A stretch of DNA of 64,000 nucleotides from an uncultured Bacilli bacterium. GTDB lineage: Bacteria > Bacillota_I > Bacilli_A > RF39 > UBA660. The translations under genes were made by a program, and so were the position numbers. Positions within the stretch are counted from its first letter, which is position 1. Each line of letters starts with the position of its first letter. Under the pieces are notes generated by a model, which was given only the letters and a program-made list of their open reading frames with translations, was not told the origin of the DNA and ran no database searches. The DNA is taken from assembly GCA_947632545.1 (NCBI GenBank), contig CANRPP010000002.1:2057-66056 (forward strand). Reading direction: 5' to 3'. Shown here piece by piece: positions 1 to 64,000 of the stretch.

Positions 1-111
1 ATTCCTTTTTTATCTAAATATTCACAAAATTTATAAGCCACTCTTAATTTTTTTAATCTCTTATACTCATCATATTTACCTGTTTCTAATAGGTATTTAC
101 TAACTTCCTTC
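1..111 (-). CDS. 5' end (37 codons) of an unidentified gene that continues beyond the window start; first gene downstream of a T-box leader
   Basis: ATG at 111 on the minus strand, preceded by an AAAGGGTGA ribosome-binding site. The frame stays open to the window edge (MKEVSKYLLETGKYDEYKRLKK...). It lies immediately 3' of a T-box terminator. Confidence 0.35.
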
Positions 112-119
112 ATAATATC

Positions 120-448
120 ACCCTTTCAAAATAAAAGACTAGTCTCATACTCACATATACATAAGTATATATGGGACGAAACTAGTCTTCCGCGGTGCCA
201 CCCAATTTATTATAAACGAAATTATAATCACCTTAATCGATTCTATTAAATCTAGTATTTTCTAACGGGATACATACCGGCTTAGCCTACTAAGATATAC
301 TTTTCGGTAAGCAACTCCAGAGTGTTCTTTCAAATAGCTTCAATTATTAGGCTTACACCATTCCTAACTCGCTTTAATCTAGGCTAATTTACTTTTCTCT
401 TTCAAAGTTGTTACAACTATTATATACATTATTATATTATTTTGTCAA
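120..448 (-). promoter_or_regulatory. T-box riboswitch leader with promoter and terminator/antiterminator; tentative Asn (AAC) specifier
   Basis: Minus-strand read shows -35 TTGACA (443..448) and TATAAT/ATATAA about 17-18 nt downstream. A Stem-I-like region carries AGAG and GGTG loop elements. The conserved T-box sequence AAATTGGGTGGCACCGCGG lies at about 181..199. A hairpin AAGACTAGT...ACTAGTCTT plus TTATTTT follows at 121..180. AACA lies at the 3' side of the presumed specifier loop. Confidence 0.6.
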
Positions 449-766
449 TTATTTATGCCTATTTCTATAATTTTTTTCTAATTTATCAAAGTCAAATGTG
501 TGTAATAGGCTATCTGCTTTTTCTTGTAATGATTCACTAAAAGTTAAACCTTTTTCTACAGCATATTTATATTCACTCATATTATTAATTTTCAAATCAG
601 ATAGTTTTTTCTTTAATTCATAGTCTATTGGCAACTGTGATATTTCTACTCTACTATTCCAACTATCTTTTGATTCTTTTTTATGTATTAATAAATCTAT
701 ATAATTTCTTAATTCTTGTAAATTATCAATTGATAACTTATCTATTTGTTTATATATACTTTTCAT
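449..766 (-). CDS. hypothetical protein (105 aa)
   Basis: ORF with a strong promoter-like region downstream. No recognisable motifs. Confidence 0.4.
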   Translation of the reverse strand: MKSIYKQIDKLSIDNLQELRNYIDLLIHKKESKDSWNSRVEISQLPIDYELKKKLSDLKINNMSEYKYAVEKGLTFSESLQEKADSLLHTFDFDKLEKNYRNRHK

Positions 767-877
767 ACTATTACCCCTTAATTACTTTGCATATTATATC
801 ATAAAATAGACTTTTTGTAAAGAATATTACTTTTATAAATTATAACTTTATGATAAAATATAAAAAGGAGTGATACT

Positions 878-1882
878 ATGAAAAAGACAATTCTTACAGG
901 TTTACGTCCAACTGGAAATCTACATTTAGGTCATCTTTTTGGAGCAGGACAAAATTATGTAAAGTTGCAGGATGAATATGAATTTTTTTTAGAAATTGCT
1001 GATGTACAGGCGCTTACCGACAATTTTAATAATCCTGAAAAGGTACGTAAAAATGTATATGAAATTACAATGGATTTACTAGCAATAGGTATAGATCCTA
1101 AAAAGGTAAATATATTTTTGCAATCAAAAATACCAGAAATCGCAGAACTTACTGTTTATTATTCAAATTTAGTTACAGTTAATAGATTATTTAGAAATCC
1201 TACTGTAAAAGCTGAAGTAGCTCAAAAAAAAGAATTATTTGGTAATAATGGTGAAAGTATTACTTATGGTTTTTTAGGATATCCTGTTAGTCAAGCAGCT
1301 GATATTACTGCATTAAGTGGAGAAGTTGTTCCTGTTGGAGATGATCAATTACCACTTTTAGAGCAATGCCGTGAAATAGTTAGAAAGTTTAATAATATTT
1401 ATGGTGAAACTTTAAAAGAACCAGAAGCTTATCTTAGTAATGTAACTAGATTAAAAGGTTTAGATGGTAATGAAAAAATGGGTAAAAGTTTAGGAAACGC
1501 TATATTTTTAGTTGATTCAGAAGAAGTTATATCAAAAAAAGTTATGGCTGCAGTTACTGATCCTTCTAAAATAAAAAAAGATGATCCTGCTAATCCTGAT
1601 ATTTGCATGGTTTATTATTACCATAAGTTAGTTACTCCAGATAGTGAATTAAAAAATGTATGTAGTGAATGTAAAGCAGGAAAACGAGGATGTGTTTCAT
1701 GTAAAAAAGAACTTATTAATAATTTATGTGAATTTTTAAAACCTATTAAAGAAAAAAGAAAACAGTATGAAGATAATCCTAAATTAGTTAAAGATATATT
1801 AGATAATGGTACTTGTAATGCCAAGAAAAAGGCAGAGGATACTTTAAGAAAAGTTAAACACGCTATGAAAATAGATTATTAA
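878..1882 (+). CDS. trpS: tryptophan--tRNA ligase
   Basis: Class I signature TGNLHLGH (HIGH) and KMGKS (KMSKS); 334 aa, typical TrpS length. AAAGGAG ribosome-binding site. Confidence 0.9.
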   Translation: MKKTILTGLRPTGNLHLGHLFGAGQNYVKLQDEYEFFLEIADVQALTDNFNNPEKVRKNVYEITMDLLAIGIDPKKVNIFLQSKIPEIAELTVYYSNLVTVNRLFRNPTVKAEVAQKKELFGNNGESITYGFLGYPVSQAADITALSGEVVPVGDDQLPLLEQCREIVRKFNNIYGETLKEPEAYLSNVTRLKGLDGNEKMGKSLGNAIFLVDSEEVISKKVMAAVTDPSKIKKDDPANPDICMVYYYHKLVTPDSELKNVCSECKAGKRGCVSCKKELINNLCEFLKPIKEKRKQYEDNPKLVKDILDNGTCNAKKKAEDTLRKVKHAMKIDY

Positions 1883-1910
1883 AAAACTACTAATTAGTAG
1901 TTTTCTTTTT
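1882..1910 (+). terminator. intrinsic terminator after trpS (overlaps the 3' end of the convergent gene)
   Basis: Perfect palindrome AAAACTACTAATTAGTAGTTTT followed by CTTTTT. Confidence 0.6.
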
Positions 1911-2549
1911 ATGAGTTAATTTAACTATATTATAAAGTTTATTATATTTTTCACTATAATTACTTTCTATTTCATCTAATAATATTTTATATTTATCTAA
2001 TAGAGTTTTTTTATCTTTAGGATATATTTCTTCATATAAATAATTTATTTTTTCATATTTTTTCTTTTTATAAGCAATTTTTAATTCTTTTAATAAATAA
2101 TTTTTTCTAAATTCTTCTTCTCGTGTTAATAAACATTTATTTATATTTTTCTTTAATACTTTATAATTTATATTTTTTAATTCTATTTGATTACTTAAAT
2201 CTAATATTTCTTCTTCTTCATCTAATAGTAAATAACTTTTAAAAAGAGATTTACCATCTTTATTAAATTCTACTGCAACTACTTTATAAGTATCTGTAAA
2301 TAATAAAGCATAATCTATTTTAGATACTCCTGTATCAGTATAAACTTCAGACTTTTTATATATATTATTTAAAAGATTATTATCTATTACAAAGGTAGTA
2401 TTTATAATATCATCTAATGTATTAGTTGTTACTCTAATCATAGGTATTTTTTTTATATGCTCTATATTATCTTTTTTATTCCATTCAAATGGTTCATATA
2501 TTCTATTACCATCTAATAGATTTAAGATTATATCATAAACATTTAGCAT
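1890..2549 (-). CDS. hypothetical protein (219 aa, Lys/Glu-rich)
   Basis: Long ORF convergent with trpS. No recognisable motif. Confidence 0.4.
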   Translation of the reverse strand: MLNVYDIILNLLDGNRIYEPFEWNKKDNIEHIKKIPMIRVTTNTLDDIINTTFVIDNNLLNNIYKKSEVYTDTGVSKIDYALLFTDTYKVVAVEFNKDGKSLFKSYLLLDEEEEILDLSNQIELKNINYKVLKKNINKCLLTREEEFRKNYLLKELKIAYKKKKYEKINYLYEEIYPKDKKTLLDKYKILLDEIESNYSEKYNKLYNIVKLTHKKKTTN

Positions 2550-2754
2550 GTTTACCTCCCTTTCTTAAAATGATTATTGATATTATAAATAAGCCAATTA
2601 TCAATAACCAACATTCATATCTAGTAAAACAATAATTAAGGTATTCAATGATATTATAACCAAAACTTAATAAATTTATATATACTATAAAATAGGAAAA
2701 ACCTATTATCATAAATACAAACCCAATTAAAAATAATATAATTCTTGTTATCAT
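2533..2754 (-). CDS. small hydrophobic membrane protein (73 aa)
   Basis: Two hydrophobic segments; overlaps the downstream ORF start. Confidence 0.3.
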   Translation of the reverse strand: MITRIILFLIGFVFMIIGFSYFIVYINLLSFGYNIIEYLNYCFTRYECWLLIIGLFIISIIILRKGGKHAKCL

Positions 2755-2835
2755 TTTTACTCCTTAATTATATTTATGAATTATCTAATTATAGTATACA
2801 AATATTTTTTTTTATTATACAAAAAAAGAATATTT

Positions 2836-3906
2836 CTATTCTTTATTTTCTATTAATTTATCTATTTCTACTTTATTAATTGAATCAAATTTTTTACTTA
2901 TTTTATCTGCTGTAATTGAAACATTTTCTACATCTTTATTAACCATTTGAATACTACGAGATAATTTATCCCAACGTTCTTTATATCTTCCAAACTCTAT
3001 TCCTAATTTATTTAATTCATTATGAATTACTTTAGTATATTTATCTCTTTCTATATTTTTAATAATCATTTGAATTACTGTTAATGTTGAAATTAAAGTA
3101 GTTGGGCTAGTTATCCAAACTCGTTTTTTATATGCATATTCTATAATATCTTGATGATATGCATTAACTTCAGCAAATATAGCTTCAGCTGGTAAAAACA
3201 TTATAGCTTGATTAATATCATCTTCTGGAATGATATATTTTTGACTTATATCATCTATATGTTTTTTTACATCCGCTTTAAATAATTTTTCATTTTGTTC
3301 TCTTTCTGATCTAGATAGTGATTTATCTACCATAAGTTGATAGTGCTCTAGAGGGAACTTTGAATCTATGGCTATAGTACCTAATGGTTCTGGTGCAAAT
3401 AAAACTGAATCTGCAATTAAATTATTACTCATAGTATATTGTAATCTATATACTTTATCATTCTTATCTCCAAAAACACTTGATAAAATCTGTTTTAAAT
3501 TTACTTCTCCATATATACCTCTACTCTTTTTATCAGTTAAAATACTTTGTAAAGATACTATATCTGTTGATAAATTTTCTATCTTTTTTTGAGCTTCATC
3601 AATTTTAGATAATCTTTCTATAACTGATGTAAATGTTTTATTAGTTTTTTCGAAATTTTCATCTAATCTTTCATTTACTTTTTCATTAATCAACATTAAT
3701 CTTTTTTCTACTTCTTCATTTAATTTATTAAAATCAGTATTCATATTACGATTTAAGTCAGACTTAAATTCACCTAATTCTTTTACTATTTCTAATTCTA
3801 ATTTACCTAATCTTTCAGTAATGTTACTTTCGTTTATGTTTTTACATAAAGATATTATTATTAATATTAAATTCACTATTAATAATCCAATTATTATATA
3901 ATTCAT
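2836..3906 (-). CDS. rmuC: DNA recombination protein RmuC-like
   Basis: N-terminal transmembrane segment, long coiled-coil region, and a MFLPAEAIFAEV-type motif characteristic of the RmuC family. Confidence 0.65.
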   Translation of the reverse strand: MNYIIIGLLIVNLILIIISLCKNINESNITERLGKLELEIVKELGEFKSDLNRNMNTDFNKLNEEVEKRLMLINEKVNERLDENFEKTNKTFTSVIERLSKIDEAQKKIENLSTDIVSLQSILTDKKSRGIYGEVNLKQILSSVFGDKNDKVYRLQYTMSNNLIADSVLFAPEPLGTIAIDSKFPLEHYQLMVDKSLSRSEREQNEKLFKADVKKHIDDISQKYIIPEDDINQAIMFLPAEAIFAEVNAYHQDIIEYAYKKRVWITSPTTLISTLTVIQMIIKNIERDKYTKVIHNELNKLGIEFGRYKERWDKLSRSIQMVNKDVENVSITADKISKKFDSINKVEIDKLIENKE

Positions 3907-3919
3907 TATATCACCTCTA

Positions 3920-4489
3920 CTACTCTATTTTCATTTTCTTATTTATTAATTTTGATATAAAATATGCGATTATAATTAAGATACTAGCAATTATTAATGA
4001 TGTTATATCAGTTATACTTTCTATTAAACTTTTACCTACTAAACCCCAAAATGTAATCATAAATATTTTACCTGTTAATAAGGATATCATATATTTTCTT
4101 TTATCAAGGCCAACAAGTCCTGCTGCTATATTTATTGCAAATGCTGGAGTAAATGGTAATGCTATTAATACAACTAAATTAGAAAAATTAATTGTTTTCA
4201 TCTTTTTTATAATTTTATTAAATTTCTTTTTCTTTTCCATTCTATTTAAAAATCTAGTTGAAAATATTGAAAAAAATAAGAAAGATAAATAGCAACCTAC
4301 ACATGTAGTTAACCATGAAACAATTATACCTAGAATTACACCAAATGCATTTATATTTAAGGCAACAAAAACTCCTAGAGGTAATGCTGGTATTATTGAC
4401 TCTAAAAGTATTAATAAAATACCAAATATTAAACCTCCATGTTGTAATAATGTTGTAAAATAATCTACTATGTTGTTAATTAATTCCAT
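3920..4489 (-). CDS. DedA/TVP38-family integral membrane protein
   Basis: About 190 aa with multiple transmembrane helices. Architecture is typical of SNARE-associated/DedA proteins. Confidence 0.45.
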   Translation of the reverse strand: MELINNIVDYFTTLLQHGGLIFGILLILLESIIPALPLGVFVALNINAFGVILGIIVSWLTTCVGCYLSFLFFSIFSTRFLNRMEKKKKFNKIIKKMKTINFSNLVVLIALPFTPAFAINIAAGLVGLDKRKYMISLLTGKIFMITFWGLVGKSLIESITDITSLIIASILIIIAYFISKLINKKMKIE

Positions 4490-4548
4490 ATAATCACCTA
4501 TTATTATTATAGTATAAAATATATTGTTTTAAAAGAAAAAGATAATAA

Positions 4549-4857
4549 TTATTTATTATCTTTTATATAAGAATTATATCCTCCAATAATAGATGTTGTA
4601 TCATAGCCTAATTTAGTTAAGTAATTACATAAAAACTCGCTAGATGAACCATGATTACAGAAAATATAGTATTTTTTATTTTTATCCAAATATTTACTTG
4701 GATTCTCTATTAATGTATTTGATGATATATTTATAGCATTTTCTATAGTACCACTTAAGTATGAATAATTATCTCTAATATCTATTAAATTTAAATTTTT
4801 TTCATTTAATAGTTTTTTTAATTCATAAATATCAATTTTATTACACACATTATACAC
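4549..4857 (-). CDS. single-domain rhodanese-like sulfurtransferase
   Basis: About 100 aa with the active-site loop FCNHGSSS (Cys-X5) and typical rhodanese length. Confidence 0.6.
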   Translation of the reverse strand: MYNVCNKIDIYELKKLLNEKNLNLIDIRDNYSYLSGTIENAINISSNTLIENPSKYLDKNKKYYIFCNHGSSSEFLCNYLTKLGYDTTSIIGGYNSYIKDNK

Positions 4858-4872
4858 CTCAATATAGTGTAT

Positions 4873-4906
4873 GAAAAAAAAGTAATCTGAATTATTACAG
4901 ATTACT
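4873..4906 (-). terminator. intrinsic terminator closing the accessory island operon
   Basis: 9-bp perfect stem AGTAATCTG / CAGATTACT with an 8-nt loop. On the minus strand it is followed by TTTTTTTT (plus-strand A-run 4873..4880). Confidence 0.6.
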
Positions 4907-6207
4907 TATCTTATTATATATGGTTTAGCTTTAGTACCTTTACCACTTTCAATCATAACAGTATTATTTAAATGAATAACTGGTCTTACATGACTATCAT
5001 TAGAAGCTTCTTTGTCATCTATACTTCCTGATGATATAAAATAAACTTTAGAACTATCTTCTGCTTTTCCATTAATAAGCCAATAACTTTCATTAAGTAC
5101 TAAATAATTATAATTTTGACATTCTGGTGATACTGTAGTTGTACAACCTGGATCTATTGAAGCATTTAAATAATCATATACTGATAACATAGCCATTTTT
5201 GTCTCATACTTAACACTACAATCACTACTTCCATCCTTTGATGTATCATTTTCTGTTCTAGTACCAACACAAGCATTAAATTTCTTTAATTTACTCTTTA
5301 TATTTTTATTTAAAAATAATTCTTCATCACTATAGTCCATATAGTCTTCATTATTTTTATCTTTATACTTAGAGGCATATAATTTATCAAGATGAGTAGA
5401 CATAGAACTATTTTTATACACATTTATTCCTGTATCATATTCTGTACTACTATTGTATCTTTCATCCCATATATATGAATTACTTGTTGCCAAATCTTTT
5501 ATTAACACTACTTCATTATTATTTGTAACTTTTACAATTCTCCATAATATATCTTCTTTTTCTTTAAATGCTACATAATTATCTACATATAATCCTCTAT
5601 AAACATATTCATTATTTAATTTATATAGACCATAACCACTAGTTACAATATTGTCTTTTTTTACTATTTCTTTATATAATTCTCTTGTTTTATAGTTGCT
5701 TCCACAATCTAGGTATGCAGTATAATCATATGAATTAGAGCTGTTTTTAACTACTACTTTCCCAGTACAGCTATCATTTTTTAAATATTTATCTAATGGC
5801 TTCATATATTTACTATTTGATAGAGTATCATCTGAAATAAATACAGAATTATTTTTTGATGGTAATTTACTTTTATTATCACTAAAATATGATTTAGCAG
5901 ATTCTACCATTACTTCTTCTACATCTGAATAAGAATATTCCTTTCTAGATAATTTAGAAAATATAAAGCCAATTAGCATTATAACTAAAAATACAATAAT
6001 TACTATAATAAATAATTTAACCATTTTTACTCTAAACTGTTCTTTAGATGTTGTACTTACTGTATTTGAATTTGAAGTAGTAATTTCTAAATCATCATCT
6101 TCATCTTCATAGCCTGGTACATCTTTTAATTCTTCTTCTTTTTCTTCTTCTTCTTTTTTAGTAATTTGATCTTTATCTATATGATTACTATTAGGATCCA
6201 TACTCAT
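4906..6207 (-). CDS. membrane-anchored Cys-rich surface protein (acidic N-terminal cytoplasmic tail, one transmembrane segment, about 350-aa extracellular domain); paralogous to 27187..28980
   Basis: Acidic N-terminus (EEEEKEEELKD, EDEDDD) and the transmembrane segment LFIIVIIVFLVIMLIGFIF. Shares the C-(x)GKV...Y.Y.YL.CG motif and the C-terminal GKGT...PY.I ending with the 597-aa protein. Confidence 0.5.
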   Translation of the reverse strand: MSMDPNSNHIDKDQITKKEEEEKEEELKDVPGYEDEDDDLEITTSNSNTVSTTSKEQFRVKMVKLFIIVIIVFLVIMLIGFIFSKLSRKEYSYSDVEEVMVESAKSYFSDNKSKLPSKNNSVFISDDTLSNSKYMKPLDKYLKNDSCTGKVVVKNSSNSYDYTAYLDCGSNYKTRELYKEIVKKDNIVTSGYGLYKLNNEYVYRGLYVDNYVAFKEKEDILWRIVKVTNNNEVVLIKDLATSNSYIWDERYNSSTEYDTGINVYKNSSMSTHLDKLYASKYKDKNNEDYMDYSDEELFLNKNIKSKLKKFNACVGTRTENDTSKDGSSDCSVKYETKMAMLSVYDYLNASIDPGCTTTVSPECQNYNYLVLNESYWLINGKAEDSSKVYFISSGSIDDKEASNDSHVRPVIHLNNTVMIESGKGTKAKPYIIR

Positions 6208-6228
6208 AATAACACCTCGTTTCTATAA

Positions 6229-8409
6229 TTAGTTATCAAAAAAATCATCAAAGAAATCATCGTCATCATCTTCATCTTCTAAATCTAAATTAGTTTCTAG
6301 AACCTTATCTTTATGAATAATTTCTGATTCTTTATCACCAATTACTTCTACTTTACTATCTTCTTTCTTCTTCTTTTCTTCCTCTTTATTCTTTCTTTCT
6401 TCTTCTTCTAATTCAGCTATTTTAGCATCTATCTTTTTAACTAATTCATCAACATCAAAAGTAGGCATAGAGGATTCTTCTGGATGTTTATTTACTTTTT
6501 CATTTTTCATAGAATCATTTGAATTCATTGGTTGATTAGAAATAGGTCCAAATGGATTTATAGGCATATTAGGAATAGATGGACGATTAGAATTCATACC
6601 CATTCCTCCAGGAAACATTCCTCCTCCACCTGGGAACATTCCACCATTATTATTTATACCATCTTCATTATCAGTAGAATTCATCATTTCTAATAATTTT
6701 TTCTTTTTTTCACTTTTAACAAATTCTTTAATATCAAAAGTTTTAACTACATTCTTTTTTCTTGTTGGATATTTTGCATTAGGATATTTCTTACCCCAAT
6801 TAATTTTCCAATCTGGTGTAAATGTTGTTTTAAACGGATTCATACGTAATCTTTTTAAAATAATTTCATTTTCTTTCATACGTTGTAAGTCTGCTACTGT
6901 AACAAGTGGTGTTGAAGCTGTTTTATCATCTTTTTTACTTTTTACTTCTCCACACATTTTTGAAATTTCTTCTAAAGCTTTTAATTCAGTTGTAACTAAA
7001 TATATTAAATTTCCACAGTTACCACGTAAGGTTTCTGCATCTTCTTTTCCATAAACACTATCTAATTGCGCAAAGTTTTGAATAATCATTGTAAATCTAA
7101 TTTGCCTACTTCTAGCAGCTGTAATCATTGTAGTTACATCTTTAAGAGGTGGCATATTAGCAAACTCATCAAGTAAGAAATTAGTTCTAACTGGAAGTTT
7201 ACCGCCATGTTTTTGGGCAGTAGAAATTAATGTTTCATAGATTTGCTTTAGTAATATAGTTACTAATGAGTGATAGGTTTTCTTTTCATCTTGAATTACT
7301 ATAAATACTGCAGTTGGTTTTTCTCCAATAGATTCTAGGTCTATATCACTATATGATAGCATTTCACTTAAATTTTCACGAGATGCAAATAATTTTACTT
7401 TTTGTCTAAATACAGATAAAATACTTCCCTTTGTTTCAGATGGTGCACTAATTGTTGCAGATGCATTAACTGCTGCAGCACTTGCAGGATCTTTCATATC
7501 AAAGTATTCCTTTATATAAGTTGAGCCTCCAAATTTATCTTCACCAACAGTACTCATTAAATTAATACTATTTATATTTATTTCATCTTCTTTTGCATCT
7601 TCAAATAAACCTAAAGATAATCCTGAAAAATAATCAGCTGATGTTTTTTCCCAGAATGGATCTGCATTTTTATTTGATTCATCATATAAAATATTTAAAG
7701 CTAAGTCATCAAGTAACTCAATAGCTTTATCTTGGTAACCAGATTTATACATTTTATATGGAAGACTCATTGGATTCCAAGCATTACCATTTTGTGGATC
7801 ACGAAAGTTTAATAATAAAATTTGATAACCTTTTTGTTTTAACATTAAACTTGTTTTTTCATATATTTCACCTTTCGGGTCTGTAATTATCATTGATTCT
7901 TTCTTTTTAGATAATATTTTAACAGTAGGCAAAATTACAGTTTGTGTTTTACCAGAACCAGTAGCACCAATAACTAAAGTATGATTTTCACCATTATCAA
8001 CCCAGATATCATCACCTTTATACATTAAAGGTGTTCCTGCAGCATGAGTTCTTTTATCATGAATATTTATTTTTTCAATATCTTTTAAACTTTGAATTTC
8101 TTTATCTTTAGCCCATCTACTATATCCTTTATCTTTTCTTTGAGTTGTAAAACCAATTCCTTTTTCCATATCAAAAAAACGTGAACTAACACTAATTGTT
8201 AATGCAAGTAAAGCAATTATATAAAAAACTATAGTTGTAGTTATATTTTCTGTTGAAAATGCAGGAAATGGATTTAAGCCTTCCATAGTTCCATATGTTG
8301 CCAAAGATGATATATTAGCTACTGCTAAAGCTACTAAATATAGTAAAAATATGGCAAAAACTATAAATATTGTTAAATCTTCTGGATCTGCTCTAAATTT
8401 TAATTTCAT
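6229..8409 (-). CDS. type IV secretion coupling protein (VirD4/TraG/TraD family)
   Basis: N-terminal transmembrane segments; Walker A GATGSGKTQT; ITDPKGE motif; Walker B-like FLLDEF. 726 aa with a Gly/Met-rich repeat (GGMFPGGGGMFPGG) and an acidic C-terminal tail (DEDDDDDFFDDFFDN). Confidence 0.85.
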   Translation of the reverse strand: MKLKFRADPEDLTIFIVFAIFLLYLVALAVANISSLATYGTMEGLNPFPAFSTENITTTIVFYIIALLALTISVSSRFFDMEKGIGFTTQRKDKGYSRWAKDKEIQSLKDIEKINIHDKRTHAAGTPLMYKGDDIWVDNGENHTLVIGATGSGKTQTVILPTVKILSKKKESMIITDPKGEIYEKTSLMLKQKGYQILLLNFRDPQNGNAWNPMSLPYKMYKSGYQDKAIELLDDLALNILYDESNKNADPFWEKTSADYFSGLSLGLFEDAKEDEININSINLMSTVGEDKFGGSTYIKEYFDMKDPASAAAVNASATISAPSETKGSILSVFRQKVKLFASRENLSEMLSYSDIDLESIGEKPTAVFIVIQDEKKTYHSLVTILLKQIYETLISTAQKHGGKLPVRTNFLLDEFANMPPLKDVTTMITAARSRQIRFTMIIQNFAQLDSVYGKEDAETLRGNCGNLIYLVTTELKALEEISKMCGEVKSKKDDKTASTPLVTVADLQRMKENEIILKRLRMNPFKTTFTPDWKINWGKKYPNAKYPTRKKNVVKTFDIKEFVKSEKKKKLLEMMNSTDNEDGINNNGGMFPGGGGMFPGGMGMNSNRPSIPNMPINPFGPISNQPMNSNDSMKNEKVNKHPEESSMPTFDVDELVKKIDAKIAELEEEERKNKEEEKKKKEDSKVEVIGDKESEIIHKDKVLETNLDLEDEDDDDDFFDDFFDN

Positions 8410-8443
8410 ACTGCAACTTCCTTTCTGGGTATATTATAACACA

Positions 8444-9232
8444 TTATTCATAATTTGAAACCAATAAATTAAAGTTAGCATTATCAAATTTATATAATCT
8501 TTCTTCTACTCCACTATTACTATAATAAGCGCAGCTTACTATAACTTCGTATTTATTATCTTGATCAATATCTAAAATACTATTTACATATGGCTTACAT
8601 CCATCATAAATATCATCTTCTTTAGAACTATTTTTATATATAGGATATATTCTATTATTTTTTACCATAAATATTAAACCAAAATATTTTTCATTTTCTT
8701 TTTTTTCAGAAAATCTATTAGTAATAGTATAGATATATTCATTTTTACCATTATTATCTATATCTAATGATATAACATTACTACTTGATAATTCTATATC
8801 TGTATTAATTTCATTTTCTGCTAGTGCTTTTTCTACATAGCTATAATCAGTAATATCATTTTGTTTTATATTAATAACTTTATAATTATGATCTGTATCT
8901 AACCCTATAAAAGAGCCTTCATAATTTACAGCGTTATTATCATTATCAAATAAATACCATTTATCTTGATTAACTATATAATACTTTCCAAAATATTTAG
9001 TATCTGTATAGATATTAAATTTATTCCAACTAATACTATCTAAATCTTCAGTTTTATTTAATTTAATCCATCTAGAGCCAACTTTTCTAAAAACTGCATC
9101 ATTATCAATAATTATAGTAGGGTCCATTTTTTGTTTTTTATTAGAATCCATTCCATATATTATAAAAAATATTGCAGATAACGCTATAATTATAATGAAA
9201 ACAAATAAGTATCTTTTATTACTTTTTTTCAT
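8444..9232 (-). CDS. bitopic secreted/membrane protein, possibly VirB8-like T4SS component
   Basis: N-terminal transmembrane segment then an about 230-aa extracytoplasmic domain. Position between hydrolase and coupling protein. No diagnostic motif. Confidence 0.35.
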   Translation of the reverse strand: MKKSNKRYLFVFIIIIALSAIFFIIYGMDSNKKQKMDPTIIIDNDAVFRKVGSRWIKLNKTEDLDSISWNKFNIYTDTKYFGKYYIVNQDKWYLFDNDNNAVNYEGSFIGLDTDHNYKVINIKQNDITDYSYVEKALAENEINTDIELSSSNVISLDIDNNGKNEYIYTITNRFSEKKENEKYFGLIFMVKNNRIYPIYKNSSKEDDIYDGCKPYVNSILDIDQDNKYEVIVSCAYYSNSGVEERLYKFDNANFNLLVSNYE

Positions 9233-9240
9233 ATTGCCTC

Positions 9241-11097
9241 CTATTTATTAATCTTATAATAAACTAATCTAGAAGTATTTTTCCAATTATATTGTTGCCA
9301 CATATTTGAAGAATCACTAGCTGGATCCATCATAATTACATCTTTTCCATTTACAGTATCTATTGCAACCCAGTGTTGTCCTGTATTTCCTTTTACTTCT
9401 GCAACAACAGCATAACCATTATTTACTAATTCACCTATTTTAGAAAGTTTATCTGATTTAGAATAATTAGCTACTGATATATTCTCACCATATACAAAAC
9501 TTGGTGCTATTTCTGAAACTTTATTCCATAATAAATTTGCTCCACTAAAGCCATTAATTTTATTCATTGCTTTAACAAATGTACCTGGATTAAATTCTCC
9601 TTCTACATTTGTACTTACACCAGCTTTAGCAATTAACATTGCAATTGAAGTTGCTAAACATCCAGATTTACCTATTGTATGTGAACTTGTACCTAGATAT
9701 ATTCCTGACCAACTTTGTCCTGATTGTAACCATTTTGCATAATCTCCTGTTGCTTGATTACAATTATTATTTCCACTACCAGTACAATTCATAGAGACAA
9801 TCTTTGCTGCTCCTGAACTTCTATAATGTTGTAATAAAATTTGATTATAATCTAGACCACTTTTAGCCATAGAGTTCCATTTAATCTGAACTGATTGTGC
9901 ATAATCCGTATTTACTATATAACCATTATTATCAACTACAACTTGCCCTGCAGTCTCTGCAACCCATTGACGAACTTTACTATTTTGAGGTAATTTAGGT
10001 TTTTTAGCACCACATTTAGTTGAAGGATAACCTCTATCCGGATCACAATAAGTTTGATCATTTACACTATTTCTTAATTGAAGTATCCATTGACCATTTT
10101 CTTTTGATAATTTAGTACCATTAGAATTTCCCATTACTGATGGTCTAGATAATGCATAACTTCTTGCTGCTATCGCTTGAGCCTTTGTATCAGCTTCTTC
10201 TCCAACATGCTCTTGATACGTAGTTCCTAATATATATTTTTCAAAATCTACTAATGGCTCGTTAGGTACAGGAGCAGTACCATTTTCATTCATGAGTCTT
10301 ACTTTTAAATTAGAAATATCCATATTTTGTTTATATATTTTAGATTCATTTCTAAAACCAGGAACTGTATATAAGCAACTTCCTATAACACCACAGGCAT
10401 TTTCTTCTTCTTCTTTTTCTTCTTCTTGTTGTTCATCTATTGCAACTACTGCCATTAGTAAACCTAAAATGAAAAAAAATATTATTGAAACTGCTATTAC
10501 TATTATTTTAGTTTTCGGATTTTTTAAAAAGCCAGTTCCTCCAACTGTTCCTGACATATCAACTTCTTGTTCATTTTCACTTGAATCACTTGAATCATCT
10601 ATAGAGTTTGTGGAAGATTTTGATTTTTTTCCACCTCCACCTGGTAACATTCCACCTGATGATTTATTCTTGTCACTTGAGTTAGCTGCAGAATTTCCCA
10701 TTTCATTTAAAGAATTTGCTCCTGCTGATGATCCATTTTGACCTCCAGCTCCTAAAGACATAGCTTTATCTGCGGCATCTAAAGCTCCAGCATCATCTAA
10801 CTTTTTTGCAGTTTTACCAAATTTACCACCAGTTAGTCTATTGGCAGTTTTACCAAGTTTTTCTTCGGCTTTATCTAGCTTTTTACCAACGCCTGGTATT
10901 TTTTTGGCCTTATCATATATTTGACCACCTTTACCGGCTGTAAAATAATTAAGAGCAGCTTTTCCTGCAACTCCAGCTGCTTTTTTACTACTTTCATCTT
11001 CCTTGTTTTTTTGATCATTTTTGACTGCTCTATAGGAATTTTCATTTTCTGAACTATTAGATGAATTTTCGTTTTTATTATTATCTAATTGTGGCAT
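9241..11097 (-). CDS. T4SS-associated cell-wall hydrolase (VirB1/CwlT analogue): SpoIID/LytB-like domain plus papain-like Cys peptidase (CHAP/C39-like) domain
   Basis: Low-complexity Gly/Ser/Lys-rich N-terminus and a transmembrane segment. SpoIID-like signature EEADTKAQAIAARSYAL. C-terminal GKSGCLATSIAMLIAKAG ... GQHWVAID, consistent with a Cys/His catalytic dyad. Confidence 0.6.
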   Translation of the reverse strand: MPQLDNNKNENSSNSSENENSYRAVKNDQKNKEDESSKKAAGVAGKAALNYFTAGKGGQIYDKAKKIPGVGKKLDKAEEKLGKTANRLTGGKFGKTAKKLDDAGALDAADKAMSLGAGGQNGSSAGANSLNEMGNSAANSSDKNKSSGGMLPGGGGKKSKSSTNSIDDSSDSSENEQEVDMSGTVGGTGFLKNPKTKIIVIAVSIIFFFILGLLMAVVAIDEQQEEEKEEEENACGVIGSCLYTVPGFRNESKIYKQNMDISNLKVRLMNENGTAPVPNEPLVDFEKYILGTTYQEHVGEEADTKAQAIAARSYALSRPSVMGNSNGTKLSKENGQWILQLRNSVNDQTYCDPDRGYPSTKCGAKKPKLPQNSKVRQWVAETAGQVVVDNNGYIVNTDYAQSVQIKWNSMAKSGLDYNQILLQHYRSSGAAKIVSMNCTGSGNNNCNQATGDYAKWLQSGQSWSGIYLGTSSHTIGKSGCLATSIAMLIAKAGVSTNVEGEFNPGTFVKAMNKINGFSGANLLWNKVSEIAPSFVYGENISVANYSKSDKLSKIGELVNNGYAVVAEVKGNTGQHWVAIDTVNGKDVIMMDPASDSSNMWQQYNWKNTSRLVYYKINK

Positions 11098-11117
11098 TAG
11101 TAATCACCTGCTTTTTA

Positions 11118-12908
11118 CTATAGTCCTCCACCACTACCAAATGAATCTAATTCATCTTTAGTAACAGTTATATTAATTCTCATACGCCTATTTCCACATA
11201 CAAATAAGGCTTCACCTTGAGAATAACTTTTTATACTTTCTTTTTCACTATCATTTAAATCTATTAACAAACCTAAATCTTCTACAGCTTGTTTTCTTAA
11301 TCCCATAATTAAATAGTATGACGCATTATCAAAGATTGCTTTACCTTGTGTAATAATTTCTTGAGATGCAAAATCACTTGGTTGTTGAGTTATGATTATA
11401 GTACCTGTATTATATTTACGAGCACGTCTTTGTACTTGTGCTAAAAAGTCTGCTCCTAGGCTATTATGATCACCTAGTAATACATGTGCTTCATCAATCA
11501 TAAGGATTGTATCAACTGTTGGATCAAGACATAATCCCCAAGCATATTTTAAAACATTAAAGAATAAAGCATTTTTAACATTAGAATCACTATTCATTAA
11601 TTCTTTTATATTAAATACCATAAAATCACTATTTTGATTTATAGTTGTATGTCCATCAAAGTAAAATTTTAATTCTTTTGTAATTGGTCTTACTTTTAAC
11701 TCAAGACGTTCCATAATATCCCTTTCTTGAGTTTGTTCTGTCATTGACATTAATTTACCTTTAATAGTTGCATAAACATCACTAAAAGTTGGATAATCTT
11801 CTGAAGTAAAACCAGAGAAATCTGTATTATAATCTATTCCAAATCTTTTATATGTATCTTGTACTATTTCACTAAACATCGTTAGTACATCTTCTTCAAT
11901 TGATGGATCATAGTATTTCATAAAGGCTTTTAAGAATTGTAAAGTTCTTGTAAGTACTGTATAACCTAGTCCTTGTTTTATTTCTTCTTCATCTGCATCT
12001 ATTACAACTTCAAGGGGATTTATTAATCCAAATTCTCCACCTTTACCAATATCTACTTGATCTCCACCAAAAGTTCTTGTAATTTCAGCAAGTTCATTTT
12101 CTGGATCTATTGCAACTATCTGGCATCTATTTCTAATATGTGTTCTAAGCATTAATTTAGCAGCTGTAGATTTACCTGAACCAGATGTACCTAAAATAAT
12201 CATATTAGCATTATTTCTATTATTTTCTTTTCTAATTTTATATAAAAATTGATTAAATAAAATTACTCCTCCAGAAAAATCAACACCAAGTAAGGTAGAA
12301 AGTCCTGGATCTTTTATACTATCAAATATAAAAGGATACATTGCTGCTATAGTAACAGATGGTATAGGAGTTCCAATACGTTCTTCTATATCTTGAGATG
12401 GGAATATTGGTAAAATTGATTTTAATACTTTTTCTTGTTCAAATCTTAATGATACAGCACGTAAATCCATAGCGTCTAAATAGTTTTTGACATTTACTTT
12501 TTTAAGTTCTAATTCTTCTTTAGTATCAGCAGTAATCATAATGTGCATTTGAAAATCAAAAATACGTGCTTGTGATGCTGCTAACATTGAAATAAAATAT
12601 TCCAAACTTTCATAATCTTGTCTAATTCTTTCTTTTGATGTTTGATCTTTTTCTTTAGTATATCTTTCTTTTAAATCAGCAACTTGTTTATTTAACATTT
12701 TAGAAATCATACTAAATGGTACAGGAATATGTTTTACAACTATTTTTATTCCAGACATACTTGTTAATGTAGATAAATATCCCGGACTAATATATCTAGG
12801 ATATGATACAACTGTTAAGATTGTTGCATATTTATCACTTATAAAGAAATCACTTGGACTAAAGTGAAGTCCTTTAGGAGCAATTTGTCCTCTAATACTT
12901 ATACTCAT
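11118..12908 (-). CDS. VirB4/TrbE/ConE-family T4SS ATPase (C-terminal 596 aa)
   Basis: Walker A GTSGSGKST, Walker B ILMIDEAHVL, overall VirB4 architecture. Start overlaps the stop of the upstream ORF (ATGA coupling). Confidence 0.85.
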   Translation of the reverse strand: MSISIRGQIAPKGLHFSPSDFFISDKYATILTVVSYPRYISPGYLSTLTSMSGIKIVVKHIPVPFSMISKMLNKQVADLKERYTKEKDQTSKERIRQDYESLEYFISMLAASQARIFDFQMHIMITADTKEELELKKVNVKNYLDAMDLRAVSLRFEQEKVLKSILPIFPSQDIEERIGTPIPSVTIAAMYPFIFDSIKDPGLSTLLGVDFSGGVILFNQFLYKIRKENNRNNANMIILGTSGSGKSTAAKLMLRTHIRNRCQIVAIDPENELAEITRTFGGDQVDIGKGGEFGLINPLEVVIDADEEEIKQGLGYTVLTRTLQFLKAFMKYYDPSIEEDVLTMFSEIVQDTYKRFGIDYNTDFSGFTSEDYPTFSDVYATIKGKLMSMTEQTQERDIMERLELKVRPITKELKFYFDGHTTINQNSDFMVFNIKELMNSDSNVKNALFFNVLKYAWGLCLDPTVDTILMIDEAHVLLGDHNSLGADFLAQVQRRARKYNTGTIIITQQPSDFASQEIITQGKAIFDNASYYLIMGLRKQAVEDLGLLIDLNDSEKESIKSYSQGEALFVCGNRRMRINITVTKDELDSFGSGGGL

Positions 12909-13513
12909 GAAGTCATCACCGTCCCAAATTCAGTAGTACTGCCACCATTTAAGAAATTATCTAAAATTACTCTTAAATCATCATTACTAACTTGAGTAGA
13001 ATTTAAACCACATGTAGCAAGTCCATTTATTAATAATCTAATTTTCTTTTGAATTTTATCATCATCTTTTTCTTTAAATAAGAAGTAATACTCTGTATCA
13101 ACAACATTATTATTAATAAAAGTATTACATTTATCAATATCTTGTAATATTAATTTTCTAATAGCTTGATTATTAGTTGAATTTAATTCAAGTTGAAGTT
13201 GAGAAATATAAACAGAAATATCTACTGGTCTATCAGCAACTACTAACCAAAATTCAAAATCAATCATATTATAGAAATTTTTAAGTCTAAGCAAGACATT
13301 ATCTTGAGCATTAGCATCTAATATGAAAATATTTTTAGGAGTAATTTTTACACCTGATACTTTATTATTTCCATATGTTATAATAGTACTATTTTCAATT
13401 GCTTTAATTGGTAGCCAGTCTTCACTTGATCTTTTTATGTTTTTGCTTTTTGATTCCAAGTCCAATACACCATCCTTTCCATTCATATTTTCTTTGATTT
13501 TTAAAGAATTCAA
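12905..13513 (-). CDS. probable N-terminal domain of VirB4, encoded as a separate ORF
   Basis: Translationally coupled to the VirB4 ORF (202 + 596 = about 800 aa, typical VirB4 size). Its 5' end overlaps the VirB3-like ORF by about 90 nt in another frame. Confidence 0.4.
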   Translation of the reverse strand: MNSLKIKENMNGKDGVLDLESKSKNIKRSSEDWLPIKAIENSTIITYGNNKVSGVKITPKNIFILDANAQDNVLLRLKNFYNMIDFEFWLVVADRPVDISVYISQLQLELNSTNNQAIRKLILQDIDKCNTFINNNVVDTEYYFLFKEKDDDKIQKKIRLLINGLATCGLNSTQVSNDDLRVILDNFLNGGSTTEFGTVMTS

Positions 13514-13754
13514 TTAATTCTGAAATAACAATTAACATATTATGATAATATGGAACCGGCACTACTAGGAAACCTGTTACAAGTGCGGGCAATAATATTA
13601 ATATTGTAATTAATGTTGATGTCATTTGAATAGTTATTAAAAATATTAAAGTAATAAATATACCTGTACCAAACAATATTAAATCTATTGGTCTAAATAA
13701 ACCTAAAATTAGTTGTCCCTTTTTTGTATTGGCAGGGATTAAATAATTATTCAC
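13422..13754 (-). CDS. VirB3-like small membrane protein
   Basis: 110 aa with two hydrophobic helices, immediately upstream of VirB4, as expected for VirB3. Confidence 0.4.
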   Translation of the reverse strand: MNNYLIPANTKKGQLILGLFRPIDLILFGTGIFITLIFLITIQMTSTLITILILLPALVTGFLVVPVPYYHNMLIVISELIEFFKNQRKYEWKGWCIGLGIKKQKHKKIK

Positions 13755-13772
13755 TATATCACACTCCCTTTA

Positions 13773-15848
13773 TTAATCAAATTTACCTGGATTTAATGGA
13801 TCCCAGCTATTATCACGTTTTCTATCACGTACAGGGTGATCATTTCTATCTCTTATAACATTACCTTCATTATCATATACAATTTGTCCTCTACCTAGCA
13901 CTCTATCAGCCATAGATTGATGATCTGTACCATAATTAACTTTATTTCTTTTAGCCATAAATGGTCTTCTATATTGTTCTTCAAATGTTGGTTCAATACG
14001 ATGTTGTTCAGCAAATTTAGCGGCTTCTTCATAGTGATTTTTAGCCTTACCATAAGTTTTCTTTTGGTCTTCATATCTTTTATATAATTGATCTTGAATA
14101 TCAAATTTGCTAAGTTTGTTACCATCTTTATCCTTAATATAGAATTTTCCACTAGAATCCTTACCTGTTGTATAACCCATATTTTTATATTCTTGTCCAC
14201 CAAAGATATTGTTTAACTCTTCATCTGTCATTTGACCATTTCGTAATTTTTCAAGATCACCTTGTTTTCTAAATAATTCGTTTTCTTGTTCATACATATT
14301 ACCTTTAGCTTCTTCCAAGCCTGCATGAGTAACACCATATCTTTTACCTGCTTGTCTAATCATAGCGCCGCGAGTTAAATTATCATTTAATCTATTAACA
14401 ATTCCACCTTTAGCTTTTTCGTTTCCGGTTCTAATCTGGGCGGCTAAATCTCTTCCTGTACTCCAAGCTGGAGGAGCTTCTTTTCCTTGAGCTGATGCCA
14501 TAGCAGAGTTTTCTGAGGCATTAAGTCCTCCTGCTATTGCTCCTTTTAATCCTGCACCACCTACTAAAGAACCTGTTGCTCCTAATAATCCTGATAATCC
14601 AACATTTGACATCATACCCTTAAGTCCTAAAGCATCACGAATAAATTTTGGAGCCATTTTAGCAAAATAGAATAAACCAATTATTATAAATATTGTTGAT
14701 ATTATTCCGACAACACCATTAGCAATTGGAATATCTAATCCATTTTCACATATTTCTTGAACTAAGAATATTACAAAGTATATAATGGCTAATCTTATAA
14801 ATAAGTCAACATATGTTGATATTAATGCTTTAGTCCATGCTGCAAATGAACCATTTTCACTAGATTTTGGATCAACATAACTAATTATTGGAATTGGTGC
14901 TAATAACCTTAAAATTGCAAGTTTAATAGCCCTTATTGCAATATCAATACAATAACTAATTAATACAAGAAGTATTAAAATACCACATATAGTTGATACA
15001 ATAGGAAGATATGTAACTAGGTAGTATGGCTTACCATTCATAGGGCCATCACCACATTGTTCATATATAACATCTGTCCCAACAATATCATATATATCTT
15101 TACCATTATTATAAGCAGCTATTTTTTCTTGTTCATCATCACTATAATTAGGACTACATATATAATCATCATCAGTTATTGTCCCTTTATCTGCTGCACC
15201 ATCTTTTAAATTAATTCTTACAAATCCTTTTAATATAAAAACTGCGAGATCATTTGCTTGATTTATTATTGGATCCTCATCATCATCTTGATCTTCACTA
15301 ATTTTATATCTTTCAGTGTCATTACTAAATACTAATTTACCTAAAACATTACCTTTTAAAATTCTCTCTTGGAGTGAATACATTACACCAAAAAGTAATC
15401 CACTTTGATTTAAATGATAATTAAAACTTTTTACATTATTACTACTTTTAGCATTTTCAATTTCAGTTTGTGTTAGTGGAATATTCAAAGGTATTATTGC
15501 TGCAAACATAGCTAACATCATAACAATTCTTGTTATGATTTTACCCATTCCTTTTTTTTGATCAGTTAAATAATCAGGATTTATAACTGCTTGTAAGAGT
15601 GATATAGATAATTTAAATATCATAAAAACACCAATTATAAGCTGAACCCTACCATAGAAATCTTTTATAGTGTTGGATGAAAATATAGTAGTATCTGCAA
15701 TATTAAATAGTATTTTATAGACAACTGTAACTAATGAGTATACTCCCCAATCAATAAGTCCAAAAAATACTCTAAAGGCATCTACAAAAATATTAGGTTT
15801 ACTATGATTACTACTTAATGAAAAACCAATTTGCCACATCACTCTCAC
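13773..15848 (-). CDS. VirB6/TrbL-like polytopic membrane protein with C-terminal soluble extension
   Basis: 691 aa with 6 or more transmembrane helices in the N-terminal two-thirds and a Gly-rich linker (GLSGLLGATGSLVGGAGLKGAIAGG). Resembles Gram-positive VirB6 homologues (ConG/TcpH-like). Confidence 0.55.
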   Translation of the reverse strand: MRVMWQIGFSLSSNHSKPNIFVDAFRVFFGLIDWGVYSLVTVVYKILFNIADTTIFSSNTIKDFYGRVQLIIGVFMIFKLSISLLQAVINPDYLTDQKKGMGKIITRIVMMLAMFAAIIPLNIPLTQTEIENAKSSNNVKSFNYHLNQSGLLFGVMYSLQERILKGNVLGKLVFSNDTERYKISEDQDDDEDPIINQANDLAVFILKGFVRINLKDGAADKGTITDDDYICSPNYSDDEQEKIAAYNNGKDIYDIVGTDVIYEQCGDGPMNGKPYYLVTYLPIVSTICGILILLVLISYCIDIAIRAIKLAILRLLAPIPIISYVDPKSSENGSFAAWTKALISTYVDLFIRLAIIYFVIFLVQEICENGLDIPIANGVVGIISTIFIIIGLFYFAKMAPKFIRDALGLKGMMSNVGLSGLLGATGSLVGGAGLKGAIAGGLNASENSAMASAQGKEAPPAWSTGRDLAAQIRTGNEKAKGGIVNRLNDNLTRGAMIRQAGKRYGVTHAGLEEAKGNMYEQENELFRKQGDLEKLRNGQMTDEELNNIFGGQEYKNMGYTTGKDSSGKFYIKDKDGNKLSKFDIQDQLYKRYEDQKKTYGKAKNHYEEAAKFAEQHRIEPTFEEQYRRPFMAKRNKVNYGTDHQSMADRVLGRGQIVYDNEGNVIRDRNDHPVRDRKRDNSWDPLNPGKFD

Positions 15849-15874
15849 CTCGTTTCCTTTTTATTTTATTGTAA

Positions 15875-16315
15875 TTAGCAACTTGCACTATTAGTGGTAA
15901 GTCCAAATATACTTAATAATATACTTGTAATGGTTGGTACAAAGAATAATGCTGCTGCTGCTATTAATCTTTTTACAAATTTTGATTGAGCTTTTTTCAT
16001 ATTTTCATCATCAGAAGTTATTATTGCTTTTACCATATCAATACTTCCTAATACTACTGCAATAGTAGGTCCAAGAACCTTAATATAATTCAATACTTTT
16101 TGAATTAACCATGCAGTTGATGTTGAATCACTAACGTCACCAAAAATTGCATTATTAATACCACTGCAATTATTTATATCTATTGCTATATATGGAACAG
16201 CATCATTATAATCAATATTTTTAGCTTCAATATTAATGGGTACTAATAGCAAGATTGATGTAATTACTATAAATATTTTCTTACTCATTAATAACACTTC
16301 CTTACAATAACACAT
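15875..16315 (-). CDS. VirB2/TrbC-like pilin-like protein, paralogue 2 (signal peptide)
   Basis: Signal peptide plus C-terminal hydrophobic helix. Shares the SIDMVKAIITSDDENMKKAQSKFVKRLIAAAALFF motif with the upstream paralogue. Confidence 0.4.
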   Translation of the reverse strand: MCYCKEVLLMSKKIFIVITSILLLVPINIEAKNIDYNDAVPYIAIDINNCSGINNAIFGDVSDSTSTAWLIQKVLNYIKVLGPTIAVVLGSIDMVKAIITSDDENMKKAQSKFVKRLIAAAALFFVPTITSILLSIFGLTTNSASC

Positions 16316-16331
16316 ACTATTATAATTATAA

Positions 16332-16370
16332 CAAAAAAAAAAGTAAATAGCAATTATTATTGTTATTTAC
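16332..16370 (-). terminator. intrinsic terminator/attenuator between the two pilin-like paralogues
   Basis: On the minus strand: hairpin GTAAATAACAAT-AAT-AATTGCTATTTAC followed by TTTTTTTTTT. Confidence 0.5.
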
Positions 16371-16377
16371 CTTTTTA

Positions 16378-16719
16378 TTAAGCATCATTCCAGCATGTAA
16401 ACCAATTAGTTGAATCAACTTTAGTTTCAGTCTTACTTCCTTGTTGACTTTCACCTACAAGTTTCATCAATAGGTTTACTAAAAGTACTATAAAGAAAAT
16501 TGCTACTGCATATATACAACGCTTAATAAGTCTTGATTGTGCTGCCTTAACTTCTTTATCATCACTAGAAATTACAGCTTTTCCTAAATCAATTGTACCA
16601 AATAAAATCAATATTATAGGTATACCCCATTGTATAATAGTAAATACTGCTTTAACTAATTTAATAAGTGGCATCAAACTATTACAATAATTTATACCTA
16701 ATTGAAATAAATCTAACAT
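16378..16719 (-). CDS. VirB2/TrbC-like pilin-like protein, paralogue 1
   Basis: 113 aa with two hydrophobic helices and the motif TIDLGKAVISSDDKEVKAAQSRLIKRCIYAVAIFF. Strong promoter directly upstream. Confidence 0.4.
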   Translation of the reverse strand: MLDLFQLGINYCNSLMPLIKLVKAVFTIIQWGIPIILILFGTIDLGKAVISSDDKEVKAAQSRLIKRCIYAVAIFFIVLLVNLLMKLVGESQQGSKTETKVDSTNWFTCWNDA

Positions 16720-16744
16720 AAATACATCTCCTTTAACTAATATA

Positions 16745-16774
16745 ATTGTACATTATTTTATTACTATCTGTCAA
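16745..16774 (-). promoter_or_regulatory. sigma-A-type promoter upstream of the pilin-like gene
   Basis: On the minus strand: -35 TTGACA (16769..16774), 18-nt spacer, -10 TACAAT (16745..16750). Confidence 0.45.
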
Positions 16775-16795
16775 CAAAATTATTTTTACTTTACA

Positions 16796-17770
16796 TTATC
16801 GTTTAAATAAACCAAATATATTTTTACCATCACTTTTTTTAGCAGCAGTTGCATCACCTATTCCTAGTCTTCCTAGAAAATCATTAAGTATTACATTTTT
16901 CTTTCTTTCATCTAGTGGTGGTAAATTATAAAATACTTTTGAATTAGATTCATATTCAAATTCAGTAACATCTTTATTAGTTAATAAACTTTTATTTAAA
17001 ATGATTTTTTTACCTAGAAGTTTTTCAAAAATTCTTCTATTATTTTTTATTAATTTATTTAATTTAATAGAACTAGGTTCTATTAAATATATGACTTCAT
17101 CACAAATACTTTCATCTTTATAGTCATTTAAATCTATTAATACCATTTTAGCAGTATATATATCTCTTAATTTTGATTCAACATCCATTTCTCCAACAGA
17201 TATTAAATTTTTATCATTAAATACAGAAAAATCTTTTTTTCCTATTTCTATTCCATAAATATTAGGTCCAAACATATCAGTCAATTCTTTTTTTAACATG
17301 TATAACAAAGTGGTAGCCCCAGCATGTTCAGTAATATTTCTAATACCTAGAATTTTTATTCCGTTTGTAGTATTATTAATTCTTTCGGCTCCACCACTTA
17401 ATTGTTGAATATTTGCAACATCTTTATATTCATTTGGTTTAGCAATTAAATTTTTAATTGCATTAATATTATTAGTAAAATTATATACACCAATTGACAC
17501 TAAATCTGACAAATAATTTGACTGACATACATCATCTGTTAATACTAATATAAGTTTACTTTCACCTAATCCTATAGATATTTTTTTTATAGCATCTATA
17601 TTTTTATAGTTCTTTACGGCTGTAATATCAAGTATCATTTTATCATAAAAAAAGTCTTTGAACATAGCAACTAATTCATCTGCTTCATATTCACCAGTAA
17701 CATTTTTTATAACATCTATATCTAAGTTTGATAGAGTGCTACTTCTTTCGTTAGCTACTATTACATTCAA
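16796..17770 (-). CDS. TadZ/CpaE-like protein with degenerate P-loop (probably non-catalytic)
   Basis: N-terminal receiver-like region. A central segment ILGIRNITEHAGATTLLYML aligns with the MinD/ParA deviant Walker A (KGGxGKTT), but the invariant Lys is Ala. Position at the end of the Tad cluster. Confidence 0.35.
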   Translation of the reverse strand: MNVIVANERSSTLSNLDIDVIKNVTGEYEADELVAMFKDFFYDKMILDITAVKNYKNIDAIKKISIGLGESKLILVLTDDVCQSNYLSDLVSIGVYNFTNNINAIKNLIAKPNEYKDVANIQQLSGGAERINNTTNGIKILGIRNITEHAGATTLLYMLKKELTDMFGPNIYGIEIGKKDFSVFNDKNLISVGEMDVESKLRDIYTAKMVLIDLNDYKDESICDEVIYLIEPSSIKLNKLIKNNRRIFEKLLGKKIILNKSLLTNKDVTEFEYESNSKVFYNLPPLDERKKNVILNDFLGRLGIGDATAAKKSDGKNIFGLFKR

Positions 17771-17787
17771 AATATCACCTTCTTATA

Positions 17788-18249
17788 TTATTGACATGAG
17801 CTCGAACTATGGACTTCACTTCCTGGATTTTTACCATTATCTGGATTTATCGTAATTGTATCACCTGTAACAACCAAAAAATTTACACCTGCTATTTTAT
17901 TTAATATTGGTATATTCATTACAGAAGATGTTATTACTTTAAAATAACCAGAATTTTTTCTACCATTTTCTATCCATGCAACACAATATCCTGGCTGACT
18001 ACAATCAAAATTACATGGAACATTTGAAATTTTATCATTAGTATTATATCCTACTTCTTCCATGGCAGCAGTTATATCTGCCTTTGTTTCAGAATCAAAA
18101 GCCTCATGTTGCTCAAGTATTTTGATAATTTTATTTTTAACCCTAAAAGCCTTATTATAACTCACAGAAAAAGCAAGGTATCCACTTATAATAAGCATGA
18201 ATACACCTATAAACATAAGACTAAATATTCCACCTATTGAATCACGCAT
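17788..18249 (-). CDS. TadE-like pseudopilin/minor pilin candidate
   Basis: 153 aa with an N-terminal transmembrane helix; located directly downstream of the Flp-like pilin. Confidence 0.3.
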   Translation of the reverse strand: MRDSIGGIFSLMFIGVFMLIISGYLAFSVSYNKAFRVKNKIIKILEQHEAFDSETKADITAAMEEVGYNTNDKISNVPCNFDCSQPGYCVAWIENGRKNSGYFKVITSSVMNIPILNKIAGVNFLVVTGDTITINPDNGKNPGSEVHSSSSCQ

Positions 18250-18272
18250 ACACTATATTCTCCTATTGGAAT

Positions 18273-18467
18273 TTATTGATTGGGCCATTCTTGTGTTCCT
18301 TCATGGTCTGTAGAAACATTATCTATATCAGACCATTGACTATTAATTGAATTTTTAATTTGTGGCCATAAAACTGCTCCAAAAAAACCCATAACTAACG
18401 CTATAGCTACTATTGTAATTACTGTTAAATTTAATTCTCCAGTTGCTGCTTTCATATAGAAAAACAC
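18273..18467 (-). CDS. Flp-type (type IVb) pilin candidate
   Basis: 64 aa with a short polar leader (MFFYMKAATGE) followed by a single 22-aa hydrophobic helix. Sits between the TadC and TadE-like genes. Lacks the canonical Flp G/XXXXEY motif. Confidence 0.45.
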   Translation of the reverse strand: MFFYMKAATGELNLTVITIVAIALVMGFFGAVLWPQIKNSINSQWSDIDNVSTDHEGTQEWPNQ

Positions 18468-18489
18468 ATCCTTTCATATTATATATAAT

Positions 18490-18518
18490 TAGTATACCTC
18501 AAATATTAATAAATAACA
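18490..18518 (-). promoter_or_regulatory. promoter-like element upstream of the Flp-like pilin gene
   Basis: On the minus strand: -35 TTGTTA, 17-nt spacer, -10 TATACT, then GAAAGGATG ribosome-binding site. Confidence 0.35.
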
Positions 18519-18537
18519 ATATTTTTAATTTTTTATT

Positions 18538-19320
18538 TTAGTAATTAAACATTTGTAACATTGCAAATAATATAACAATCATAACACCAACACCTGTACA
18601 GACAAGCATTATCATTGTTAAACTTTCCATTTTATCAAGTCTTTCTTTATATTTAACTTCTCTTGCTTTATTTTGTAAACTTGACACTGATCTTGAAAAC
18701 ATCATAAGTCTTTCTTGTTTTCGCTCTTGTGAACCTATACCTAAACGATATAAAAGTCTCATCATTCTCATTGAATCTCTTACTGGATAAGTATTAGCAA
18801 ATTCCATATAAGGTTCAACTGATGCATCTCCTGCATTTACTCTTTCAACTATTTTTCTTAATCCAGGTTTAAATACATCAGGTGCATCATCAATTGATTT
18901 ACCAATTGCTACTGGAACAGTATAATGTTGGATTAATATTTCCAAACTCTTTAAATAATATGGTAGTAATATATCTATTTCATGTAAATGTTTTTTATAA
19001 TATGATTTTAGTGAACTATAAGTTGATTTAAATACTAAAAATGCTATTACAATTGCTATAATTACATTTACAAATTTAATTTCTTTCATAAAGAATATTA
19101 ATACTACAACTAATGAAATTAAACAATTTCTAATTCTATTTCTAAATATTATATCTGGGTCAGCTTCATCTCCATACTTGGCATAAACATAAAAATCAAA
19201 ATCTTCTTCACGTAATAATTCAAAATATTTTTCATTATCTTTTAGAAATTTTTTGCCATCTATTGTTTTATTATAAAACAATATAAATATAATTATTCCA
19301 CATACTATAATTATCGCCAT
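18538..19320 (-). CDS. tadC: TadC-like (T2SS-F domain) membrane protein
   Basis: 260 aa with an N-terminal transmembrane segment, a cytoplasmic domain and C-terminal transmembrane segments. Downstream of the TadB-like gene. Confidence 0.55.
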   Translation of the reverse strand: MAIIIVCGIIIFILFYNKTIDGKKFLKDNEKYFELLREEDFDFYVYAKYGDEADPDIIFRNRIRNCLISLVVVLIFFMKEIKFVNVIIAIVIAFLVFKSTYSSLKSYYKKHLHEIDILLPYYLKSLEILIQHYTVPVAIGKSIDDAPDVFKPGLRKIVERVNAGDASVEPYMEFANTYPVRDSMRMMRLLYRLGIGSQERKQERLMMFSRSVSSLQNKAREVKYKERLDKMESLTMIMLVCTGVGVMIVILFAMLQMFNY

Positions 19321-20213
19321 TATTCAGCACCTACATTCTCATTATAATATATTTCACCTTTTAATAAAAAAGCTGTGTTTATAATTAATACTGCATGTAG
19401 TACTAATTTACATAATAAATTATCAAGTAATAATAAGTATTCCTCATCTCCAAGTAAAAATTGTACTGTTATAACCATTAAATATAACATTACACCAAAA
19501 CCCAAAAATTGCTTATGAAAGGTCTTTCTATCTATTCTATCTCTATATACACTTTCTACTAACATATCAATATCAAGCTGCATATTTTCCAAACTATCCA
19601 TAGAATTTTGTGCACCTTCTTTTGTTATTTGTAAAAAAAGTTGATGCATATTTTTAACTATATAATATGGATATAAATTACTAAAATATACTAAAGATTC
19701 ATCTATACTACCATTTTGATAAGCTAAATCAATCATATGATTAACATCAGTTTTAACAGGATCATCTAAAAGTCCTGAATCCCTAACACCTTCTATTGCT
19801 TTTACAAAAGATTGTGTAGTTGCAAATTCCATAATGGTATTTGAAGTATATACTTGTATTTGTTCAAATAAAAATTCACTATATTCTCTTTTACATCTTA
19901 AATATGCTAAATATGGGACAAAACAAATTGATACTATAGTATAAAAAATTGACGTTGGAATGCTATAAAAATATAAATATGAAACGATAGCTGTTCCCCC
20001 TGCAATAGTTACAACTTGAATTGCATATTGCCTAGGAGTATATTCTCTTCCAAGTTGTTTAGTTTTTTCTCTTACAACTTTAAATGAGTATGGTGCTACT
20101 CTATCATATACAGATCCTAATTGACTACTAAAAAACTTTGATAGATCTTGTCCTTGATATTTTCTAACAAATAATATAAGTAGTGCTATTAATAATAGTA
20201 GAAAAAATACCAT
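19320..20213 (-). CDS. tadB: TadB-like (T2SS-F domain) membrane protein
   Basis: 297 aa with the same topology, immediately downstream of the CpaF ATPase gene. Confidence 0.55.
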   Translation of the reverse strand: MVFFLLLLIALLILFVRKYQGQDLSKFFSSQLGSVYDRVAPYSFKVVREKTKQLGREYTPRQYAIQVVTIAGGTAIVSYLYFYSIPTSIFYTIVSICFVPYLAYLRCKREYSEFLFEQIQVYTSNTIMEFATTQSFVKAIEGVRDSGLLDDPVKTDVNHMIDLAYQNGSIDESLVYFSNLYPYYIVKNMHQLFLQITKEGAQNSMDSLENMQLDIDMLVESVYRDRIDRKTFHKQFLGFGVMLYLMVITVQFLLGDEEYLLLLDNLLCKLVLHAVLIINTAFLLKGEIYYNENVGAE

Positions 20214-20239
20214 TTTATTTGCCCCTTTCCATTAATTTA

Positions 20240-21619
20240 TTATACTTGTCCTACATTTACTGGATTAACAACTGGTGGAGTTGGCACTTTAGTTTGTACC
20301 ATTGTTTGAGTAGGTTTAATATTTTGATTTTGTATTCCGGTTTGTACATTTACATTCTGTACTTTTGGTATAGCTGGATTAACAGTTGGTGGTACTACAG
20401 ATTGTACAGGTTTTTGTTGAGGCGTAGGAACTGCTTGAGTAGGTACCCCTGTATTAACTATTTGAGGCTTTGGTTGTTGGATATTTTGATTTACAGGTTG
20501 TTGTTCATTATTAGCAAGAGATTTCTCTACATTTGCAGCTATTACACTTTCAATATCTATATCTTTCATATGACCAGTTACTGAATTAATATCAATATTT
20601 TGATTTTCTAAATATTCTATTAAGTGTTCACTAGGTCTAGATTGAATAGGTTCTTGTCCATATATTTTTTTATATATAGTATGAGTTTGAGGATTATTAT
20701 CATCATCAACATAGAACTCAACTACTTCATCAATTTCACGATGAAATTTTCCATATTCTTTACTATAATATGCTTTTATGTGTATACCAAGTTGAATATA
20801 TCTATATATTGTATTTAAAAATTGATTAACTTCTTGATCTGTTTCCATTAAACTATATAAACGATATGGAATAGCACTTGCTTTATCAGCATGAATTGTT
20901 GATAAAATATTATGTCCTGATGATATAGAGTTACGTACAGCACTAACTGCTTCAGCACTACGTACCTCTGATAATAAAATCCATTTAGGATTTTGTCTCA
21001 TACATGTAACTAATACATCAGAATAACTAGCCACATTATTTGTTTTCATTGCTACAATATCTCTTTCAGGAAATATTTTATCCAAGTGTAATTCCAAAGT
21101 ATCTTCTATTGTTATAATTTTTTCATCTGATTTAGTATGACTTGCTAGATATTTAAGGAATTCAGTTTTACCAGAACCAGTTTCTCCACAGACTAAAATA
21201 TTACAGTGTCCTTCTACACACTTTATTAAAACATCATGTATATCTTGAGTGAAATAATTATCTTTTAATAATCCTTCTTTTTTAAGTCTTATTTTTGCAG
21301 GTGTTTTACGTATAACACAAGCAATTCCATTAGTTGCAATAGATTGATGTACAAAGTTAAAACGTAATTCTGTAGATTCTGCATCTAAAAATGGTTTTGC
21401 ATTATTAAAAGTTGTTCCCATTACATTTGAACATTGAAATGCTAATTTTTCCATAAATTCTGCAGTAACACCTGGTATTTGTTTTCTAATAGAACCTTGA
21501 GTTAGAGAACGAATCCAAATTTGTCCGCGGTTGCAGAATGAAATATCAGTTATATCATCATCATCTAAAAGAGGTTGCAATGGCCCAAAATCTAGCTTAT
21601 CAAAAATGTTTTCATCCAC
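20240..21619 (-). CDS. CpaF/TadA secretion ATPase (T2SS-E/VirB11 superfamily) with Pro/Gln/Val-rich C-terminal extension
   Basis: Walker A VCGETGSGKTEFLKYL, Asp box and His box region (GHNILSTIHADKAS). About 110-aa low-complexity tail (QQPKPQIVNTGVPTQAVPTPQQKPVQ...). Confidence 0.85.
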   Translation of the reverse strand: MDENIFDKLDFGPLQPLLDDDDITDISFCNRGQIWIRSLTQGSIRKQIPGVTAEFMEKLAFQCSNVMGTTFNNAKPFLDAESTELRFNFVHQSIATNGIACVIRKTPAKIRLKKEGLLKDNYFTQDIHDVLIKCVEGHCNILVCGETGSGKTEFLKYLASHTKSDEKIITIEDTLELHLDKIFPERDIVAMKTNNVASYSDVLVTCMRQNPKWILLSEVRSAEAVSAVRNSISSGHNILSTIHADKASAIPYRLYSLMETDQEVNQFLNTIYRYIQLGIHIKAYYSKEYGKFHREIDEVVEFYVDDDNNPQTHTIYKKIYGQEPIQSRPSEHLIEYLENQNIDINSVTGHMKDIDIESVIAANVEKSLANNEQQPVNQNIQQPKPQIVNTGVPTQAVPTPQQKPVQSVVPPTVNPAIPKVQNVNVQTGIQNQNIKPTQTMVQTKVPTPPVVNPVNVGQV

Positions 21620-21652
21620 ACTAACTCACTATCCTTCCCTATTATATTCTTT

Positions 21653-22459
21653 TTATTCTCCTGTCCATACAGTAATATTATTAATGTAGTCTTTTAATTC
21701 TTTACTACTTAATTTTAATTCACCTGGATCATCTTTTAAACTTTCATCAGTTGGTACAGGAATTAATGTTGTATCAACAGATCTTAAATATTTAGATTTC
21801 ATAAGTAAAATATAATATTCATCAGGTACTGCAAAAATAATAGTTGCTGGAGTACCTTTCTGATCCAAATTAGCAAATACATTATCACCATTTGCATCTT
21901 GTACTGCTAAAACTTTAATATTTTGTAATAATTTACCTACCATAATCTTATCTGTTGTTACGATATCAGATCCTTCGGCAGTAGCTTCTTGAGCTTTTAA
22001 ATATAAATCAATATAATTACCTGGTGCTATTGAATTACCATAAGTTGTTTCTGTAGTAACAGAAAGATAAAATAATACATAGCCTTTAGGATAATCATAT
22101 ATTATTGAATCTGGTAATTGATCCTTTGTTACAATTAATCTTTTATAAAATAAACTACCCTCTGGTATAATACTATCAGCGCTAGAATATTTATCTATAA
22201 CATCACTTCTATTTGTAAATGCCATACCATCTGATACTGTTTGGCTAGAAACACTTTTAGTTCCTATCATTTCACTAGTAATTTGAGTTCCTGGTGATAT
22301 TGTTTCTTTTGCATAAGGAACTTCTATAGGAGTTATTGCTTTATTTACTTTAGAGTTATATCCAAAATATAATACACATACTGCTGCAACAACTCCTAAT
22401 ATTGTTACTGTGTTTTTATTTGCTAAAAATTTCTTTATACCTACGCCTAAATTTCCCAT
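21653..22459 (-). CDS. cpaB: Flp pilus assembly protein CpaB/RcpC-like
   Basis: N-terminal transmembrane segment, SAF-like segment (ISPGTQITSEMI) and C-terminal RcpC-like region (NIKVLAVQDANGD). Confidence 0.6.
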   Translation of the reverse strand: MGNLGVGIKKFLANKNTVTILGVVAAVCVLYFGYNSKVNKAITPIEVPYAKETISPGTQITSEMIGTKSVSSQTVSDGMAFTNRSDVIDKYSSADSIIPEGSLFYKRLIVTKDQLPDSIIYDYPKGYVLFYLSVTTETTYGNSIAPGNYIDLYLKAQEATAEGSDIVTTDKIMVGKLLQNIKVLAVQDANGDNVFANLDQKGTPATIIFAVPDEYYILLMKSKYLRSVDTTLIPVPTDESLKDDPGELKLSSKELKDYINNITVWTGE

Positions 22460-22473
22460 TTTATTCTCCTTTA

Positions 22474-22971
22474 TTATTCTTTTCCATATACATTTCCAGT
22501 TTGTTTAAGCTTTGTTGCTACTGGGTTTTCTTTTACTTCTGATACTAATATACCATCAAGTCTATTTTGAATGATTACATTATTATTATCTTCAGCTTTT
22601 TTTTGATCTTCACTTGTAAAATTAGTTCCTGCAGGATTCCAACTTTTATTACCTGCCTTTACTTCTACACTAACTTTAGGTGGAACTTCATTAATATCAA
22701 CCATTCTTATTTCATAATTTCTTGCATTGTTTACAGCGTTAGCAAACCTAAAGATAAAGCTTTCAACAAATTTTTCTTTATCCATTCTTAAAGTACCATT
22801 TTTGTAATAATAATTATAATCAATAGCATCAGTCATAGCAGCTTGAGTTGATTCTTTTAATGTATAATAATCAAGCTCATTACCCATTGAATAATTTCCT
22901 ATTAAATTAATTCCTGCTAAAGCTATAATTCCTAATAAAATAATTCCTACTGTTAAAAATGCTTTATTCAT
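22474..22971 (-). CDS. membrane-anchored protein, possible TadE/TadF-like minor pilin
   Basis: 165 aa with an N-terminal transmembrane helix; first gene of the Tad-like block. Confidence 0.3.
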   Translation of the reverse strand: MNKAFLTVGIILLGIIALAGINLIGNYSMGNELDYYTLKESTQAAMTDAIDYNYYYKNGTLRMDKEKFVESFIFRFANAVNNARNYEIRMVDINEVPPKVSVEVKAGNKSWNPAGTNFTSEDQKKAEDNNNVIIQNRLDGILVSEVKENPVATKLKQTGNVYGKE

Positions 22972-22991
22972 ATCATTTCACCTCGCTATAA

Positions 22992-25900
22992 TTACCTTAA
23001 TTTACTTATATCCTTATAATTATTATTTGTACCTTGTCCATTTGATATTGGTCGTACATTAGAAGCATAATTTATAATTATCTTACTTCCATTTTTAAAG
23101 CTTTTACCATTCAAATCATCTATCACTTTACTAGTATATCTTAAAAGTCCTAATATTTTTGGATCTTCCTTAAAATTACCAGTATAATCTGTATATTTAT
23201 GGTTTTTATATTCATTTTTTATGTAATCTATTCCTTCACTAGGTATATAAATATAGTAATCAGATTCTGTAGTTGAACTATATATAGTTTCATCTTTTTC
23301 TTCACTTCTTAAATATTCAACATATTTTTGTGGATCTATACCATATGTTTGAGAATATTGATTATTATTATCTATACCAGCTACTATTTTTGCAGCACTT
23401 GTCCAGTTATATCCTTGTTTTTGATTGCTATTTTCAGTAAATAATTCACCTTGATCTATAACTTTAAATTTATATGATTGATTCTCATGACAAGGAGGAT
23501 TTTTACAACCTACGTCATCTCCTGGAGGAGGTATAGGTATGTTATCACTATCACTACTATTATCATAAATTCCATAGAAACATGAATAATTTATTGTCCA
23601 ATTATATTTACCAAAATTTAAGGCTTGAGCTTGAATATTATTTTTTATTGTTGGCTCTTGTATAGTTGGATATAAAAGGTTTCCATCTTTATCTTTTGTC
23701 TGCTCGTGCCAATGCCACCATGCAACATTTATATTACTACTATCTCTTGGGAAACAATATGTTTGTCCATGAGGTGCAGAACCAGTTTTACATGTAGAAT
23801 CGTATTCTGGTTCTAATGATTTATCATTTATCCAAGTACCTGGGAATGTTATTGTAGTTTGATATTGTGGACTTTGTGTAGTTCCATCATAACACCAACC
23901 TAAAATACCATATTTAGATTTAGGTTCTTCACTATCAGCTGGAACAAACATTGAAAAGACATGACTTGAAGGAGGATCTTTTTTATTTTCATCACAAATA
24001 TTGTTTTCTGATATAGGATTTGTATTTCCTAATTCAGTTTTTCCATTTTTTTCTACTTCATTATTAGTATTACTATCTCGAGGATTTATTATTTTTATTT
24101 TGAAATCAGCTGTTTTTTCTGTTTCTTTACAGTCAGCTGATACTTGACAACTATCAAGTGCATCAGCAATTATTTTCATATCACTTTTAGTTGTGGTTTT
24201 GTCACTATTTTCTGCTATATTTAAGTTATTTACAAATGCATCAGGTGTTAGAGAATTTTTTGCACTACATCCTGTATATTCACATATTTCACCACAATGC
24301 CAATTAGTACTTGCTTTATATTGTCTTTTTACACCATCTTTATCAATATAATATGTAGCATTATTATGTGGATCTTTATCTAACACAGCTAAAATTAATT
24401 GTTTTGTAGCAGCTTTATCTCTTAAATAGAATGGTGAAGCTTTTCCTAATGCACACCAAATATCTTTTTTATTCTTATAATTACTACAATTTAGGTCACT
24501 CTTCCATTTAGATCCATCTTTATTATAATGTCCTTTTGGATATAATGCTTTAGCTTCAAAGAAATATTCTGAACACCAATCAAGATCATTTAATATTTCA
24601 TTTTGTGTATCACATTTACCTACAGCTGTAGATTTACTACTATAACCTTTAAGATTTTTTTCATCCCAAGTATGTAAATCTTTAACCTCTAATAAATTAT
24701 TACTATTGTTTTTTTCTTCAAATACTAGATTACTTAATTCTGATTCTTCTATAGCTTTATCATTATTACTAGTTTTTTCTATATTATTTTTCTCAACATC
24801 TTTTTTATTATTTTCATATACTTGTTTATAACATTTATTTATACAACTTTGACTATATTTTCCATTATCACACTCTTTTATACATTTATCAAAATCTTCA
24901 GATGGCCCAGCTTGTGTATGATTTTTTTCTCCAGAACATATAGGTATAGGAGAACACATTTCTTTTTGAAGTTTTCCAACCAATCCTCCATTAGTATTAG
25001 TATTAGAACCTTCAATTATCTCTTTATTATATTTAACACCACATTTAGTTTCACTTTTTACTGTAACTTTATACGAAATACATATTCCTGCTATAGCTGC
25101 TACAGGAGGATCGTACTCAACAGTTAAATGTTCATAACATATTGTATTACATATAGTTGGAGATGATCCATCAGATAATGGCTCACTAGTTGCAATAGGT
25201 TTATCTTCAACATATAAATATTGTTTACTACCAATGCCCTGTTTCAAATCACTTTCACATTGCAAACTAACATTTGTATTAGAAACTGTTTTTACATTTT
25301 TATCTGCTTGTAAGTCAGTAACATGTTTTTTTACTTCATCATATGTATTAGCATAGCCTGATGTACTTTCTGATTTTTTTGATAATTTTTTACTTTTATA
25401 ATACATTTCCATAGCACTATTTGCAAGTTGAGCTATCTGCTGTTCAGTTATATTAAATGCAACAGATTTTTTATTGCAATAAAAGGTTCCTAGTAATGGA
25501 TCATAGTAATGTTGTTGATAATATGCTCTTTCTGCTTCTGGAACTGTATATTTTTTATCATCAGCAGCTATTTTTTCACCAAGTTCTGTTTTTGAATCAT
25601 ATTTTCCATCACGAGCATTAATACAAGCTTCATTATATTCTCCATCTATTCCTCTTAAATTTTTAACTTCTATAGTTTCGTCTGGATTTTGAATATATTC
25701 TGATGCAGAAACACCAGATAAAGCCATTACACCATCTGCCATTCTTGTTTGTTCTCTTCCGTTTATACATGATACTTCAAATTTTTTACCTTTATCATTT
25801 TTACATTTTTTATTAGTTTTTGTATCCTTTGATAAATAAACTACAACAAGAGCATCATAGCCAGGATTTAGCTTAACATTTACAACATTATCCCCACTAT

Positions 25901-26390
25901 CTCTGGAAACTTCAATTGCCTTATACTTTTTTTCTAATTTTTTAGAATCACTTGCTATCTTTGTTTTATAAACTTTTAATCCATCGTCTAAATCATCATT
26001 ATCTAAATCATCAATATCTTTATCTAAATTAATAAAACTACTATCATCAAGTGTTCCATATTTTCCATAAAATACTCTAATTCTATAAACTGCATTTTGA
26101 GTAAGTGCTGCTTTTGGAACTGTTATTTTTATATTTCTTGGTTCACTACTATTTACATACTCATGGAAACCATTATACCATGCTTTTTTTGAGTATTTAC
26201 TAACATCAATTGATATTTTAAAATCTGATTTGCATATATTATTTGCACATGTTTTGCATTTTGCAGTAGTACAATTAGATCCTTTACCATTAGCTGATTC
26301 TCTAACTTCAGCAAAAGTATTTTCGGGACTAATTAGAAATAATAACCCTATGCATATAATTAAACTTAATATTATTTTTTTAATTTTCAT
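22992..26390 (-). CDS. 1132-aa secreted cysteine-rich protein (candidate adhesin or pilus-associated protein)
   Basis: Signal peptide MKIKKIILSLIICIGLLFLISPENTFA. Dozens of Cys throughout, no transmembrane segment, no LPXTG-like C-terminus. ATGA overlap with the sortase gene. Confidence 0.55.
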   Translation of the reverse strand: MKIKKIILSLIICIGLLFLISPENTFAEVRESANGKGSNCTTAKCKTCANNICKSDFKISIDVSKYSKKAWYNGFHEYVNSSEPRNIKITVPKAALTQNAVYRIRVFYGKYGTLDDSSFINLDKDIDDLDNDDLDDGLKVYKTKIASDSKKLEKKYKAIEVSRDSGDNVVNVKLNPGYDALVVVYLSKDTKTNKKCKNDKGKKFEVSCINGREQTRMADGVMALSGVSASEYIQNPDETIEVKNLRGIDGEYNEACINARDGKYDSKTELGEKIAADDKKYTVPEAERAYYQQHYYDPLLGTFYCNKKSVAFNITEQQIAQLANSAMEMYYKSKKLSKKSESTSGYANTYDEVKKHVTDLQADKNVKTVSNTNVSLQCESDLKQGIGSKQYLYVEDKPIATSEPLSDGSSPTICNTICYEHLTVEYDPPVAAIAGICISYKVTVKSETKCGVKYNKEIIEGSNTNTNGGLVGKLQKEMCSPIPICSGEKNHTQAGPSEDFDKCIKECDNGKYSQSCINKCYKQVYENNKKDVEKNNIEKTSNNDKAIEESELSNLVFEEKNNSNNLLEVKDLHTWDEKNLKGYSSKSTAVGKCDTQNEILNDLDWCSEYFFEAKALYPKGHYNKDGSKWKSDLNCSNYKNKKDIWCALGKASPFYLRDKAATKQLILAVLDKDPHNNATYYIDKDGVKRQYKASTNWHCGEICEYTGCSAKNSLTPDAFVNNLNIAENSDKTTTKSDMKIIADALDSCQVSADCKETEKTADFKIKIINPRDSNTNNEVEKNGKTELGNTNPISENNICDENKKDPPSSHVFSMFVPADSEEPKSKYGILGWCYDGTTQSPQYQTTITFPGTWINDKSLEPEYDSTCKTGSAPHGQTYCFPRDSSNINVAWWHWHEQTKDKDGNLLYPTIQEPTIKNNIQAQALNFGKYNWTINYSCFYGIYDNSSDSDNIPIPPPGDDVGCKNPPCHENQSYKFKVIDQGELFTENSNQKQGYNWTSAAKIVAGIDNNNQYSQTYGIDPQKYVEYLRSEEKDETIYSSTTESDYYIYIPSEGIDYIKNEYKNHKYTDYTGNFKEDPKILGLLRYTSKVIDDLNGKSFKNGSKIIINYASNVRPISNGQGTNNNYKDISKLR

Positions 26391-27162
26391 TTAAATCGTC
26401 TCCTTTTAATATTTTTTTTATTTTATTATAGTTACTTTTTTCAGTAACTTTATAATTATTTATTATTTCTAATTTTCTCACTTGTCTTGCATCTACAACA
26501 AAGGAATAATCAGAATCACCATAGAATCTTGTGCAAGTGACTAAAGTTAATATTTTGTCGTCTTCAGACACATCCACATTAAATTTAAAATAACTTCTAT
26601 CTATGGAATTTTTTATATAGTCCCTTTTTTCTTTTTTATCTATATTATATAATTCAACATCTTCTTCAGGTTGTAAGTATACTGCATATATTTTAAATAA
26701 ATAATTTTTTCCATTTATTGTATATTGAATATACTTATTATCTTTTACAAAATCATAATAGATATATGACATTAACTGTTCAAATCTAGCTTGATTTTTA
26801 TCTGCAATTAGTGGTTTAGAAGATACGTTTCTCATATTATGTGATAATAGTACAGTTCTATTTACTAATTTTTTATTATCTTCAAAACTCCATCCTAAAT
26901 CATATGACGGATCACTAATATCTTCTATACTATTATAGTAAAATATAGGAAAATCAATATTAGTTCCTTGTACTCTTAACCAACCTAAAGGTTTAGATAC
27001 TACATTACTAAAATTTGATTTTGTAATTTGTTTTGTTCTATCTTTAGTTCTATAGTAAGGTCTTAATATAATTATTGATAATAAACATGCCACTAATACA
27101 ATTATAATAGTTATAGATTTTGGTTGTAATTTGTTTTTTAATTTTTTTTTGTTCTTCTTCAT
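26380..27162 (-). CDS. sortase (class B-like transpeptidase)
   Basis: N-terminal transmembrane anchor and the catalytic TLxTC signature (KILTLVTCTRFYG); 260 aa. Confidence 0.7.
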   Translation of the reverse strand: MKKNKKKLKNKLQPKSITIIIVLVACLLSIIILRPYYRTKDRTKQITKSNFSNVVSKPLGWLRVQGTNIDFPIFYYNSIEDISDPSYDLGWSFEDNKKLVNRTVLLSHNMRNVSSKPLIADKNQARFEQLMSYIYYDFVKDNKYIQYTINGKNYLFKIYAVYLQPEEDVELYNIDKKEKRDYIKNSIDRSYFKFNVDVSEDDKILTLVTCTRFYGDSDYSFVVDARQVRKLEIINNYKVTEKSNYNKIKKILKGDDLNEN

Positions 27163-27186
27163 ATATTTACACCTATCATATATATA

Positions 27187-28980
27187 TTAATTTGTAATTG
27201 TATAAGGCTCTGATATTGTACCTTTTCCATTTTTTACTATAACATTTTTATTTAAATAACCTACTACTCTTATTTCAAATTCAGATTCTTTATTATATTT
27301 ACCACAATAAATATTTTTATTTAATGACATCGCACAACTAATATTAGAATCTGTTGAATGATTTTGATACCAATAATTTGTGTCAGTAACACTGGTTCCA
27401 AATAAATCATACATATTTGGTAAGTGAAGTTTAGATGTATATGTCTTATTTGCTATTTTACCATTATAACTAATATTTTTATTATAATTTAATGTTTCTA
27501 TTTTTTCTTTTTTGAATAATGTTGTTTTTATATTAGATGTTAATTCATTATTTAATTTATATCCTATATTTTCTTTTTCACTAGTACTATAATTTATTTT
27601 AGTTTTATTTGTATAATTGGAATCATATTCTTCAACAACATCATCCATAATTATTTTTGTTGTATTATCTTCTTCTTTTCCTATAACTCTCCAATTATAA
27701 CCAGAATATGAAATATAATCTCCAGATTTAGCATTTGATATACTATCGCCTGTTTTTAAAGTATTGACATTACCTTTTAAAACATATGGATTATCTGTAT
27801 TTCCATTTCCTGTAGTTATATAAGAATCCTTTTTAATATTTAAAACCGGATATATAACTAAATTTAAATTATTACTTTCTTTCAAATATTTTTCTTCCAT
27901 ACCAAATGTTATTGTTTTTTCTGTAGATGCTGGATTACTTGTCCATGTTTTTGATAAACTTCCTACATTATAACTATCATCTGATGATTTAGAATTATTT
28001 ATATCTGCAACTGATAGTAACCCTACTTTTTTCTTTTTTCTTGCATAGCTATTACATTTTGTATAATCTTTAGGATTAGATATTTTTTCATCACACCATT
28101 TACTATCTACTATATATTCTTTAGCGCTATCAGAAAGTTTATTGTAGAAATAATCGTTTAACCACTCATCAACACTATTATAATCTACTGCTGCTAATGG
28201 ATCAGTAGAAACTACTTTTACTGTTTCATCATCATTAAGTCCTACTATTTTAAATAATATACCATCTAGTTTAATATAATTGTTTTCATTTGTTCCTTTA
28301 TATACATTATTAGTCTTTTTAGTTTCTTTTTTTACTATTTTATCTAATACTTGCTCTACTTTTACTGTCCTTATTTTTATAGTTTCATTATTAAAACTAT
28401 CTCTTACTTTATATGTAACCTCATATGTTCCATTTTTATTTGTATTTACTTTAGATGTATCTATAGTAACTTCACTTGTTTTTATATTACCATCAGTATC
28501 ATCAACTACACTTTTTACACCTAAATCTTTATATTTATCACCTTTTTCTATAGTAATAATATCATTACCATTTAAAGTAATTTCTGGTCCTTTATGATCA
28601 ACTTTTGATGATAAGATTCCACATTTTAAATATACATAATATTTATATTTGTTATCTTCTTTTCTAACTTTTCCCCATGATAATTTAGAATCACATTCTT
28701 TAGAAGTATATGGTGATCTTAAATCCTCACTTATTAAATCTTTATCATATAATTTTTGTAGTGTTACTGTTCTTATTTTTTCACCTGTTGGTAATAGACT
28801 ATTATTTATTTCATAATATCTTTTAGTAGCCTCTCTTACTTTTTCTTCTGCTTTTTTAAATTTAAGTAATGGACTTGCTATTAAAAACCATATAATCAAT
28901 AATATTACTACTACAATAATTATTATTTTTATATTTTTACTTTTTTTATCTAAATCTTTATCATTTGATTTACTATTCAT
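27187..28980 (-). CDS. membrane-anchored surface protein, paralogous in N- and C-terminal motifs to 4906..6207
   Basis: Transmembrane segment IIIIVVVILLIIWFLIA; motif C..GKV..(Y.Y.YLKCG); C-terminal KNGKGTISEPYTITN. Confidence 0.5.
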   Translation of the reverse strand: MNSKSNDKDLDKKSKNIKIIIIVVVILLIIWFLIASPLLKFKKAEEKVREATKRYYEINNSLLPTGEKIRTVTLQKLYDKDLISEDLRSPYTSKECDSKLSWGKVRKEDNKYKYYVYLKCGILSSKVDHKGPEITLNGNDIITIEKGDKYKDLGVKSVVDDTDGNIKTSEVTIDTSKVNTNKNGTYEVTYKVRDSFNNETIKIRTVKVEQVLDKIVKKETKKTNNVYKGTNENNYIKLDGILFKIVGLNDDETVKVVSTDPLAAVDYNSVDEWLNDYFYNKLSDSAKEYIVDSKWCDEKISNPKDYTKCNSYARKKKKVGLLSVADINNSKSSDDSYNVGSLSKTWTSNPASTEKTITFGMEEKYLKESNNLNLVIYPVLNIKKDSYITTGNGNTDNPYVLKGNVNTLKTGDSISNAKSGDYISYSGYNWRVIGKEEDNTTKIIMDDVVEEYDSNYTNKTKINYSTSEKENIGYKLNNELTSNIKTTLFKKEKIETLNYNKNISYNGKIANKTYTSKLHLPNMYDLFGTSVTDTNYWYQNHSTDSNISCAMSLNKNIYCGKYNKESEFEIRVVGYLNKNVIVKNGKGTISEPYTITN

Positions 28981-28989
28981 ATTTATCTC

Positions 28990-30552
28990 CTATCTTATTT
29001 TATAATAATATTTTTGATTTCTAACTGTATATATAATTTCTATATCTTTTGATTTTTCTATTTCACTTGGAACTTTAATATATACATATTTTCCTAAATA
29101 ATCTTTATTTTGCAGTGAATCTTTAATTTTTATTTCCTTGGCTATATTCTCACTATCTATATATTTAATTTTACCATAACTAGAAGAAAAGTCAATTAAA
29201 TTTTGGCCTTCATAATTATCTGACGAAAACTCTATTTTTAAATTTTTATAATTAGGGTCTGCTGCAATTGTTTTTGTTTTTATCTCACATATATCATTAG
29301 CATCACATGATTCAATATTATATTCTGAATTATCTTCTATAACTACTTTTTCAAAAGTAATATTTTCTTCATCACCATTTGGAAATTTTATAGTCATTTC
29401 TTTACCTATTTTTTTACTAGGATTTATATTAATTTCAGAAACATCTATTAGTTTAAGTTTAATTTTTCTTAAATATTGTTTTTTAGAATTTTTATATTGT
29501 TGGTAATATAAAACAAAATTATTTTTATTTAAGTTCTTATCAACTTTAAATACCATTGCAAAGGTTCTTTTTTCTCCTTTATTAAAAGCTCTATTACTAT
29601 AACTATTACCAATATCATCAAAGTTTTTAGAATACATTCCTTCTGAAAATGTTATATCTTTATTTCCATTAACTAAATGAAAGTTATTTGAATCTAATTC
29701 TCTTTGTCCACTATTATTTATAATAGTCATATTAAGTATTACAAAGCTACTATTTTTTTCTATAATATTTCCTGTTTTATCTTTATTTGTATAATAGCTT
29801 TTATTTATTGTTATAGTATATCCGTTAGCATTTAAGTTTTTAGTTTCTTTTATAGTCTTATGAGCTATACCAAAATAGTAATAAGTATAACCAATTAAAG
29901 ATATTCCTGCTACTGAAATAACAATATTCATAATGAATTTATGTTCTTCATAGAAATAACCAATTAATCTTAATACTTTTTTATAACTTCTCTTAAATCC
30001 TTCTTTATCTATATTAATATTTATTTCAAATTCTTCTCTATCATTTTTCTCTAAATCAAGGAATTCTTGATCATTTTTAAATCCAAATTTATTTAAATCA
30101 AGTCCTGTAATTCTAATAAATAAAACTATAAATGATACATATTGTGGTAATGTTGCTAAAAATAAAAAGTCATGTATCGCTCTTGCAGGCGCAGATGTTG
30201 CTAATTCTCCTTTTGAAAAATAGCTTTGAGTATAACTAAATATTAAAAATACTGCAAAATAAGTTAATAATAAAATTATATATGATTTCCATGGTTTATT
30301 TTTTCTTTTTAATAGTACTATTAATGTTATAACTATAGCAATAATTAAAATAACAGCTATATAAAATAATAAACTAGTATATTGGGTTATAGGTTCTAAC
30401 TCTGGATCATAACTTAAGTATTTTGTAAATTCATTTATAAATCCAGTTAATTGAGATGTTTTATAATATATAAAAATACATAATAGAAGTAAGATAATAT
30501 GTATCTTTTTAAAATTTTTTATTAAAAATGCATATGGTTTTCTAAATATCAT
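28990..30552 (-). CDS. polytopic membrane protein with large extracytoplasmic C-terminal domain; first gene of the island
   Basis: 5-6 N-terminal transmembrane helices then about 300 aa hydrophilic. AGGAGGGA ribosome-binding site. Confidence 0.45.
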   Translation of the reverse strand: MIFRKPYAFLIKNFKKIHIILLLLCIFIYYKTSQLTGFINEFTKYLSYDPELEPITQYTSLLFYIAVILIIAIVITLIVLLKRKNKPWKSYIILLLTYFAVFLIFSYTQSYFSKGELATSAPARAIHDFLFLATLPQYVSFIVLFIRITGLDLNKFGFKNDQEFLDLEKNDREEFEININIDKEGFKRSYKKVLRLIGYFYEEHKFIMNIVISVAGISLIGYTYYYFGIAHKTIKETKNLNANGYTITINKSYYTNKDKTGNIIEKNSSFVILNMTIINNSGQRELDSNNFHLVNGNKDITFSEGMYSKNFDDIGNSYSNRAFNKGEKRTFAMVFKVDKNLNKNNFVLYYQQYKNSKKQYLRKIKLKLIDVSEININPSKKIGKEMTIKFPNGDEENITFEKVVIEDNSEYNIESCDANDICEIKTKTIAADPNYKNLKIEFSSDNYEGQNLIDFSSSYGKIKYIDSENIAKEIKIKDSLQNKDYLGKYVYIKVPSEIEKSKDIEIIYTVRNQKYYYKIR

Positions 30553-30601
30553 TTATATCCCTCCTATTATCCTATCTTTTTATATTATAACTTATTTATA
30601 C

Positions 30602-30631
30602 AAAAAATAAAAGATATTTGCTCAATATCTC
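30602..30631 (-). terminator. intrinsic terminator after trmL
   Basis: Stem AGATATT / AATATCT with loop TGCTC, followed on the minus strand by TTATTTTTT. Confidence 0.55.
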
Positions 30632-31156
30632 TTATTTTTCTAAATAGTCTTCTCCTTTATGTGGTTCTACTCTTAATAAATCATTATAATCTTGTTGACG
30701 CAATACTTCATATATAACAATAGCTGCACAATTTGATAGATTTAAGGCACGTACATCTTTGGTCATAGGTATTCTCATACAATATTCTAAATTATCTTTT
30801 AAGATTTCTTTTGGTATTCCTGTAGATTCTTTTCCAAAGATAAAGTATAACTCTTCATTATTTTTATTTTCATAATTAAAACTTGTATGTGGTTTTTTAC
30901 CATACCTTGTAAAGTAGTAATATATACCTTTATTTTTAGATTTAAAGTCTTCAAAATCTTCATATATTTCATAATTTAATTTATCCATATAATTTGCACT
31001 ACTTCTTTTTAGGTGAGCATCATCTAAAATAAAACCTAATGGTTTAATTAAATGTAATTTAGTATTAGTAGCTACACAAGTTCTCATAATATTACCTGTA
31101 TTTTGAGGTATTTCAGGTTGATATAAAACTATATTATTCATAATTAATTCCTCCAA
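30632..31156 (-). CDS. trmL: SpoU/TrmL-type tRNA 2'-O-methyltransferase
   Basis: About 170 aa; SPOUT-family motifs (NTGNIMRTC, FGKESTGIP). Confidence 0.65.
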   Translation of the reverse strand: MEELIMNNIVLYQPEIPQNTGNIMRTCVATNTKLHLIKPLGFILDDAHLKRSSANYMDKLNYEIYEDFEDFKSKNKGIYYYFTRYGKKPHTSFNYENKNNEELYFIFGKESTGIPKEILKDNLEYCMRIPMTKDVRALNLSNCAAIVIYEVLRQQDYNDLLRVEPHKGEDYLEK

Positions 31157-31165
31157 AAAAGGAGA

Positions 31166-31687
31166 TTACTCTCCTACTTTATTTTCTTTTAATATTTTAT
31201 CTACTTCACTAATAGTTAATTTGTCATCTTTACTACCTTGTACCATATCTACTATAACTCCATCTTTAAATACTATTAGGGCAGGATAATTATTCTTTAA
31301 TTCTTTTTTATATTTATATGTATTATTAAATCTATTTGTAAATTCTTTTGTAGATGTATCACTTAAATTTACATATGTAATTGCCTCTTCTAATGATTTT
31401 TTAGTAATTAACTTTTTAAAATTCTTTTCAAACTTTCTACATTTATCACTACTTGCAGTACATAAATAAATTACAACATCTGAATTTTCTTGTATATAGT
31501 GATCTGCTTCATCACTATTTATTTCTAATAGTGTATCTCTAATAACAGGGATTTCTTTTTGATATTCATTATATGCTTTATACCAACTGTATAAATACCA
31601 TATTAGTAAAAACATCGCTATGAATATAATAGTTAATATAACATAATTTTTAGTAGGTATTTTTCTTAATTCATCTTTTTTAGTCAT
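31166..31687 (-). CDS. membrane-anchored thioredoxin-like protein (hypothetical)
   Basis: Transmembrane segment then a domain with a YLCTASSDKC motif. Start assigned at MTKK, which follows a GGGAGAG ribosome-binding site. Confidence 0.4.
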   Translation of the reverse strand: MTKKDELRKIPTKNYVILTIIFIAMFLLIWYLYSWYKAYNEYQKEIPVIRDTLLEINSDEADHYIQENSDVVIYLCTASSDKCRKFEKNFKKLITKKSLEEAITYVNLSDTSTKEFTNRFNNTYKYKKELKNNYPALIVFKDGVIVDMVQGSKDDKLTISEVDKILKENKVGE

Positions 31688-31752
31688 ATTACCACTCTCC
31701 CTATAATTATATTTTATCACAAATTTATATAATTAGTAATAATAAAATAATA

Positions 31753-33903
31753 TTATGTAAATTGCTTTACAGTATCAATAATTTCAGATTCATCTTCATC
31801 ATAAAAATCTAATCTTTTTATAAATTTAAATTTATATGAAGTATTTCTCTTTTCATAATTTAAAATATGAGTTAAATTATTTTTATAGTATACTTTAAAG
31901 CATCTTTTTCTTTTATCAATTAGATCATAATTATAATTTTTATCTAAATTAAGAATATTACCTTTTATAATCATATTCTCTACTCTACCATATACTAATA
32001 TTTCTAAAGGAGGAAAAAACCTAAATTTATCTATAAAATTATTATATAGATTTTTTATTTCATCACTATTTAATTCAACTGATACTGGAATAGTTTTTAA
32101 TCCATTTAATAATAAGTAATATGCAGTATAAATATTATATACATTTAATGAATAGTTACCTATTAAATTTTTATTATTAAAATCTAGATATTCACTTATT
32201 AAACTATTTTTAACAAGATTAGATTCTATATTAAATTGATTTCTATCTAACATATAGTATATTTTTTCATTATCTTTATATTTATTGTATAGATCTAAAT
32301 CATTTATATATATTCTTTTAAAATCTAATTTAAGGCATGTTAGTAGTTGTTTTTCATTATTAATGCTACATACTAAATAGTTATTATTACTATTAATATC
32401 TAACTTGTTAAATATAACTTTATTCCTTTTTATATTTCTTTTACTATAACTTCTATTATTGATTAATTTATCTACTGCTTTTCTTCTTAATTCATTTATC
32501 TCTTTTATAGGTATAAATATATTATCTGAAATATCTATAATAATATCATTACAACTAAATGGAGTATTACCTAACTTTAATAAATGCTTTTTTATATCTT
32601 CTTTTGTTATAGGATAATTTTTAGCAGATAAAACGACATTTCCTTCTACTTCTACTTTATTACAATTATCTTCTAATATGACTTTTATTTTATTATTTTT
32701 AATTGCTTTAAAAGATATTTTTATATCTATCTTTTTTAAATTATATTTATTTAAGGAGTTTACTAACTTATAATCTAAAGTTTTAAAAACACTATCTTTT
32801 GTAGTTAGGCCTATTTTATTATCTATATATACTATATCATTTGATGAAGATATTAATTTATTATTTTTATCATATAAATAATTAACTATTAAACCTTTTT
32901 TACTTTCCATAAATCTAATTCCATCGAATTGGTTTAATTCTTTAGTTAATTTAATTTTTATTTTAGATTTAGTAATATCTATAACTTTACCTATTTCTAA
33001 ACCTATATGATTAGGAGTATCAATATTCATTATAGAACTACTATTAAATAAATGACCAGTAGTAAAACTTCTATTATAAATTGTTTTTAATTTATCTAAT
33101 TCATCTTCTATATTAAATTTTTCTTTATCTATTAATTTTCTATAAAATTTTGTTATAAATCCAACATATTCAGGACTTTTCATTCTTCCTTCTATTTTAA
33201 AACTTTTTATATTACTTTTTAATAGTTTATCAAAATCATAACTTGTATTTAATTCTTTAGTACTTAATAAATATTTATCTTTTATAATTGTTTTATTATC
33301 TTTTACTAAATCGTATTTTAATCTACAACTTCCCGCACATTCTCCACGATTTCCACTACGAGTACCTATCATACTACTCATTAAGCAATTTCCTGAATAT
33401 GATATACATAATGCTCCATGAATAAATACTTCAAGCTCTATAGGAATATCTATTTTTTCTATTTCTTCTAGAGTTAATTCACGAGATAATACTACTCTTT
33501 TTACACCTAAATTATAAAACATTTTAATAGTATCTATACTAGAATTATTTGTTTGAGTTGAGGCATGTATTTCTAATTTTGGATACATTCTTCTTACTAA
33601 ATTAATCATTCCAAAATCTTGCATTAATATAGCATCTACTCCATTTGAATATAAAAAATGTACTTGATTTAAGAACTCTTCTACTTCGTTATCTTTTACT
33701 AAAGTATTCATAGTTACATATACTTTTACTCCATATAAGTGAGCAGTTTTTATAGCATCAACTACTTCTTCATTAGAAAAATTTTTGGAATACGCTCGTG
33801 CACCAAATTTTTTTAAACCTAAATAAACAGCATCCGCACCATTATGTATAGCTTGATATAAACATTCCATATCTCCAGCAGGAGATAATAATTCATGTAC
33901 CAT
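31753..33903 (-). CDS. peptidase U32 family protein (PrtC collagenase-like) with long C-terminal extension
   Basis: N-terminus MVHELLSPAGD..AIHNGADAVYLG is the U32 signature. Also E..GALCISYSGNC. Confidence 0.75.
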   Translation of the reverse strand: MVHELLSPAGDMECLYQAIHNGADAVYLGLKKFGARAYSKNFSNEEVVDAIKTAHLYGVKVYVTMNTLVKDNEVEEFLNQVHFLYSNGVDAILMQDFGMINLVRRMYPKLEIHASTQTNNSSIDTIKMFYNLGVKRVVLSRELTLEEIEKIDIPIELEVFIHGALCISYSGNCLMSSMIGTRSGNRGECAGSCRLKYDLVKDNKTIIKDKYLLSTKELNTSYDFDKLLKSNIKSFKIEGRMKSPEYVGFITKFYRKLIDKEKFNIEDELDKLKTIYNRSFTTGHLFNSSSIMNIDTPNHIGLEIGKVIDITKSKIKIKLTKELNQFDGIRFMESKKGLIVNYLYDKNNKLISSSNDIVYIDNKIGLTTKDSVFKTLDYKLVNSLNKYNLKKIDIKISFKAIKNNKIKVILEDNCNKVEVEGNVVLSAKNYPITKEDIKKHLLKLGNTPFSCNDIIIDISDNIFIPIKEINELRRKAVDKLINNRSYSKRNIKRNKVIFNKLDINSNNNYLVCSINNEKQLLTCLKLDFKRIYINDLDLYNKYKDNEKIYYMLDRNQFNIESNLVKNSLISEYLDFNNKNLIGNYSLNVYNIYTAYYLLLNGLKTIPVSVELNSDEIKNLYNNFIDKFRFFPPLEILVYGRVENMIIKGNILNLDKNYNYDLIDKRKRCFKVYYKNNLTHILNYEKRNTSYKFKFIKRLDFYDEDESEIIDTVKQFT

Positions 33904-33976
33904 AATATACACCTCTATTTATAATTATAATAACATATTAGAAATTAAATATAAATTATTTAGCATATATTTTATT

Positions 33977-34336
33977 ATGAATAGTAATAATTTGTATTTA
34001 ATTAGACGACTTAATTTTGAGAATTTAATATGGATAGTATTCATAATAATATCTTTATTTGATATTTATGGAGATGAATTAATTAAAAAAAATTTAAGAT
34101 ATAATGATAAAATAGCTTTAAAAAAAGCTAATAAATTATTTTTAAATATAACTATATTTTCTATATTAATATATATTTATTTTTTTATGAGAAATTATAG
34201 TGATTATAAAAGATATAAAAATGAAAGTTATGAAGTAAGGCTTGTAGGTAGTACTTTTATTTTAATTGGAACTTTATGTTTTTTATATTTTCAAATTAAA
34301 AATAATGACCCTATTGATTCAACTTCCAATGTCTGA
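33977..34336 (+). CDS. small two-transmembrane membrane protein, paralogue A
   Basis: Shares IYIYFF and LxGSTxILI..FLY blocks with 34662..35033. Confidence 0.4.
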   Translation: MNSNNLYLIRRLNFENLIWIVFIIISLFDIYGDELIKKNLRYNDKIALKKANKLFLNITIFSILIYIYFFMRNYSDYKRYKNESYEVRLVGSTFILIGTLCFLYFQIKNNDPIDSTSNV

Positions 34337-34609
34337 TTTTAATTCTTCTATTTCTTTATTTAGAGCATCTACCATTTTTTTTAATAATTTTATACTTTGT
34401 TCACTACTAATATTATTCATATTATTTCCACTTCTTTCTTGTTGCACTTGTTTATAAAATGCATTTGTACATAAAACTTGTGCTGTTAACATTAACCAAT
34501 TTCCTAAAGCATTTTGTTCATTTGCAGTTAAATCATCTATTAATAAATAACCTACAACTACAGCACTAAATGAAAATAATTTAGGAGAAATATTAGGAAT
34601 AATATTCAT
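34319..34609 (-). CDS. small protein with N-terminal hydrophobic segment and C-terminal coiled-coil
   Basis: 96-aa ORF between the two paralogues; convergent with and overlapping the paralogue A 3' end. Confidence 0.3.
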   Translation of the reverse strand: MNIIPNISPKLFSFSAVVVGYLLIDDLTANEQNALGNWLMLTAQVLCTNAFYKQVQQERSGNNMNNISSEQSIKLLKKMVDALNKEIEELKSDIGS

Positions 34610-34661
34610 ATAATCACCTATATAATATTATATTATTAAAAGCTATAGAATATATTTTATT

Positions 34662-35033
34662 ATGAATGAAACTTCTAAAAGATTAAAACAAATAAGTACA
34701 GAAAATAAAATATGGGTTATTTATTTATTAATAATAGGATTAAGTTATTATAGTAATTATTTTGAAAAAAATTATTTTTTATATCATAATAATTATGATA
34801 AAGAAACTTATCGAAAAATTACTATACTTATTTTTAGTATTGCAGTAATAATTTATATTTATTTCTTTGTAGATAGTTATAATGATGTATTAGAAAATTA
34901 TAATAATTTAAAAAAGAAAACTTATAGCGAGTTAAGTCTTCTTGGATCTACTTTAATATTAATAAGTGGTATCATATTTTTATATATTGCATTAGCTGAT
35001 AAAGATATTGATGTTGAACTTGCATTTAATTAA
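34662..35033 (+). CDS. small two-transmembrane membrane protein, paralogue B
   Basis: See paralogue A. Confidence 0.4.
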   Translation: MNETSKRLKQISTENKIWVIYLLIIGLSYYSNYFEKNYFLYHNNYDKETYRKITILIFSIAVIIYIYFFVDSYNDVLENYNNLKKKTYSELSLLGSTLILISGIIFLYIALADKDIDVELAFN

Positions 35034-35063
35034 ATAAGATATAAAAAGGACCTGTAGTGATCT

Positions 35064-36164
35064 TTATTTCTTTAAAGATTCTATTTCTTTAATACTAAGT
35101 CCAGTAGATTCTGAAATAATATTTATATCTATATTATTTTTTAATAAAGATTTAGCTATAGATATAGAAGCTTCTTTTTGTCCCTCTATACGTCCTTCTT
35201 TATGTCCTTTTTTACGTCCTTCTATGAGTCCCTCTTTATGCCCTTTCTCTATTCCTTTTCCTATATATTCATCTCTTATTGAATTCTCTATCTTTCTATT
35301 ATCTTCTTCGGCACTCATGTATTCTATATATTCATCTGGTACTACATCTTTTGCTATTTCTTCTATTTTCTTTTTCTCTAACTTTGTTATATCTGATACC
35401 ATATTTTTATCCATTCCTCTTTTTAGTAGAGATTTGGCTACTATTTTTTGTCCTTTTTCTATTCCTTTCCCTATATATTCATCTCTTATTGAATTTTCTA
35501 TCTTTCTATTATCTTCTTCGGCACTCATGTATTCTCTAAACTCTTCTTCTTCATTTACCCTTTCTATTTCACTCATATACTTTAACACCATCCTATCTTT
35601 TTTTGATAGATCCTCTAACTCTTCTGGTTGTAAGTTTAACATCATTATATATTTATTTTTTTCTATCTCTTTTTCATCCTTATTGTACCAAATTTCCATA
35701 TATTTATCCATATTTATTTCATATATTATTAAGTTATTTATATATTTATTTTTATCTTCATCTTGGACCATATATTTTCTTATTAATTCTTTATATTTTA
35801 GTCCATAACTTATATTTATTTGTACTACTAATGTATTCTCATTATATGATTCTCCTTTTTTAGTACTATGGGAATATATATCACATATATATGAAAAGTT
35901 TCTTGGTTTTACATAACTTTCTGTACTTGTATTTACTTCTACTTCTATATATCCTATATTTGTTTTTAAGTTTAGATCTAGATGTTTTCTTTTTACATTT
36001 ACATTATCTACATTTCTTTCTAGATTTAAATATTTTATTTCTTCTATTTTTACTTTTAGAATACTTTCTAATAATTTTTCTAATATATCTTTATTATTTT
36101 CATTCATAAAGACTTCTTTAAATGCTCTGTCATATCTACAGGTATAAAATTTTTCTTTTATCAT
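35064..36164 (-). CDS. Rpn/YhgA-like PD-(D/E)XK nuclease-transposase family protein with repetitive C-terminus
   Basis: N-terminus MIKEKFYTCRYDRAFKEVF... and a conserved block typical of the 'putative transposase/invertase' family common in Clostridia. C-terminal KEG/IEG repeats. Confidence 0.55.
   Translation of the reverse strand: MIKEKFYTCRYDRAFKEVFMNENNKDILEKLLESILKVKIEEIKYLNLERNVDNVNVKRKHLDLNLKTNIGYIEVEVNTSTESYVKPRNFSYICDIYSHSTKKGESYNENTLVVQINISYGLKYKELIRKYMVQDEDKNKYINNLIIYEINMDKYMEIWYNKDEKEIEKNKYIMMLNLQPEELEDLSKKDRMVLKYMSEIERVNEEEEFREYMSAEEDNRKIENSIRDEYIGKGIEKGQKIVAKSLLKRGMDKNMVSDITKLEKKKIEEIAKDVVPDEYIEYMSAEEDNRKIENSIRDEYIGKGIEKGHKEGLIEGRKKGHKEGRIEGQKEASISIAKSLLKNNIDINIISESTGLSIKEIESLKK
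35246..35535. repeat. about 90-nt direct repeat, two copies 210 nt apart, inside the Rpn-like gene
   Basis: 35246..35335 and 35456..35535 are identical except for one base. They encode a duplicated EYMSAEEDNRKIENSIRDEYIGKGIEKG segment. Confidence 0.8.
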
Positions 36165-36253
36165 ATCATTTCTCCTTTTTCTATATATTTTTTCACACTA
36201 AAAAACTCCTTTTGCTTTATTATTTGCAAAAGAAGTTTTTTTCCCTTACTTTT

Positions 36254-36916
36254 TTATATATTTTCTTTAATTAGCTTTATTTCTTTTTTTACTTTATATT
36301 TTCTTAATCTATAATTTTTAGGTAAAAGTTCTAATATTATTTCTCTAGATTTTAATTCTTTTTTATAATATTCTTTAAATAATTTATCTTTTTTGGTAAA
36401 AAGTATTGGACCGAAGAAATAATCTTTTTTAGTATACTTTTTCTTACCTCTTTTTAATTTTATTATTTGATATATTATTTTTCCTTCTTTTACTAAAGAT
36501 TCATCTTCTATATAAAAACCAATACTTGTAAAAAAACGTCTTACATCCTCTTGATAATTATTTGGAGATAGAATTATAGTATTTATTTTTTTTACAATAC
36601 TAGGTTTATATTTAAATATTCCTATTATAGTTCTTCCACCCATACCTGATACTATTACTGTATTAATATCATCAGTATAAGTATCTAGACCATCTCCTAA
36701 TCTAGTATCTATTTTATCTTCCAGATTATATTTTTTGATATTTTCTTTAGCATTTTTAAGTGGTCCTTCTTTAATATCAGCTGCAACTGCTTTTTTTACT
36801 TTACCTTCCTTCACTAGATAAATATCAAGTAAAGCATGATCACATCCAATATCTAAAATAGAGGAATTAGCATCTACTAAATCCCCTATTTTTTTTAATC
36901 TATCATTTATTTTCAT
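36254..36916 (-). CDS. trmK: tRNA (adenine22-N1)-methyltransferase TrmK (YqfN-like)
   Basis: SAM-binding motif ILDIGCDHALL; about 220 aa; conserved position downstream of sigA as in Bacillus. Confidence 0.7.
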   Translation of the reverse strand: MKINDRLKKIGDLVDANSSILDIGCDHALLDIYLVKEGKVKKAVAADIKEGPLKNAKENIKKYNLEDKIDTRLGDGLDTYTDDINTVIVSGMGGRTIIGIFKYKPSIVKKINTIILSPNNYQEDVRRFFTSIGFYIEDESLVKEGKIIYQIIKLKRGKKKYTKKDYFFGPILFTKKDKLFKEYYKKELKSREIILELLPKNYRLRKYKVKKEIKLIKENI

Positions 36917-38007
36917 TAGTCTGTTAGGAAATCCTTTAATTTTCTACTACGTGAAGGATGTCTTAATTTACGAAGTGCTTTTGCTTCTATTTGTCTAATA
37001 CGTTCTCTTGTTACTCCAAATATTTGTCCAACTTCTTCTAGAGTTCTACATTGTCCATCATCTAGACCAAATCTAAGTCTTAAAACTTTTTCTTCTCTAT
37101 CTGTTAATGTTAAAAGTACTCCTGCTAGTTCTTCTTTTAACATTTCAACTGTTGCATATTCTTCTGGACCCATTGTTCTCTCATCTGGTACAAAATCTCC
37201 CAAATGAGAATCTTCTTCTTCACCAATTGGAGTTTCAAGTGAAACTGGATCTTGACTAATCTTATATACTTCTCTTACTTTTTCTACAGTAATATCTAAT
37301 TTTTCTGCAATTTCTTCATCGGTTGGTTCTCTATTTAATTCTTGAGTTAATTGTCTTTGAACACGTGCTAATTTATTTATTGTTTCAACCATATGAACTG
37401 GAACACGGATTGTCCTTGCTTGATCAGCAATAGCACGAGTAATAGCTTGTCTAATCCACCAAGTTGCATATGTTGAAAACTTATATCCTTTTGTAGGATC
37501 AAATTTATCCACAGCTTTCATTAAGCCGATATTACCTTCTTGAATTAAATCTAAAAATAACATACCACGTCCAACATATCTTTTAGCAATTGATACAACT
37601 AAACGAAGATTTGATTCAGCTAACATTTTTTTTGCTTCTTCATCACCTTCAACTGCTCTTTGAGCATACTCAAATTCTTCATCTGATGTTAATAAGTTAA
37701 TACGACCAATTTCTTTTAAATACATTCTAACTGGATCATTTATTTTTATATCTTTAGAATTGGTTAAATCTTCTACTTTAATATCACTAGTAATTTCTTC
37801 TCCGCTAGCATCATCAGTTCCATCTTCTGATACGATATCAATATCTTCTTCAGTTAAAGCATTGTATAAATTATCTAATGAATCACTATCTATTTCTAAT
37901 CCTTTAAGTTCACTAGCTAATTGTTCATATGTAATATATCCTTGTTGTTTTCCTAACTTAATTAATTTATCTTTTCTTTCATCTAATGTTTTAATTTCCC
38001 CAATCAT
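36916..38007 (-). CDS. sigA: RNA polymerase primary sigma factor
   Basis: Regions 2-4 are fully conserved ([27 protein letters not shown]; [15 protein letters not shown]). Confidence 0.95.
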
Positions 38008-38009
38008 GT

Positions 38010-39734
38010 CTATTCTCCTAACTTCAACTTCCTAATTTGTTCACTAATACGTGCTTGTTCCATTATATCAGGTTCTTCTTTTATCTTCTTTTCGAGTCTT
38101 TTAATTTGCTCGTTCATACTATATTCCCTTATTACTTTGAAATAAGCAAATAGTTCATCTTTTGTGATAGTCTCTTTATAATTATTTGAAACAATTTCAT
38201 TTAAAAGATCTAACAAATCAGTCTTATCCTGCATATAAGTATAAAAATCCGCAATATTTATTTCTCCATGCTTCTTATAATAATAAATAACCTCACTAGT
38301 TAATAGTCTTGCCTCATTACTTGGAAATATTATTTTTTCATTCTCAACGGCAGTTACTACCCAATCATTATTTAGCATATAATAAATTAATTGCTCTACA
38401 GCTAAACTATACTTATCTTTTCGCTTCTTTTTAGGTTCTTTTTTTATTTCTATCTTTGATGCTTTAGTATCTTTTTTTAACTCTTTAAACCTTTTTTCCA
38501 GTGTATTATACCCTATATTGTAATCTTTTGCAAGTTTTTTTAATATTATTTCTACTCTTATTTCATCATTTATTTTAATAGTTTCTTGTAATACACTATT
38601 TATATATTCAGCAAGGGAAGATTCACTATTAAAATCTACATTATTTTTTAAACTATCTATTTTATAGTCACCAAAGTTAACTGCTGAATCAATTAAACCT
38701 TGGAATCTCTCTTTTCCGTTTGTTAAAATAAATGTATCTGGGTCATCATCATTTGGTAAGGTAACTACTTTTACATTTAATCCTTCATTTTGTAAAACTT
38801 CACCTATTTTTAAACTTGCCTTAACACCTGGAGAATCACCATCTAAACATAGTATTACATTATTAGATAATCTTTTTATAAGCATAATTTGTTCTTTAGT
38901 TAAGGCAGTTCCCATTAAAGCTACTGTATTTTTAATTCCTATAGTACTTGCCCTAATGACATCCATAAAACCTTCCATAATAATAACACTTTTAGATACT
39001 CTACATGTATCTTTAGCAATATGATAGTGATATAGACAATGCCCCTTTTTAAAAATAGATGTTTCTTTTGTATTTATATATTTATTTTGTTTATTTTCAT
39101 TATATATTCTTCCAGAAAAGCCTACTATTTTTCCATAAGTATCATATAGTGGAAACATTATTCTATCTATATAAATATCTCTATCATCAATAGATAAGCC
39201 TATTTCATTTAATGTTTTTAAATCATATTTTTTATTAATTAATAAATTTGTTAAATCATTTTTTTTATCTAGAGAAAGTCCTATTTCAAATTCTTTTATA
39301 ACTTCTTCTGTAATGCCTCTTTTACTTAAATAATCTCTTGCTTCTCTACCATAGGAAGAAGCTAAATTATTTTGAAAATACTTTGTTGAAAATAAATATG
39401 CATCATATAAGTTATCATATTTAGTATCTTTCTTTTTTATTTTAATATTTGAAGTATTAATACCTACTCTATCTCCTAAATCTTTTAATACTTCTTTAAA
39501 TTCTTTATGTTCATAATCCATTAAAAATGTAAACACATTCCCACTAGCACCACAAGAAAAACATCTATAAATTTGTTTTTCTCTTGAAACACTCATAGAC
39601 GGATTAGTATCATCATGAAATGGACATACACCAAAAAAGTTTTTACCTTTACTAACTAAAGGTATTCTTTCTCCAATAATATCAACTATATCTACTTTAT
39701 TTCTTATTTCATTAGTTAAATCATTATTATTCAT
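38010..39734 (-). CDS. dnaG: DNA primase
   Basis: Zinc-finger region [23 protein letters not shown] motifs (EGFMDV, DGDSPG), and dnaG-sigA gene order. Confidence 0.9.
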
Positions 39735-39839
39735 GGCCTTCTCCTAAGATATATAACTATTTCTTTTTATACCATAAATACACTTTTTTTTCAAGGAATA
39801 AAAGTATTTTTAAAGATTATACTATTAATAGGTGATTAT

Positions 39840-40361
39840 ATGAAATTAAATTTTAAAAAAATTATAATTAATTCCATCCTTATATTTATAGTTTGTAGTA
39901 TATTTCATTTTATATATGATTTAATTCCATCTTTTTTAACAGCAATATTTTTTCCTGTAAATGAAAGTATATGGGAACATTTAAAACTTATCTTTACATC
40001 ATGTGTTTTTTATACACTTATATCTAATTTATATTATAAAGATAAAAATGTATTTTTATTAGGTTATTTAAGAGGAATGCTTACTATTATAATATTACTT
40101 ATTTTATATTTACCTCTTAGAAAGTTATTCGGAGAAATAATTTATATTACATTAAGTATTTTATTTATATCTATTTTAATTAGTGAAATTATAGTTAATA
40201 AGATACTAAAAAAACACTATAATAATTTAAATATTATAAGTGTTTTCTTAATAATTATAAATTTTATTATCTTTACATATTTAACTTATAATCCGATAAA
40301 AGATTTCTTATTCTATGATACTGAAAGTAATAAATATGGTATAGATATTTTAAATAAGTGA
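39840..40361 (+). CDS. hypothetical polytopic membrane protein (173 aa)
   Basis: 5-6 hydrophobic helices. No recognisable motif. Confidence 0.35.
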   Translation: MKLNFKKIIINSILIFIVCSIFHFIYDLIPSFLTAIFFPVNESIWEHLKLIFTSCVFYTLISNLYYKDKNVFLLGYLRGMLTIIILLILYLPLRKLFGEIIYITLSILFISILISEIIVNKILKKHYNNLNIISVFLIIINFIIFTYLTYNPIKDFLFYDTESNKYGIDILNK

Positions 40362-41375
40362 TTTTCTCATGAAAGTATTTATAGTTTTATCAATATATAT
40401 ACTAATTTTTCCTTTATTTACTATTTTAATAAAACCAAGTCCATTTATAACTAAATCAGAATCATATTTTACAGTATAATCTACTTTATTTAAATCTTTT
40501 AAATAATCTCTATTTTGATTAATTCTTTTTACTTTTAAATCATTAGATATAAATAAAGTAAAACTATTTTTCTCACCTTCTATATAATCTAATCTAAATA
40601 TATCTTCTATAACAATACTTTGTCCTTTTCTTAATTGATATGTTCGTGGTTTTATTTCTTTTTTAGGACATAATCTTTTTAACATTTTACTATCTACATA
40701 ATTTAGAATAGATCCCATATCTACAAGTCCTGGTGTATCTATTAAAGTTAAATAGTCATTTATTTCTATTCGTACAGTATTTAGAGTAGTTGATGGTAAG
40801 GGAGACATTGTTAATTCTTGAGTATTATCAGAATAATTTTTAATTAGTTTATTAATTAATGTAGATTTACCTGCATTAGTATGACCTACTACATAAACAT
40901 TTTTTGTAGTTTGATAAAATTTTATTCTTTTTAATAAGTAATCTATATTTAAATTTTTTTCTACACTAATTACAATAATCTCTTCAAAATGAACATTGTT
41001 TTCTTCAAAATATTTTAATAATTTTTCTTCTTTTACACTTTTTGGTAGAATATCTTTTTTATTTAAAACTAAAATCATTTTATTTTTTATATATTCTCTT
41101 ATTTTTAAAATATCTTCTTCTAAATTTATTAAATCTGTAACATATAATACTAAATCTTTAGTTTTTCCTACACCTTTTAATATTTCTAAATATTCTTCAT
41201 TTGATTTAGTAACTACTTGATATTCACCATAATTTTTCATTCTAAAACATCTTTGACATATATCATTTTCTAATGATGTCGTATAACCTTCCAAGAGGAC
41301 ATTTTCATCTTGTAAGTTAACACCACAGCCACTACATTTTTTACTTTTTTCATTCATAATATTTACCTCTTTCAA
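40350..41375 (-). CDS. yqeH: ribosome biogenesis GTPase YqeH
   Basis: N-terminal zinc ribbon (CSGCG..CQRCF) and circularly permuted GTPase motifs (VLNKKD, GHTNAGKST, DTPG). True start is probably the internal MNEKSKK. Confidence 0.8.
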   Translation of the reverse strand: MKEVNIMNEKSKKCSGCGVNLQDENVLLEGYTTSLENDICQRCFRMKNYGEYQVVTKSNEEYLEILKGVGKTKDLVLYVTDLINLEEDILKIREYIKNKMILVLNKKDILPKSVKEEKLLKYFEENNVHFEEIIVISVEKNLNIDYLLKRIKFYQTTKNVYVVGHTNAGKSTLINKLIKNYSDNTQELTMSPLPSTTLNTVRIEINDYLTLIDTPGLVDMGSILNYVDSKMLKRLCPKKEIKPRTYQLRKGQSIVIEDIFRLDYIEGEKNSFTLFISNDLKVKRINQNRDYLKDLNKVDYTVKYDSDLVINGLGFIKIVNKGKISIYIDKTINTFMRKSLI

Positions 41376-41877
41376 ATATACCTCTTTTTCTATATCTATT
41401 AATAATCCATGATTCTAACTTTCTATTTAGATTTGTTATCTTTAAATCTTTTACTCCTAATGGATCTACTAGAATTGTTTTTATTTTAAAGTTTTTACCT
41501 GAAATTATATCTGTTATGATTTGATCACCTATCATTACCATTTCTTTTTTCTTTAGTTTATATATTCTTTTAATTCTTCTTAATCCAATAGTTAAAGGTT
41601 TCATAGCAAGACTTACTGCATCTACTCCTAAATCCTTCATATATGGTTTTATTCTTCTTTTTGTATTATTAGATATTATAAAAATAATAAAATCATCTTG
41701 TAATTTTTTTATAAGTTTACATGTCTTATCAGGACATTTCTTTTCATCTATTAACGCTAGAGTATTATCAAGATCAAATATTAAACATTTAATACCTTCT
41801 TTTTTTAATTTTCTATAATTAATAGAAAATATATCTTTATAATACATAGTAGGTTTTAAATTTCTCATATAAATCAC
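41350..41877 (-). CDS. yqeG: YqeG-family HAD phosphatase
   Basis: HAD motif I LIFDLDNTL and motif IV GDQIITD. Conserved yqeG-yqeH pairing. Confidence 0.7.
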   Translation of the reverse strand: MIYMRNLKPTMYYKDIFSINYRKLKKEGIKCLIFDLDNTLALIDEKKCPDKTCKLIKKLQDDFIIFIISNNTKRRIKPYMKDLGVDAVSLAMKPLTIGLRRIKRIYKLKKKEMVMIGDQIITDIISGKNFKIKTILVDPLGVKDLKITNLNRKLESWIINRYRKRGIFERGKYYE

Positions 41878-41911
41878 CTTTATATATTATACAATAATTA
41901 ATAAATTTTGA

Positions 41912-43297
41912 CTAGTTATTAACCCTATGTGTTAGCATTTTACTATTCATATCAATACTATCAAAGATATAACCATTTGCTTTACCATATTCTATTATAT
42001 TTTTTAAAGCATCTCTTGTATATGGTTTAATATCATGCATTAGAACAATATTTACTCTATCTTTTGATAGATTTTCAGTTACCATTTGATAGACTACACT
42101 ACTTTCTTTAGTCTCTCCTGCATCACCACTTAAAATATTCCAATCATAATATTTATAACCTCTATTAAGAACTTCTTTTACAAGTTCAGTCATTATACCA
42201 GATTTATATCTTCTACTTATTGTATTATCACTACCACCAGGAAATCTTATAATTCTAGAGTCATATCCAGTAATTCTATAGACTCTATCATGGACTGACG
42301 CTAAATCATTAAAATAATTTTCTACTGATGAATAAACATATGAGTAATCATGTGTTGCGGTATGAAGACCCACAGTATGACCTTCATCATATTCTCTCTT
42401 TATTAAATAATCTGGTCCTCTATTTGTAACAAAGAAAGTTGCTTTTACATTTTCTTCTTTTAAAATATCTAATATTTTATCAGTAGTACCAATATTTGGT
42501 CCATCATCAAATGTTAAATAAATAGTACCTTTTTGGTCTTTTTGATAAACATTTACTTTTTTAGTTTTAACTGTTTTATTACCATATTCATCCTCTGCAG
42601 TATATTTAACTTTATAATTACCAGGTGTTGTTGTATCAACTTTTCCATATACTTTAGCTTTTACATTTTTAGTACAATTATCAACTACAGTATATTTATC
42701 ATCATATTTATTATTTAATAAAATAGAAGGATTTTTACCTGAATTAAATTTTATAGTTGGTCCTTTTTTATCTTTATAATGAATTCTTTTAGTAATTTTA
42801 GCCTCATTAAAAGCTGAATCTTTTACTAAATATGTAATAAAGGCACCCTTTCTTATAACTTTTACTTTATTAGTAATATCTTTATCAATATTATCATAAG
42901 CTTTATAATCATTTGGAATATACTCATCATCTGGACATACATAAATATCTTTATTACTAGTTAATTTTATTTGAGGTTTAGTTAAATCTTTTACATAAAC
43001 TTTTCTTGTAATATTTTTATATTTAGAACCTTCTGATACACTATATTTAATTTTATAAACACCTAATTTTCTAGTATTAATATTTTCATAAACACTTACA
43101 CTATCTGTTATATCTTTTCCTTTATAATAAGCTTTATATCCTGGTTCATTATATTCTGAATTAAGATTAATTACAACATCACTATTTTTTAAGATAATGT
43201 TAGGATAAAATATAGTATCTATAATTGTATAGATAGCAATTATTATAAAAAATATAAATAATCCCAATAATATTTTTGAACCACCTGTTTTTTCCAT
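41912..43297 (-). CDS. membrane-anchored polysaccharide (peptidoglycan) deacetylase with Ig-like repeats
   Basis: Transmembrane segment, two repeated beta-rich modules, then a NodB domain (TFDDGPN, VGLHTATH). Confidence 0.75.
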   Translation of the reverse strand: MEKTGGSKILLGLFIFFIIIAIYTIIDTIFYPNIILKNSDVVINLNSEYNEPGYKAYYKGKDITDSVSVYENINTRKLGVYKIKYSVSEGSKYKNITRKVYVKDLTKPQIKLTSNKDIYVCPDDEYIPNDYKAYDNIDKDITNKVKVIRKGAFITYLVKDSAFNEAKITKRIHYKDKKGPTIKFNSGKNPSILLNNKYDDKYTVVDNCTKNVKAKVYGKVDTTTPGNYKVKYTAEDEYGNKTVKTKKVNVYQKDQKGTIYLTFDDGPNIGTTDKILDILKEENVKATFFVTNRGPDYLIKREYDEGHTVGLHTATHDYSYVYSSVENYFNDLASVHDRVYRITGYDSRIIRFPGGSDNTISRRYKSGIMTELVKEVLNRGYKYYDWNILSGDAGETKESSVVYQMVTENLSKDRVNIVLMHDIKPYTRDALKNIIEYGKANGYIFDSIDMNSKMLTHRVNN

Positions 43298-43351
43298 AAC
43301 AATCACCCTTGCTTTATATTATACTTATATTTTCCCAGAGTGTCCATAATA

Positions 43352-44044
43352 TTATTCGTAATTATTATTTTTTATAAACTCTCTTAATATCTTTGTAAGA
43401 GCTCTTTTTTCTATTCTAGATACATAACTTCTAGATATTTTTAATTCTTTTGCAATAACTTTTTGAGTTTGTTCATCATGATTATTTAGACCATATCTTC
43501 TAATTAAAATTTCCTTTTCACGAGGTGTTAAAACATTCATATATTTATTTAATAATTTTATATTATCTTTTAAAGTTATATCTTCTATAAAATCTGGTTT
43601 AGGGGCTTTTAAAACATCCATTATAGATATTTCATTACCATCTTTATCATATCCAATAGACTCATTTATAGATATATTTTTTGTTGTTTTGTTATTACTT
43701 CTGAAGTGCATTAATATTTCGTTTTCCACACAGCGAGCGCAGTAGGTGGTTATTCTAACGCCTTTATCATTTGAAAATGTATCAACACCTTTTATAAGAC
43801 CAATTGTTCCAATACTTATTAAATCATCTTGATCAACATATTTACTATCAAACTTTTTAACAATATGAGCAACTAAACGTAAATTATGTTCAATAAGTTT
43901 ATTTCTAGCCTCCGTATCACCCATTTTTGCTTTTTTTATACATAGATCTTCCTCTTCTTTAGAAAGAGGCTCTGGAAATACTTGATTTGAATATGAACCT
44001 GTTAAAAATATTTCTTTTAAGAAATTAAATATTTCAAAAAACAT
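43352..44044 (-). CDS. sigK: sporulation sigma factor sigma-K (uninterrupted)
   Basis: Pro-sequence then YSNQVFPEPLSKEEE, IEHNLRLVAHIVKKF and GTIGLIKG, followed by a C-terminal helix-turn-helix motif. Closely matches B. subtilis SigK. Confidence 0.85.
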   Translation of the reverse strand: MFFEIFNFLKEIFLTGSYSNQVFPEPLSKEEEDLCIKKAKMGDTEARNKLIEHNLRLVAHIVKKFDSKYVDQDDLISIGTIGLIKGVDTFSNDKGVRITTYCARCVENEILMHFRSNNKTTKNISINESIGYDKDGNEISIMDVLKAPKPDFIEDITLKDNIKLLNKYMNVLTPREKEILIRRYGLNNHDEQTQKVIAKELKISRSYVSRIEKRALTKILREFIKNNNYE

Positions 44045-44112
44045 AAAATCACCTAGTACATAATATGATAAAATTTGACAAATTATTTAAAAGAAAAAAA
44101 ACTAGTATAAAA

Positions 44113-45525
44113 CTAGTCAATTTCTTCTATTTTCATAAAGTTAGTATTCTTTTTACCAACGTTAGGATATCCTCCAGTGATAATAATTTTATCACCTTTT
44201 TCTAAAGCCATGAACTTTTTAGCCTCTTCTATACTACATTTTACAAGTTCATCAGTTGATTTAAATGTTGGAACTACTACTGGATATACACCCCAGTTTA
44301 ATGCTAATTTACGAGCTGTTTTTTCATCTGGTACTGGTGCTAAAATATAAGCATCTGGTTTTAAGTTACTTATCTTTTTAGCAGTAAATCCACTCATAGT
44401 TGTAGCAACTATAACTTTAACGTCTAATGCTTCTGCGGCTTTTACTACACTTTTTGCAATTAAATCTGGTGTTTTTGGATTATCTTTAATGCAATATCTT
44501 CTAGCATATTCATTATAATTTTCTTCTGCAACTTCACTAATTTCTCCAAGATATTGACTTGCTAGATCTGGATGAGCTCCAATTGTTGTTTCATCACTTA
44601 ACCAAACTGCATCGGCTCCATCAAATACTGCAGTTGATACATCTGTAAGTTCTGCTTTTGTTGGACGTGAATTTTTACACATACTTTTTAACATTTCTGT
44701 TGCAACTATACATATTTTTCCTTTTTCACGACATTTTCTAATAATCTCTTTTTGTAATATAGGTACTTTAACAAATGGAACTTCTACACTTAAATCTCCT
44801 CTTGCTACTATAATACCATCTGTTTCATCGATAATTGAATCTATATTTTCAATTGCTTTAGCAGTTTCTATTTTTGATAATATTTGCATTTCAGGTTTTC
44901 CATATTTTTCAAGTAATTTTCTTGCTGCTTTTACATCATCTGCACTTGATACAAATGAAATACCAAGATAATCACCATCATGTTCACAAGCATATTTAAT
45001 ATCTTCTTCATCTGCTTCTGATATAAATGGGATATTTAAATCAACACCTGGAATATTAGTACCACGTTTACTAATTAATGTAGCATCATCTAAAATTTTA
45101 CAAGTTACTCCATCATCTTCTACTGAAGTTACTTCAAGTCTTACAAATCCATCATTTAAAAGAATAACTGTTCCAACTGTAATGTTATCAATTACTTGTG
45201 GAAAATTAAGACTTATTCTTTCTTTATTACCAAGTACAGTTTCTTTTACAATTCTTATAGTATTTCCTGCAACAAATTCTATTTCATTATTTTCAAATTC
45301 ACCAGTTCTTAAATCAGGTCCCTTTGTGTCAAATAAAATGGCAATATTTTTCCCTAATTCTTTACGTGCTTTTAGTGCTAATTCTTCATCAATTTTTTTC
45401 TCTTCTTCTGTAGCATGTGAAAAATTAACACGTATACAATTCATTCCATTATTTACTAATTTTTTAAATACTTCCCAGTCTTGAGTAGCTGGTCCAATTC
45501 CACATATCATTTTTGTTTTTTTCAT
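44113..45525 (-). CDS. pyk: pyruvate kinase
   Basis: MKKTKMICGIGPA start and TKGPDLRTGEF; Mg/K-binding motifs. The ORF extends 8 codons upstream of the likely start. Confidence 0.9.
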   Translation of the reverse strand: MKKTKMICGIGPATQDWEVFKKLVNNGMNCIRVNFSHATEEEKKIDEELALKARKELGKNIAILFDTKGPDLRTGEFENNEIEFVAGNTIRIVKETVLGNKERISLNFPQVIDNITVGTVILLNDGFVRLEVTSVEDDGVTCKILDDATLISKRGTNIPGVDLNIPFISEADEEDIKYACEHDGDYLGISFVSSADDVKAARKLLEKYGKPEMQILSKIETAKAIENIDSIIDETDGIIVARGDLSVEVPFVKVPILQKEIIRKCREKGKICIVATEMLKSMCKNSRPTKAELTDVSTAVFDGADAVWLSDETTIGAHPDLASQYLGEISEVAEENYNEYARRYCIKDNPKTPDLIAKSVVKAAEALDVKVIVATTMSGFTAKKISNLKPDAYILAPVPDEKTARKLALNWGVYPVVVPTFKSTDELVKCSIEEAKKFMALEKGDKIIITGGYPNVGKKNTNFMKIEEID

Positions 45526-45590
45526 AATAATTCCCTCCAAAAATACCATTTAATATTATCATAATAATTTATAAAAATCAATATATTTAT

Positions 45591-46412
45591 TTACTTTTGA
45601 CAGTTACTACAATAGTATGTTCCTCTTCCATTTATTTTTATATTTTCTATTTTTTTATGGCATACTGGACATATTCCATTTTTTTTACCATGTATTAATA
45701 ATTCATTTTGAAATAGACCATGTACTCCTTCACTTGAGGTAAAACTTTTTATAGTAGTACCTCCTAGTTTTATAGCTTTATTTAAAATAGTATTAGTATT
45801 ATCTATAATTTTTTTACATTCTTTTAATGTTATAGTATTTGATTTTCTAAGTGGATTTATTTTACTTAAGAATAAAATTTCATCATCATATATATTACCT
45901 ATTCCTGTTATGATACTTTGGTCTAATAAACTTGTTTTTATAGGAATAGACTTTTTTTGCAGTTTGTCATATAAATATTGTTCTGTTAAATTTTTATCAT
46001 CAAATTCATACCCCATATCTTTAAGAGGTATTTCATTTAAATAGTTATTTTTATCTAATAAATGCATTTTCCCAAATTTTCTAACATCATGAAATCTCAT
46101 TTCAGTTTTATCTGTAAATGTAAATACTACATGTTCATGTTTTTCTAATTTTTGATTTTTGTTTCTAAAAAAGAATTTACCTTCCATTCTTAAATGTATT
46201 AATAAGACATCTTTATCTAAATGTATAACTATCCATTTTCCTCTTGTAGTTATATTATTTATTTTTTGATTTTTAATTCTTTTTTTAAATTCTTTAGTAC
46301 TAGGATTTACAATTATATTATCCCAATAGATATCTACTTTCTCAATTGTTTTTCCTATTATTTTTGTTTTTAATGATTTAACAACTGTTAAGACTTCTGG
46401 TTTTTCTGGCAT
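45591..46412 (-). CDS. mutM: formamidopyrimidine-DNA glycosylase
   Basis: N-terminal MPEKPEV (the catalytic Pro2-Glu3 after Met). C-terminal zinc finger CPVC..CSNC. Confidence 0.85.
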   Translation of the reverse strand: MPEKPEVLTVVKSLKTKIIGKTIEKVDIYWDNIIVNPSTKEFKKRIKNQKINNITTRGKWIVIHLDKDVLLIHLRMEGKFFFRNKNQKLEKHEHVVFTFTDKTEMRFHDVRKFGKMHLLDKNNYLNEIPLKDMGYEFDDKNLTEQYLYDKLQKKSIPIKTSLLDQSIITGIGNIYDDEILFLSKINPLRKSNTITLKECKKIIDNTNTILNKAIKLGGTTIKSFTSSEGVHGLFQNELLIHGKKNGICPVCHKKIENIKINGRGTYYCSNCQK

Positions 46413-46420
46413 ATTATCAC

Positions 46421-49033
46421 CTACTTTGCTTCATACCAATCATTACCTATTTCTATATCAACTTTAAGTGGTACTTCTAATTTATATGTATTTTCCATAA
46501 TATCTCTAACTATTTCTTTTACTTGTTCTAATTCATCTTTATAAACATTAAATACTAACTCATCATGTACTTGAATAAGCATTTTACTTTTTAAGCCTAA
46601 TTCCATAAATTTGTCATATATTTCAACCATAGCTTTTTTTAATATATCAGCAGAACTACCTTGTATTGGAGTATTAAGCGCTATTCGCTCACCCATACTT
46701 CTTACCATATAATTTTTACTTTTTAATTCATCTATAATTCTTGTTCTATTCATTAAAGTTTTTACATAACCATTTTTATAGGCATCACTTTTTGCTTTTT
46801 CCATATATTCTTTAATACCTGGATATGTTTCAAGATAATTATCAATAAAACTTTTGGCAGTCTTTATATCTACACCTAAATCTTCTGATAAGCCAAAACT
46901 ACTTATTCCATAGATAATTCCAAAGTTAACAGCTTTAGCAGTTCTTCTCATAGCTTTATCTACTTTATCTAAATCAACATGATATATATCACTTGCAGTT
47001 TGAGTATGAATATCTATTCCTTTTTTAAACGCTTCTATTAAATTAGTTGCATTCGCAACAGCAGCAAAGATACGAAGTTCTACTTGAGAATAATCACTTG
47101 ATAATATATATGAATTCTCATCTGGGATAAATGCTTTTCTAATTAATTTTGAATACTCATCTCGAGCTGGAATATTTTGAAGATTCGGACTAATACTTGA
47201 TAGTCTACCTGTTCTTGTTAAAGTTTGTGTAAATATTGTATGAATACGATTATCATTTCTTATTTCATTTTTAAGACCTACTGCATAATTTGCATATAAT
47301 TTAGCTACTGTTCTATAGTCTAGAATCTTACTAACTATTGGATGCATATCAATAATTTTATCTAATATTTCTTTACTAGTAGAATATTTATTATCTTTTA
47401 CTTTCTTTGGATATTTTATTTCTAATTTTTCAAATAAAATTTCACCTAACTGTTTTGGAGACATAATATTAAATTCACATCCAGCTAGTTCATATATTTG
47501 CTTTTCTATAGTATGCATTTTTTCTTCTAATTCTTTACTAACTGAATCTAGATAATCACCATTAACTTTTATACCAGTAAGTTCCATATCCGCTAAAACA
47601 AATGATAAAGGCATCTCTATATCTTCATATAATTTTAATGCATCTTCCTCTTCTAATTTTTTTAAGATATCATCTTTTACTTCATATATAAATTTTGCTT
47701 TTTCTATAACTTCATTTTTTAAGGTTTCATCATCTACTTTTTTAGGTTTTTTTAAACTTCCAAACATATCTTCATATGGTACTATATCATAGGATAAATC
47801 TTTAGCTAAATAACTAATATCATCTCTTACATTATAATTTAATAAATATGCTGCTATCATAAGATCAAAAGTTGTATTTTTAATTTTTAAACCTAAATTA
47901 TTTAAAGATATAATATTCTTTTTATTATCATATGTATATTTGTTATTAATTGAAGTAAAGATATCTTTATATTTTTCTATATCATCTTTTGGTATAAAGT
48001 AACCATATTTTCCATCATATAGTCCTATACCAACAATATTTCCTTTACTATAATTTTCTCCTACTATTTCAGTATATATTGAGTATTCTTTATTTATATC
48101 AAATTCTTCTATATCTTTTATTATTAATTCTTTTCTTATTTTTTTTGGTTCTTCTTTTTCTTCTTCTTTATTAAATTCTATTTTTTTAAGTAATGAATTG
48201 AATTCAAATTCTTTTAATAAATTAATATATTCTTCCTTTTTATATCCTGTATATTTTAAATCTTCTAAAGTAAAATCTAATTTTACATCTTTATAAATTG
48301 TTGCTAAATCATAACTCATATAGGCATTTTCTTTGTCATTTTCTAATTTTTCTTTTGTTTTTCCTGTAACAGTATCTATATTTTTATATAAGTTATCTAG
48401 GCTTTCATATTTTGAAAGTAAGTTAATTGCAGTTTTTTCTCCTATTCCTCTAACACCTGGTATATTGTCACTAGAATCTCCCATAAGTGCTTTTAAATCA
48501 ATCATCCTAATTGGTTCTACTTTATATGTATTAATAAACTCTTGTCTATCCATTCTAATAAAACCACTTTGTTTTAATAATTTAACATCAACTTCATCAC
48601 TAATTAATTGAAGTAGGTCTTTATCACTACTTATTATTGTTGCGGTAAACTCGTCTTCATTATCAACTATTTTAGCAACTGTACCAATAATATCATCTGC
48701 TTCATAATTATCAGTTTCATAATATTTTATTCCCATAGCGTCTAGTAATTCTTTGGCTTTAGGAAATTGTTCTTTTAATTCATTTGGAGTTTCATTTCTT
48801 CCAGCTTTATATGATTCGTATTTATCATGTCTAAAGGTTTTTCCTTTATCAAATGCTACTAAAATATAGTTTGGATTTTCTTCTTTTAATATTTTATTAA
48901 TCATATTTATAAATCCATATAAAGCATTTGTAGGAAAGCCTTTAGAATTTCTCATGATAATTCCTTGATATGCTGTTGCATAATAGCTTCTAAACATTAA
49001 ATTATTACCATCTACTAGTATTACTTTTTTCAT
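46421..49033 (-). CDS. polA: DNA polymerase I
   Basis: 870 aa with 5'-3' exonuclease N-terminus and polymerase motifs (DYSQVELRIFA, KAVNFGIIYG, QVHDELVF). Confidence 0.95.
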   Translation of the reverse strand: MKKVILVDGNNLMFRSYYATAYQGIIMRNSKGFPTNALYGFINMINKILKEENPNYILVAFDKGKTFRHDKYESYKAGRNETPNELKEQFPKAKELLDAMGIKYYETDNYEADDIIGTVAKIVDNEDEFTATIISSDKDLLQLISDEVDVKLLKQSGFIRMDRQEFINTYKVEPIRMIDLKALMGDSSDNIPGVRGIGEKTAINLLSKYESLDNLYKNIDTVTGKTKEKLENDKENAYMSYDLATIYKDVKLDFTLEDLKYTGYKKEEYINLLKEFEFNSLLKKIEFNKEEEKEEPKKIRKELIIKDIEEFDINKEYSIYTEIVGENYSKGNIVGIGLYDGKYGYFIPKDDIEKYKDIFTSINNKYTYDNKKNIISLNNLGLKIKNTTFDLMIAAYLLNYNVRDDISYLAKDLSYDIVPYEDMFGSLKKPKKVDDETLKNEVIEKAKFIYEVKDDILKKLEEEDALKLYEDIEMPLSFVLADMELTGIKVNGDYLDSVSKELEEKMHTIEKQIYELAGCEFNIMSPKQLGEILFEKLEIKYPKKVKDNKYSTSKEILDKIIDMHPIVSKILDYRTVAKLYANYAVGLKNEIRNDNRIHTIFTQTLTRTGRLSSISPNLQNIPARDEYSKLIRKAFIPDENSYILSSDYSQVELRIFAAVANATNLIEAFKKGIDIHTQTASDIYHVDLDKVDKAMRRTAKAVNFGIIYGISSFGLSEDLGVDIKTAKSFIDNYLETYPGIKEYMEKAKSDAYKNGYVKTLMNRTRIIDELKSKNYMVRSMGERIALNTPIQGSSADILKKAMVEIYDKFMELGLKSKMLIQVHDELVFNVYKDELEQVKEIVRDIMENTYKLEVPLKVDIEIGNDWYEAK

Positions 49034-49072
49034 AACATCACCTAGTAACTATTATATCACAACATATAAATT

Positions 49073-49228
49073 TTATCTTGTAAAATTAATTGATAATGAA
49101 GTATTAGTATTTCTTAAATTTTCACTACTGTCTAATTCTTGTACTCTATTAGTTACCATAAAAGTACATATTACTGCTACTACATATATAGATATAATTA
49201 TTAGACCCTTTCTTAATATTTTTTTCAT
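49073..49228 (-). CDS. 51-codon small membrane peptide divergent from lexA (candidate SOS-regulated gene)
   Basis: ATG at 49228 preceded by a GGGAGAG ribosome-binding site. Encodes MKKILRKGLIIISIYVVAVICTFMVTNRVQ... with one transmembrane helix. Shares the LexA-box region with lexA. Confidence 0.3.
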   Translation of the reverse strand: MKKILRKGLIIISIYVVAVICTFMVTNRVQELDSSENLRNTNTSLSINFTR

Positions 49229-49262
49229 TATACATCTCTCCCTTCTGTAATTTAACTATATT

Positions 49263-49278
49263 ACAAACACTTGTTTGT
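49263..49278. promoter_or_regulatory. putative LexA operator (SOS box) 1
   Basis: Perfect inverted repeat ACAAAC-ACTT-GTTTGT. The core AAC-N4-GTT matches the Gram-positive Cheo box CGAAC-N4-GTTCG at the most conserved positions. Confidence 0.5.
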
Positions 49279-49292
49279 GTCAATATATTTTT

Positions 49293-49309
49293 GAAACATT
49301 TGTTTGACA
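49293..49309. promoter_or_regulatory. putative LexA operator 2 overlapping the lexA -35 (TTGACA)
   Basis: GAAAC-ATTT-GTTTG palindrome. Its right half overlaps TTGACA at 49304..49309, 17 nt upstream of TAAACT. This is classic autoregulatory geometry. Confidence 0.5.
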
Positions 49310-49352
49310 TTTTACATTAATAGTGTTAAACTAGTTATATAAGGAGGAAATT

Positions 49353-49970
49353 ATGGAAAAATTAACTGATAGACAAGCTGTAATACTTGATATATTAAAA
49401 AAATTAGTTGCTAAAAACGGGTATCCACCTACTGTTAGAGAAATAGGTAGTGCGGCAGGATTAAGTTCTTCTGCAACTACACAATTTCATTTAACGAAAC
49501 TTGAAGAAAAAGGATATATAAGAAAAAACAATAGTAAAAATAGAACTATTGAAATACTTGTACCTAATGAGTATATTGAAAAAGATGAAAATATTGTTGA
49601 AGTCCCACTTCTTGGGAAGGTAACAGCTGGTAATCCTATTGAAGCTATAGAAGTACCTAATGAATATTTCCCATTACCTGCTAATTTAGTTACACATAAA
49701 AAAGATGTCTTTACATTAAAAGTAAGTGGTGAATCTATGATTAATGTAGGTATATATGATGGAGATATTTTAATTGTAGAAAGACAAAATACAGCAAAAA
49801 ATGGTGATACAGTAGTAGCAATGAATAAAGATAATGAAGTAACTGTAAAAACTTTTTATAAAGAAAATGGATACTTTAGATTACAACCTGAAAATGATAC
49901 TATGGATCCTATTATTTTAGATCAAGTTACTATTTTAGGTAAAGCTATTGGATTATATCGTAAGTTTTAA
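49353..49970 (+). CDS. lexA: LexA repressor
   Basis: Winged helix-turn-helix N-terminus; Ala-Gly cleavage site (VTAGNP); Ser (GESM) and Lys (VKTF) catalytic dyad. AGGAGG ribosome-binding site. Confidence 0.95.
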   Translation: MEKLTDRQAVILDILKKLVAKNGYPPTVREIGSAAGLSSSATTQFHLTKLEEKGYIRKNNSKNRTIEILVPNEYIEKDENIVEVPLLGKVTAGNPIEAIEVPNEYFPLPANLVTHKKDVFTLKVSGESMINVGIYDGDILIVERQNTAKNGDTVVAMNKDNEVTVKTFYKENGYFRLQPENDTMDPIILDQVTILGKAIGLYRKF

Positions 49971-49986
49971 TTATAACATATTAAAA

Positions 49987-50009
49987 GGAGACTAAACTGT
50001 CTCTTTTTC
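49987..50009 (+). terminator. intrinsic terminator after lexA
   Basis: GGAGAC-taaact-GTCTC hairpin followed by TTTTTC. Confidence 0.5.
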
Positions 50010-51443
50010 TTTTCGCAAATTTACTGCTCTATATGCTTCTTCTATATCATTAAAATATATAGTCTCATTTTTTAATTTTTGATATGTTTCATTACCTTTA
50101 CCTAGTATTAATACCATATCATTATCTTTAGCGATATTAATAGCACGTTCTATCGCTTTTCTTCTATCAATTACTATTTCATAATTATCATGAGTTGATT
50201 TTAATTCTTTTATTATATCTTCACATATATCTTTAGGATCTTCACTTCTTGGATCTTCATATGTAAAAATTGCATAACTTGCATTATCAACTACAGTATT
50301 ACCTACTTTTGGTCTTTTTAAATAATCTCTCTCCCCTGCTTGACCTATTACTACTATAGAACGATTTATATTTAAAGTATGAACAAAATTAAGTAATTTA
50401 GATATTCCATTAGGAGTATGAGCATAATCTACCATAACATGATATTTTGTATCTGTATCTAATAATTCCAAACGACCACTAATTTTAATATTTTTAATAT
50501 TTTCAATTAAAGATTCTATAGGAAAACCTAATTTTAAACATAAAAGCATTCCTGCAGATAAATTATATACATTAAAATCTCCTAATAAGGGACTTTCTAT
50601 ATCATAAATTTTATCTTCATATTTCCATTTAATAGTAGTTTTATTAGGATAAATTTTAAAATCTATAATTTGTAAAGTATTAAAAGGCTCCATACCATAT
50701 GTATATACTTTACCATTACATACTTCTTTCATTTTACTATAATATTTATCATCACTATTTAAAATACAGATTCCATCTTTTTTAGTTCTTCTAAATAATT
50801 CTTGTTTACATGATAAATAGTTTTCAAAAGAACCATGTATATTTAAATGTTCACTAGTAATATTAGTATAAACACTTGCATCATATTCTAAATTTTCTAA
50901 TCTTTTTCTAAAATATGCTTCACTACTTACTTCCATTACTGCATAATTACATTTATCATCTCTAAAATCTCTTAAATATCTATAAAGTATGGTTTCATCT
51001 GGAGTTGTATTAGGATTATCATCTGCTACTTTATCAGCCCAACTTCTACCATTTGTTCCAATATAGGCACATTCTTTTTTACCTATTAATGTTTGAATAA
51101 TTGTCGCTGTAGAAGTTTTACCATCAGTACCTGTAACACCTATCATAGTTAATTCATCCTCTGGATAATCATAAAACTTTTGACATAATTTTGATAATTC
51201 TTTATTGGTATTATCTACTTTTATTATAGGAACTGATTTACTTCCTACATCACGACTTACAACAACTGCACTAGCACCTTTTTCTATTGCTTCATCTATA
51301 AAATCATGTCTATCAGCATTAACACCCATAGTACATACAAATAAATCACCTGGTGTTATTTCTTTTGAATTGATTTTTATGGCTTTTATTAATGCATTGC
51401 TTGAAGTATCATATAATTCACTTAATTTTTTCATATATTTCAC
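49992..51443 (-). CDS. murE: Mur ligase, MurE-like (UDP-MurNAc-tripeptide synthetase)
   Basis: Mur ligase ATP-binding motif GVTGTDGKTSTA; central and C-terminal Mur ligase domains; 483 aa. Confidence 0.7.
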   Translation of the reverse strand: MKYMKKLSELYDTSSNALIKAIKINSKEITPGDLFVCTMGVNADRHDFIDEAIEKGASAVVVSRDVGSKSVPIIKVDNTNKELSKLCQKFYDYPEDELTMIGVTGTDGKTSTATIIQTLIGKKECAYIGTNGRSWADKVADDNPNTTPDETILYRYLRDFRDDKCNYAVMEVSSEAYFRKRLENLEYDASVYTNITSEHLNIHGSFENYLSCKQELFRRTKKDGICILNSDDKYYSKMKEVCNGKVYTYGMEPFNTLQIIDFKIYPNKTTIKWKYEDKIYDIESPLLGDFNVYNLSAGMLLCLKLGFPIESLIENIKNIKISGRLELLDTDTKYHVMVDYAHTPNGISKLLNFVHTLNINRSIVVIGQAGERDYLKRPKVGNTVVDNASYAIFTYEDPRSEDPKDICEDIIKELKSTHDNYEIVIDRRKAIERAINIAKDNDMVLILGKGNETYQKLKNETIYFNDIEEAYRAVNLRKEKETV

Positions 51444-51543
51444 CCATAATAATTATACAGTAAAGTATTGTAAAATTAAAGTATTTTTATTGATAAGAAT
51501 TTATTTTTACGTTAAAATTATATAGATTATATGAGGTGATTAT

Positions 51544-52455
51544 ATGAAAAGTATCATAATAGGAGCAGGTTCTGATTTAGGTGTTCATATAGATGGTGCA
51601 CATCTTGGTCCTACTCAACTTATAAATGATTTAAAGAGTTTTTATAAAGGTGAGATTCTTAACTTTATGCAAGATGAAACTATTATAAAAAGTAGAAATA
51701 TTTCTGATAGAAGTAAAAATAGATATGAAGTTAATATGTTAAATGAAAAAATATATAAAGCTATATTGGATAAAATGAAACGTGGATATTTTCCTGTTAC
51801 TCTAGGAGGAGATCATTCTGTTTCTATTGCTAGTGCTCTTGCTAATGCTAAAGAAAATGAAGAAATTGGTATTATTTGGTTTGATTCTCATACAGATTAT
51901 AATACTTTTGAAACAACAATTACTGGAAATATTCATGGTCTACCACTTGCTACTATCAATGGTTATAAATGTGATGATTTAAGAACTTTCCATAGAGGTG
52001 ATACTATTGAGCAGTCAAGAACAGTTATAGTAGGTGCTAGAAGTATTGATGAAGCTGAAAAAGAAATATTAAAATATTCTAGTGTTACTGTTTTTACAAC
52101 AGAAGATATAAAACGTGAAGGTGTTAAAGCAATTGTAGATAAAGCATTTTCTATTGCTGGATATAAAACTAAAGGTATTCATGTAAGTTATGATTTAGAT
52201 TTAATTGATCCAGATGTAGCTCCAGGTGTTTCTGTTCCTGAATTTGATGGTATAAATGAAAATGAAGCGATGGAAATATGTGATTCAATTTTAGAACATT
52301 TTGATCAAGTAACTGCCTTTGATTTAGTTGAATTTAATCCCTTACGTGATGTTAATCGTAAAACGGAACAAATCGCTATAAATATTTTAGCAAAAACACT
52401 AAAAAGAATAGAAGAACTTCCAGAAAAAGAAGTTGATGATGCTTATTTAATATAA
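51544..52455 (+). CDS. arginase/agmatinase-family ureohydrolase
   Basis: Mn-binding motifs GGDHSVS, DSHTDYNT and SYDLDLIDP. Confidence 0.75.
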   Translation: MKSIIIGAGSDLGVHIDGAHLGPTQLINDLKSFYKGEILNFMQDETIIKSRNISDRSKNRYEVNMLNEKIYKAILDKMKRGYFPVTLGGDHSVSIASALANAKENEEIGIIWFDSHTDYNTFETTITGNIHGLPLATINGYKCDDLRTFHRGDTIEQSRTVIVGARSIDEAEKEILKYSSVTVFTTEDIKREGVKAIVDKAFSIAGYKTKGIHVSYDLDLIDPDVAPGVSVPEFDGINENEAMEICDSILEHFDQVTAFDLVEFNPLRDVNRKTEQIAINILAKTLKRIEELPEKEVDDAYLI

Positions 52456-52456
52456 G

Positions 52457-52496
52457 AAAAAATACAAGTTTAATTATTATACTTGTATTTTTATTA
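52457..52496. terminator. bidirectional intrinsic terminator between the arginase-like gene and ileS
   Basis: Stem AAATACAAGT / ACTTGTATTT flanked by A-runs and T-runs. Confidence 0.55.
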
Positions 52497-55400
52497 TTAT
52501 TTTATTTTTTCTACATCAATATATGCTTCAATATCATTTAACATATATTTATTATCTAATTCTTTTTTAGTTATAGATTCTGCTAAAGTCTCACCCATAA
52601 TATAGTCTTTATACATATCAATCATTTTATCTAGTACATCACATCCATTATAATAAATATTGATATGATCTGTTATTATAAAATCTTTTTCTTTTCTTAA
52701 ACTTTGAATAGTACGAACCATTTCACGAGCAAGTCCTTCTAATATTAATTCTTCTGTTAGATTAGTATTTAAAATTACACAAGTATTACTATCATTACTA
52801 GCAGCATAACCTTCTTTTACATTTATTGATATTAATGTATTAATACTATCTAATGTAAAGTCTTCTCCTTCTAATTTTATTGTTAATGGTTCTTTTGTAA
52901 CTTTATATGCATCTTCACTTGAAAGATTCTTTAATTCTTCTTGAAGAGATTTTATTTTTGAACCTAATTCTTTACCTAATACTTTAAAATTAGGTTTTAG
53001 TGAATATGTTAAATATGTTGTCATATCACTTTTATATGTAATTGTTTTTACATTTAACTCTTCTTTTATTATTTCATCTAGATTTCCTATGATATCTTTT
53101 ATACTAGAATCTAGTATAACTTCACTAATTGGTTGACGTACTTTTATATTAACTTCTTCTCTAGCATCACGTCCTAGACTACAAATATCTCTTACTAAAT
53201 CCATTTTTTCTTCTATATTTTCATTTATTAGACTTTCTTTCGCATCAGGGAAATCTGCTAGATGGACGCTTTCTTCATTAGTTAGTTTAGTATATATTTC
53301 GTCTGAAATAAATGGAGTTACTGGAGCAGTTATTTTAGCAAGTGTTACTAATACTTCATAAGTTGTTTGATAAACTGATTTTTTACTTAATGTTAATTCA
53401 CTATCCCAGAATCTTCTTCTATTACTTCTAATATACCAATTAGATAAATCATCATTTAAAAATGGAATAATGGCTTTTACTACTTTATTTAAATCATATT
53501 CTTCATAGCCTTCTATTACTGTTTTTACAAGTTTATTTAGTTTTGATAGTAACCATTTATCTATTAGTTCTCTATCTTCTACTTTAATGTTATATTCTCT
53601 TGGGTCAATATTATCTGCATTAGCATACATTTCAAAGAATGAATAAGCATTTTTAAATGTAGAGATATATTTAGAATAAATTTCTTTTAAACCTTCTTGA
53701 TCAAATCTAAGTGGTGTCCATACTGGAGATACATAAGGAAGATAAAATCTTACTGTATCAGCACCATATTCTTTAATTGTAGTGAATGGTTCTACTATAT
53801 TTCCTTTAGATTTAGACATTTTCTTTCCATTTTTATCTAATAATAAATCATTTACTAATACATTTTTGTATGGAGCTTTACCTGTTATAAATACTGAAAT
53901 TACTAATAGTGTATAAAACCATCCTCTAGTTTGATCTATTCCTTCTGCGATAAAGTCTGCTGGAAATTGTTCTTCCCATAATTCTTTATTTTCAAATGGA
54001 TAGTGATATTGACTAAATGGCATAGAACCTGAATCAAACCAACAATCTATTACATCTGTTACACGACTCATTTTTTTACCACACTCTGGACAAGTTATAT
54101 GAACATCATCAACATATGGTCTATGTAAGTCTATTTTCTCATCGATATTTTCAATTGCTTTTTCTACTAATTCTTTACGTGAACCTATCATTTCATCATG
54201 TCCACAACTACATCTCCAAAGTGGAAGTGGTGTTCCCCAATATCTATTTCTAGATATAGCCCAGTCTTTCATATTTTCTAACCAATTACCAAATCTTTTT
54301 TCTCCAACAAATGCTGGATGCCACTTAACTTCTTTATTTGCTTTTATAATTTTATCCTTTAATTTTGTTGTTTCAATATAAAAACTTGGTTTTGAATAAT
54401 AAATTAATGGAGTGTGACATCTCCAACAATGTGGATATTGATGCTTTATTTTTTGTTTTTTAAATAGTTTATCATTTTCTTTTAAATATTTAATTACTTC
54501 TATATCTGCATCAAAGACAAGCATACCTTTCCAAGTACCATCCATATATTTACCATCTTCACCTACTGGATTTAAATATGGTAAATTATAGTTTTTACCA
54601 ACTGCTGCATCATCTTCACCAAAAGCAGGTGCGATATGAACTATACCAGTACCATCTGCCATAGTTACATAATCAGCACATGTAACAAAGAAAGCTTTTT
54701 TATTAACTTTAAAATCAGGAATTAATTGTTCATATTCTAAATATTCTAAATCCTTACCCTTATATGTTTCTAATATTTTAACATCTTCACCTAAAACTTT
54801 AGATACTAATGTTTTTGCAAGAATAAATTTATTATTTTGTGATTCTACTTTTACATAATCTTCTAAAGGATTAACACATAGTGCTACATTAGATGATAAT
54901 GTCCATGGAGTTGTTGTCCAAACTAGAAAATAACAATCTTCATCTTTTTTCTTAAATGGTACTATTACAGTATTAGCAGTAATTTCTTCATAACCTTGAG
55001 CAACTTCATGGGAAGCTAGACCTGTACCACATCTTGGACAATATGGTAAAATTTTACTTCCTTCATAAAATAATCCTTCTTCAAAGAATTTTTGAAGTAT
55101 CCACCATTCTGTTTCTATATAATTATTATCATAAGTAACATATGGATTTTTTAAATCTATAAATTGTCCCATTTCTTCAGTAAGTCTTGTAAATGATTCT
55201 TCATTTTCCCATACAATTTTACGACACTCTTTATTAAATTTTTCTATACCATATTTTTCAATATCTTTTTTACCTGTAAATCCTAATTGTTTTTCTACTT
55301 GTAATTCTACAGGTAAACCATGCGTATCCCATCCAACTTTACGAAGAACTTTATGTCCTCTCATAGTTTGATATTTACAAAATGAATCCTTTAAAAATTT

Positions 55401-55586
55401 TGCCATCATATGATGAAGTCCAGGATGTCCATTAGCAGTAGCAGGTCCATCATAAAATACAAATTTTTCACTATCTACTCTATTATCTATAGTTTTATTT
55501 AAAATATTATATATTCCATCCCATTTCTTTAAAATATCCTTTTCTGCTTCGTTTGCTTTCTTATTTATTAATTTTTCAAATTTCAT
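52497..55586 (-). CDS. ileS: isoleucine--tRNA ligase (long, type-2-like form)
   Basis: Class I HIGH-like HPGLHH and KMSKS (KMSKSKGN). 1029 aa with zinc-binding Cys clusters. An upstream T-box carries an AUC specifier. Confidence 0.8.
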   Translation of the reverse strand: MKFEKLINKKANEAEKDILKKWDGIYNILNKTIDNRVDSEKFVFYDGPATANGHPGLHHMMAKFLKDSFCKYQTMRGHKVLRKVGWDTHGLPVELQVEKQLGFTGKKDIEKYGIEKFNKECRKIVWENEESFTRLTEEMGQFIDLKNPYVTYDNNYIETEWWILQKFFEEGLFYEGSKILPYCPRCGTGLASHEVAQGYEEITANTVIVPFKKKDEDCYFLVWTTTPWTLSSNVALCVNPLEDYVKVESQNNKFILAKTLVSKVLGEDVKILETYKGKDLEYLEYEQLIPDFKVNKKAFFVTCADYVTMADGTGIVHIAPAFGEDDAAVGKNYNLPYLNPVGEDGKYMDGTWKGMLVFDADIEVIKYLKENDKLFKKQKIKHQYPHCWRCHTPLIYYSKPSFYIETTKLKDKIIKANKEVKWHPAFVGEKRFGNWLENMKDWAISRNRYWGTPLPLWRCSCGHDEMIGSRKELVEKAIENIDEKIDLHRPYVDDVHITCPECGKKMSRVTDVIDCWFDSGSMPFSQYHYPFENKELWEEQFPADFIAEGIDQTRGWFYTLLVISVFITGKAPYKNVLVNDLLLDKNGKKMSKSKGNIVEPFTTIKEYGADTVRFYLPYVSPVWTPLRFDQEGLKEIYSKYISTFKNAYSFFEMYANADNIDPREYNIKVEDRELIDKWLLSKLNKLVKTVIEGYEEYDLNKVVKAIIPFLNDDLSNWYIRSNRRRFWDSELTLSKKSVYQTTYEVLVTLAKITAPVTPFISDEIYTKLTNEESVHLADFPDAKESLINENIEEKMDLVRDICSLGRDAREEVNIKVRQPISEVILDSSIKDIIGNLDEIIKEELNVKTITYKSDMTTYLTYSLKPNFKVLGKELGSKIKSLQEELKNLSSEDAYKVTKEPLTIKLEGEDFTLDSINTLISINVKEGYAASNDSNTCVILNTNLTEELILEGLAREMVRTIQSLRKEKDFIITDHINIYYNGCDVLDKMIDMYKDYIMGETLAESITKKELDNKYMLNDIEAYIDVEKIK

Positions 55587-55602
55587 AATTTATTCCTCCT
55601 TT

Positions 55603-56556
55603 TTATGCCATAATTACATAACTATAATATATAACAAATATTAATAAAAATATTAATCCTTCCTTTTTACTTATTTTATAATCTTTAAAACTAAATAGTA
55701 ATAATAATACTGCAGATAGTAACATTATAAATAAATCTATATAATTAAATGAGATATGTGATATATTTCCAAATATGGATATTGGTATACCAATTACTAT
55801 ACCTATATTAAAAATATTACTTCCTACAACATTACCTATTGCGATATCATATTCTCCTTTTTTAGTAGCAACTACACTTGTAACTAATTCTGGTAATGAG
55901 GTACCTAGTGCTATTATGGTTAGTGATATCATTCTTTCACTAACACCTAGTATTTTTGCAATATTACTTGCTTGATCTACTACTGCATTACTACCTAAAA
56001 CTAAACAACCTATACCAACTAGGGTATATATTATTGATTTAAGTATTCCATATTTTGGACCTTCTTTATCATCAGATTCTACTTTATTTTTCATAATAGT
56101 AAATAGGTAGTATATAAAGATTAAGAAGAATAGCAATATTACAATTCCATCTGATCTAGTTAACATATTACTCTTGGCACCTGAAAATAATTTATCATTA
56201 ATTAAGACAATAAATAATGATGTTATTAGAATTGTAATTGGTAATTCTTTTTTTACTGTAGTATTTTTAACTTTTAAATAATGAATACTTGCAGATACAC
56301 CTAATATTAATAATATATTTAATATATTACTACCAATGACATTACCAAGTACTATATCACCACTTCCACTGACCATGGATTTTATTGATACTGCAAATTC
56401 GGGAGCACTTGTACCAAATGCTACTATAGTTAGAGCAATAAGCATTTTAGATAAGTGAAAGTTCTCTGCAAGAGATGAGGCAGCATCTACAAATAAGTCT
56501 GCACCTTTAACTAGAACAATAAATCCAATTATTAAAATAATAATATTTATGATCAT
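55603..56556 (-). CDS. CaCA-family cation/calcium antiporter (YrbG-like)
   Basis: Two alpha-repeat motifs (GTSAPEFAVS and GTSLPELVTS), 10 transmembrane helices, 317 aa. Confidence 0.8.
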   Translation of the reverse strand: MIINIIILIIGFIVLVKGADLFVDAASSLAENFHLSKMLIALTIVAFGTSAPEFAVSIKSMVSGSGDIVLGNVIGSNILNILLILGVSASIHYLKVKNTTVKKELPITILITSLFIVLINDKLFSGAKSNMLTRSDGIVILLFFLIFIYYLFTIMKNKVESDDKEGPKYGILKSIIYTLVGIGCLVLGSNAVVDQASNIAKILGVSERMISLTIIALGTSLPELVTSVVATKKGEYDIAIGNVVGSNIFNIGIVIGIPISIFGNISHISFNYIDLFIMLLSAVLLLLFSFKDYKISKKEGLIFLLIFVIYYSYVIMA

Positions 56557-56585
56557 TTTATCTCTCCTTTTATAAATTATATGTA

Positions 56586-56841
56586 AAATAAAAACTATTC
56601 TTCCCTATAAGGACGAATAGTTTCGCGGTACCACCTTAATTTATGAATAAATTCATACACTCTTCCACTTAACGCGTGTTAACGATTTTGACTTATCCTC
56701 AAAATGCACTTGAAAGTGATCTAAATATTACAACTTGACTTCTTTGCACCAAACAGAAGCTCTCTATACAAGTTTTATAATATTCCGTCTTTCGCACTTG
56801 CTTACCAAAATAATATATCATATTTAAAAAGAAAAAGTCAA
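56586..56841 (-). promoter_or_regulatory. T-box riboswitch leader with isoleucine (AUC) specifier, promoter and terminator
   Basis: On the minus strand: -35 TTGACT (56836..56841) and TGATATATT extended -10. Stem I has a GAAAG/CTTTC helix, AGAGA, GGTG, and a specifier loop reading AGAUCA directly before the helix. T-box AAUUAAGGUGGUACCGCG at 56624..56641. Terminator AAACTATTCGTCC..GAAGAATAGTTT plus TTATTTT. Confidence 0.7.
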
Positions 56842-56854
56842 TTATATATTGACT
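56826..56854 (-). terminator. intrinsic terminator after ftsZ (stem overlaps the T-box promoter -35)
   Basis: AGTCAAT-tatat-ATTGACT hairpin followed on the minus strand by TTTTTCTTTTT. Confidence 0.55.
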
Positions 56855-56861
56855 CTTTATT

Positions 56862-58016
56862 TTAATAATTTCTATCTTTTAAAAATGGTGGCAAGTCGAA
56901 TTCACTATCATCATCGTCAGAACTGTCATTTCGAACTTCCTCTACTTTAGTTATTTCAGGTTCAGGTTCATGTTGAGAAAATGTTATTTCTTCTACTCTG
57001 TTTGTTCTTCTTGTTGGTTTAGCAACATTACTATATACAGGTCTATTCATATCATCTAATTCTTTATTTTTATCAAATCCAGTAGCAATAACTGTAACTA
57101 TAACTTCATCTGATAAGTTTTCATTAATAACTGAACCAAAAATTGTATTAATATCAGTATTTGCAGCTGCACGTACAACTTCTGCTGCTTGTTCAGCCTC
57201 AAATAATGTTAAGTTTACTCCACCAGTAATATTTATAATAGCATCTGTTGCACCATCTATTGAAGTTTCTAATAGTGGTGATGAAACCGCTTGTTTAGCA
57301 GCTTCTATGGCTCTATCTTCTCCCATACCAATACCAATTCCTATTATAGCATGTCCAGATTTTTCCATTACTGCTCTAACATCTGCAAAGTCTAAATTAA
57401 CAAGTCCAACTACAGCAATTAAATCTGAAATTGATTGAACACCACGACGCAATACATTATCAACTTCTTTAAATGCTTCTAACATTGGTGTTGATTTATC
57501 AATAATTTCTCTTAATCTATCATTAGGTATTACTATTAATGTATCAACATGTTTTCTTAATTCTTCTATACCTTCTAAAGCATTTTTCATTCTCTTTTTA
57601 CCTTCAAATGAGAATGGTTTAGTTACTATAGCAACTGTTAAGGCACCTAATGCTTGAGCTATTTCTGCAACTACAGGAGCGGCACCAGTTCCAGTACCTC
57701 CACCCATTCCACAAGTTACAAATACCATATCTGCACCTGCTAGGGCATCTTCTATTTCTTTTTTAGATTCTACTGCAGCTTCTTTTCCAATATCAGGTCT
57801 TGCTCCAGCACCTAATCCATCAGTTAATGATGCACCTATTTGAATTTTTACATCTGCTTTAGAACTATTTAATACTTGTAAATCAGTGTTTGCAGCGATA
57901 AATTCTACACCTTTTACACCAGATTCTACCATTCTGTTTATAGCGTTACCGCCTCCACCACCAAGACCGATAACTTTAATTTTTGCTAATTGATCCATTT
58001 CTAATCCGCCTATCAT
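56862..58016 (-). CDS. ftsZ: cell division GTPase FtsZ
   Basis: Tubulin signature [10 protein letters not shown]; GLGGGGGNA; acidic C-terminal tail with DLPPFL. True start may be the internal MDQ. Confidence 0.95.
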
Positions 58017-58029
58017 ATACCTTATCCTC

Positions 58030-59265
58030 CTAATTTTCGAAAAAACGACCGAACACTTTATTTATTATATTTAAATTATTATTACTTTCTGTTACTGATA
58101 TTAAAGTATTTATATCTTCTTCTTTTAATATTTTAACACTTTTATCTCTTAATGCAAACTTACTATCAATATATTTAATAATTCCAAGTACACTACTATA
58201 TTTATTATGTCTAATACCCATAGTAGAAATATTACATACTCTAGCTTTTATACCTAATATATCTTCTGCTAAATATTGAAATCCTGCAAGTTCGCTTACT
58301 CCTCCTGTTATAATTATATAACTAATTTCTCTTTTTGTTAAGTTTTTTATTTCTTTTTTTGCTAAATTAAGTATTTGAGCACATCTAGATTCTACTACTT
58401 TAGATGTTTCTAATTGATTTATTTCCTTTTTTTCTCCTGCAATTGTAGTAATTTCACATACTTCATTACTATCTGCATACTCTGAACTTGCTACTACAAA
58501 ATTTTCTTTTAAATCTCTAGCAACTTTACTATCAATTTTATATATATATATTAAATCATTATCTATATTTTTACTTCCTACATTAATAATTTTATTTTTA
58601 ATCATTATACCTTTATTAAAAACTGAAATATTTGTAGAGTCTTCTCCAATATTAACAATAGCTCCTGCCTCTTTATCATATATATCATTTTTTATTTCAT
58701 AATAGTCACCTGTTGAAGTATAACCTATATCTATAACATCTAATCCACTTAATTTTAATACTTCTAAAATTTTATATACTATTTCTTTAGGTGATGTTGA
58801 TACTAATACTTTTACACCTAATTCTTCACCTGTCATTCCTTTAGGATTTCTTATATTATCATTATCATCTACTCTAAATGCTATTGGTATTGCAGTTATT
58901 AATTCATAATCCTCATCTATTCTACCTTTTACAGCATCATTTATTACATTAGATATATCCTCTCCTGTTATTTTATCATCTATATCTAAAGAAGTAGATC
59001 CTACTAATATATCCATCTTACAATTAGTTGTAGGAATACAAGCAAATATTTTTGTAATTTTAATATTTAGTTTTTCACTTATTTTTCTTATAGCTTTTTT
59101 TAATGAATTAATTGCAAGTCTAGTATCTATAACATTTCCTCTTTTTATTCCTTCTGACGGAGAATCTATATTTGCAATAACATTAAAACTATTACCTGTT
59201 TTATTACATACTAATATCTTAATACTATTAGTACCTAATTCAATACTAGTATAATATTCATTCAT
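58030..59265 (-). CDS. ftsA: cell division protein FtsA
   Basis: Actin-fold N-terminus ([13 protein letters not shown]). ftsA-ftsZ order. Start set at MNEYY, which follows a GGAGAA ribosome-binding site. Confidence 0.85.
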
Positions 59266-59334
59266 ACTATCATTCTCCAATCTTAATAATATTATACTAT
59301 AAAGATAAAAAAACACCAAGTAATTTATTTATTT

Positions 59335-60678
59335 TTATTTTTTATAATAAACTGCTAAACCATATTTCTCATCTATTTTTTCACAATTATTAATAATATA
59401 TTTAGCTAATTCTTTAGGAAACTGTGAATATTTATATTTATTATTATAATCTTCCATTGATACAATAAATATTCTATTATGAATATTATTTATTCTATTT
59501 ATAGTATTTTTTATACCATCATATCCATAATTTCCATAACAATAAATAGTTAAATATGGTATTATTTCCAAATCATTAGTGGTTATATAATATGGTGAGC
59601 TATAACCTATATATATAGGATTTTCAAACTTATTAATAAATTTGATTATCTTTAATTTTTGTTTATAATCATCTTTAAAGTTAAGTGTATATTTATAATG
59701 ATTATTTTTAGATATTGTAATATCATGATTTATATACCATATCATTATAAATACAGCTATAAATAATGAACTTATAATACAAACTCTACTTAATAATTTT
59801 TCATTTATTTTAATATATGGAATTAACATTATAGAAATGCAATTCAAATACATACTAAAATGAAAATAATCAAATAATGGTACTGTAAAAAAAAGACCAA
59901 AAAATAAATAATAATTACATATATTTTTCTTATTTTTTATAATAATAATTATACTTATAATCATAAATATAAATGTTAATATTACAAATAAATAATTTAT
60001 TTTACCTGAGGTAGCGCCATTATGATTTGCAAAATCAAATAATCCTAAAATACATAAATTTATAAAATCATTCATAGAACCTGTTACAAATAGATATATT
60101 ATAAATATAATTATTGGTATTATAAATCCTACTAATCTTTTAAATAATTTTTTCTTATCTTTATAATAAAATATAAGTGATGGAATAATTAAAAATATAC
60201 CTACAGTATGTTTTGATAATACTGCTAAAGCTATTACAAATCCGATTAGATAATCCTTATTAGAATATTTTTTTTCTAAATATACTAATACTACCATCAT
60301 AAAAAAACACATATAATTATAAGTACCGGTTAGGTTACAGTAACCTATCATTGATGTAATTAAAAGTAATATATAGGACTTTTTTCCATATAGGTTATAT
60401 ATAAGATAAAAACTTACTGCAACTAAAATACTTTGTGAAACTAAAAACATTGAAAAATCATCATACACATGTAATAAAATTGAAGTATAAAATGCATATA
60501 GTGGTGTTGTTATTAGATTATAGTCTAAATATGGTACTTTTCCAAATAATATTGCATGTGATGTAAAATAATTATATATAGGATCAGAGTAATTGTGCAT
60601 ACAATTTAAAATACAACAACTAAATAATGAAGCTAAAAAAATTATTAAATATTTATATAAACTTTTTAGTTTTTTCAT
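59335..60678 (-). CDS. polytopic membrane protein, GT-C-like glycosyltransferase candidate (paralogue 2)
   Basis: About 11 transmembrane helices plus an about 110-aa C-terminal soluble domain. First loop motif GKVPYLDYN. Paralogous to 60681..62030 (GLFDF...KNICNYY blocks). Confidence 0.45.
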   Translation of the reverse strand: MKKLKSLYKYLIIFLASLFSCCILNCMHNYSDPIYNYFTSHAILFGKVPYLDYNLITTPLYAFYTSILLHVYDDFSMFLVSQSILVAVSFYLIYNLYGKKSYILLLITSMIGYCNLTGTYNYMCFFMMVVLVYLEKKYSNKDYLIGFVIALAVLSKHTVGIFLIIPSLIFYYKDKKKLFKRLVGFIIPIIIFIIYLFVTGSMNDFINLCILGLFDFANHNGATSGKINYLFVILTFIFMIISIIIIIKNKKNICNYYLFFGLFFTVPLFDYFHFSMYLNCISIMLIPYIKINEKLLSRVCIISSLFIAVFIMIWYINHDITISKNNHYKYTLNFKDDYKQKLKIIKFINKFENPIYIGYSSPYYITTNDLEIIPYLTIYCYGNYGYDGIKNTINRINNIHNRIFIVSMEDYNNKYKYSQFPKELAKYIINNCEKIDEKYGLAVYYKK

Positions 60679-60680
60679 TT

Positions 60681-62030
60681 TTACCTCCTAGAATTTAAAA
60701 TATATACACTAAATTTTATATTATGATAATTAATAGTACCTATTTTTTTACCATTTGATATTATATATTTTAATACCTTTTTATTAAGTTGATTATATTT
60801 AATATTAATAGACTGCTCATCTATTATAAATATTGCATCCTTATTATTTTTTATTTCTTTTAATAGTTTTTCACTACCATTATATCCCCAATTACCTTCA
60901 TTAATTAAATCTAATTTATTTATATCTTGATTAGTAATTATCTTAAAATAATAAGCATTACTTGTTAAATTTATTATTTTTTTATCTTTATTTTTATTTA
61001 TAAAATTTATATATTTATCAGTAAATTTTATTTCATCATATCCAAGAAGTCTATATTCAAAGTTATTTACATTATTTGGATATATAATTTTATTTTTAAA
61101 CCTATCCTGTATATATAAAATTGAAATTATAGTAATTATTCCAAATACAAATAGTTTTAAATTTATTGGTATCTTTATATTATAATTTAATAATACTACC
61201 AGTATAAATATATTTATACCAATAAAGAAATGATATAAATCAAATATTGGTATTATTATTGATAAAAATGCTAATGCATAATAATTACAAATATTTTTAG
61301 GATCTTTTTTTATCATACTAATAATTATTAATAAAACTATAAATGTTAAAATTATACATATATTTAAGCTTCCATTTTTTTGTAAGAAATCAAATAAACC
61401 TAAAAAGCATAAATCTATAAAATCATTCATAGCACCTGTTACAAGTAAATATATTACAAATATAATAATAGGTACTATAAAGCTAGTAAATCTTTTTAAT
61501 AATTTTTTAGGTGTTTTATAGTATATTAAACTAGGAAGCAATAAACAAAGTCCAACTGATTGTTTAGTAAGTACTGCTAACGCAAGTAGAAATCCAATTA
61601 AATAGTCACTTTTATTATTTTTTTCTAACCATATAATTAAAATTAAAATACTATAAATAAATAAATTATAATTAGGACTAATTATAGGAAAAACAAAGAA
61701 ATAACTTAAAAATATTAACCAACCTTTTTCACCTAAAAGATCAAAAATAAAATATAAAGTTATAGTCATTATAATTGCCCATGTTATATGAAATACTAAT
61801 ATATTAGTACCAAATATATGAAAAGGAATAGACATTATAAATGGAAATAATGGAGTTATTATGAAGTTAAAATCTCTATATGGTATAAGTCCGTGACTTA
61901 TATTATAGCTAAAGCCAAAACACCAAACTTCTTCTGTACTTAACCATATAACAATTAAATTAAATACTAATATTACTGTAAAAATTAATATATATTTTAT
62001 GATGCCTTTTATTAGATTTTTTTTATTCAT
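60681..62030 (-). CDS. polytopic membrane protein, GT-C-like glycosyltransferase candidate (paralogue 1)
   Basis: Same architecture; first loop GLIPYRDFN. Confidence 0.45.
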   Translation of the reverse strand: MNKKNLIKGIIKYILIFTVILVFNLIVIWLSTEEVWCFGFSYNISHGLIPYRDFNFIITPLFPFIMSIPFHIFGTNILVFHITWAIIMTITLYFIFDLLGEKGWLIFLSYFFVFPIISPNYNLFIYSILILIIWLEKNNKSDYLIGFLLALAVLTKQSVGLCLLLPSLIYYKTPKKLLKRFTSFIVPIIIFVIYLLVTGAMNDFIDLCFLGLFDFLQKNGSLNICIILTFIVLLIIISMIKKDPKNICNYYALAFLSIIIPIFDLYHFFIGINIFILVVLLNYNIKIPINLKLFVFGIITIISILYIQDRFKNKIIYPNNVNNFEYRLLGYDEIKFTDKYINFINKNKDKKIINLTSNAYYFKIITNQDINKLDLINEGNWGYNGSEKLLKEIKNNKDAIFIIDEQSINIKYNQLNKKVLKYIISNGKKIGTINYHNIKFSVYILNSRR

Positions 62031-62033
62031 ATC

Positions 62034-62741
62034 CTACTCCATAATTTTAAAATGATTACCACTATCTAAGTATAGTATCCCTTTTTTACCACTTAGTTGA
62101 GCTAAAACTTTATTATAATAATTTATCATTTTTAATTTTGTTAAAGTAATATATACACTATTACCATCATCCATATATAATAAAAATCTATCTTTATCAT
62201 AATCTGTAGGTAAATATGTTATTTCTGATATTTTACCTAAAATATCTTTATCTATTTTTAACATTCCTTTAATAAGGGATGCATATTTTTTATCAGGAAC
62301 ATAATTCATAAGACGTGGTACTCTATCTATACTAATATTAGCATCTTTTTCAATTTCTTTTTTATTTTCTAATATTAATTTGTTATTTGCTGCATAATCA
62401 AATAAAACTCTGTTTTCATCAACATTAATAGTTACAATATGTCCTAAGCTTTTTTTTACTTTTACTTCTTTTATATATGGACTTTGTTTTAATCTTTTTT
62501 CTATTTTATTAGAAGTTGTATAATAAAAACTAGGATAATTATCTATATTAGCTAACTCTATTATATAATCATCTTTTAAATATTCTGTTCCAGTTATAAT
62601 AATATTTTTTATACTAGTATCTAAATATGAGTATATGGCAAACGAAATAACTCCTAGTATTAATATAACTAGAAGTAATCTAAAAACTCTTAATTTTTTT
62701 CTCTTTACTATTTTTTTTGCCATATCGTCCTCTATTACCAA
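62034..62741 (-). CDS. divIB: cell division protein DivIB/FtsQ
   Basis: Bitopic protein with a transmembrane segment followed by POTRA-like and FtsQ-type domains. Positioned between murB and ftsA. Confidence 0.65.
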   Translation of the reverse strand: MVIEDDMAKKIVKRKKLRVFRLLLVILILGVISFAIYSYLDTSIKNIIITGTEYLKDDYIIELANIDNYPSFYYTTSNKIEKRLKQSPYIKEVKVKKSLGHIVTINVDENRVLFDYAANNKLILENKKEIEKDANISIDRVPRLMNYVPDKKYASLIKGMLKIDKDILGKISEITYLPTDYDKDRFLLYMDDGNSVYITLTKLKMINYYNKVLAQLSGKKGILYLDSGNHFKIME

Positions 62742-63637
62742 TTTACAAATTCTTGCTCTACTATCATATCTACATTATATTTTTCTTTTACTTTTTCTTT
62801 TGCATAATTAATTAAATACATTATATCTTCACTTTTAGCATCCTTAAAATTAACTATAAAATTAGCATGTTTATCACTTATCATCGCACCACCATGCTTC
62901 ATACCTTTAAGACCTAAACTTTCAATTAATTCTCCAGAAAACATATCATTTGGATTTCTAAATACACTACCAGCACTAGGATAATTTAAAGGTTGTGAAT
63001 CAAGTCTTCTCTTAAGCCTATTTTTCATAAGGTTGTCTATTGCATCTTTATTTCCATAATTTAATTTTATTACTGCTTCTAAACATATATATTTAGGATG
63101 TGTTTTTAAAAAAGAAGTTCTATAATGGAAATTTAATTCTTTATTTTCTAACTCAATAATTCTATAATCTGGTGTTAATACTTTAATACTTCTAACAATG
63201 TAACCCATATCACTTTTATAGGCACCAGCATTCATAAATACTGCTCCTCCAACAGTACCTGGTATTCCTGCGGCAAATTCTAAACCTGTAAGTGAATTTT
63301 TCATAGCAATTTTTGATAATTTAATTAAAGAATATCCTGCACCTACTATTATACGATTTCCGTTAATTTCTAAATTATCAAAATCAGATAATTTTATTAA
63401 TACCCCATCATAATCTTTATCACTAAATAATAAATTAGAACCATTACCAATGATTTTAAATAAAACATTAGCCTGATTTAAAATCCTTATTAATAAAACT
63501 AATTTTTCTATTGTTGTAGGATAAACTATACATCTTGCTTTTCCTCCAACTTTATAAGTTGTATATTTTTTTAAGGAAATATTTTCTTCAATCTTACCTA
63601 TATTTTCCTTTTTTATTTTTTGTATTAACTCTTTCAT
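62735..63637 (-). CDS. murB: UDP-N-acetylenolpyruvoylglucosamine reductase
   Basis: FAD-binding domain (YTTYKVGGKA, GNGSNLL) and C-terminal MurB domain; 300 aa. Confidence 0.85.
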   Translation of the reverse strand: MKELIQKIKKENIGKIEENISLKKYTTYKVGGKARCIVYPTTIEKLVLLIRILNQANVLFKIIGNGSNLLFSDKDYDGVLIKLSDFDNLEINGNRIIVGAGYSLIKLSKIAMKNSLTGLEFAAGIPGTVGGAVFMNAGAYKSDMGYIVRSIKVLTPDYRIIELENKELNFHYRTSFLKTHPKYICLEAVIKLNYGNKDAIDNLMKNRLKRRLDSQPLNYPSAGSVFRNPNDMFSGELIESLGLKGMKHGGAMISDKHANFIVNFKDAKSEDIMYLINYAKEKVKEKYNVDMIVEQEFVNW

Positions 63638-64000
63638 TACTTATCTTCCTTAATAACTTTTTTTATTTCTTCATAAAATTTAGTTGCAGAATTTGTAACC
63701 CCTAATTTCTTTGCATTATATTTCATTTTTTTATATAAATCATTATTTGTTAGTATTTCATCTATTGCAGGTATTAATGTTTTATAAGAAAAATCATCTT
63801 CAGTTATCAATTTAGTAGCACCTCTATCTTCTAATTCTTTAGCATTTTTATATTGATGATTATTAGTAACATATGGAGATGGTACTAATATAGAAGGTAT
63901 TCCTATAGCAGTTATTTCTGCAATAGTTGATGCTCCTGCACGTGACACTATTAAATCTGTTTTTTTAAGTAAATTAATAAAATTATCTATATATGGTACT
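63637..64000 (-). CDS. murG: MurG glycosyltransferase, C-terminal part (gene continues beyond window end)
   Basis: C-terminal GT-B motifs (SRAGASTIAEITAIGIPSILVPSP). Open to the window edge. Confidence 0.8.
   Translation of the reverse strand, partial: VPYIDNFINLLKKTDLIVSRAGASTIAEITAIGIPSILVPSPYVTNNHQYKNAKELEDRGATKLITEDDFSYKTLIPAIDEILTNNDLYKKMKYNAKKLGVTNSATKFYEEIKKVIKEDK

Follow-up and report, generated by a model that had tools for sequence, protein, structure and literature searches.

Described relatives of the locus analysed here reside on conjugative plasmids of Bacillota. The relaxase-bearing plasmid pBMB68 (pAW63/pXO2-like; relaxase MobP3) pairs a type IV secretion system (T4SS) with a Tad-like pilus set, and the same two-module architecture recurs on a Priestia plasmid and on the Mycoplasmatota zrk4 plasmid. 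The pLS20 family shows a partial likeness, with homologues of VirD4, VirB6, VirB4, the ATPase and, weakly, TadC. On these plasmids the pilus module is annotated merely as "VirB11" plus unknowns. In Mycoplasma, the machinery of integrative conjugative elements (ICEs) is associated with location-independent chromosomal transfer (PMC6030558; PMC4251992).

A chromosomal counterpart is present in the organism analysed here, which belongs to RF39, an order of Bacilli, and not to Clostridia, where the preliminary description had sought the host. Within the window, that is, the whole 64-kb stretch of DNA analysed, positions 4906-30552 of the minus strand hold 22 co-oriented ORFs in a block of 25.7 kb. 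The co-orientation noted earlier is thus retained, but 26 genes are too many: at a cut-off of at least 60 aa, the further small ORFs all overlap larger ones. Families were assigned with Pfam/NCBIfam models, using E-values and model cut-offs, and the block joins a monoderm T4SS, a Tad-like pilus set resembling type IVc pili and a sortase/surface-protein set. Small intergenic gaps lie at 16720-16795 and 18468-18537. Two stretches delimit the block:

4880-4907 (-), intrinsic terminator at the 3' end of the block (10-bp stem and T-run)
30553-30631 (-), intergenic region before the first gene, g520 (sequence read directly)

In the latter region, trmL is followed by a weak A+T-rich hairpin with a T-run and then by a TATAAT-like box and GGAGG ahead of g520. 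Terminators had been proposed for both ends; the one at 4880-4907 stands, whereas the hairpin at about 30602-30631 was not called by the scan, whose G+C rule it fails. As first described, the block lies between housekeeping genes: those for rhodanese, DedA and RmuC at one end, and those for SpoU(TrmL), DUF6568 and a U32 peptidase at the opposite end (Pfam/NCBIfam). Besides rmuC, lexA is present in the neighbourhood, and a PDDEXK_2 nuclease/transposase lies 4.5 kb from the block. The block slightly exceeds the directly adjoining sequence in G+C content, and the higher value is also seen elsewhere in the window, along conserved housekeeping stretches.

The T4SS module comprises the following genes:

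6229-8409 (-), VirD4 coupling protein, CD1115 family (T4SS-DNA_transf, E 4e-60; TraG-D_C; TrwB_AAD_bind)
8444-9232 (-), g262, membrane-anchored protein with a beta-rich ectodomain and a DxDNDG motif
9241-11097 (-), SpoIID and Cys-peptidase hydrolase (SpoIID, E 3e-7; Peptidase_C39_2, E 8e-4; TIGR02669)
11118-12908 (-), VirB4 ATPase domain (P-loop_TraG/AAA_10; VirB4_plasma positions 296-891, E 1e-104)
12905-13513 (-), VirB4 N-terminal domain, a separate ORF (VirB4_plasma positions 96-276, E 7e-17)
13422-13754 (-), VirB3/PrgI-like small membrane protein (weak family match, E 0.05)
13773-15848 (-), VirB6/TrbL-like channel protein (PF19597 TrbL_4, 29 bits against a cut-off of 27)
15875-16315 (-), VirB2-like T4SS pilin, paralogue 1 (PF18895 T4SS_pilin, E 9e-7, above cut-off)
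16378-16719 (-), VirB2-like T4SS pilin, paralogue 2 (blastp against paralogue 1, E 9e-17; families aligned by hhalign at 99.6%)

VirD4 passes the NCBIfam model conju_CD1115 (306 bits, cut-off 250), is 63-89% identical among RF39 loci and carries an acidic-aromatic C-terminal tail, DDDDDFFDDFFDN, that is invariant across orthologues. The VirB3-like protein, which weakly matches VirB4_plasma positions 2-96, the VirB4 N-domain and the VirB4 ATPase are three distinct ORFs; because orthologues of the N-domain measure about 185 aa, its true start probably lies downstream of the TTG. The VirB4 ATPase part is the most conserved gene of the block (82-97% identity over 80 species loci; dN/dS 0.04), and its best 120 homologues are all 587-596 aa long. 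Its best-matching family model is that of the Mycoplasma ICE, and its clade is isolated, the next representatives being 42-45% identical and those beyond at most 35%. The VirB6/TrbL-like protein bears a long and variable C-terminal extension. In the hydrolase, a bifunctional cell-wall enzyme analogous to VirB1, a disordered N terminus and a TM helix precede a SpoIID-like and a papain-like Cys-peptidase domain. For g262, a role as VirB8 was rejected, as its fold is not VirB8-like; no VirB8-like protein was identified in the block.

RF39 HMMs match the plasmid VirD4, VirB4C, VirB4N, VirB3, TadB, TadC, CpaF and CpaB. The VirB3-like HMM retrieves a PrgI-family gene of pBMB68 (E 1e-4) and the ORF at the equivalent position of the zrk4 plasmid (E 3e-7), and the VirB6-like HMM retrieves a pLS20_p028-family protein (E 2e-7). 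The split VirB4 is shared as well: pBMB68 has the same VirB4N gene upstream of VirB4 (E 5e-20), and pLS20-type plasmids have a small ORF at this position.

Directly abutting the VirB2-like genes, the Tad-like module begins with the gene for g324:

16796-17770 (-), g324, TadZ-like protein (AF2 model, pLDDT 82; Foldseek matches)
17788-18249 (-), g153, second prepilin-like protein (conserved leader MRDAxGG, then a hydrophobic helix)
18273-18467 (-), g64, small prepilin-like protein (conserved N terminus)
18538-19320 (-), TadC-like platform protein, divergent T2SSF family (plasmid homologues; paralogy with the TadB-like protein)
19320-20213 (-), TadB-like platform protein, divergent T2SSF family (Priestia homologue; paralogy with the TadC-like protein)
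20240-21619 (-), CpaF/TadA/VirB11-family secretion ATPase (T2SSE, E 5e-28)
21653-22459 (-), CpaB/RcpC-like (SAF-domain) pilus assembly protein (PF16976, E 1e-6)
22474-22971 (-), DUF5411 protein (PF17424, E 8e-42; N-terminal hydrophobic helix)

Only the CpaB-like protein and the ATPase were recognized by direct match. The former also hits TIGR03177 pilus_cpaB under its cut-off (E 4e-11), and its RF39 HMM finds plasmid SAF proteins at E 1e-34 to 1e-38. The ATPase scores about equally against VirB11, TadA-family and FlaI models, all under their cut-offs, and CpaF and VirB11 cannot be separated from the score alone; it is 65-86% identical across RF39 and matches the plasmid CpaF/VirB11 genes. Neither platform protein has a direct Pfam match; both calls were made via plasmid homologues and paralogy. 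The TadB-like HMM hits a Priestia protein (E 7e-17) that in turn matches T2SSF (E 3e-5), the TadC-like HMM hits plasmid ORFs at the equivalent position (E 2e-16 and 1e-9) and a gene-39 homologue of the pLS20 family (E 2e-5), and the two families are paralogous (hhalign 96.8%). DUF5411 is a marker of Firmicutes Tad-like loci, and a DUF5411 gene occupies the same position, ahead of SAF/CpaB, on pBMB68 and the Priestia plasmid.

The N terminus of g64, MKAATGELNLTVITLIAIAAVIGFFW, is near-invariant in 25 orthologues and its C terminus is variable; the protein, which in fact probably begins with the ATG at 18455 (MKAATG...), is a candidate major pilin, and g153 is a candidate minor pilin or TadE-like protein. 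No Flp_Fap Pfam match was obtained for g64 and no family or PDB match for g153. As neither candidate matches any Flp or TadE model, we only infer that a filament is formed. No prepilin peptidase was found in the block. For g324, which has no sequence-family match and was the sole cytoplasmic block protein unassigned before fold comparison, the AF2 model predicts a receiver-like domain followed by a degenerate ParA/MinD-type NTPase. Foldseek aligns it with HypB, ParA, MinD and BcsQ and, across both domains, with 3fkq, a two-domain protein of E. rectale that we take to be TadZ. The model thus points to a TadZ-like protein, and a relaxase was rejected for g324 on the same fold.

The remaining genes encode the sortase and surface proteins:

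22992-26390 (-), g1132, secreted Cys-rich protein of 1132 aa (signal peptide in the sequence; 36 Cys)
26380-27162 (-), class-B-like sortase (PF04203, E 3.8e-8)
27187-28980 (-), g597, membrane-anchored surface protein (Bact_surface_Ig-like, E 1.6e-16)
28990-30552 (-), g520, first gene of the block, polytopic membrane protein with a large C-terminal ectodomain
4906-6207 (-), g433, last gene of the block, paralogue of g597 (hhalign 99.8% between families)

Without any Pfam/NCBIfam match, g1132 evolves fast (23-47% identity among RF39 loci; dN/dS 0.46) and occupies the site of large surface adhesins in the plasmid relatives, where a large hypothetical protein, an Ig-like protein and a thioester protein are found. 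The sortase reaches 53 bits against TIGR03064 (class B), under the cut-off, and no ORF of the loci ends in an LPXTG-type C-terminal sortase signal; a search of the block yielded no substrate for it. The C-terminal motif GxGTxxxPYxI is common to g597 and g433; the latter consists of an acidic cytoplasmic N terminus, a TM helix and a Cys-containing ectodomain, with weak, N-terminal family matches and no PDB match. There is no Pfam match for g520, which is 36-56% identical among loci (dN/dS 0.32) and comes first in the collinear block every time. Family matches agree with the T4SS set, and g324 with the TadZ-like protein, of the preliminary description; the sortase, the Cys-rich protein and the two paralogous surface proteins it listed are likewise present. 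Its Tad set is confirmed directly for CpaB and the CpaF-family ATPase, and lacks direct Pfam matches for TadB/TadC and the Flp-like and TadE-like proteins.

The block occurs in at least 574 GTDB species representatives of this uncultured gut order (PMC9606305), among them Ca. Faecimonas (= CAG-877), which belongs to RF39 (PMC8035907). More than 7000 VirB4 homologues were retrieved, the top 120 being 87-100% identical and located on contigs of up to 1.4 Mb. The block is single-locus in RF39, and all 22 long metagenome loci, like the genome loci, show strict collinearity across its T4SS and Tad-like genes, in agreement with their earlier reading as one unit. Of 57 eligible loci, 47 have rmuC no more than 2 kb away; the right-hand flank varies between genera. 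VirB4 divergence follows that of the species, and the flanking genes have diverged equally. With dS near saturation, dN/dS values are approximate; they are below 0.5 in every block gene and amount to 0.04-0.14 for the ATPases, compared with 0.11-0.13 for the flanking rmuC and dedA and 0.3-0.46 for the fast-evolving surface parts. Purifying selection on the block thus appears as strong as on its housekeeping flanks. These comparisons bear out the term 'domesticated' and point to a core, vertically inherited locus and not to a strain-variable one; the original term 'island' is not supported. As the block is kept in at least 574 species, contact with other cells probably depends on it in these small-genome bacteria.

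HMM searches detected no relaxase, integrase, replication or excision family in the block or in any ORF of the 64-kb window (of a ~1.5-Mb genome), and no att-like repeats were found there. The cytoplasmic proteins of the block are all assigned (three ATPases, the VirB4 N-domain and the TadZ-like protein). The earlier view that this is not a classical ICE or plasmid therefore holds. Its claim that no such system class had been described was overstated, because the two-module architecture sits on relaxase-bearing conjugative plasmids. The refuting case named in the preliminary description, the same island on plasmids, applies in part only: at 28-34% identity, the relation to these plasmids is one of homologous architecture and not of the same element.

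On the basis of these results, we consider it probable that the block is the RF39 version of the Bacillota-plasmid conjugation apparatus, fixed in the chromosome, deprived of its mobility genes and maintained for transfer that depends on cell contact. Together, CpaB, the TadZ-like protein, the CpaF-family ATPase and the platform of TadB and TadC would polymerize the two prepilin-like proteins into a thin filament; filament and surface proteins g1132, g597, g433 and g520 would form and stabilize contact with a target cell, and the SpoIID/Cys-peptidase hydrolase would open the wall of the producer cell itself. VirD4 could then recruit a cytoplasmic substrate, possibly via its invariant DDDDFFDDFFDN tail, for translocation by VirB4, VirB3, VirB6 and the VirB2-like proteins. 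We tentatively suggest that this substrate may be DNA, in a chromosomal exchange from RF39 to RF39 with DNA processing encoded elsewhere or unconventional. Protein delivery is the main alternative, and a rather unlikely one; DNA is somewhat more likely, because all homologues whose function is known belong to DNA conjugation and because VirB4 is closest to the Mycoplasma ICE family with its location-independent chromosomal transfer.

A domesticated machine injecting proteins into other gut bacteria or host cells would serve a dependent (epibiotic or parasitic) or a competitive lifestyle, with the Tad-like pilus and adhesins providing target contact. Comparable, by analogy only, are the rvh T4SS found throughout the order Rickettsiales and, in Saccharibacteria, conserved genes for T4SS-like components and type IV pili. 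VirD4 is kept order-wide with no relaxase in block or window, its invariant tail could dock an effector or adaptor, and fast-evolving surface parts (g1132, 23-47% identity) accompany constrained ATPases. To our knowledge, however, protein-translocating T4SSs are poorly documented in monoderms, the characterized homologues are all DNA-conjugation systems, and neither a candidate effector nor a secretion signal was seen; even with the reportedly highly reduced, auxotrophic state of RF39 (PMC12306168) in its favour, we regard such injection as unlikely. Less probable still is a machine for DNA uptake (competence) or release modelled on H. pylori ComB, the gonococcal GGI or archaeal Ups/Ced, in which the pilus captures DNA or cells, or draws them together, and the T4SS carries DNA through the envelope. 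The pairing of pilus and T4SS, the proximity of rmuC and lexA, and a possible use of scavenged nucleotides or recombinational repair in reduced genomes would suit it. Yet ComB-type uptake systems are not known to have a VirD4, which is conserved here at 63-89% identity, a level that does not hint at loss of its Walker motifs, and GGI-type secretion requires a relaxase, of which the block and 64-kb window are devoid. The likeness to Ups/Ced drawn in the preliminary description is an analogy only: the block scores 22 bits with the CedB model (cut-off 700) and 35 bits with the CedD model (cut-off 600), matches that reflect generic ATPase folds.

That the block is a still-mobile or recently immobilized ICE or integrated plasmid, its relaxase and recombinase unrecognizable or just outside, is already largely refuted and scarcely credible. 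In related plasmids, new families of relaxase went unnoticed for a long time; RelLS20 of pLS20 was recognized late, and in pXO16 still no relaxase is identified (PMC9673590). The nearby PDDEXK_2 gene and the slightly higher G+C of the block could be read in the same way, but other conserved housekeeping stretches share that G+C. Against mobility stand the complete assignment of cytoplasmic proteins, the absence of att repeats from the window, an rmuC junction shared by 47 of 57 species loci together with perfect collinearity, and VirB4 and flanking-gene divergence that tracks the species. Chance neighbourhood of a Tad pilus for adhesion or colonization and a separate T4SS is very improbable. 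Stand-alone Tad-like loci with CpaF, PilC/GspF and DUF5411 do exist in gut Clostridia (PMC9523054), and the small gaps at 16720-16795 and 18468-18537 would fit such a junction; but both modules run in one direction, the scan of the ends called no terminator between them, the TadZ-like gene directly abuts the VirB2-like genes, and the two modules occur together at each RF39 locus as well as in three or more plasmid lineages that are independent of one another.

The block at window positions 4906-30552 is filled, with hardly any gaps, by 22 open reading frames (ORFs) of at least 60 aa, every one on the minus strand. A preliminary description had counted 26 genes here, but the smaller extra ORFs each overlap a larger ORF in another frame. 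[quoted passage not shown]

ORFs of the block (4906-30552, all minus strand) in transcription order, from high to low coordinates; g-names give the length in aa
1: g520, polytopic membrane protein, no hit
2: g597, Ig-like surface protein
3: sortase
4: g1132, signal-peptide protein with 36 Cys
5: DUF5411 protein (E 8e-42)
6: RcpC/CpaB
7: T2SSE-family secretion ATPase (E 5e-28)
8 and 9: two membrane proteins of 297 and 260 aa, no Pfam hit
10 and 11: g64 and g153, small, with prepilin-like N-termini
12: g324 (16796-17770), cytoplasmic protein, no Pfam hit
13 and 14: pair of VirB2-like paralogues (PF18895; blastp E 9e-17)
15: TrbL_4/VirB6
16: VirB3-like ORF
17: VirB4 N-domain ORF
18: VirB4 ATPase ORF
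19: hydrolase with SpoIID and C39-like domains
20: g262 (8444-9232), no hit in the family scan
21: VirD4 (6229-8409; T4SS-DNA_transf, E 4e-60)
22: g433 (4906-6207), paralogue of g597 (hhalign 99.8%)

A minus-strand intrinsic terminator at 4880-4907 ends the block, in agreement with the one proposed at about 4873-4906, but the terminator proposed at 30602-30631, after trmL, is a weak A+T hairpin with a T-run that was not called by the scan. Rhodanese, DedA and RmuC genes flank the block on one side and TrmL, DUF6568 and U32 peptidase genes on the other. The G+C content of the block centre is slightly higher, and conserved housekeeping stretches elsewhere in the window reach the same level.

The T4SS genes are homologous to those of conjugation systems. 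The VirB4 ATPase ORF matches P-loop_TraG/AAA_10 as well as the NCBIfam models CD1110 (E 5e-51) and VirB4_plasma, its best match (E 1e-104; 351 bits, below the model cut-off of 590), which is the model for VirB4 of Mycoplasma integrative conjugative elements (ICEs). The VirB3-like, N-domain and ATPase ORFs tile positions 2-96, 96-276 and 296-891 of this 894-residue model. All loci of the order RF39 share this three-ORF split; the conjugative, pAW63/pXO2-like Bacillus thuringiensis plasmid pBMB68 (NZ_CP010581.1) has it too, as a small membrane ORF, an ORF of ~200 aa and an ATPase ORF, and pLS20-type plasmids carry small ORFs at matching positions before VirB4. Judged by this recurrence, the three-way split is ancestral and not the mark of a pseudogene. 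VirD4 scores 305.8 bits against conju_CD1115 (cut-off 250), the VirB6-like protein exceeds the cut-off of TrbL_4, and the VirB3-like protein corresponds to the plasmid PrgI gene, as matched with a profile built from RF39 orthologues (RF39 HMM). The last 12 residues of VirD4, DDDDDFFDDFFDN (window 6229-6270, 3' end of the gene, minus strand; also written DDDDFFDDFFDN), do not vary among any of the RF39 orthologues inspected, and the ~150 residues ahead of them are hypervariable in length and sequence, a pattern that hints at a conserved tail for docking. Comparable tails are the acidic, TraM-binding C-terminus of F-plasmid TraD and the SSB tail.

A VirB8-like protein was not identified, with g262 examined by structure model and g433 by family and PDB searches. 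The positional candidate, g262, was rejected as an NTF2-fold scaffold, as its model (pLDDT 90) comprises a transmembrane helix and a beta-rich, propeller/FG-GAP-like ectodomain with a conserved DxDNDG (FG-GAP/Ca-binding-like) motif, weakly similar to propeller and integrin-alpha blades. This protein is confined to RF39 and lacks a counterpart on the compared plasmids. No PDB or family match was obtained for g433, and a profile search of PDB sequences with g262 and g433 gave nothing usable.

On the pilus side, RcpC/CpaB is matched at 28.9 bits, marginally above the cut-off of 28.8, and pilus_cpaB at E 4e-11. The 297- and 260-aa membrane proteins lack a Pfam hit across 28 orthologues. Their RF39 HMMs match equivalently placed plasmid ORFs (E 7e-17 and 2e-16), two of these plasmid proteins score against T2SSF (E 3e-5 and 5e-8), and the two families are mutually paralogous (hhalign 96.8%, E 2.5e-10). 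Through these homologues and their paralogy the pair is assigned, indirectly, as TadB/TadC-like. For the Flp-like and TadE-like proteins of the preliminary description no model match was obtained: neither g64 nor g153 matches Flp_Fap or TadE. The g64 N-terminus is nonetheless almost invariant (MKAATGELNLTVITLIAIAAVIGFFW), with a leader that reads MKAATG|ELNL, and g153 has a conserved MRDAxGG leader. Both leaders are short and basic, end in G and precede a hydrophobic helix, so that g64 and g153 look like prepilins with class-III signals, albeit without the G/xxxxEY motif. A prepilin peptidase (A24-type, TadV/CpaA) was absent from the ORFs of the block and of the 64-kb window, and its gene may lie in another part of the genome. 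A Pfam scan of 74 RF39 orthologues of TadB, TadC, g324, g153 and g64 returned no relevant family, and a PDB-sequence profile search with g324, the TadB-like and TadC-like proteins and g153 yielded nothing usable.

As the sole cytoplasmic protein without a family hit, g324 was the only possible hidden relaxase in the block. Its AF2 model, built from a 29-homologue alignment (pLDDT 82), combines a receiver-like with a ParA/MinD-like domain. Foldseek matched it to HypB, ParA, MinD and BcsQ, and across both domains to 3fkq, a two-domain Eubacterium rectale protein that we take to be TadZ of this species. These fold matches identify g324 as TadZ-like at the level of the model, and rule it out as a relaxase.

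In accordance with the preliminary description, no relaxase family was matched, either in the block or among the other ORFs of the 64-kb window. Integrase, replication and excision families were likewise absent from the window, recombinases from the block ORFs, and no att-like direct repeats bracket the block; long direct repeats are confined to ATPase Walker motifs and low-complexity sequence. The sole mobile-element-like gene in the window encodes a PDDEXK_2 (Rpn-type) PD-(D/E)XK nuclease/transposase (35064-36164, minus strand), 4.5 kb past the block.

The distribution of the block corrects the Clostridia setting and the term 'island' under which it was initially described. The source order is RF39, a group of gut Bacilli without a single cultured member (PMC9606305). 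Databases contain over 7000 homologues of the VirB4 ATPase ORF; the 120 best show 87-100% identity, nearly all have a length of exactly 596 aa, and they sit on contigs of up to 1.4 Mb. In a scan of one genome per species, at least 574 GTDB species carry a VirB4 relative; the best 80 matches (82-97% identity) are labelled uncultured Bacilli or Tenericutes, Mycoplasma sp. CAG:877, Ca. Onthousia or Ca. Faecimonas, and one match sits in a circular 1.52-Mb chromosome. Ca. Faecimonas is GTDB genus CAG-877 of the order RF39, with 28% G+C and a 1.4-Mb genome (PMC8035907). In 80 genome loci compared by tblastn of all window proteins, gene content and order are unchanged. The median identity at these loci is 85.5% for the VirB4 ATPase, 74% for the secretion ATPase, 68% for VirD4 and for the VirB4 N-domain, and 69% and 66% for the platform-like proteins; for the flanking TrpRS and RmuC it is 75% and 78%. 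Searching again with the secretion ATPase as the query added 80 metagenome loci, and in 22 of the 22 long ones the order from g520 through the VirB4 N-domain and ATPase ORFs is the same. Of the 57 loci that extend far enough, 47 have rmuC and 44 have rhodanese no more than 2 kb from g433. The right-hand neighbour, upstream of g520, varies by RF39 genus (GreA-like in 8 of the loci L084-L163, DUF6568/TrmL, BipA-like and others) but is always a housekeeping gene, and the left rmuC junction is conserved.

Compared with the closest relative, dN/dS is 0.04 for VirB4, 0.11 for VirD4, 0.14 for the secretion ATPase, 0.09 for g324, 0.12 for both platform proteins and 0.24-0.52 for the exposed block proteins, with 0.11 for the flanking rmuC and 0.13 for dedA; as dS is near saturation, all these values are approximate. 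Clustering at 50% collapses RF39 VirB4 to one representative, the next full-length relatives (45% and 42%) being on short contigs; beyond those, relatives reach at most 35% and include Thomasclavelia ramosa and Solobacterium. Collinearity, the rmuC junction, low dN/dS, matched G+C and the isolated VirB4 clade indicate that the block has long been inherited vertically under host-level selection.

Counterparts of the block lie on plasmids, whose gene content is as follows:
pBMB68, T4SS part: MobP3 relaxase, VirD4 (CD1115), TrbL, PrgI-like, small ORF, VirB4, NlpC/P60
pBMB68, after the T4SS part: SLH protein, large protein, DUF5411, SAF/CpaB, ParA-type ATPase, T2SS/T4P ATPase, two membrane proteins, small proteins, DUF4320
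Priestia koreensis plasmid: pilus part of the pBMB68 type adjoining VirD4
Mycoplasmatota cold-seep plasmid: VirB4 adjoining SAF, AAA ATPase, CpaF and T2SSF genes
pLS20-family plasmid: adhesin, ATPase (37), two membrane proteins (38, 39), small TM proteins, VirD4, VirB6-like, small ORFs, VirB4

The profiles match VirD4, both VirB4 ORFs (VirB4C and VirB4N), VirB3, TadB-like, TadC-like, CpaF and CpaB on the pBMB68, Priestia and Mycoplasmatota plasmids. These three unrelated Bacillota/Mycoplasmatota plasmids share a DUF5411/SAF(CpaB)/ParA-type ATPase/CpaF/TadB-TadC-like set, and the pilus sets lie beside T4SS genes, at 25280-31519 in pBMB68 (locus L082), 12517-17888 in locus L083 and 24486-30059 in locus L081. 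The preliminary description had considered a T4SS-Tad hybrid not to be a described class in Clostridia. It is indeed scarcely described, and our literature search found no account of a T4SS or Tad system in RF39 or of their combination in Firmicutes; the pairing exists, however, together with relaxases, on known conjugative plasmids. DUF5411 turned up in a single paper, which predicted a stand-alone CpaF/PilC/DUF5411 pilus-like system for gut Clostridia (PMC9523054).

The pAW63/pXO2 type resembles the RF39 block in that both modules are joined, including a separate VirB4 N-domain ORF. pBMB68 differs in being a conjugative plasmid with a MobP3 relaxase adjoining VirD4, in its module order, in a VirB4 of only ~28% identity to that of RF39, and in using an NlpC/P60 hydrolase and SLH anchoring where RF39 has the SpoIID/C39 hydrolase and a sortase. 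The pXO2-like ATPase has been termed 'VirB11', with no mention of a pilus module (PMC9673590). pLS20 shares the overall order of adhesin, ATPase, two membrane proteins, small TM proteins, VirD4 (CD1115) and VirB6-like gene, followed by one small VirB3-like and one further small ORF, up to VirB4, but it is a plasmid, encodes a relaxase and is controlled by quorum sensing. On the pLS20 family, RF39 HMMs match VirD4 (E 3e-63), the ATPase (E 1e-52), VirB4 (E 4e-34), VirB6 (E 2e-7) and, weakly, the gene-39 homologue (E 2e-5); a CpaB, DUF5411 or TadZ-like match was not obtained on the pLS20-family plasmid. In NZ_AP028060.1 of this family (locus L164, 11216-13963), the 'putative VirB11' (37) and the 'unknown' (39) are the proteins matched by the RF39 CpaF-like and TadC-like profiles. 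Gram-positive elements are said to form no conjugative pili, and pLS20 genes 38-41 are listed as 'unknown' (PMC8557374). On these matches, the pLS20-type operon may encode an unrecognised Tad-like platform.

Among Mycoplasma ICEs (CDS17/TraE-VirB4, CDS5/TraG-VirD4) the likeness lies in VirB4, which is closest to VirB4_plasma, and in the hosts, a related lineage of Bacilli with reduced genomes. These elements differ in being mobile, in their DDE transposase, inverted repeats and wall-less hosts, and in lacking a Tad-like module. Their machinery has been tied to location-independent chromosomal transfer (PMC6030558), which is unconventional (PMC6030558; PMC4251992). With Tad/Flp (type IVc) systems the block has in common a CpaF-family ATPase, a T2SSF-type pair, CpaB, a two-domain TadZ-like protein and short-leader prepilin-like proteins; it departs from them in the lack of a Flp_Fap or TadE match, of the EY motif, of a prepilin peptidase in the block and of a secretin, the last being expected for a monoderm, and in the physical fusion of the pilus set to a T4SS. 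Membership in the archaeal Ced/Ups system was rejected, as CedB (22 bits, cut-off 700) and CedD (35 bits, cut-off 600) reflect generic ATPase similarity. Rickettsiales rvh and the T4SS-like genes of Saccharibacteria are conjugation-derived systems kept lineage-wide in small-genome, host- or partner-dependent bacteria, with diderm P-type or unrelated architectures. The RF39 block resembles them in concept, as a chromosomal, relaxase-less and vertically inherited T4SS.

The observed parts list, its conjugation homology, the lost mobility genes and a vertical descent under purifying selection allow a mechanism to be outlined. In this outline, g64 and g153 would be assembled into a thin filament by the secretion ATPase, the platform pair, CpaB and the TadZ-like protein. 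This filament, along with the rapidly diverging g1132, g597, g433 and g520, would bind the target cell, with the sortase possibly handling surface proteins; LPXTG- or NPxTx-type sorting signals were absent from all ORFs of the 160 RF39 loci. The hydrolase would then open the wall, VirD4 would recruit the substrate, and VirB4, VirB3, VirB6 and the VirB2-like proteins would export it. That the two modules stand side by side by chance is largely excluded by the recurrence of their pairing on several plasmids. A still-mobile ICE is also largely excluded: the block is a core, collinear locus with a conserved rmuC junction. In place of the variable presence or insertion site expected of an ICE, the analysis showed at least 574 species with a match, the rmuC junction at 47 of 57 loci and a collinear gene order at all long loci.

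As for the substrate, we slightly favour DNA, because all the characterised homologues move DNA, VirD4 passes the curated conjugal-transfer model and VirB4 is nearest to the Mycoplasma ICE family, with its location-independent chromosomal transfer. The main rival is delivery of proteins to partner or host cells. No effectors were recognised in the window, and we know of no effector families for monoderm T4SSs. Protein delivery would fit the auxotrophic, small-genome lifestyle of RF39 (PMC12306168). DNA uptake of the ComB type is less likely, since VirD4 is conserved and the system is thus not free of a coupling protein. We consider it possible, though rather improbable, that the block is an order-defining RF39 organelle, a former conjugation machine turned to the obligatory transfer of chromosomal DNA between RF39 cells or of proteins into partner or host cells, and that its Tad-like filament is the first 'conjugative type IV pilus' with a function in a monoderm T4SS. 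If so, homologous and as yet unannotated pilus modules would also act in model Gram-positive plasmids such as pLS20 and pAW63.

RF39 bacteria are widespread, entirely uncultured and equipped with 1.4-1.5-Mb genomes and many auxotrophies. A block of 25 kb and 22 genes that is better conserved than some neighbouring housekeeping genes is a strong clue to their way of life; the machine suggests a life in contact with other cells, whether to exchange genes or to deliver molecules, and gives metatranscriptomic, imaging and enrichment studies a defined target. Domesticated T4SSs are a known kind; here the T4SS is of the monoderm conjugative type, is combined with a Tad-like pilus module and is fixed across an uncultured gut order. 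New, as far as our literature search found, are three points: that the block is conserved throughout RF39, that this occurs in monoderms, and that model Gram-positive plasmids would by implication carry an unrecognised pilus module. Several Gram-positive conjugation systems carry such a module, fully in the pAW63/pXO2 type and partly in pLS20, which makes the notion of 'no conjugative pili in Gram-positives' testable in genetically tractable Bacillus plasmids.

The remainder of the window consists of core housekeeping genes (trpS, rpoD, dnaG, pyk, polA, lexA, murE, ileS, ftsZ, ftsA, ftsQ, murB and murG). An Rfam scan returned no RNA family inside the block and two T-box leaders outside it, at 56606-56801 and 169-414 (both minus strand). 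Downstream of the former come a Na/Ca-exchanger-family gene (55603-56556) and then ileS (52497-55586); T-box operons do not usually begin with a gene of the exchanger family. Within the cell-division cluster, two adjacent ORFs of ~448 aa without Pfam match (59335-60678 and 60681-62030, minus strand) lie between an ftsQ-like gene (62034-62741) and ftsA (58030-59319). The gene at 41912-43306 (minus strand) encodes two Bact_surface_Ig-like domains and a polysaccharide deacetylase and adjoins a small sigma-70-family factor (43352-44044, minus strand); its Ig-like domain is also present in g597 of the block.

Follow-up and report, generated by a model that had tools for sequence, protein, structure and literature searches.

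What kind of machine is encoded by the eight genes that lie beside a type IV secretion system (T4SS) at positions 16796–22971 of our window, the 64-kb stretch of DNA analysed here? A preliminary description had read them, from the sequence alone, as a complete Tad (Flp) pilus gene set embedded co-directionally in a T4SS island. We consider it likely that they encode a strongly diverged type IV filament machine of a monoderm, Tad-like (type IVc-like) kind, and our verdict is a Tad-like filament variant recruited beside a T4SS. The filament module of the earlier reading stands but the word 'complete' does not, as there is no peptidase and neither the candidate pilin nor the candidate minor pilins are recognised by Flp or TadE models. 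In the records the host lineage stands as uncultured Tenericutes/Bacilli; Ca. Faecimonas and Ca. Onthousia belong to it, and it is presumably the GTDB order RF39. Its members are uncultured, auxotrophic bacteria with reduced genomes and are common gut inhabitants of humans and animals.

All eight open reading frames (ORFs) were found at the positions and in the order first described, co-directional on the minus strand (Table 1), with intergenic gaps of −1 to 82 nt, the start of the TadC-like gene overlapping the stop of its upstream neighbour by 1 nt. The eight genes occur together, in strictly collinear order, in about 80 species-level genomes from uncultured gut Bacilli of low GC content, those of Ca. 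Faecimonas and Ca. Onthousia among them, and relatives occur in 417 species genomes. A promoter scan returned sites that did not rise above those in shuffled sequence, and a terminator scan found none internal to the cluster. Curated HMMs (Pfam and NCBIfam) recognise three of the proteins, namely the ATPase, the CpaB/RcpC-like protein (at threshold) and the DUF5411 protein; the ORFs that had been called TadB, TadC, Flp, TadE and TadZ have no match in either collection at E ≤ 1.

Table 1. The Tad-like module, the adjoining T4SS and the surface-protein block, in window positions
Feature	Position	Strand	Basis
TadZ-like protein, 324 aa	16796..17770	-	AlphaFold2 model and Foldseek
Candidate minor pilin, 153 aa, starts MRDSIG/GIFSLMFIGVFMLII...	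17788..18249	-	One N-terminal transmembrane (TM) segment
Candidate major pilin, 60 aa from ATG 18455, starts MKAATG/ELNLTVITIVAIALV...	18273..18455	-	N-terminal conservation
TadC-like platform protein, 260 aa, paralog of the 297-aa protein	18538..19320	-	hhalign profile-profile comparison
TadB-like platform protein, 297 aa, polytopic membrane protein, one GspF-fold cytoplasmic domain	19320..20213	-	
Secretion-superfamily motor ATPase, TadA/CpaF/FlaI-VirB11 group, 459 aa	20240..21619	-	T2SSE 5e-28
CpaB/RcpC-like bitopic protein, 268 aa, N-terminal TM segment	21653..22459	-	Pfam RcpC 1.1e-6
DUF5411 protein, 165 aa, candidate minor pilin-like subunit	22474..22971	-	Pfam DUF5411 8e-42
Adjoining monoderm-type T4SS	4906..16719	-	Pfam; precomputed Pfam matches of orthologs; collinear in related genomes
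Two VirB2-like pilins	16378-16719, 15875-16315	-	T4SS part
VirB6/TrbL_4	13773-15848	-	T4SS part
VirB3-like candidate	13422-13754	-	T4SS part
TraC-like protein	12905-13513	-	T4SS part
VirB4	11118-12908	-	T4SS part
SpoIID/C39 wall hydrolase	9241-11097	-	T4SS part
VirD4	6229-8409	-	T4SS part
262-aa protein and 433-aa protein	within 4906..16719	-	T4SS block
Upstream surface-protein block	22992..30552	-	Pfam; collinear with the module in about 70 loci

The ATPase matches Pfam T2SSE at 98 bits (cutoff 24.9) and, with a Walker A motif (residues 145–152), an Asp box (169–176), a Walker B motif (214–220) and a His box (241–244), is predicted to be a catalytically intact member of the secretion superfamily; it ends in a tail of about 130 aa rich in V, Q, N and P. 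Its best solved relatives are FlaI (3e-21) and CpaF (7e-19), which align over both the N- and the C-terminal domain, whereas VirB11 structures (4e-14) align with residues 139–261 only, the P-loop part.

The two platform proteins share an identical membrane topology, each with a single GspF-fold cytoplasmic domain between TM segments. The fold is that of GspF/EpsF/PilC in the predicted model of the 297-aa protein, and is assigned to the 260-aa protein by paralogy: profile-profile alignment (hhalign) matches residues 99–237 of the latter to 102–240 of the former, the cytoplasmic domain, with 96.8% probability and an E-value of 2e-10, a relationship that is weak with RF39-only profiles (34%) and becomes significant once distant relatives are added. 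Neither protein matches T2SSF (PF00482) at E ≤ 1, nor does any of the 18 members of the TadC-like family, although two of 26 distant TadB-like relatives do (best 2.3e-5). Alignment of the TadB-like family with Escherichia coli HofC covers the expected motif region at a non-significant E-value of 0.22, and the TadB-like, TadC-like and TadZ-like profiles found nothing meaningful among PDB sequences. The claim that both belong to the T2SS-F platform family formally fails at the HMM level, and is saved only by the fold and the two distant T2SSF matches.

The CpaB assignment holds, just at the Pfam cutoff: the 268-aa protein reaches 28.9 bits against RcpC (PF16976; cutoff 28.8), its orthologs match RcpC as well, and TIGR03177 (pilus_cpaB) aligns over about 190 residues (20–213) at 4e-11, below its own cutoff. 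The TadZ-like protein has no HMM match in Pfam or NCBIfam, ParA-type models included, and its tentative assignment comes from structure. Its AlphaFold2 model (pLDDT 81) has two alpha/beta domains, as would suit the earlier TadZ-like label: an N-terminal receiver/flavodoxin-like domain and a ParA/MinD-class (SIMIBI) domain whose degenerate P-loop (TEHAGATT, residues 147–154) lacks the Walker A lysine, a form kept in 27 sequences. Foldseek matches are to HypB, MeaB/IcmF, ParA and MinD, with low TM scores; at rank 11 (E 2e-3, TM about 0.3) stands 3fkq of Eubacterium rectale, which we take to be a TadZ crystal structure, in a 390-column alignment that exceeds the length of either protein and that we read as covering both domains.

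The putative pilin of the module and its processing are non-canonical. Across all six frames of the window, a simple rule combining a leader, a Gly and a hydrophobic stretch picks only six ORFs, and the 60-aa, 153-aa and DUF5411 proteins of this cluster are three of them; in each of the three, a short basic leader and a conserved Gly precede a hydrophobic N-terminal helix. The smallest had been described as a 64-aa Flp-like pilin. Its mechanical ORF runs to a GTG at 18467, but the ATG at 18455 is the more probable start of translation and yields a protein of 60 aa, since AAAGGA lies 13 nt upstream, gene callers on related contigs give 60–61 aa and all orthologs start with MK. This candidate is present in 82 of 89 related loci and its N-terminus (MKAATGELNLTVIT) is nearly invariant, with A4, G6, E7, L8, T11, T14, F24 and F25 unchanged among 81 distinct sequences; its C-terminus differs between them both in sequence and in length. 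Neither Flp (Flp_Fap) nor any other Pfam or NCBIfam family matches it at E ≤ 10. As the preliminary description had noted, the N-terminus (MKAATGELNLTV) lacks the G/XXXXEY motif with its Glu5 and Tyr6; cleavage after G6 would put T at +5. We also considered a reading, suggested by MKEILQEYGG in locus L091, in which Glu7 would be the canonical Glu5 after a two-residue MK leader, and the sequence would fit cleavage after Gly6 equally well.

The 60-aa and 153-aa proteins share the leader M-[KR]-x-A-x-G6, the G6 of the latter being invariant in 78 orthologs. The DUF5411 protein (PF17424; 142.8 bits over residues 1–142, cutoff 30) begins MNKAFLTVG ahead of a hydrophobic helix, its one N-terminal TM segment, and G9 followed by a hydrophobic stretch is invariant in 73 orthologs. 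TadE (PF07811) matches neither of these two larger proteins; all that they have in common with the small ORF is the pattern of leader, Gly and hydrophobic helix.

Pfam scans of all non-antisense ORFs of at least 90 aa, and of several smaller ones, found no A24 prepilin peptidase (TadV/CpaA) anywhere in the 64-kb window, as had been claimed for the locus. In other species the syntenic cluster consists entirely of orthologs of window genes, with no prepilin peptidase among them. In the monoderm Tad version of Bifidobacterium breve, tadV is located elsewhere in the genome.

In the machine that we propose, an A24 peptidase encoded elsewhere would cleave after Gly6, or the very short leaders would need no cleavage. 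The ATPase would dock on the TadB/TadC-like platform and polymerise the 60-aa protein into a thin pilus, which the two larger pilin-like proteins might prime or tip; the CpaB-like protein would lead this pilus across the wall, and positioning of the machine would fall to the TadZ-like protein. Set against Tad/Flp systems (type IVc; Aggregatibacter tad, Caulobacter cpa), the module is alike in its ATPase, whose best solved relatives are FlaI and CpaF, its two single-domain platform proteins in place of one two-domain PilC, its CpaB/RcpC-like protein, a probable TadZ-like architecture, its very small candidate pilin with larger pilin-like proteins of the same N-terminal signature, and a peptidase that may be encoded elsewhere in the genome. 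It differs in that only the ATPase and CpaB pass family HMMs, MKAATG/ELNLT replaces G/XXXXEY, the TadZ-like P-loop has no lysine, the ATPase ends in a long tail of low complexity, TadV is missing from the locus and the module has become part of a T4SS supercluster.

Versions of the module also occur alone. Loci L090, L091 and L092 hold DUF5411-RcpC-T2SSE-B-C and a small ORF, with DUF5411 again the first gene and no T4SS gene called within up to 10 kb on either side; as it is found alone in other low-GC Firmicutes, we regard the module as an autonomous unit. Among the small ORFs of these loci, Pfam and NCBIfam detect no Flp or TadE, the sole weak match being of a 115-aa protein in L091 to DUF4320. 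The stand-alone loci resemble a 'secretion-related' operon of Roseburia, Ruminococcus and Eubacterium that combines CpaF, PilC/GspF, DUF5411 and an internalin-like protein (Miller et al. 2022, PMC9523054). That operon has the same combination of CpaF-like ATPase, GspF-like membrane protein, DUF5411 and large surface protein as the present cluster; it is clostridial, free of a T4SS and without functional assignment, whereas ours belongs to uncultured Bacilli and lies between surface-protein genes and a T4SS.

In a rather unlikely alternative reading, the module is a pseudopilus or secretion machine, a T2SS-like piston that exports or displays its large secreted and surface companions, here the 1132-aa Cys-rich protein and the Ig-like protein, and makes no adhesive pilus. 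A very large protein adjoins the module in all versions seen (1132 aa here, about 931–938 aa in Ca. Faecimonas-like loci, an 859-aa PXO2_28_C protein in L091, 892 aa and 1305 aa in L090), an internalin-like protein is reported in the clostridial operon (PMC9523054), and the pilin candidate is devoid of the canonical Flp motif. No secretion substrate motif was identified, however, and the signal peptide of the 1132-aa protein is of the ordinary Sec kind; the parts list, with CpaB, a pair of single-domain platform proteins and a TadZ-like protein, is that of a Tad pilus rather than of a T2SS, and the hypervariable C-terminus of the small protein suits a surface-exposed pilin.

A reading in which no separate filament is built, and which we judge quite unlikely, makes the ATPase the VirB11 of the T4SS, as the preliminary description had allowed, and the membrane, CpaB-like and TadZ-like proteins lineage-specific T4SS subunits. 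NCBIfam subfamily models of VirB11, TrbB, TadA and FlaI score the ATPase almost alike, all below their cutoffs, with VirB11 on top (1e-31) and TrbB a close second; the genes are co-directional and tightly packed with those of the T4SS, with no terminator-like site between them; and in a second lineage (loci L008 and L009) the CpaB, TadB-like, TadC-like and TadZ-like genes abut a VirB6-like gene while ATPase and pilin genes are absent. We nevertheless assign the ATPase to the pilus module because that module occurs elsewhere without a T4SS. The two-domain alignments to FlaI and CpaF point the same way, and a platform protein of the GspF fold works with the ATPase of a type IV filament rather than with VirB11.

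The neighbouring T4SS is itself of monoderm (MPF-FATA-like) type, with VirB4, T4CP/VirD4, VirB6 and wall hydrolase all present and Pfam matches to T4SS-DNA_transf (4e-60), P-loop_TraG/AAA_10, TrbL_4, SpoIID with C39_2, and T4SS_pilin. On the other side of the module, the surface block comprises the 1132-aa Cys-rich secreted protein, a sortase-domain protein, for which no LPXTG-type sorting signals or substrates were found, an Ig-like surface protein and a 520-aa membrane protein. The co-directional layout was described correctly, but a mobile island this is not, since the VirD4-side flank (rhodanese-VTT-RmuC-DUF3603-TrpRS) is syntenic across species. That positions 5–30 kb form an integrative and conjugative element (ICE) whose Tad-like pilus forms mating pairs for its own transfer is highly unlikely: VirD4, VirB4, VirB6 and a wall hydrolase do make up the core of the conjugation machinery in Gram-positive bacteria, and mating of IncI plasmids is aided by type IVb thin pili (cited in PMC12102498), yet Pfam scans of the 64-kb window found no relaxase or integrase, there are no repeat-bounded ends, GC content is not distinct from the flanks, the cluster is collinear across species and megablast of 16000–23500 against plasmid and phage collections gave no match. 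On sequence grounds the locus is a conserved, vertically inherited chromosomal supercluster of about 25 kb that joins the module, a relaxase-less VirB4/VirD4/VirB6 T4SS and the surface-protein block, fixed in the lineage.

In our literature search on RF39 together with T4SS or Tad we met no account of this cluster, although there are parallels. In TANB77, an uncultured gut clade, a divergent Tad-like cluster has an ATPase detectable by sequence and CpaB, TadZ and TadB/C detectable by structure only, followed by a series of short one-TM pilin-like proteins and with no peptidase listed (PMC11680825). By description the two are alike, both in uncultured gut Firmicutes with reduced genomes, whereas TANB77 has a fused TadC-TadB, an extra CpaE and no adjoining T4SS. 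The actinobacterial 'TadA family conjugal transfer-associated ATPase' (TIGR03819), to which our ATPase aligns over residues 11–257 (1.7e-29, 103 bits, cutoff 373), belongs to a Tad-like set that NCBI names conjugal-transfer-associated, in another phylum and with another gene set. Type IV filaments encoded or working with a VirB4-type machine are seen in the IncI R64 thin pilus, in Ups/Ced of Sulfolobales and in Patescibacteria, genome-reduced bacteria that combine type IV pili (T4P) with a chromosomal, relaxase-poor, monoderm-type T4SS with VirB2-like pilins (PMC12102498); these filaments are type IVa/IVb or archaeal, not Tad-like, and adjacency in one conserved cluster is not the rule among them.

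By analogy with these systems, the likeliest role of the Tad-like filament would be to bring the T4SS into contact with a partner cell or substrate, or to stabilise such contact; its link to the T4SS is one of gene neighbourhood only. We give a small chance to a bolder version, in which the Tad-like platform and VirB4/VirD4/VirB6 form one hybrid envelope-spanning apparatus, core to the lineage, whose Tad-type motor and filament provide reach and contact, the T4SS then moving DNA or proteins to or from other gut bacteria, and whose pilins have leaders so short that they may dispense with a prepilin peptidase. Were this true, it would imply a lifestyle that depends on contact and is possibly epibiotic or scavenging, comparable to that of Patescibacteria.

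Collinear in every genome examined, the supercluster of about 25 kb unites surface proteins with a Tad-like filament machine and a T4SS that has no relaxase, which makes it a strong candidate for the cell-cell interaction of its lineage, and it offers a concrete pilin, motor and partner T4SS to test. As most parts of the filament system are invisible to curated HMMs, Tad-like systems are probably undercounted in Firmicutes.

The eight open reading frames of the module lie where the preliminary description had placed them, co-directional and with intergenic gaps of -1 to 82 nt, and sequence and structural models together indicate that the Tad-like type IV filament module they constitute is real and conserved. 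The description was thus largely correct in what it observed and partly right in its interpretation: this is not the complete canonical Tad set it had proposed, as Flp, TadE and T2SSF matches are absent and no A24 peptidase occurs in the 64 kb. Curated models (Pfam, NCBIfam) recognized only three of the eight proteins, including the ATPase (T2SSE, Pfam, 5e-28) and the CpaB-like protein (RcpC at 28.9 bits, the cutoff being 28.8, and TIGR03177 at 4e-11, under the model cutoff). The first gene, previously read as TadE/F-like, matched DUF5411 rather than TadE. Even at E<=1, Pfam and NCBIfam gave no match for the proposed TadB, TadC, Flp, TadE and TadZ. The earlier reading had been made to hang on membership of both platform proteins in the T2SSF family; neither matched by HMM, so that, taken literally, it falls, and remote-homology evidence was therefore needed.

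The 297-aa TadB-like protein belongs to a large but closed family, with more than 8,000 matches at 90% clustering, the best 120 of which all share identities of 70% or more and bear no protein names, and only 195 matches among 1.8 billion 50%-identity representatives. Its AlphaFold2 model, for which the alignment included the most distant full-length relatives (pLDDT 83), had EpsF as the top Foldseek match (TM 0.72), and 2 of 26 relatives matched PF00482 directly. The 260-aa TadC-like protein has the same topology, and its family aligns with the 297-aa family exactly over the cytoplasmic domain (profile-profile alignment, 96.8% probability, E 2e-10). Both are predicted to be single-domain GspF-fold paralogs, which matches the TadB/TadC arrangement of Tad systems, unlike the single two-domain PilC. 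The model of the 324-aa TadZ-like protein (pLDDT 81) combines a receiver/flavodoxin-like domain with a SIMIBI-class domain, and its Foldseek matches comprise HypB, MeaB/IcmF, ParA and MinD, as well as 3fkq from Eubacterium rectale (E 2e-3, 390 aligned columns), which we take to be the TadZ crystal structure. This modelling supports a TadZ-like architecture, short of proving orthology. The sequence at the P-loop position, TEHAGATT, is conserved, and ATP hydrolysis by this protein is therefore doubtful.

For the small open reading frame, the candidate major pilin, the ATG at 18455 is the most likely start and gives a product of 60 aa: AAAGGA precedes it by 13 nt, gene callers predict 60-61 aa in related contigs and all orthologs start MK. 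The first 14 residues hardly vary among 81 distinct orthologs (M-K-[A/E]-A-[T/S]-G-E-L-N-L-T-V-I-T), with A4, G6, E7, L8, T11, T14, F24 and F25 invariant, and the C-terminal third differs between them in both sequence and length, a pattern that would be expected of a pilin. The N-termini of the 153-aa protein (M-R-D-A-x-G, G6 invariant) and the DUF5411 protein (MNKAMLTVG, G9 invariant) likewise lead into a hydrophobic helix. When all six frames of the window were searched for a basic leader, Gly and then 18 uncharged hydrophobic residues, six open reading frames were picked, three of which are these; two further ones lacking a Pfam match are listed in the table. In relatives with a stand-alone module, the equivalent small frames read MKEILQEYGGFILSVV... 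and MKDYTGELVLVG..., and an x-Y-G-hydrophobic N-terminus is common to the DUF5411 protein and a 115-aa protein. The minor-pilin candidates may be linked to the DUF4320 family. Neither Flp nor TadE models matched any of these small open reading frames. The canonical G/XXXXEY motif is, as previously described, absent; the small frame is a candidate pilin with putative processing, in which cleavage could follow Gly6, or a vestigial two-residue leader could leave Glu7 as "Glu5". Also as described, no prepilin peptidase adjoins the module, with zero Peptidase_A24 across the 64 kb, and the syntenic cluster of other species lacks one as well, being made up entirely of orthologs of window genes.

Features of the window and of related loci
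Feature	Position	Strand	Observation
Tandem VirB2-like genes	16378-16719 and 15875-16315		
Sigma-70-like site	16745-16774	-	TTGACA-18-TACAAT, best match within 13-31.5 kb
ATPase C-terminal tail	20240-20630		residues ~330-459; ~130 aa, V/Q/N/P-rich, low-complexity
Sortase-domain protein and neighbours	26380-27162		Pfam 3.8e-8; conserved in cluster
Ig-like surface protein	27187-28980		C-terminal ending ...GKGTxxxPYxI
433-aa protein	4906-6207		same ending
Pilin-rule frame, 73 aa	2533-2754	-	
Pilin-rule frame, 51 aa	49073-49228	-	
Transposase-like gene	35064-36164		PD-(D/E)XK family; PDDEXK_2, 4.5e-19; between housekeeping genes
115-aa protein, locus L091	6549-6896		stand-alone module; position of 153-aa protein; weak DUF4320 match (7.5e-4, below cutoff)
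Platform genes, locus L008	9209-14539		CpaB(RcpC), TadB-like, TadC-like, TadZ-like directly upstream of VirB6-like gene; also in L009

The Walker A, Asp, Walker B and His boxes of the ATPase are intact, and both of its domains align with FlaI (3e-21) and CpaF (7e-19); its alignment with VirB11 structures is limited to residues 139-261. Its NCBIfam subfamily scores are nearly tied and so assign it to no single subfamily. The suggestion that it serves as VirB11 of the adjoining T4SS is probably wrong, because three distant relatives carry the module (DUF5411-RcpC-T2SSE-B-C, a small open reading frame, a protein of 115-135 aa and another that is very large) among ordinary metabolic or restriction genes, and no T4SS gene lies within reach of it. 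Their ATPases, of 339-364 aa, lack the C-terminal tail, which all orthologs of the lineage possess in differing length and sequence, several terminating in VDFSSLG(N/S)LE. Two loci of a different lineage (29% GC) provide a second case of Tad-like platform genes adjoining a T4SS gene, the VirB6-like product of which matches the window VirB6 (blastp, E 6e-13); T2SSE ATPase, DUF5411 and small pilin genes are absent between those genes and just upstream. That CpaB, both platform genes and the TadZ-like gene abut the VirB6-like gene with no intervening ATPase or pilin gene points the other way and leaves some room for a single hybrid machine of Tad-like platform and T4SS, which we nevertheless regard as unlikely.

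The window is chromosomal, has a GC content of ~25% and carries nearly all genes on the minus strand; rpoD, dnaG, polA, ileS, ftsZ/ftsA, pyk and murB/murE/murG/ftsQ are located at 36-64 kb, and the organism therefore makes peptidoglycan. A Pfam scan outlined a monoderm-type T4SS on the 3' side of the module (lower coordinates), with two VirB2-like T4SS_pilin paralogs, VirB6/TrbL_4, a small, two-TM VirB3-like candidate, a TraC-like protein, VirB4, a SpoIID/C39 wall hydrolase and VirD4. The 5' neighbours encode 1132-aa Cys-rich secreted, sortase-domain, Ig-like surface and 520-aa membrane proteins. Gram-positive T4SSs do not usually have VirB2-like pilins. The 146-aa one matches T4SS_pilin (PF18895); the 113-aa one has no family match, yet the motif GKAVISSDDKEVKAAQSRLIKR / VKAIITSDDENMKKAQSKFVKR is common to both. 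The Ig-like and 433-aa proteins, at opposite cluster ends, match each other in tblastn of related loci, and no LPXTG-type sorting signal was found in proteins neighbouring the sortase-domain protein. The TadZ-like gene and the first VirB2-like gene are 76 nt apart, and the sigma-70-like site falls in this gap; across 13-31.5 kb as a whole, promoter-like sites are no more numerous than in shuffled sequence, and no terminator-like sites were found on the minus strand inside the cluster.

Relatives of the TadB-like protein were found in 417 species-representative genomes. The 80 best are gut MAGs that carry the labels uncultured Tenericutes, Bacilli or Mycoplasmatota; among them are Ca. Faecimonas and Ca. 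Onthousia, both placed by NCBI in Bacilli incertae sedis and presumably members of GTDB order RF39. All loci of sufficient length show strictly the same gene order: 520-aa, Ig-like, sortase-like, large protein, DUF5411, CpaB, ATPase, B, C, small open reading frame, 153-aa, TadZ-like, two VirB2-like pilins, VirB6, VirB3-like, TraC-like, VirB4 and hydrolase. Loci centred on VirD4 also conserve its flanking 262-aa and 433-aa protein genes and the chromosomal flank rhodanese-VTT-RmuC-DUF3603-TrpRS. Since, in addition, GC content is uniform along the window, which holds no relaxase or integrase, and plasmid and phage collections gave no match, the supposed "T4SS island" is no mobile island but an inherited core locus. 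Among the genes of the window only the transposase-like one was seen to resemble a mobile element, and it lies outside the cluster.

Two published gene sets come closest, an uncharacterised CpaF/PilC/DUF5411 operon of gut Clostridia from a language-model screen (PMC9523054) and a Tad-like cluster inferred from structure in uncultured TANB77 (PMC11680825). A parallel exists in the genome-reduced Patescibacteria (PMC12102498), whose monoderm T4SS is chromosomal, poor in relaxases and equipped with VirB2-like pilins; our literature search found no paper on the module/T4SS cluster in this lineage. Judged by its sequences and models, the module would work like a monoderm Tad pilus, yet it fails most sequence-membership tests for one. 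It is an autonomous unit that in this lineage is placed beside a T4SS, and the fixed adjacency of the two suggests a functional tie.
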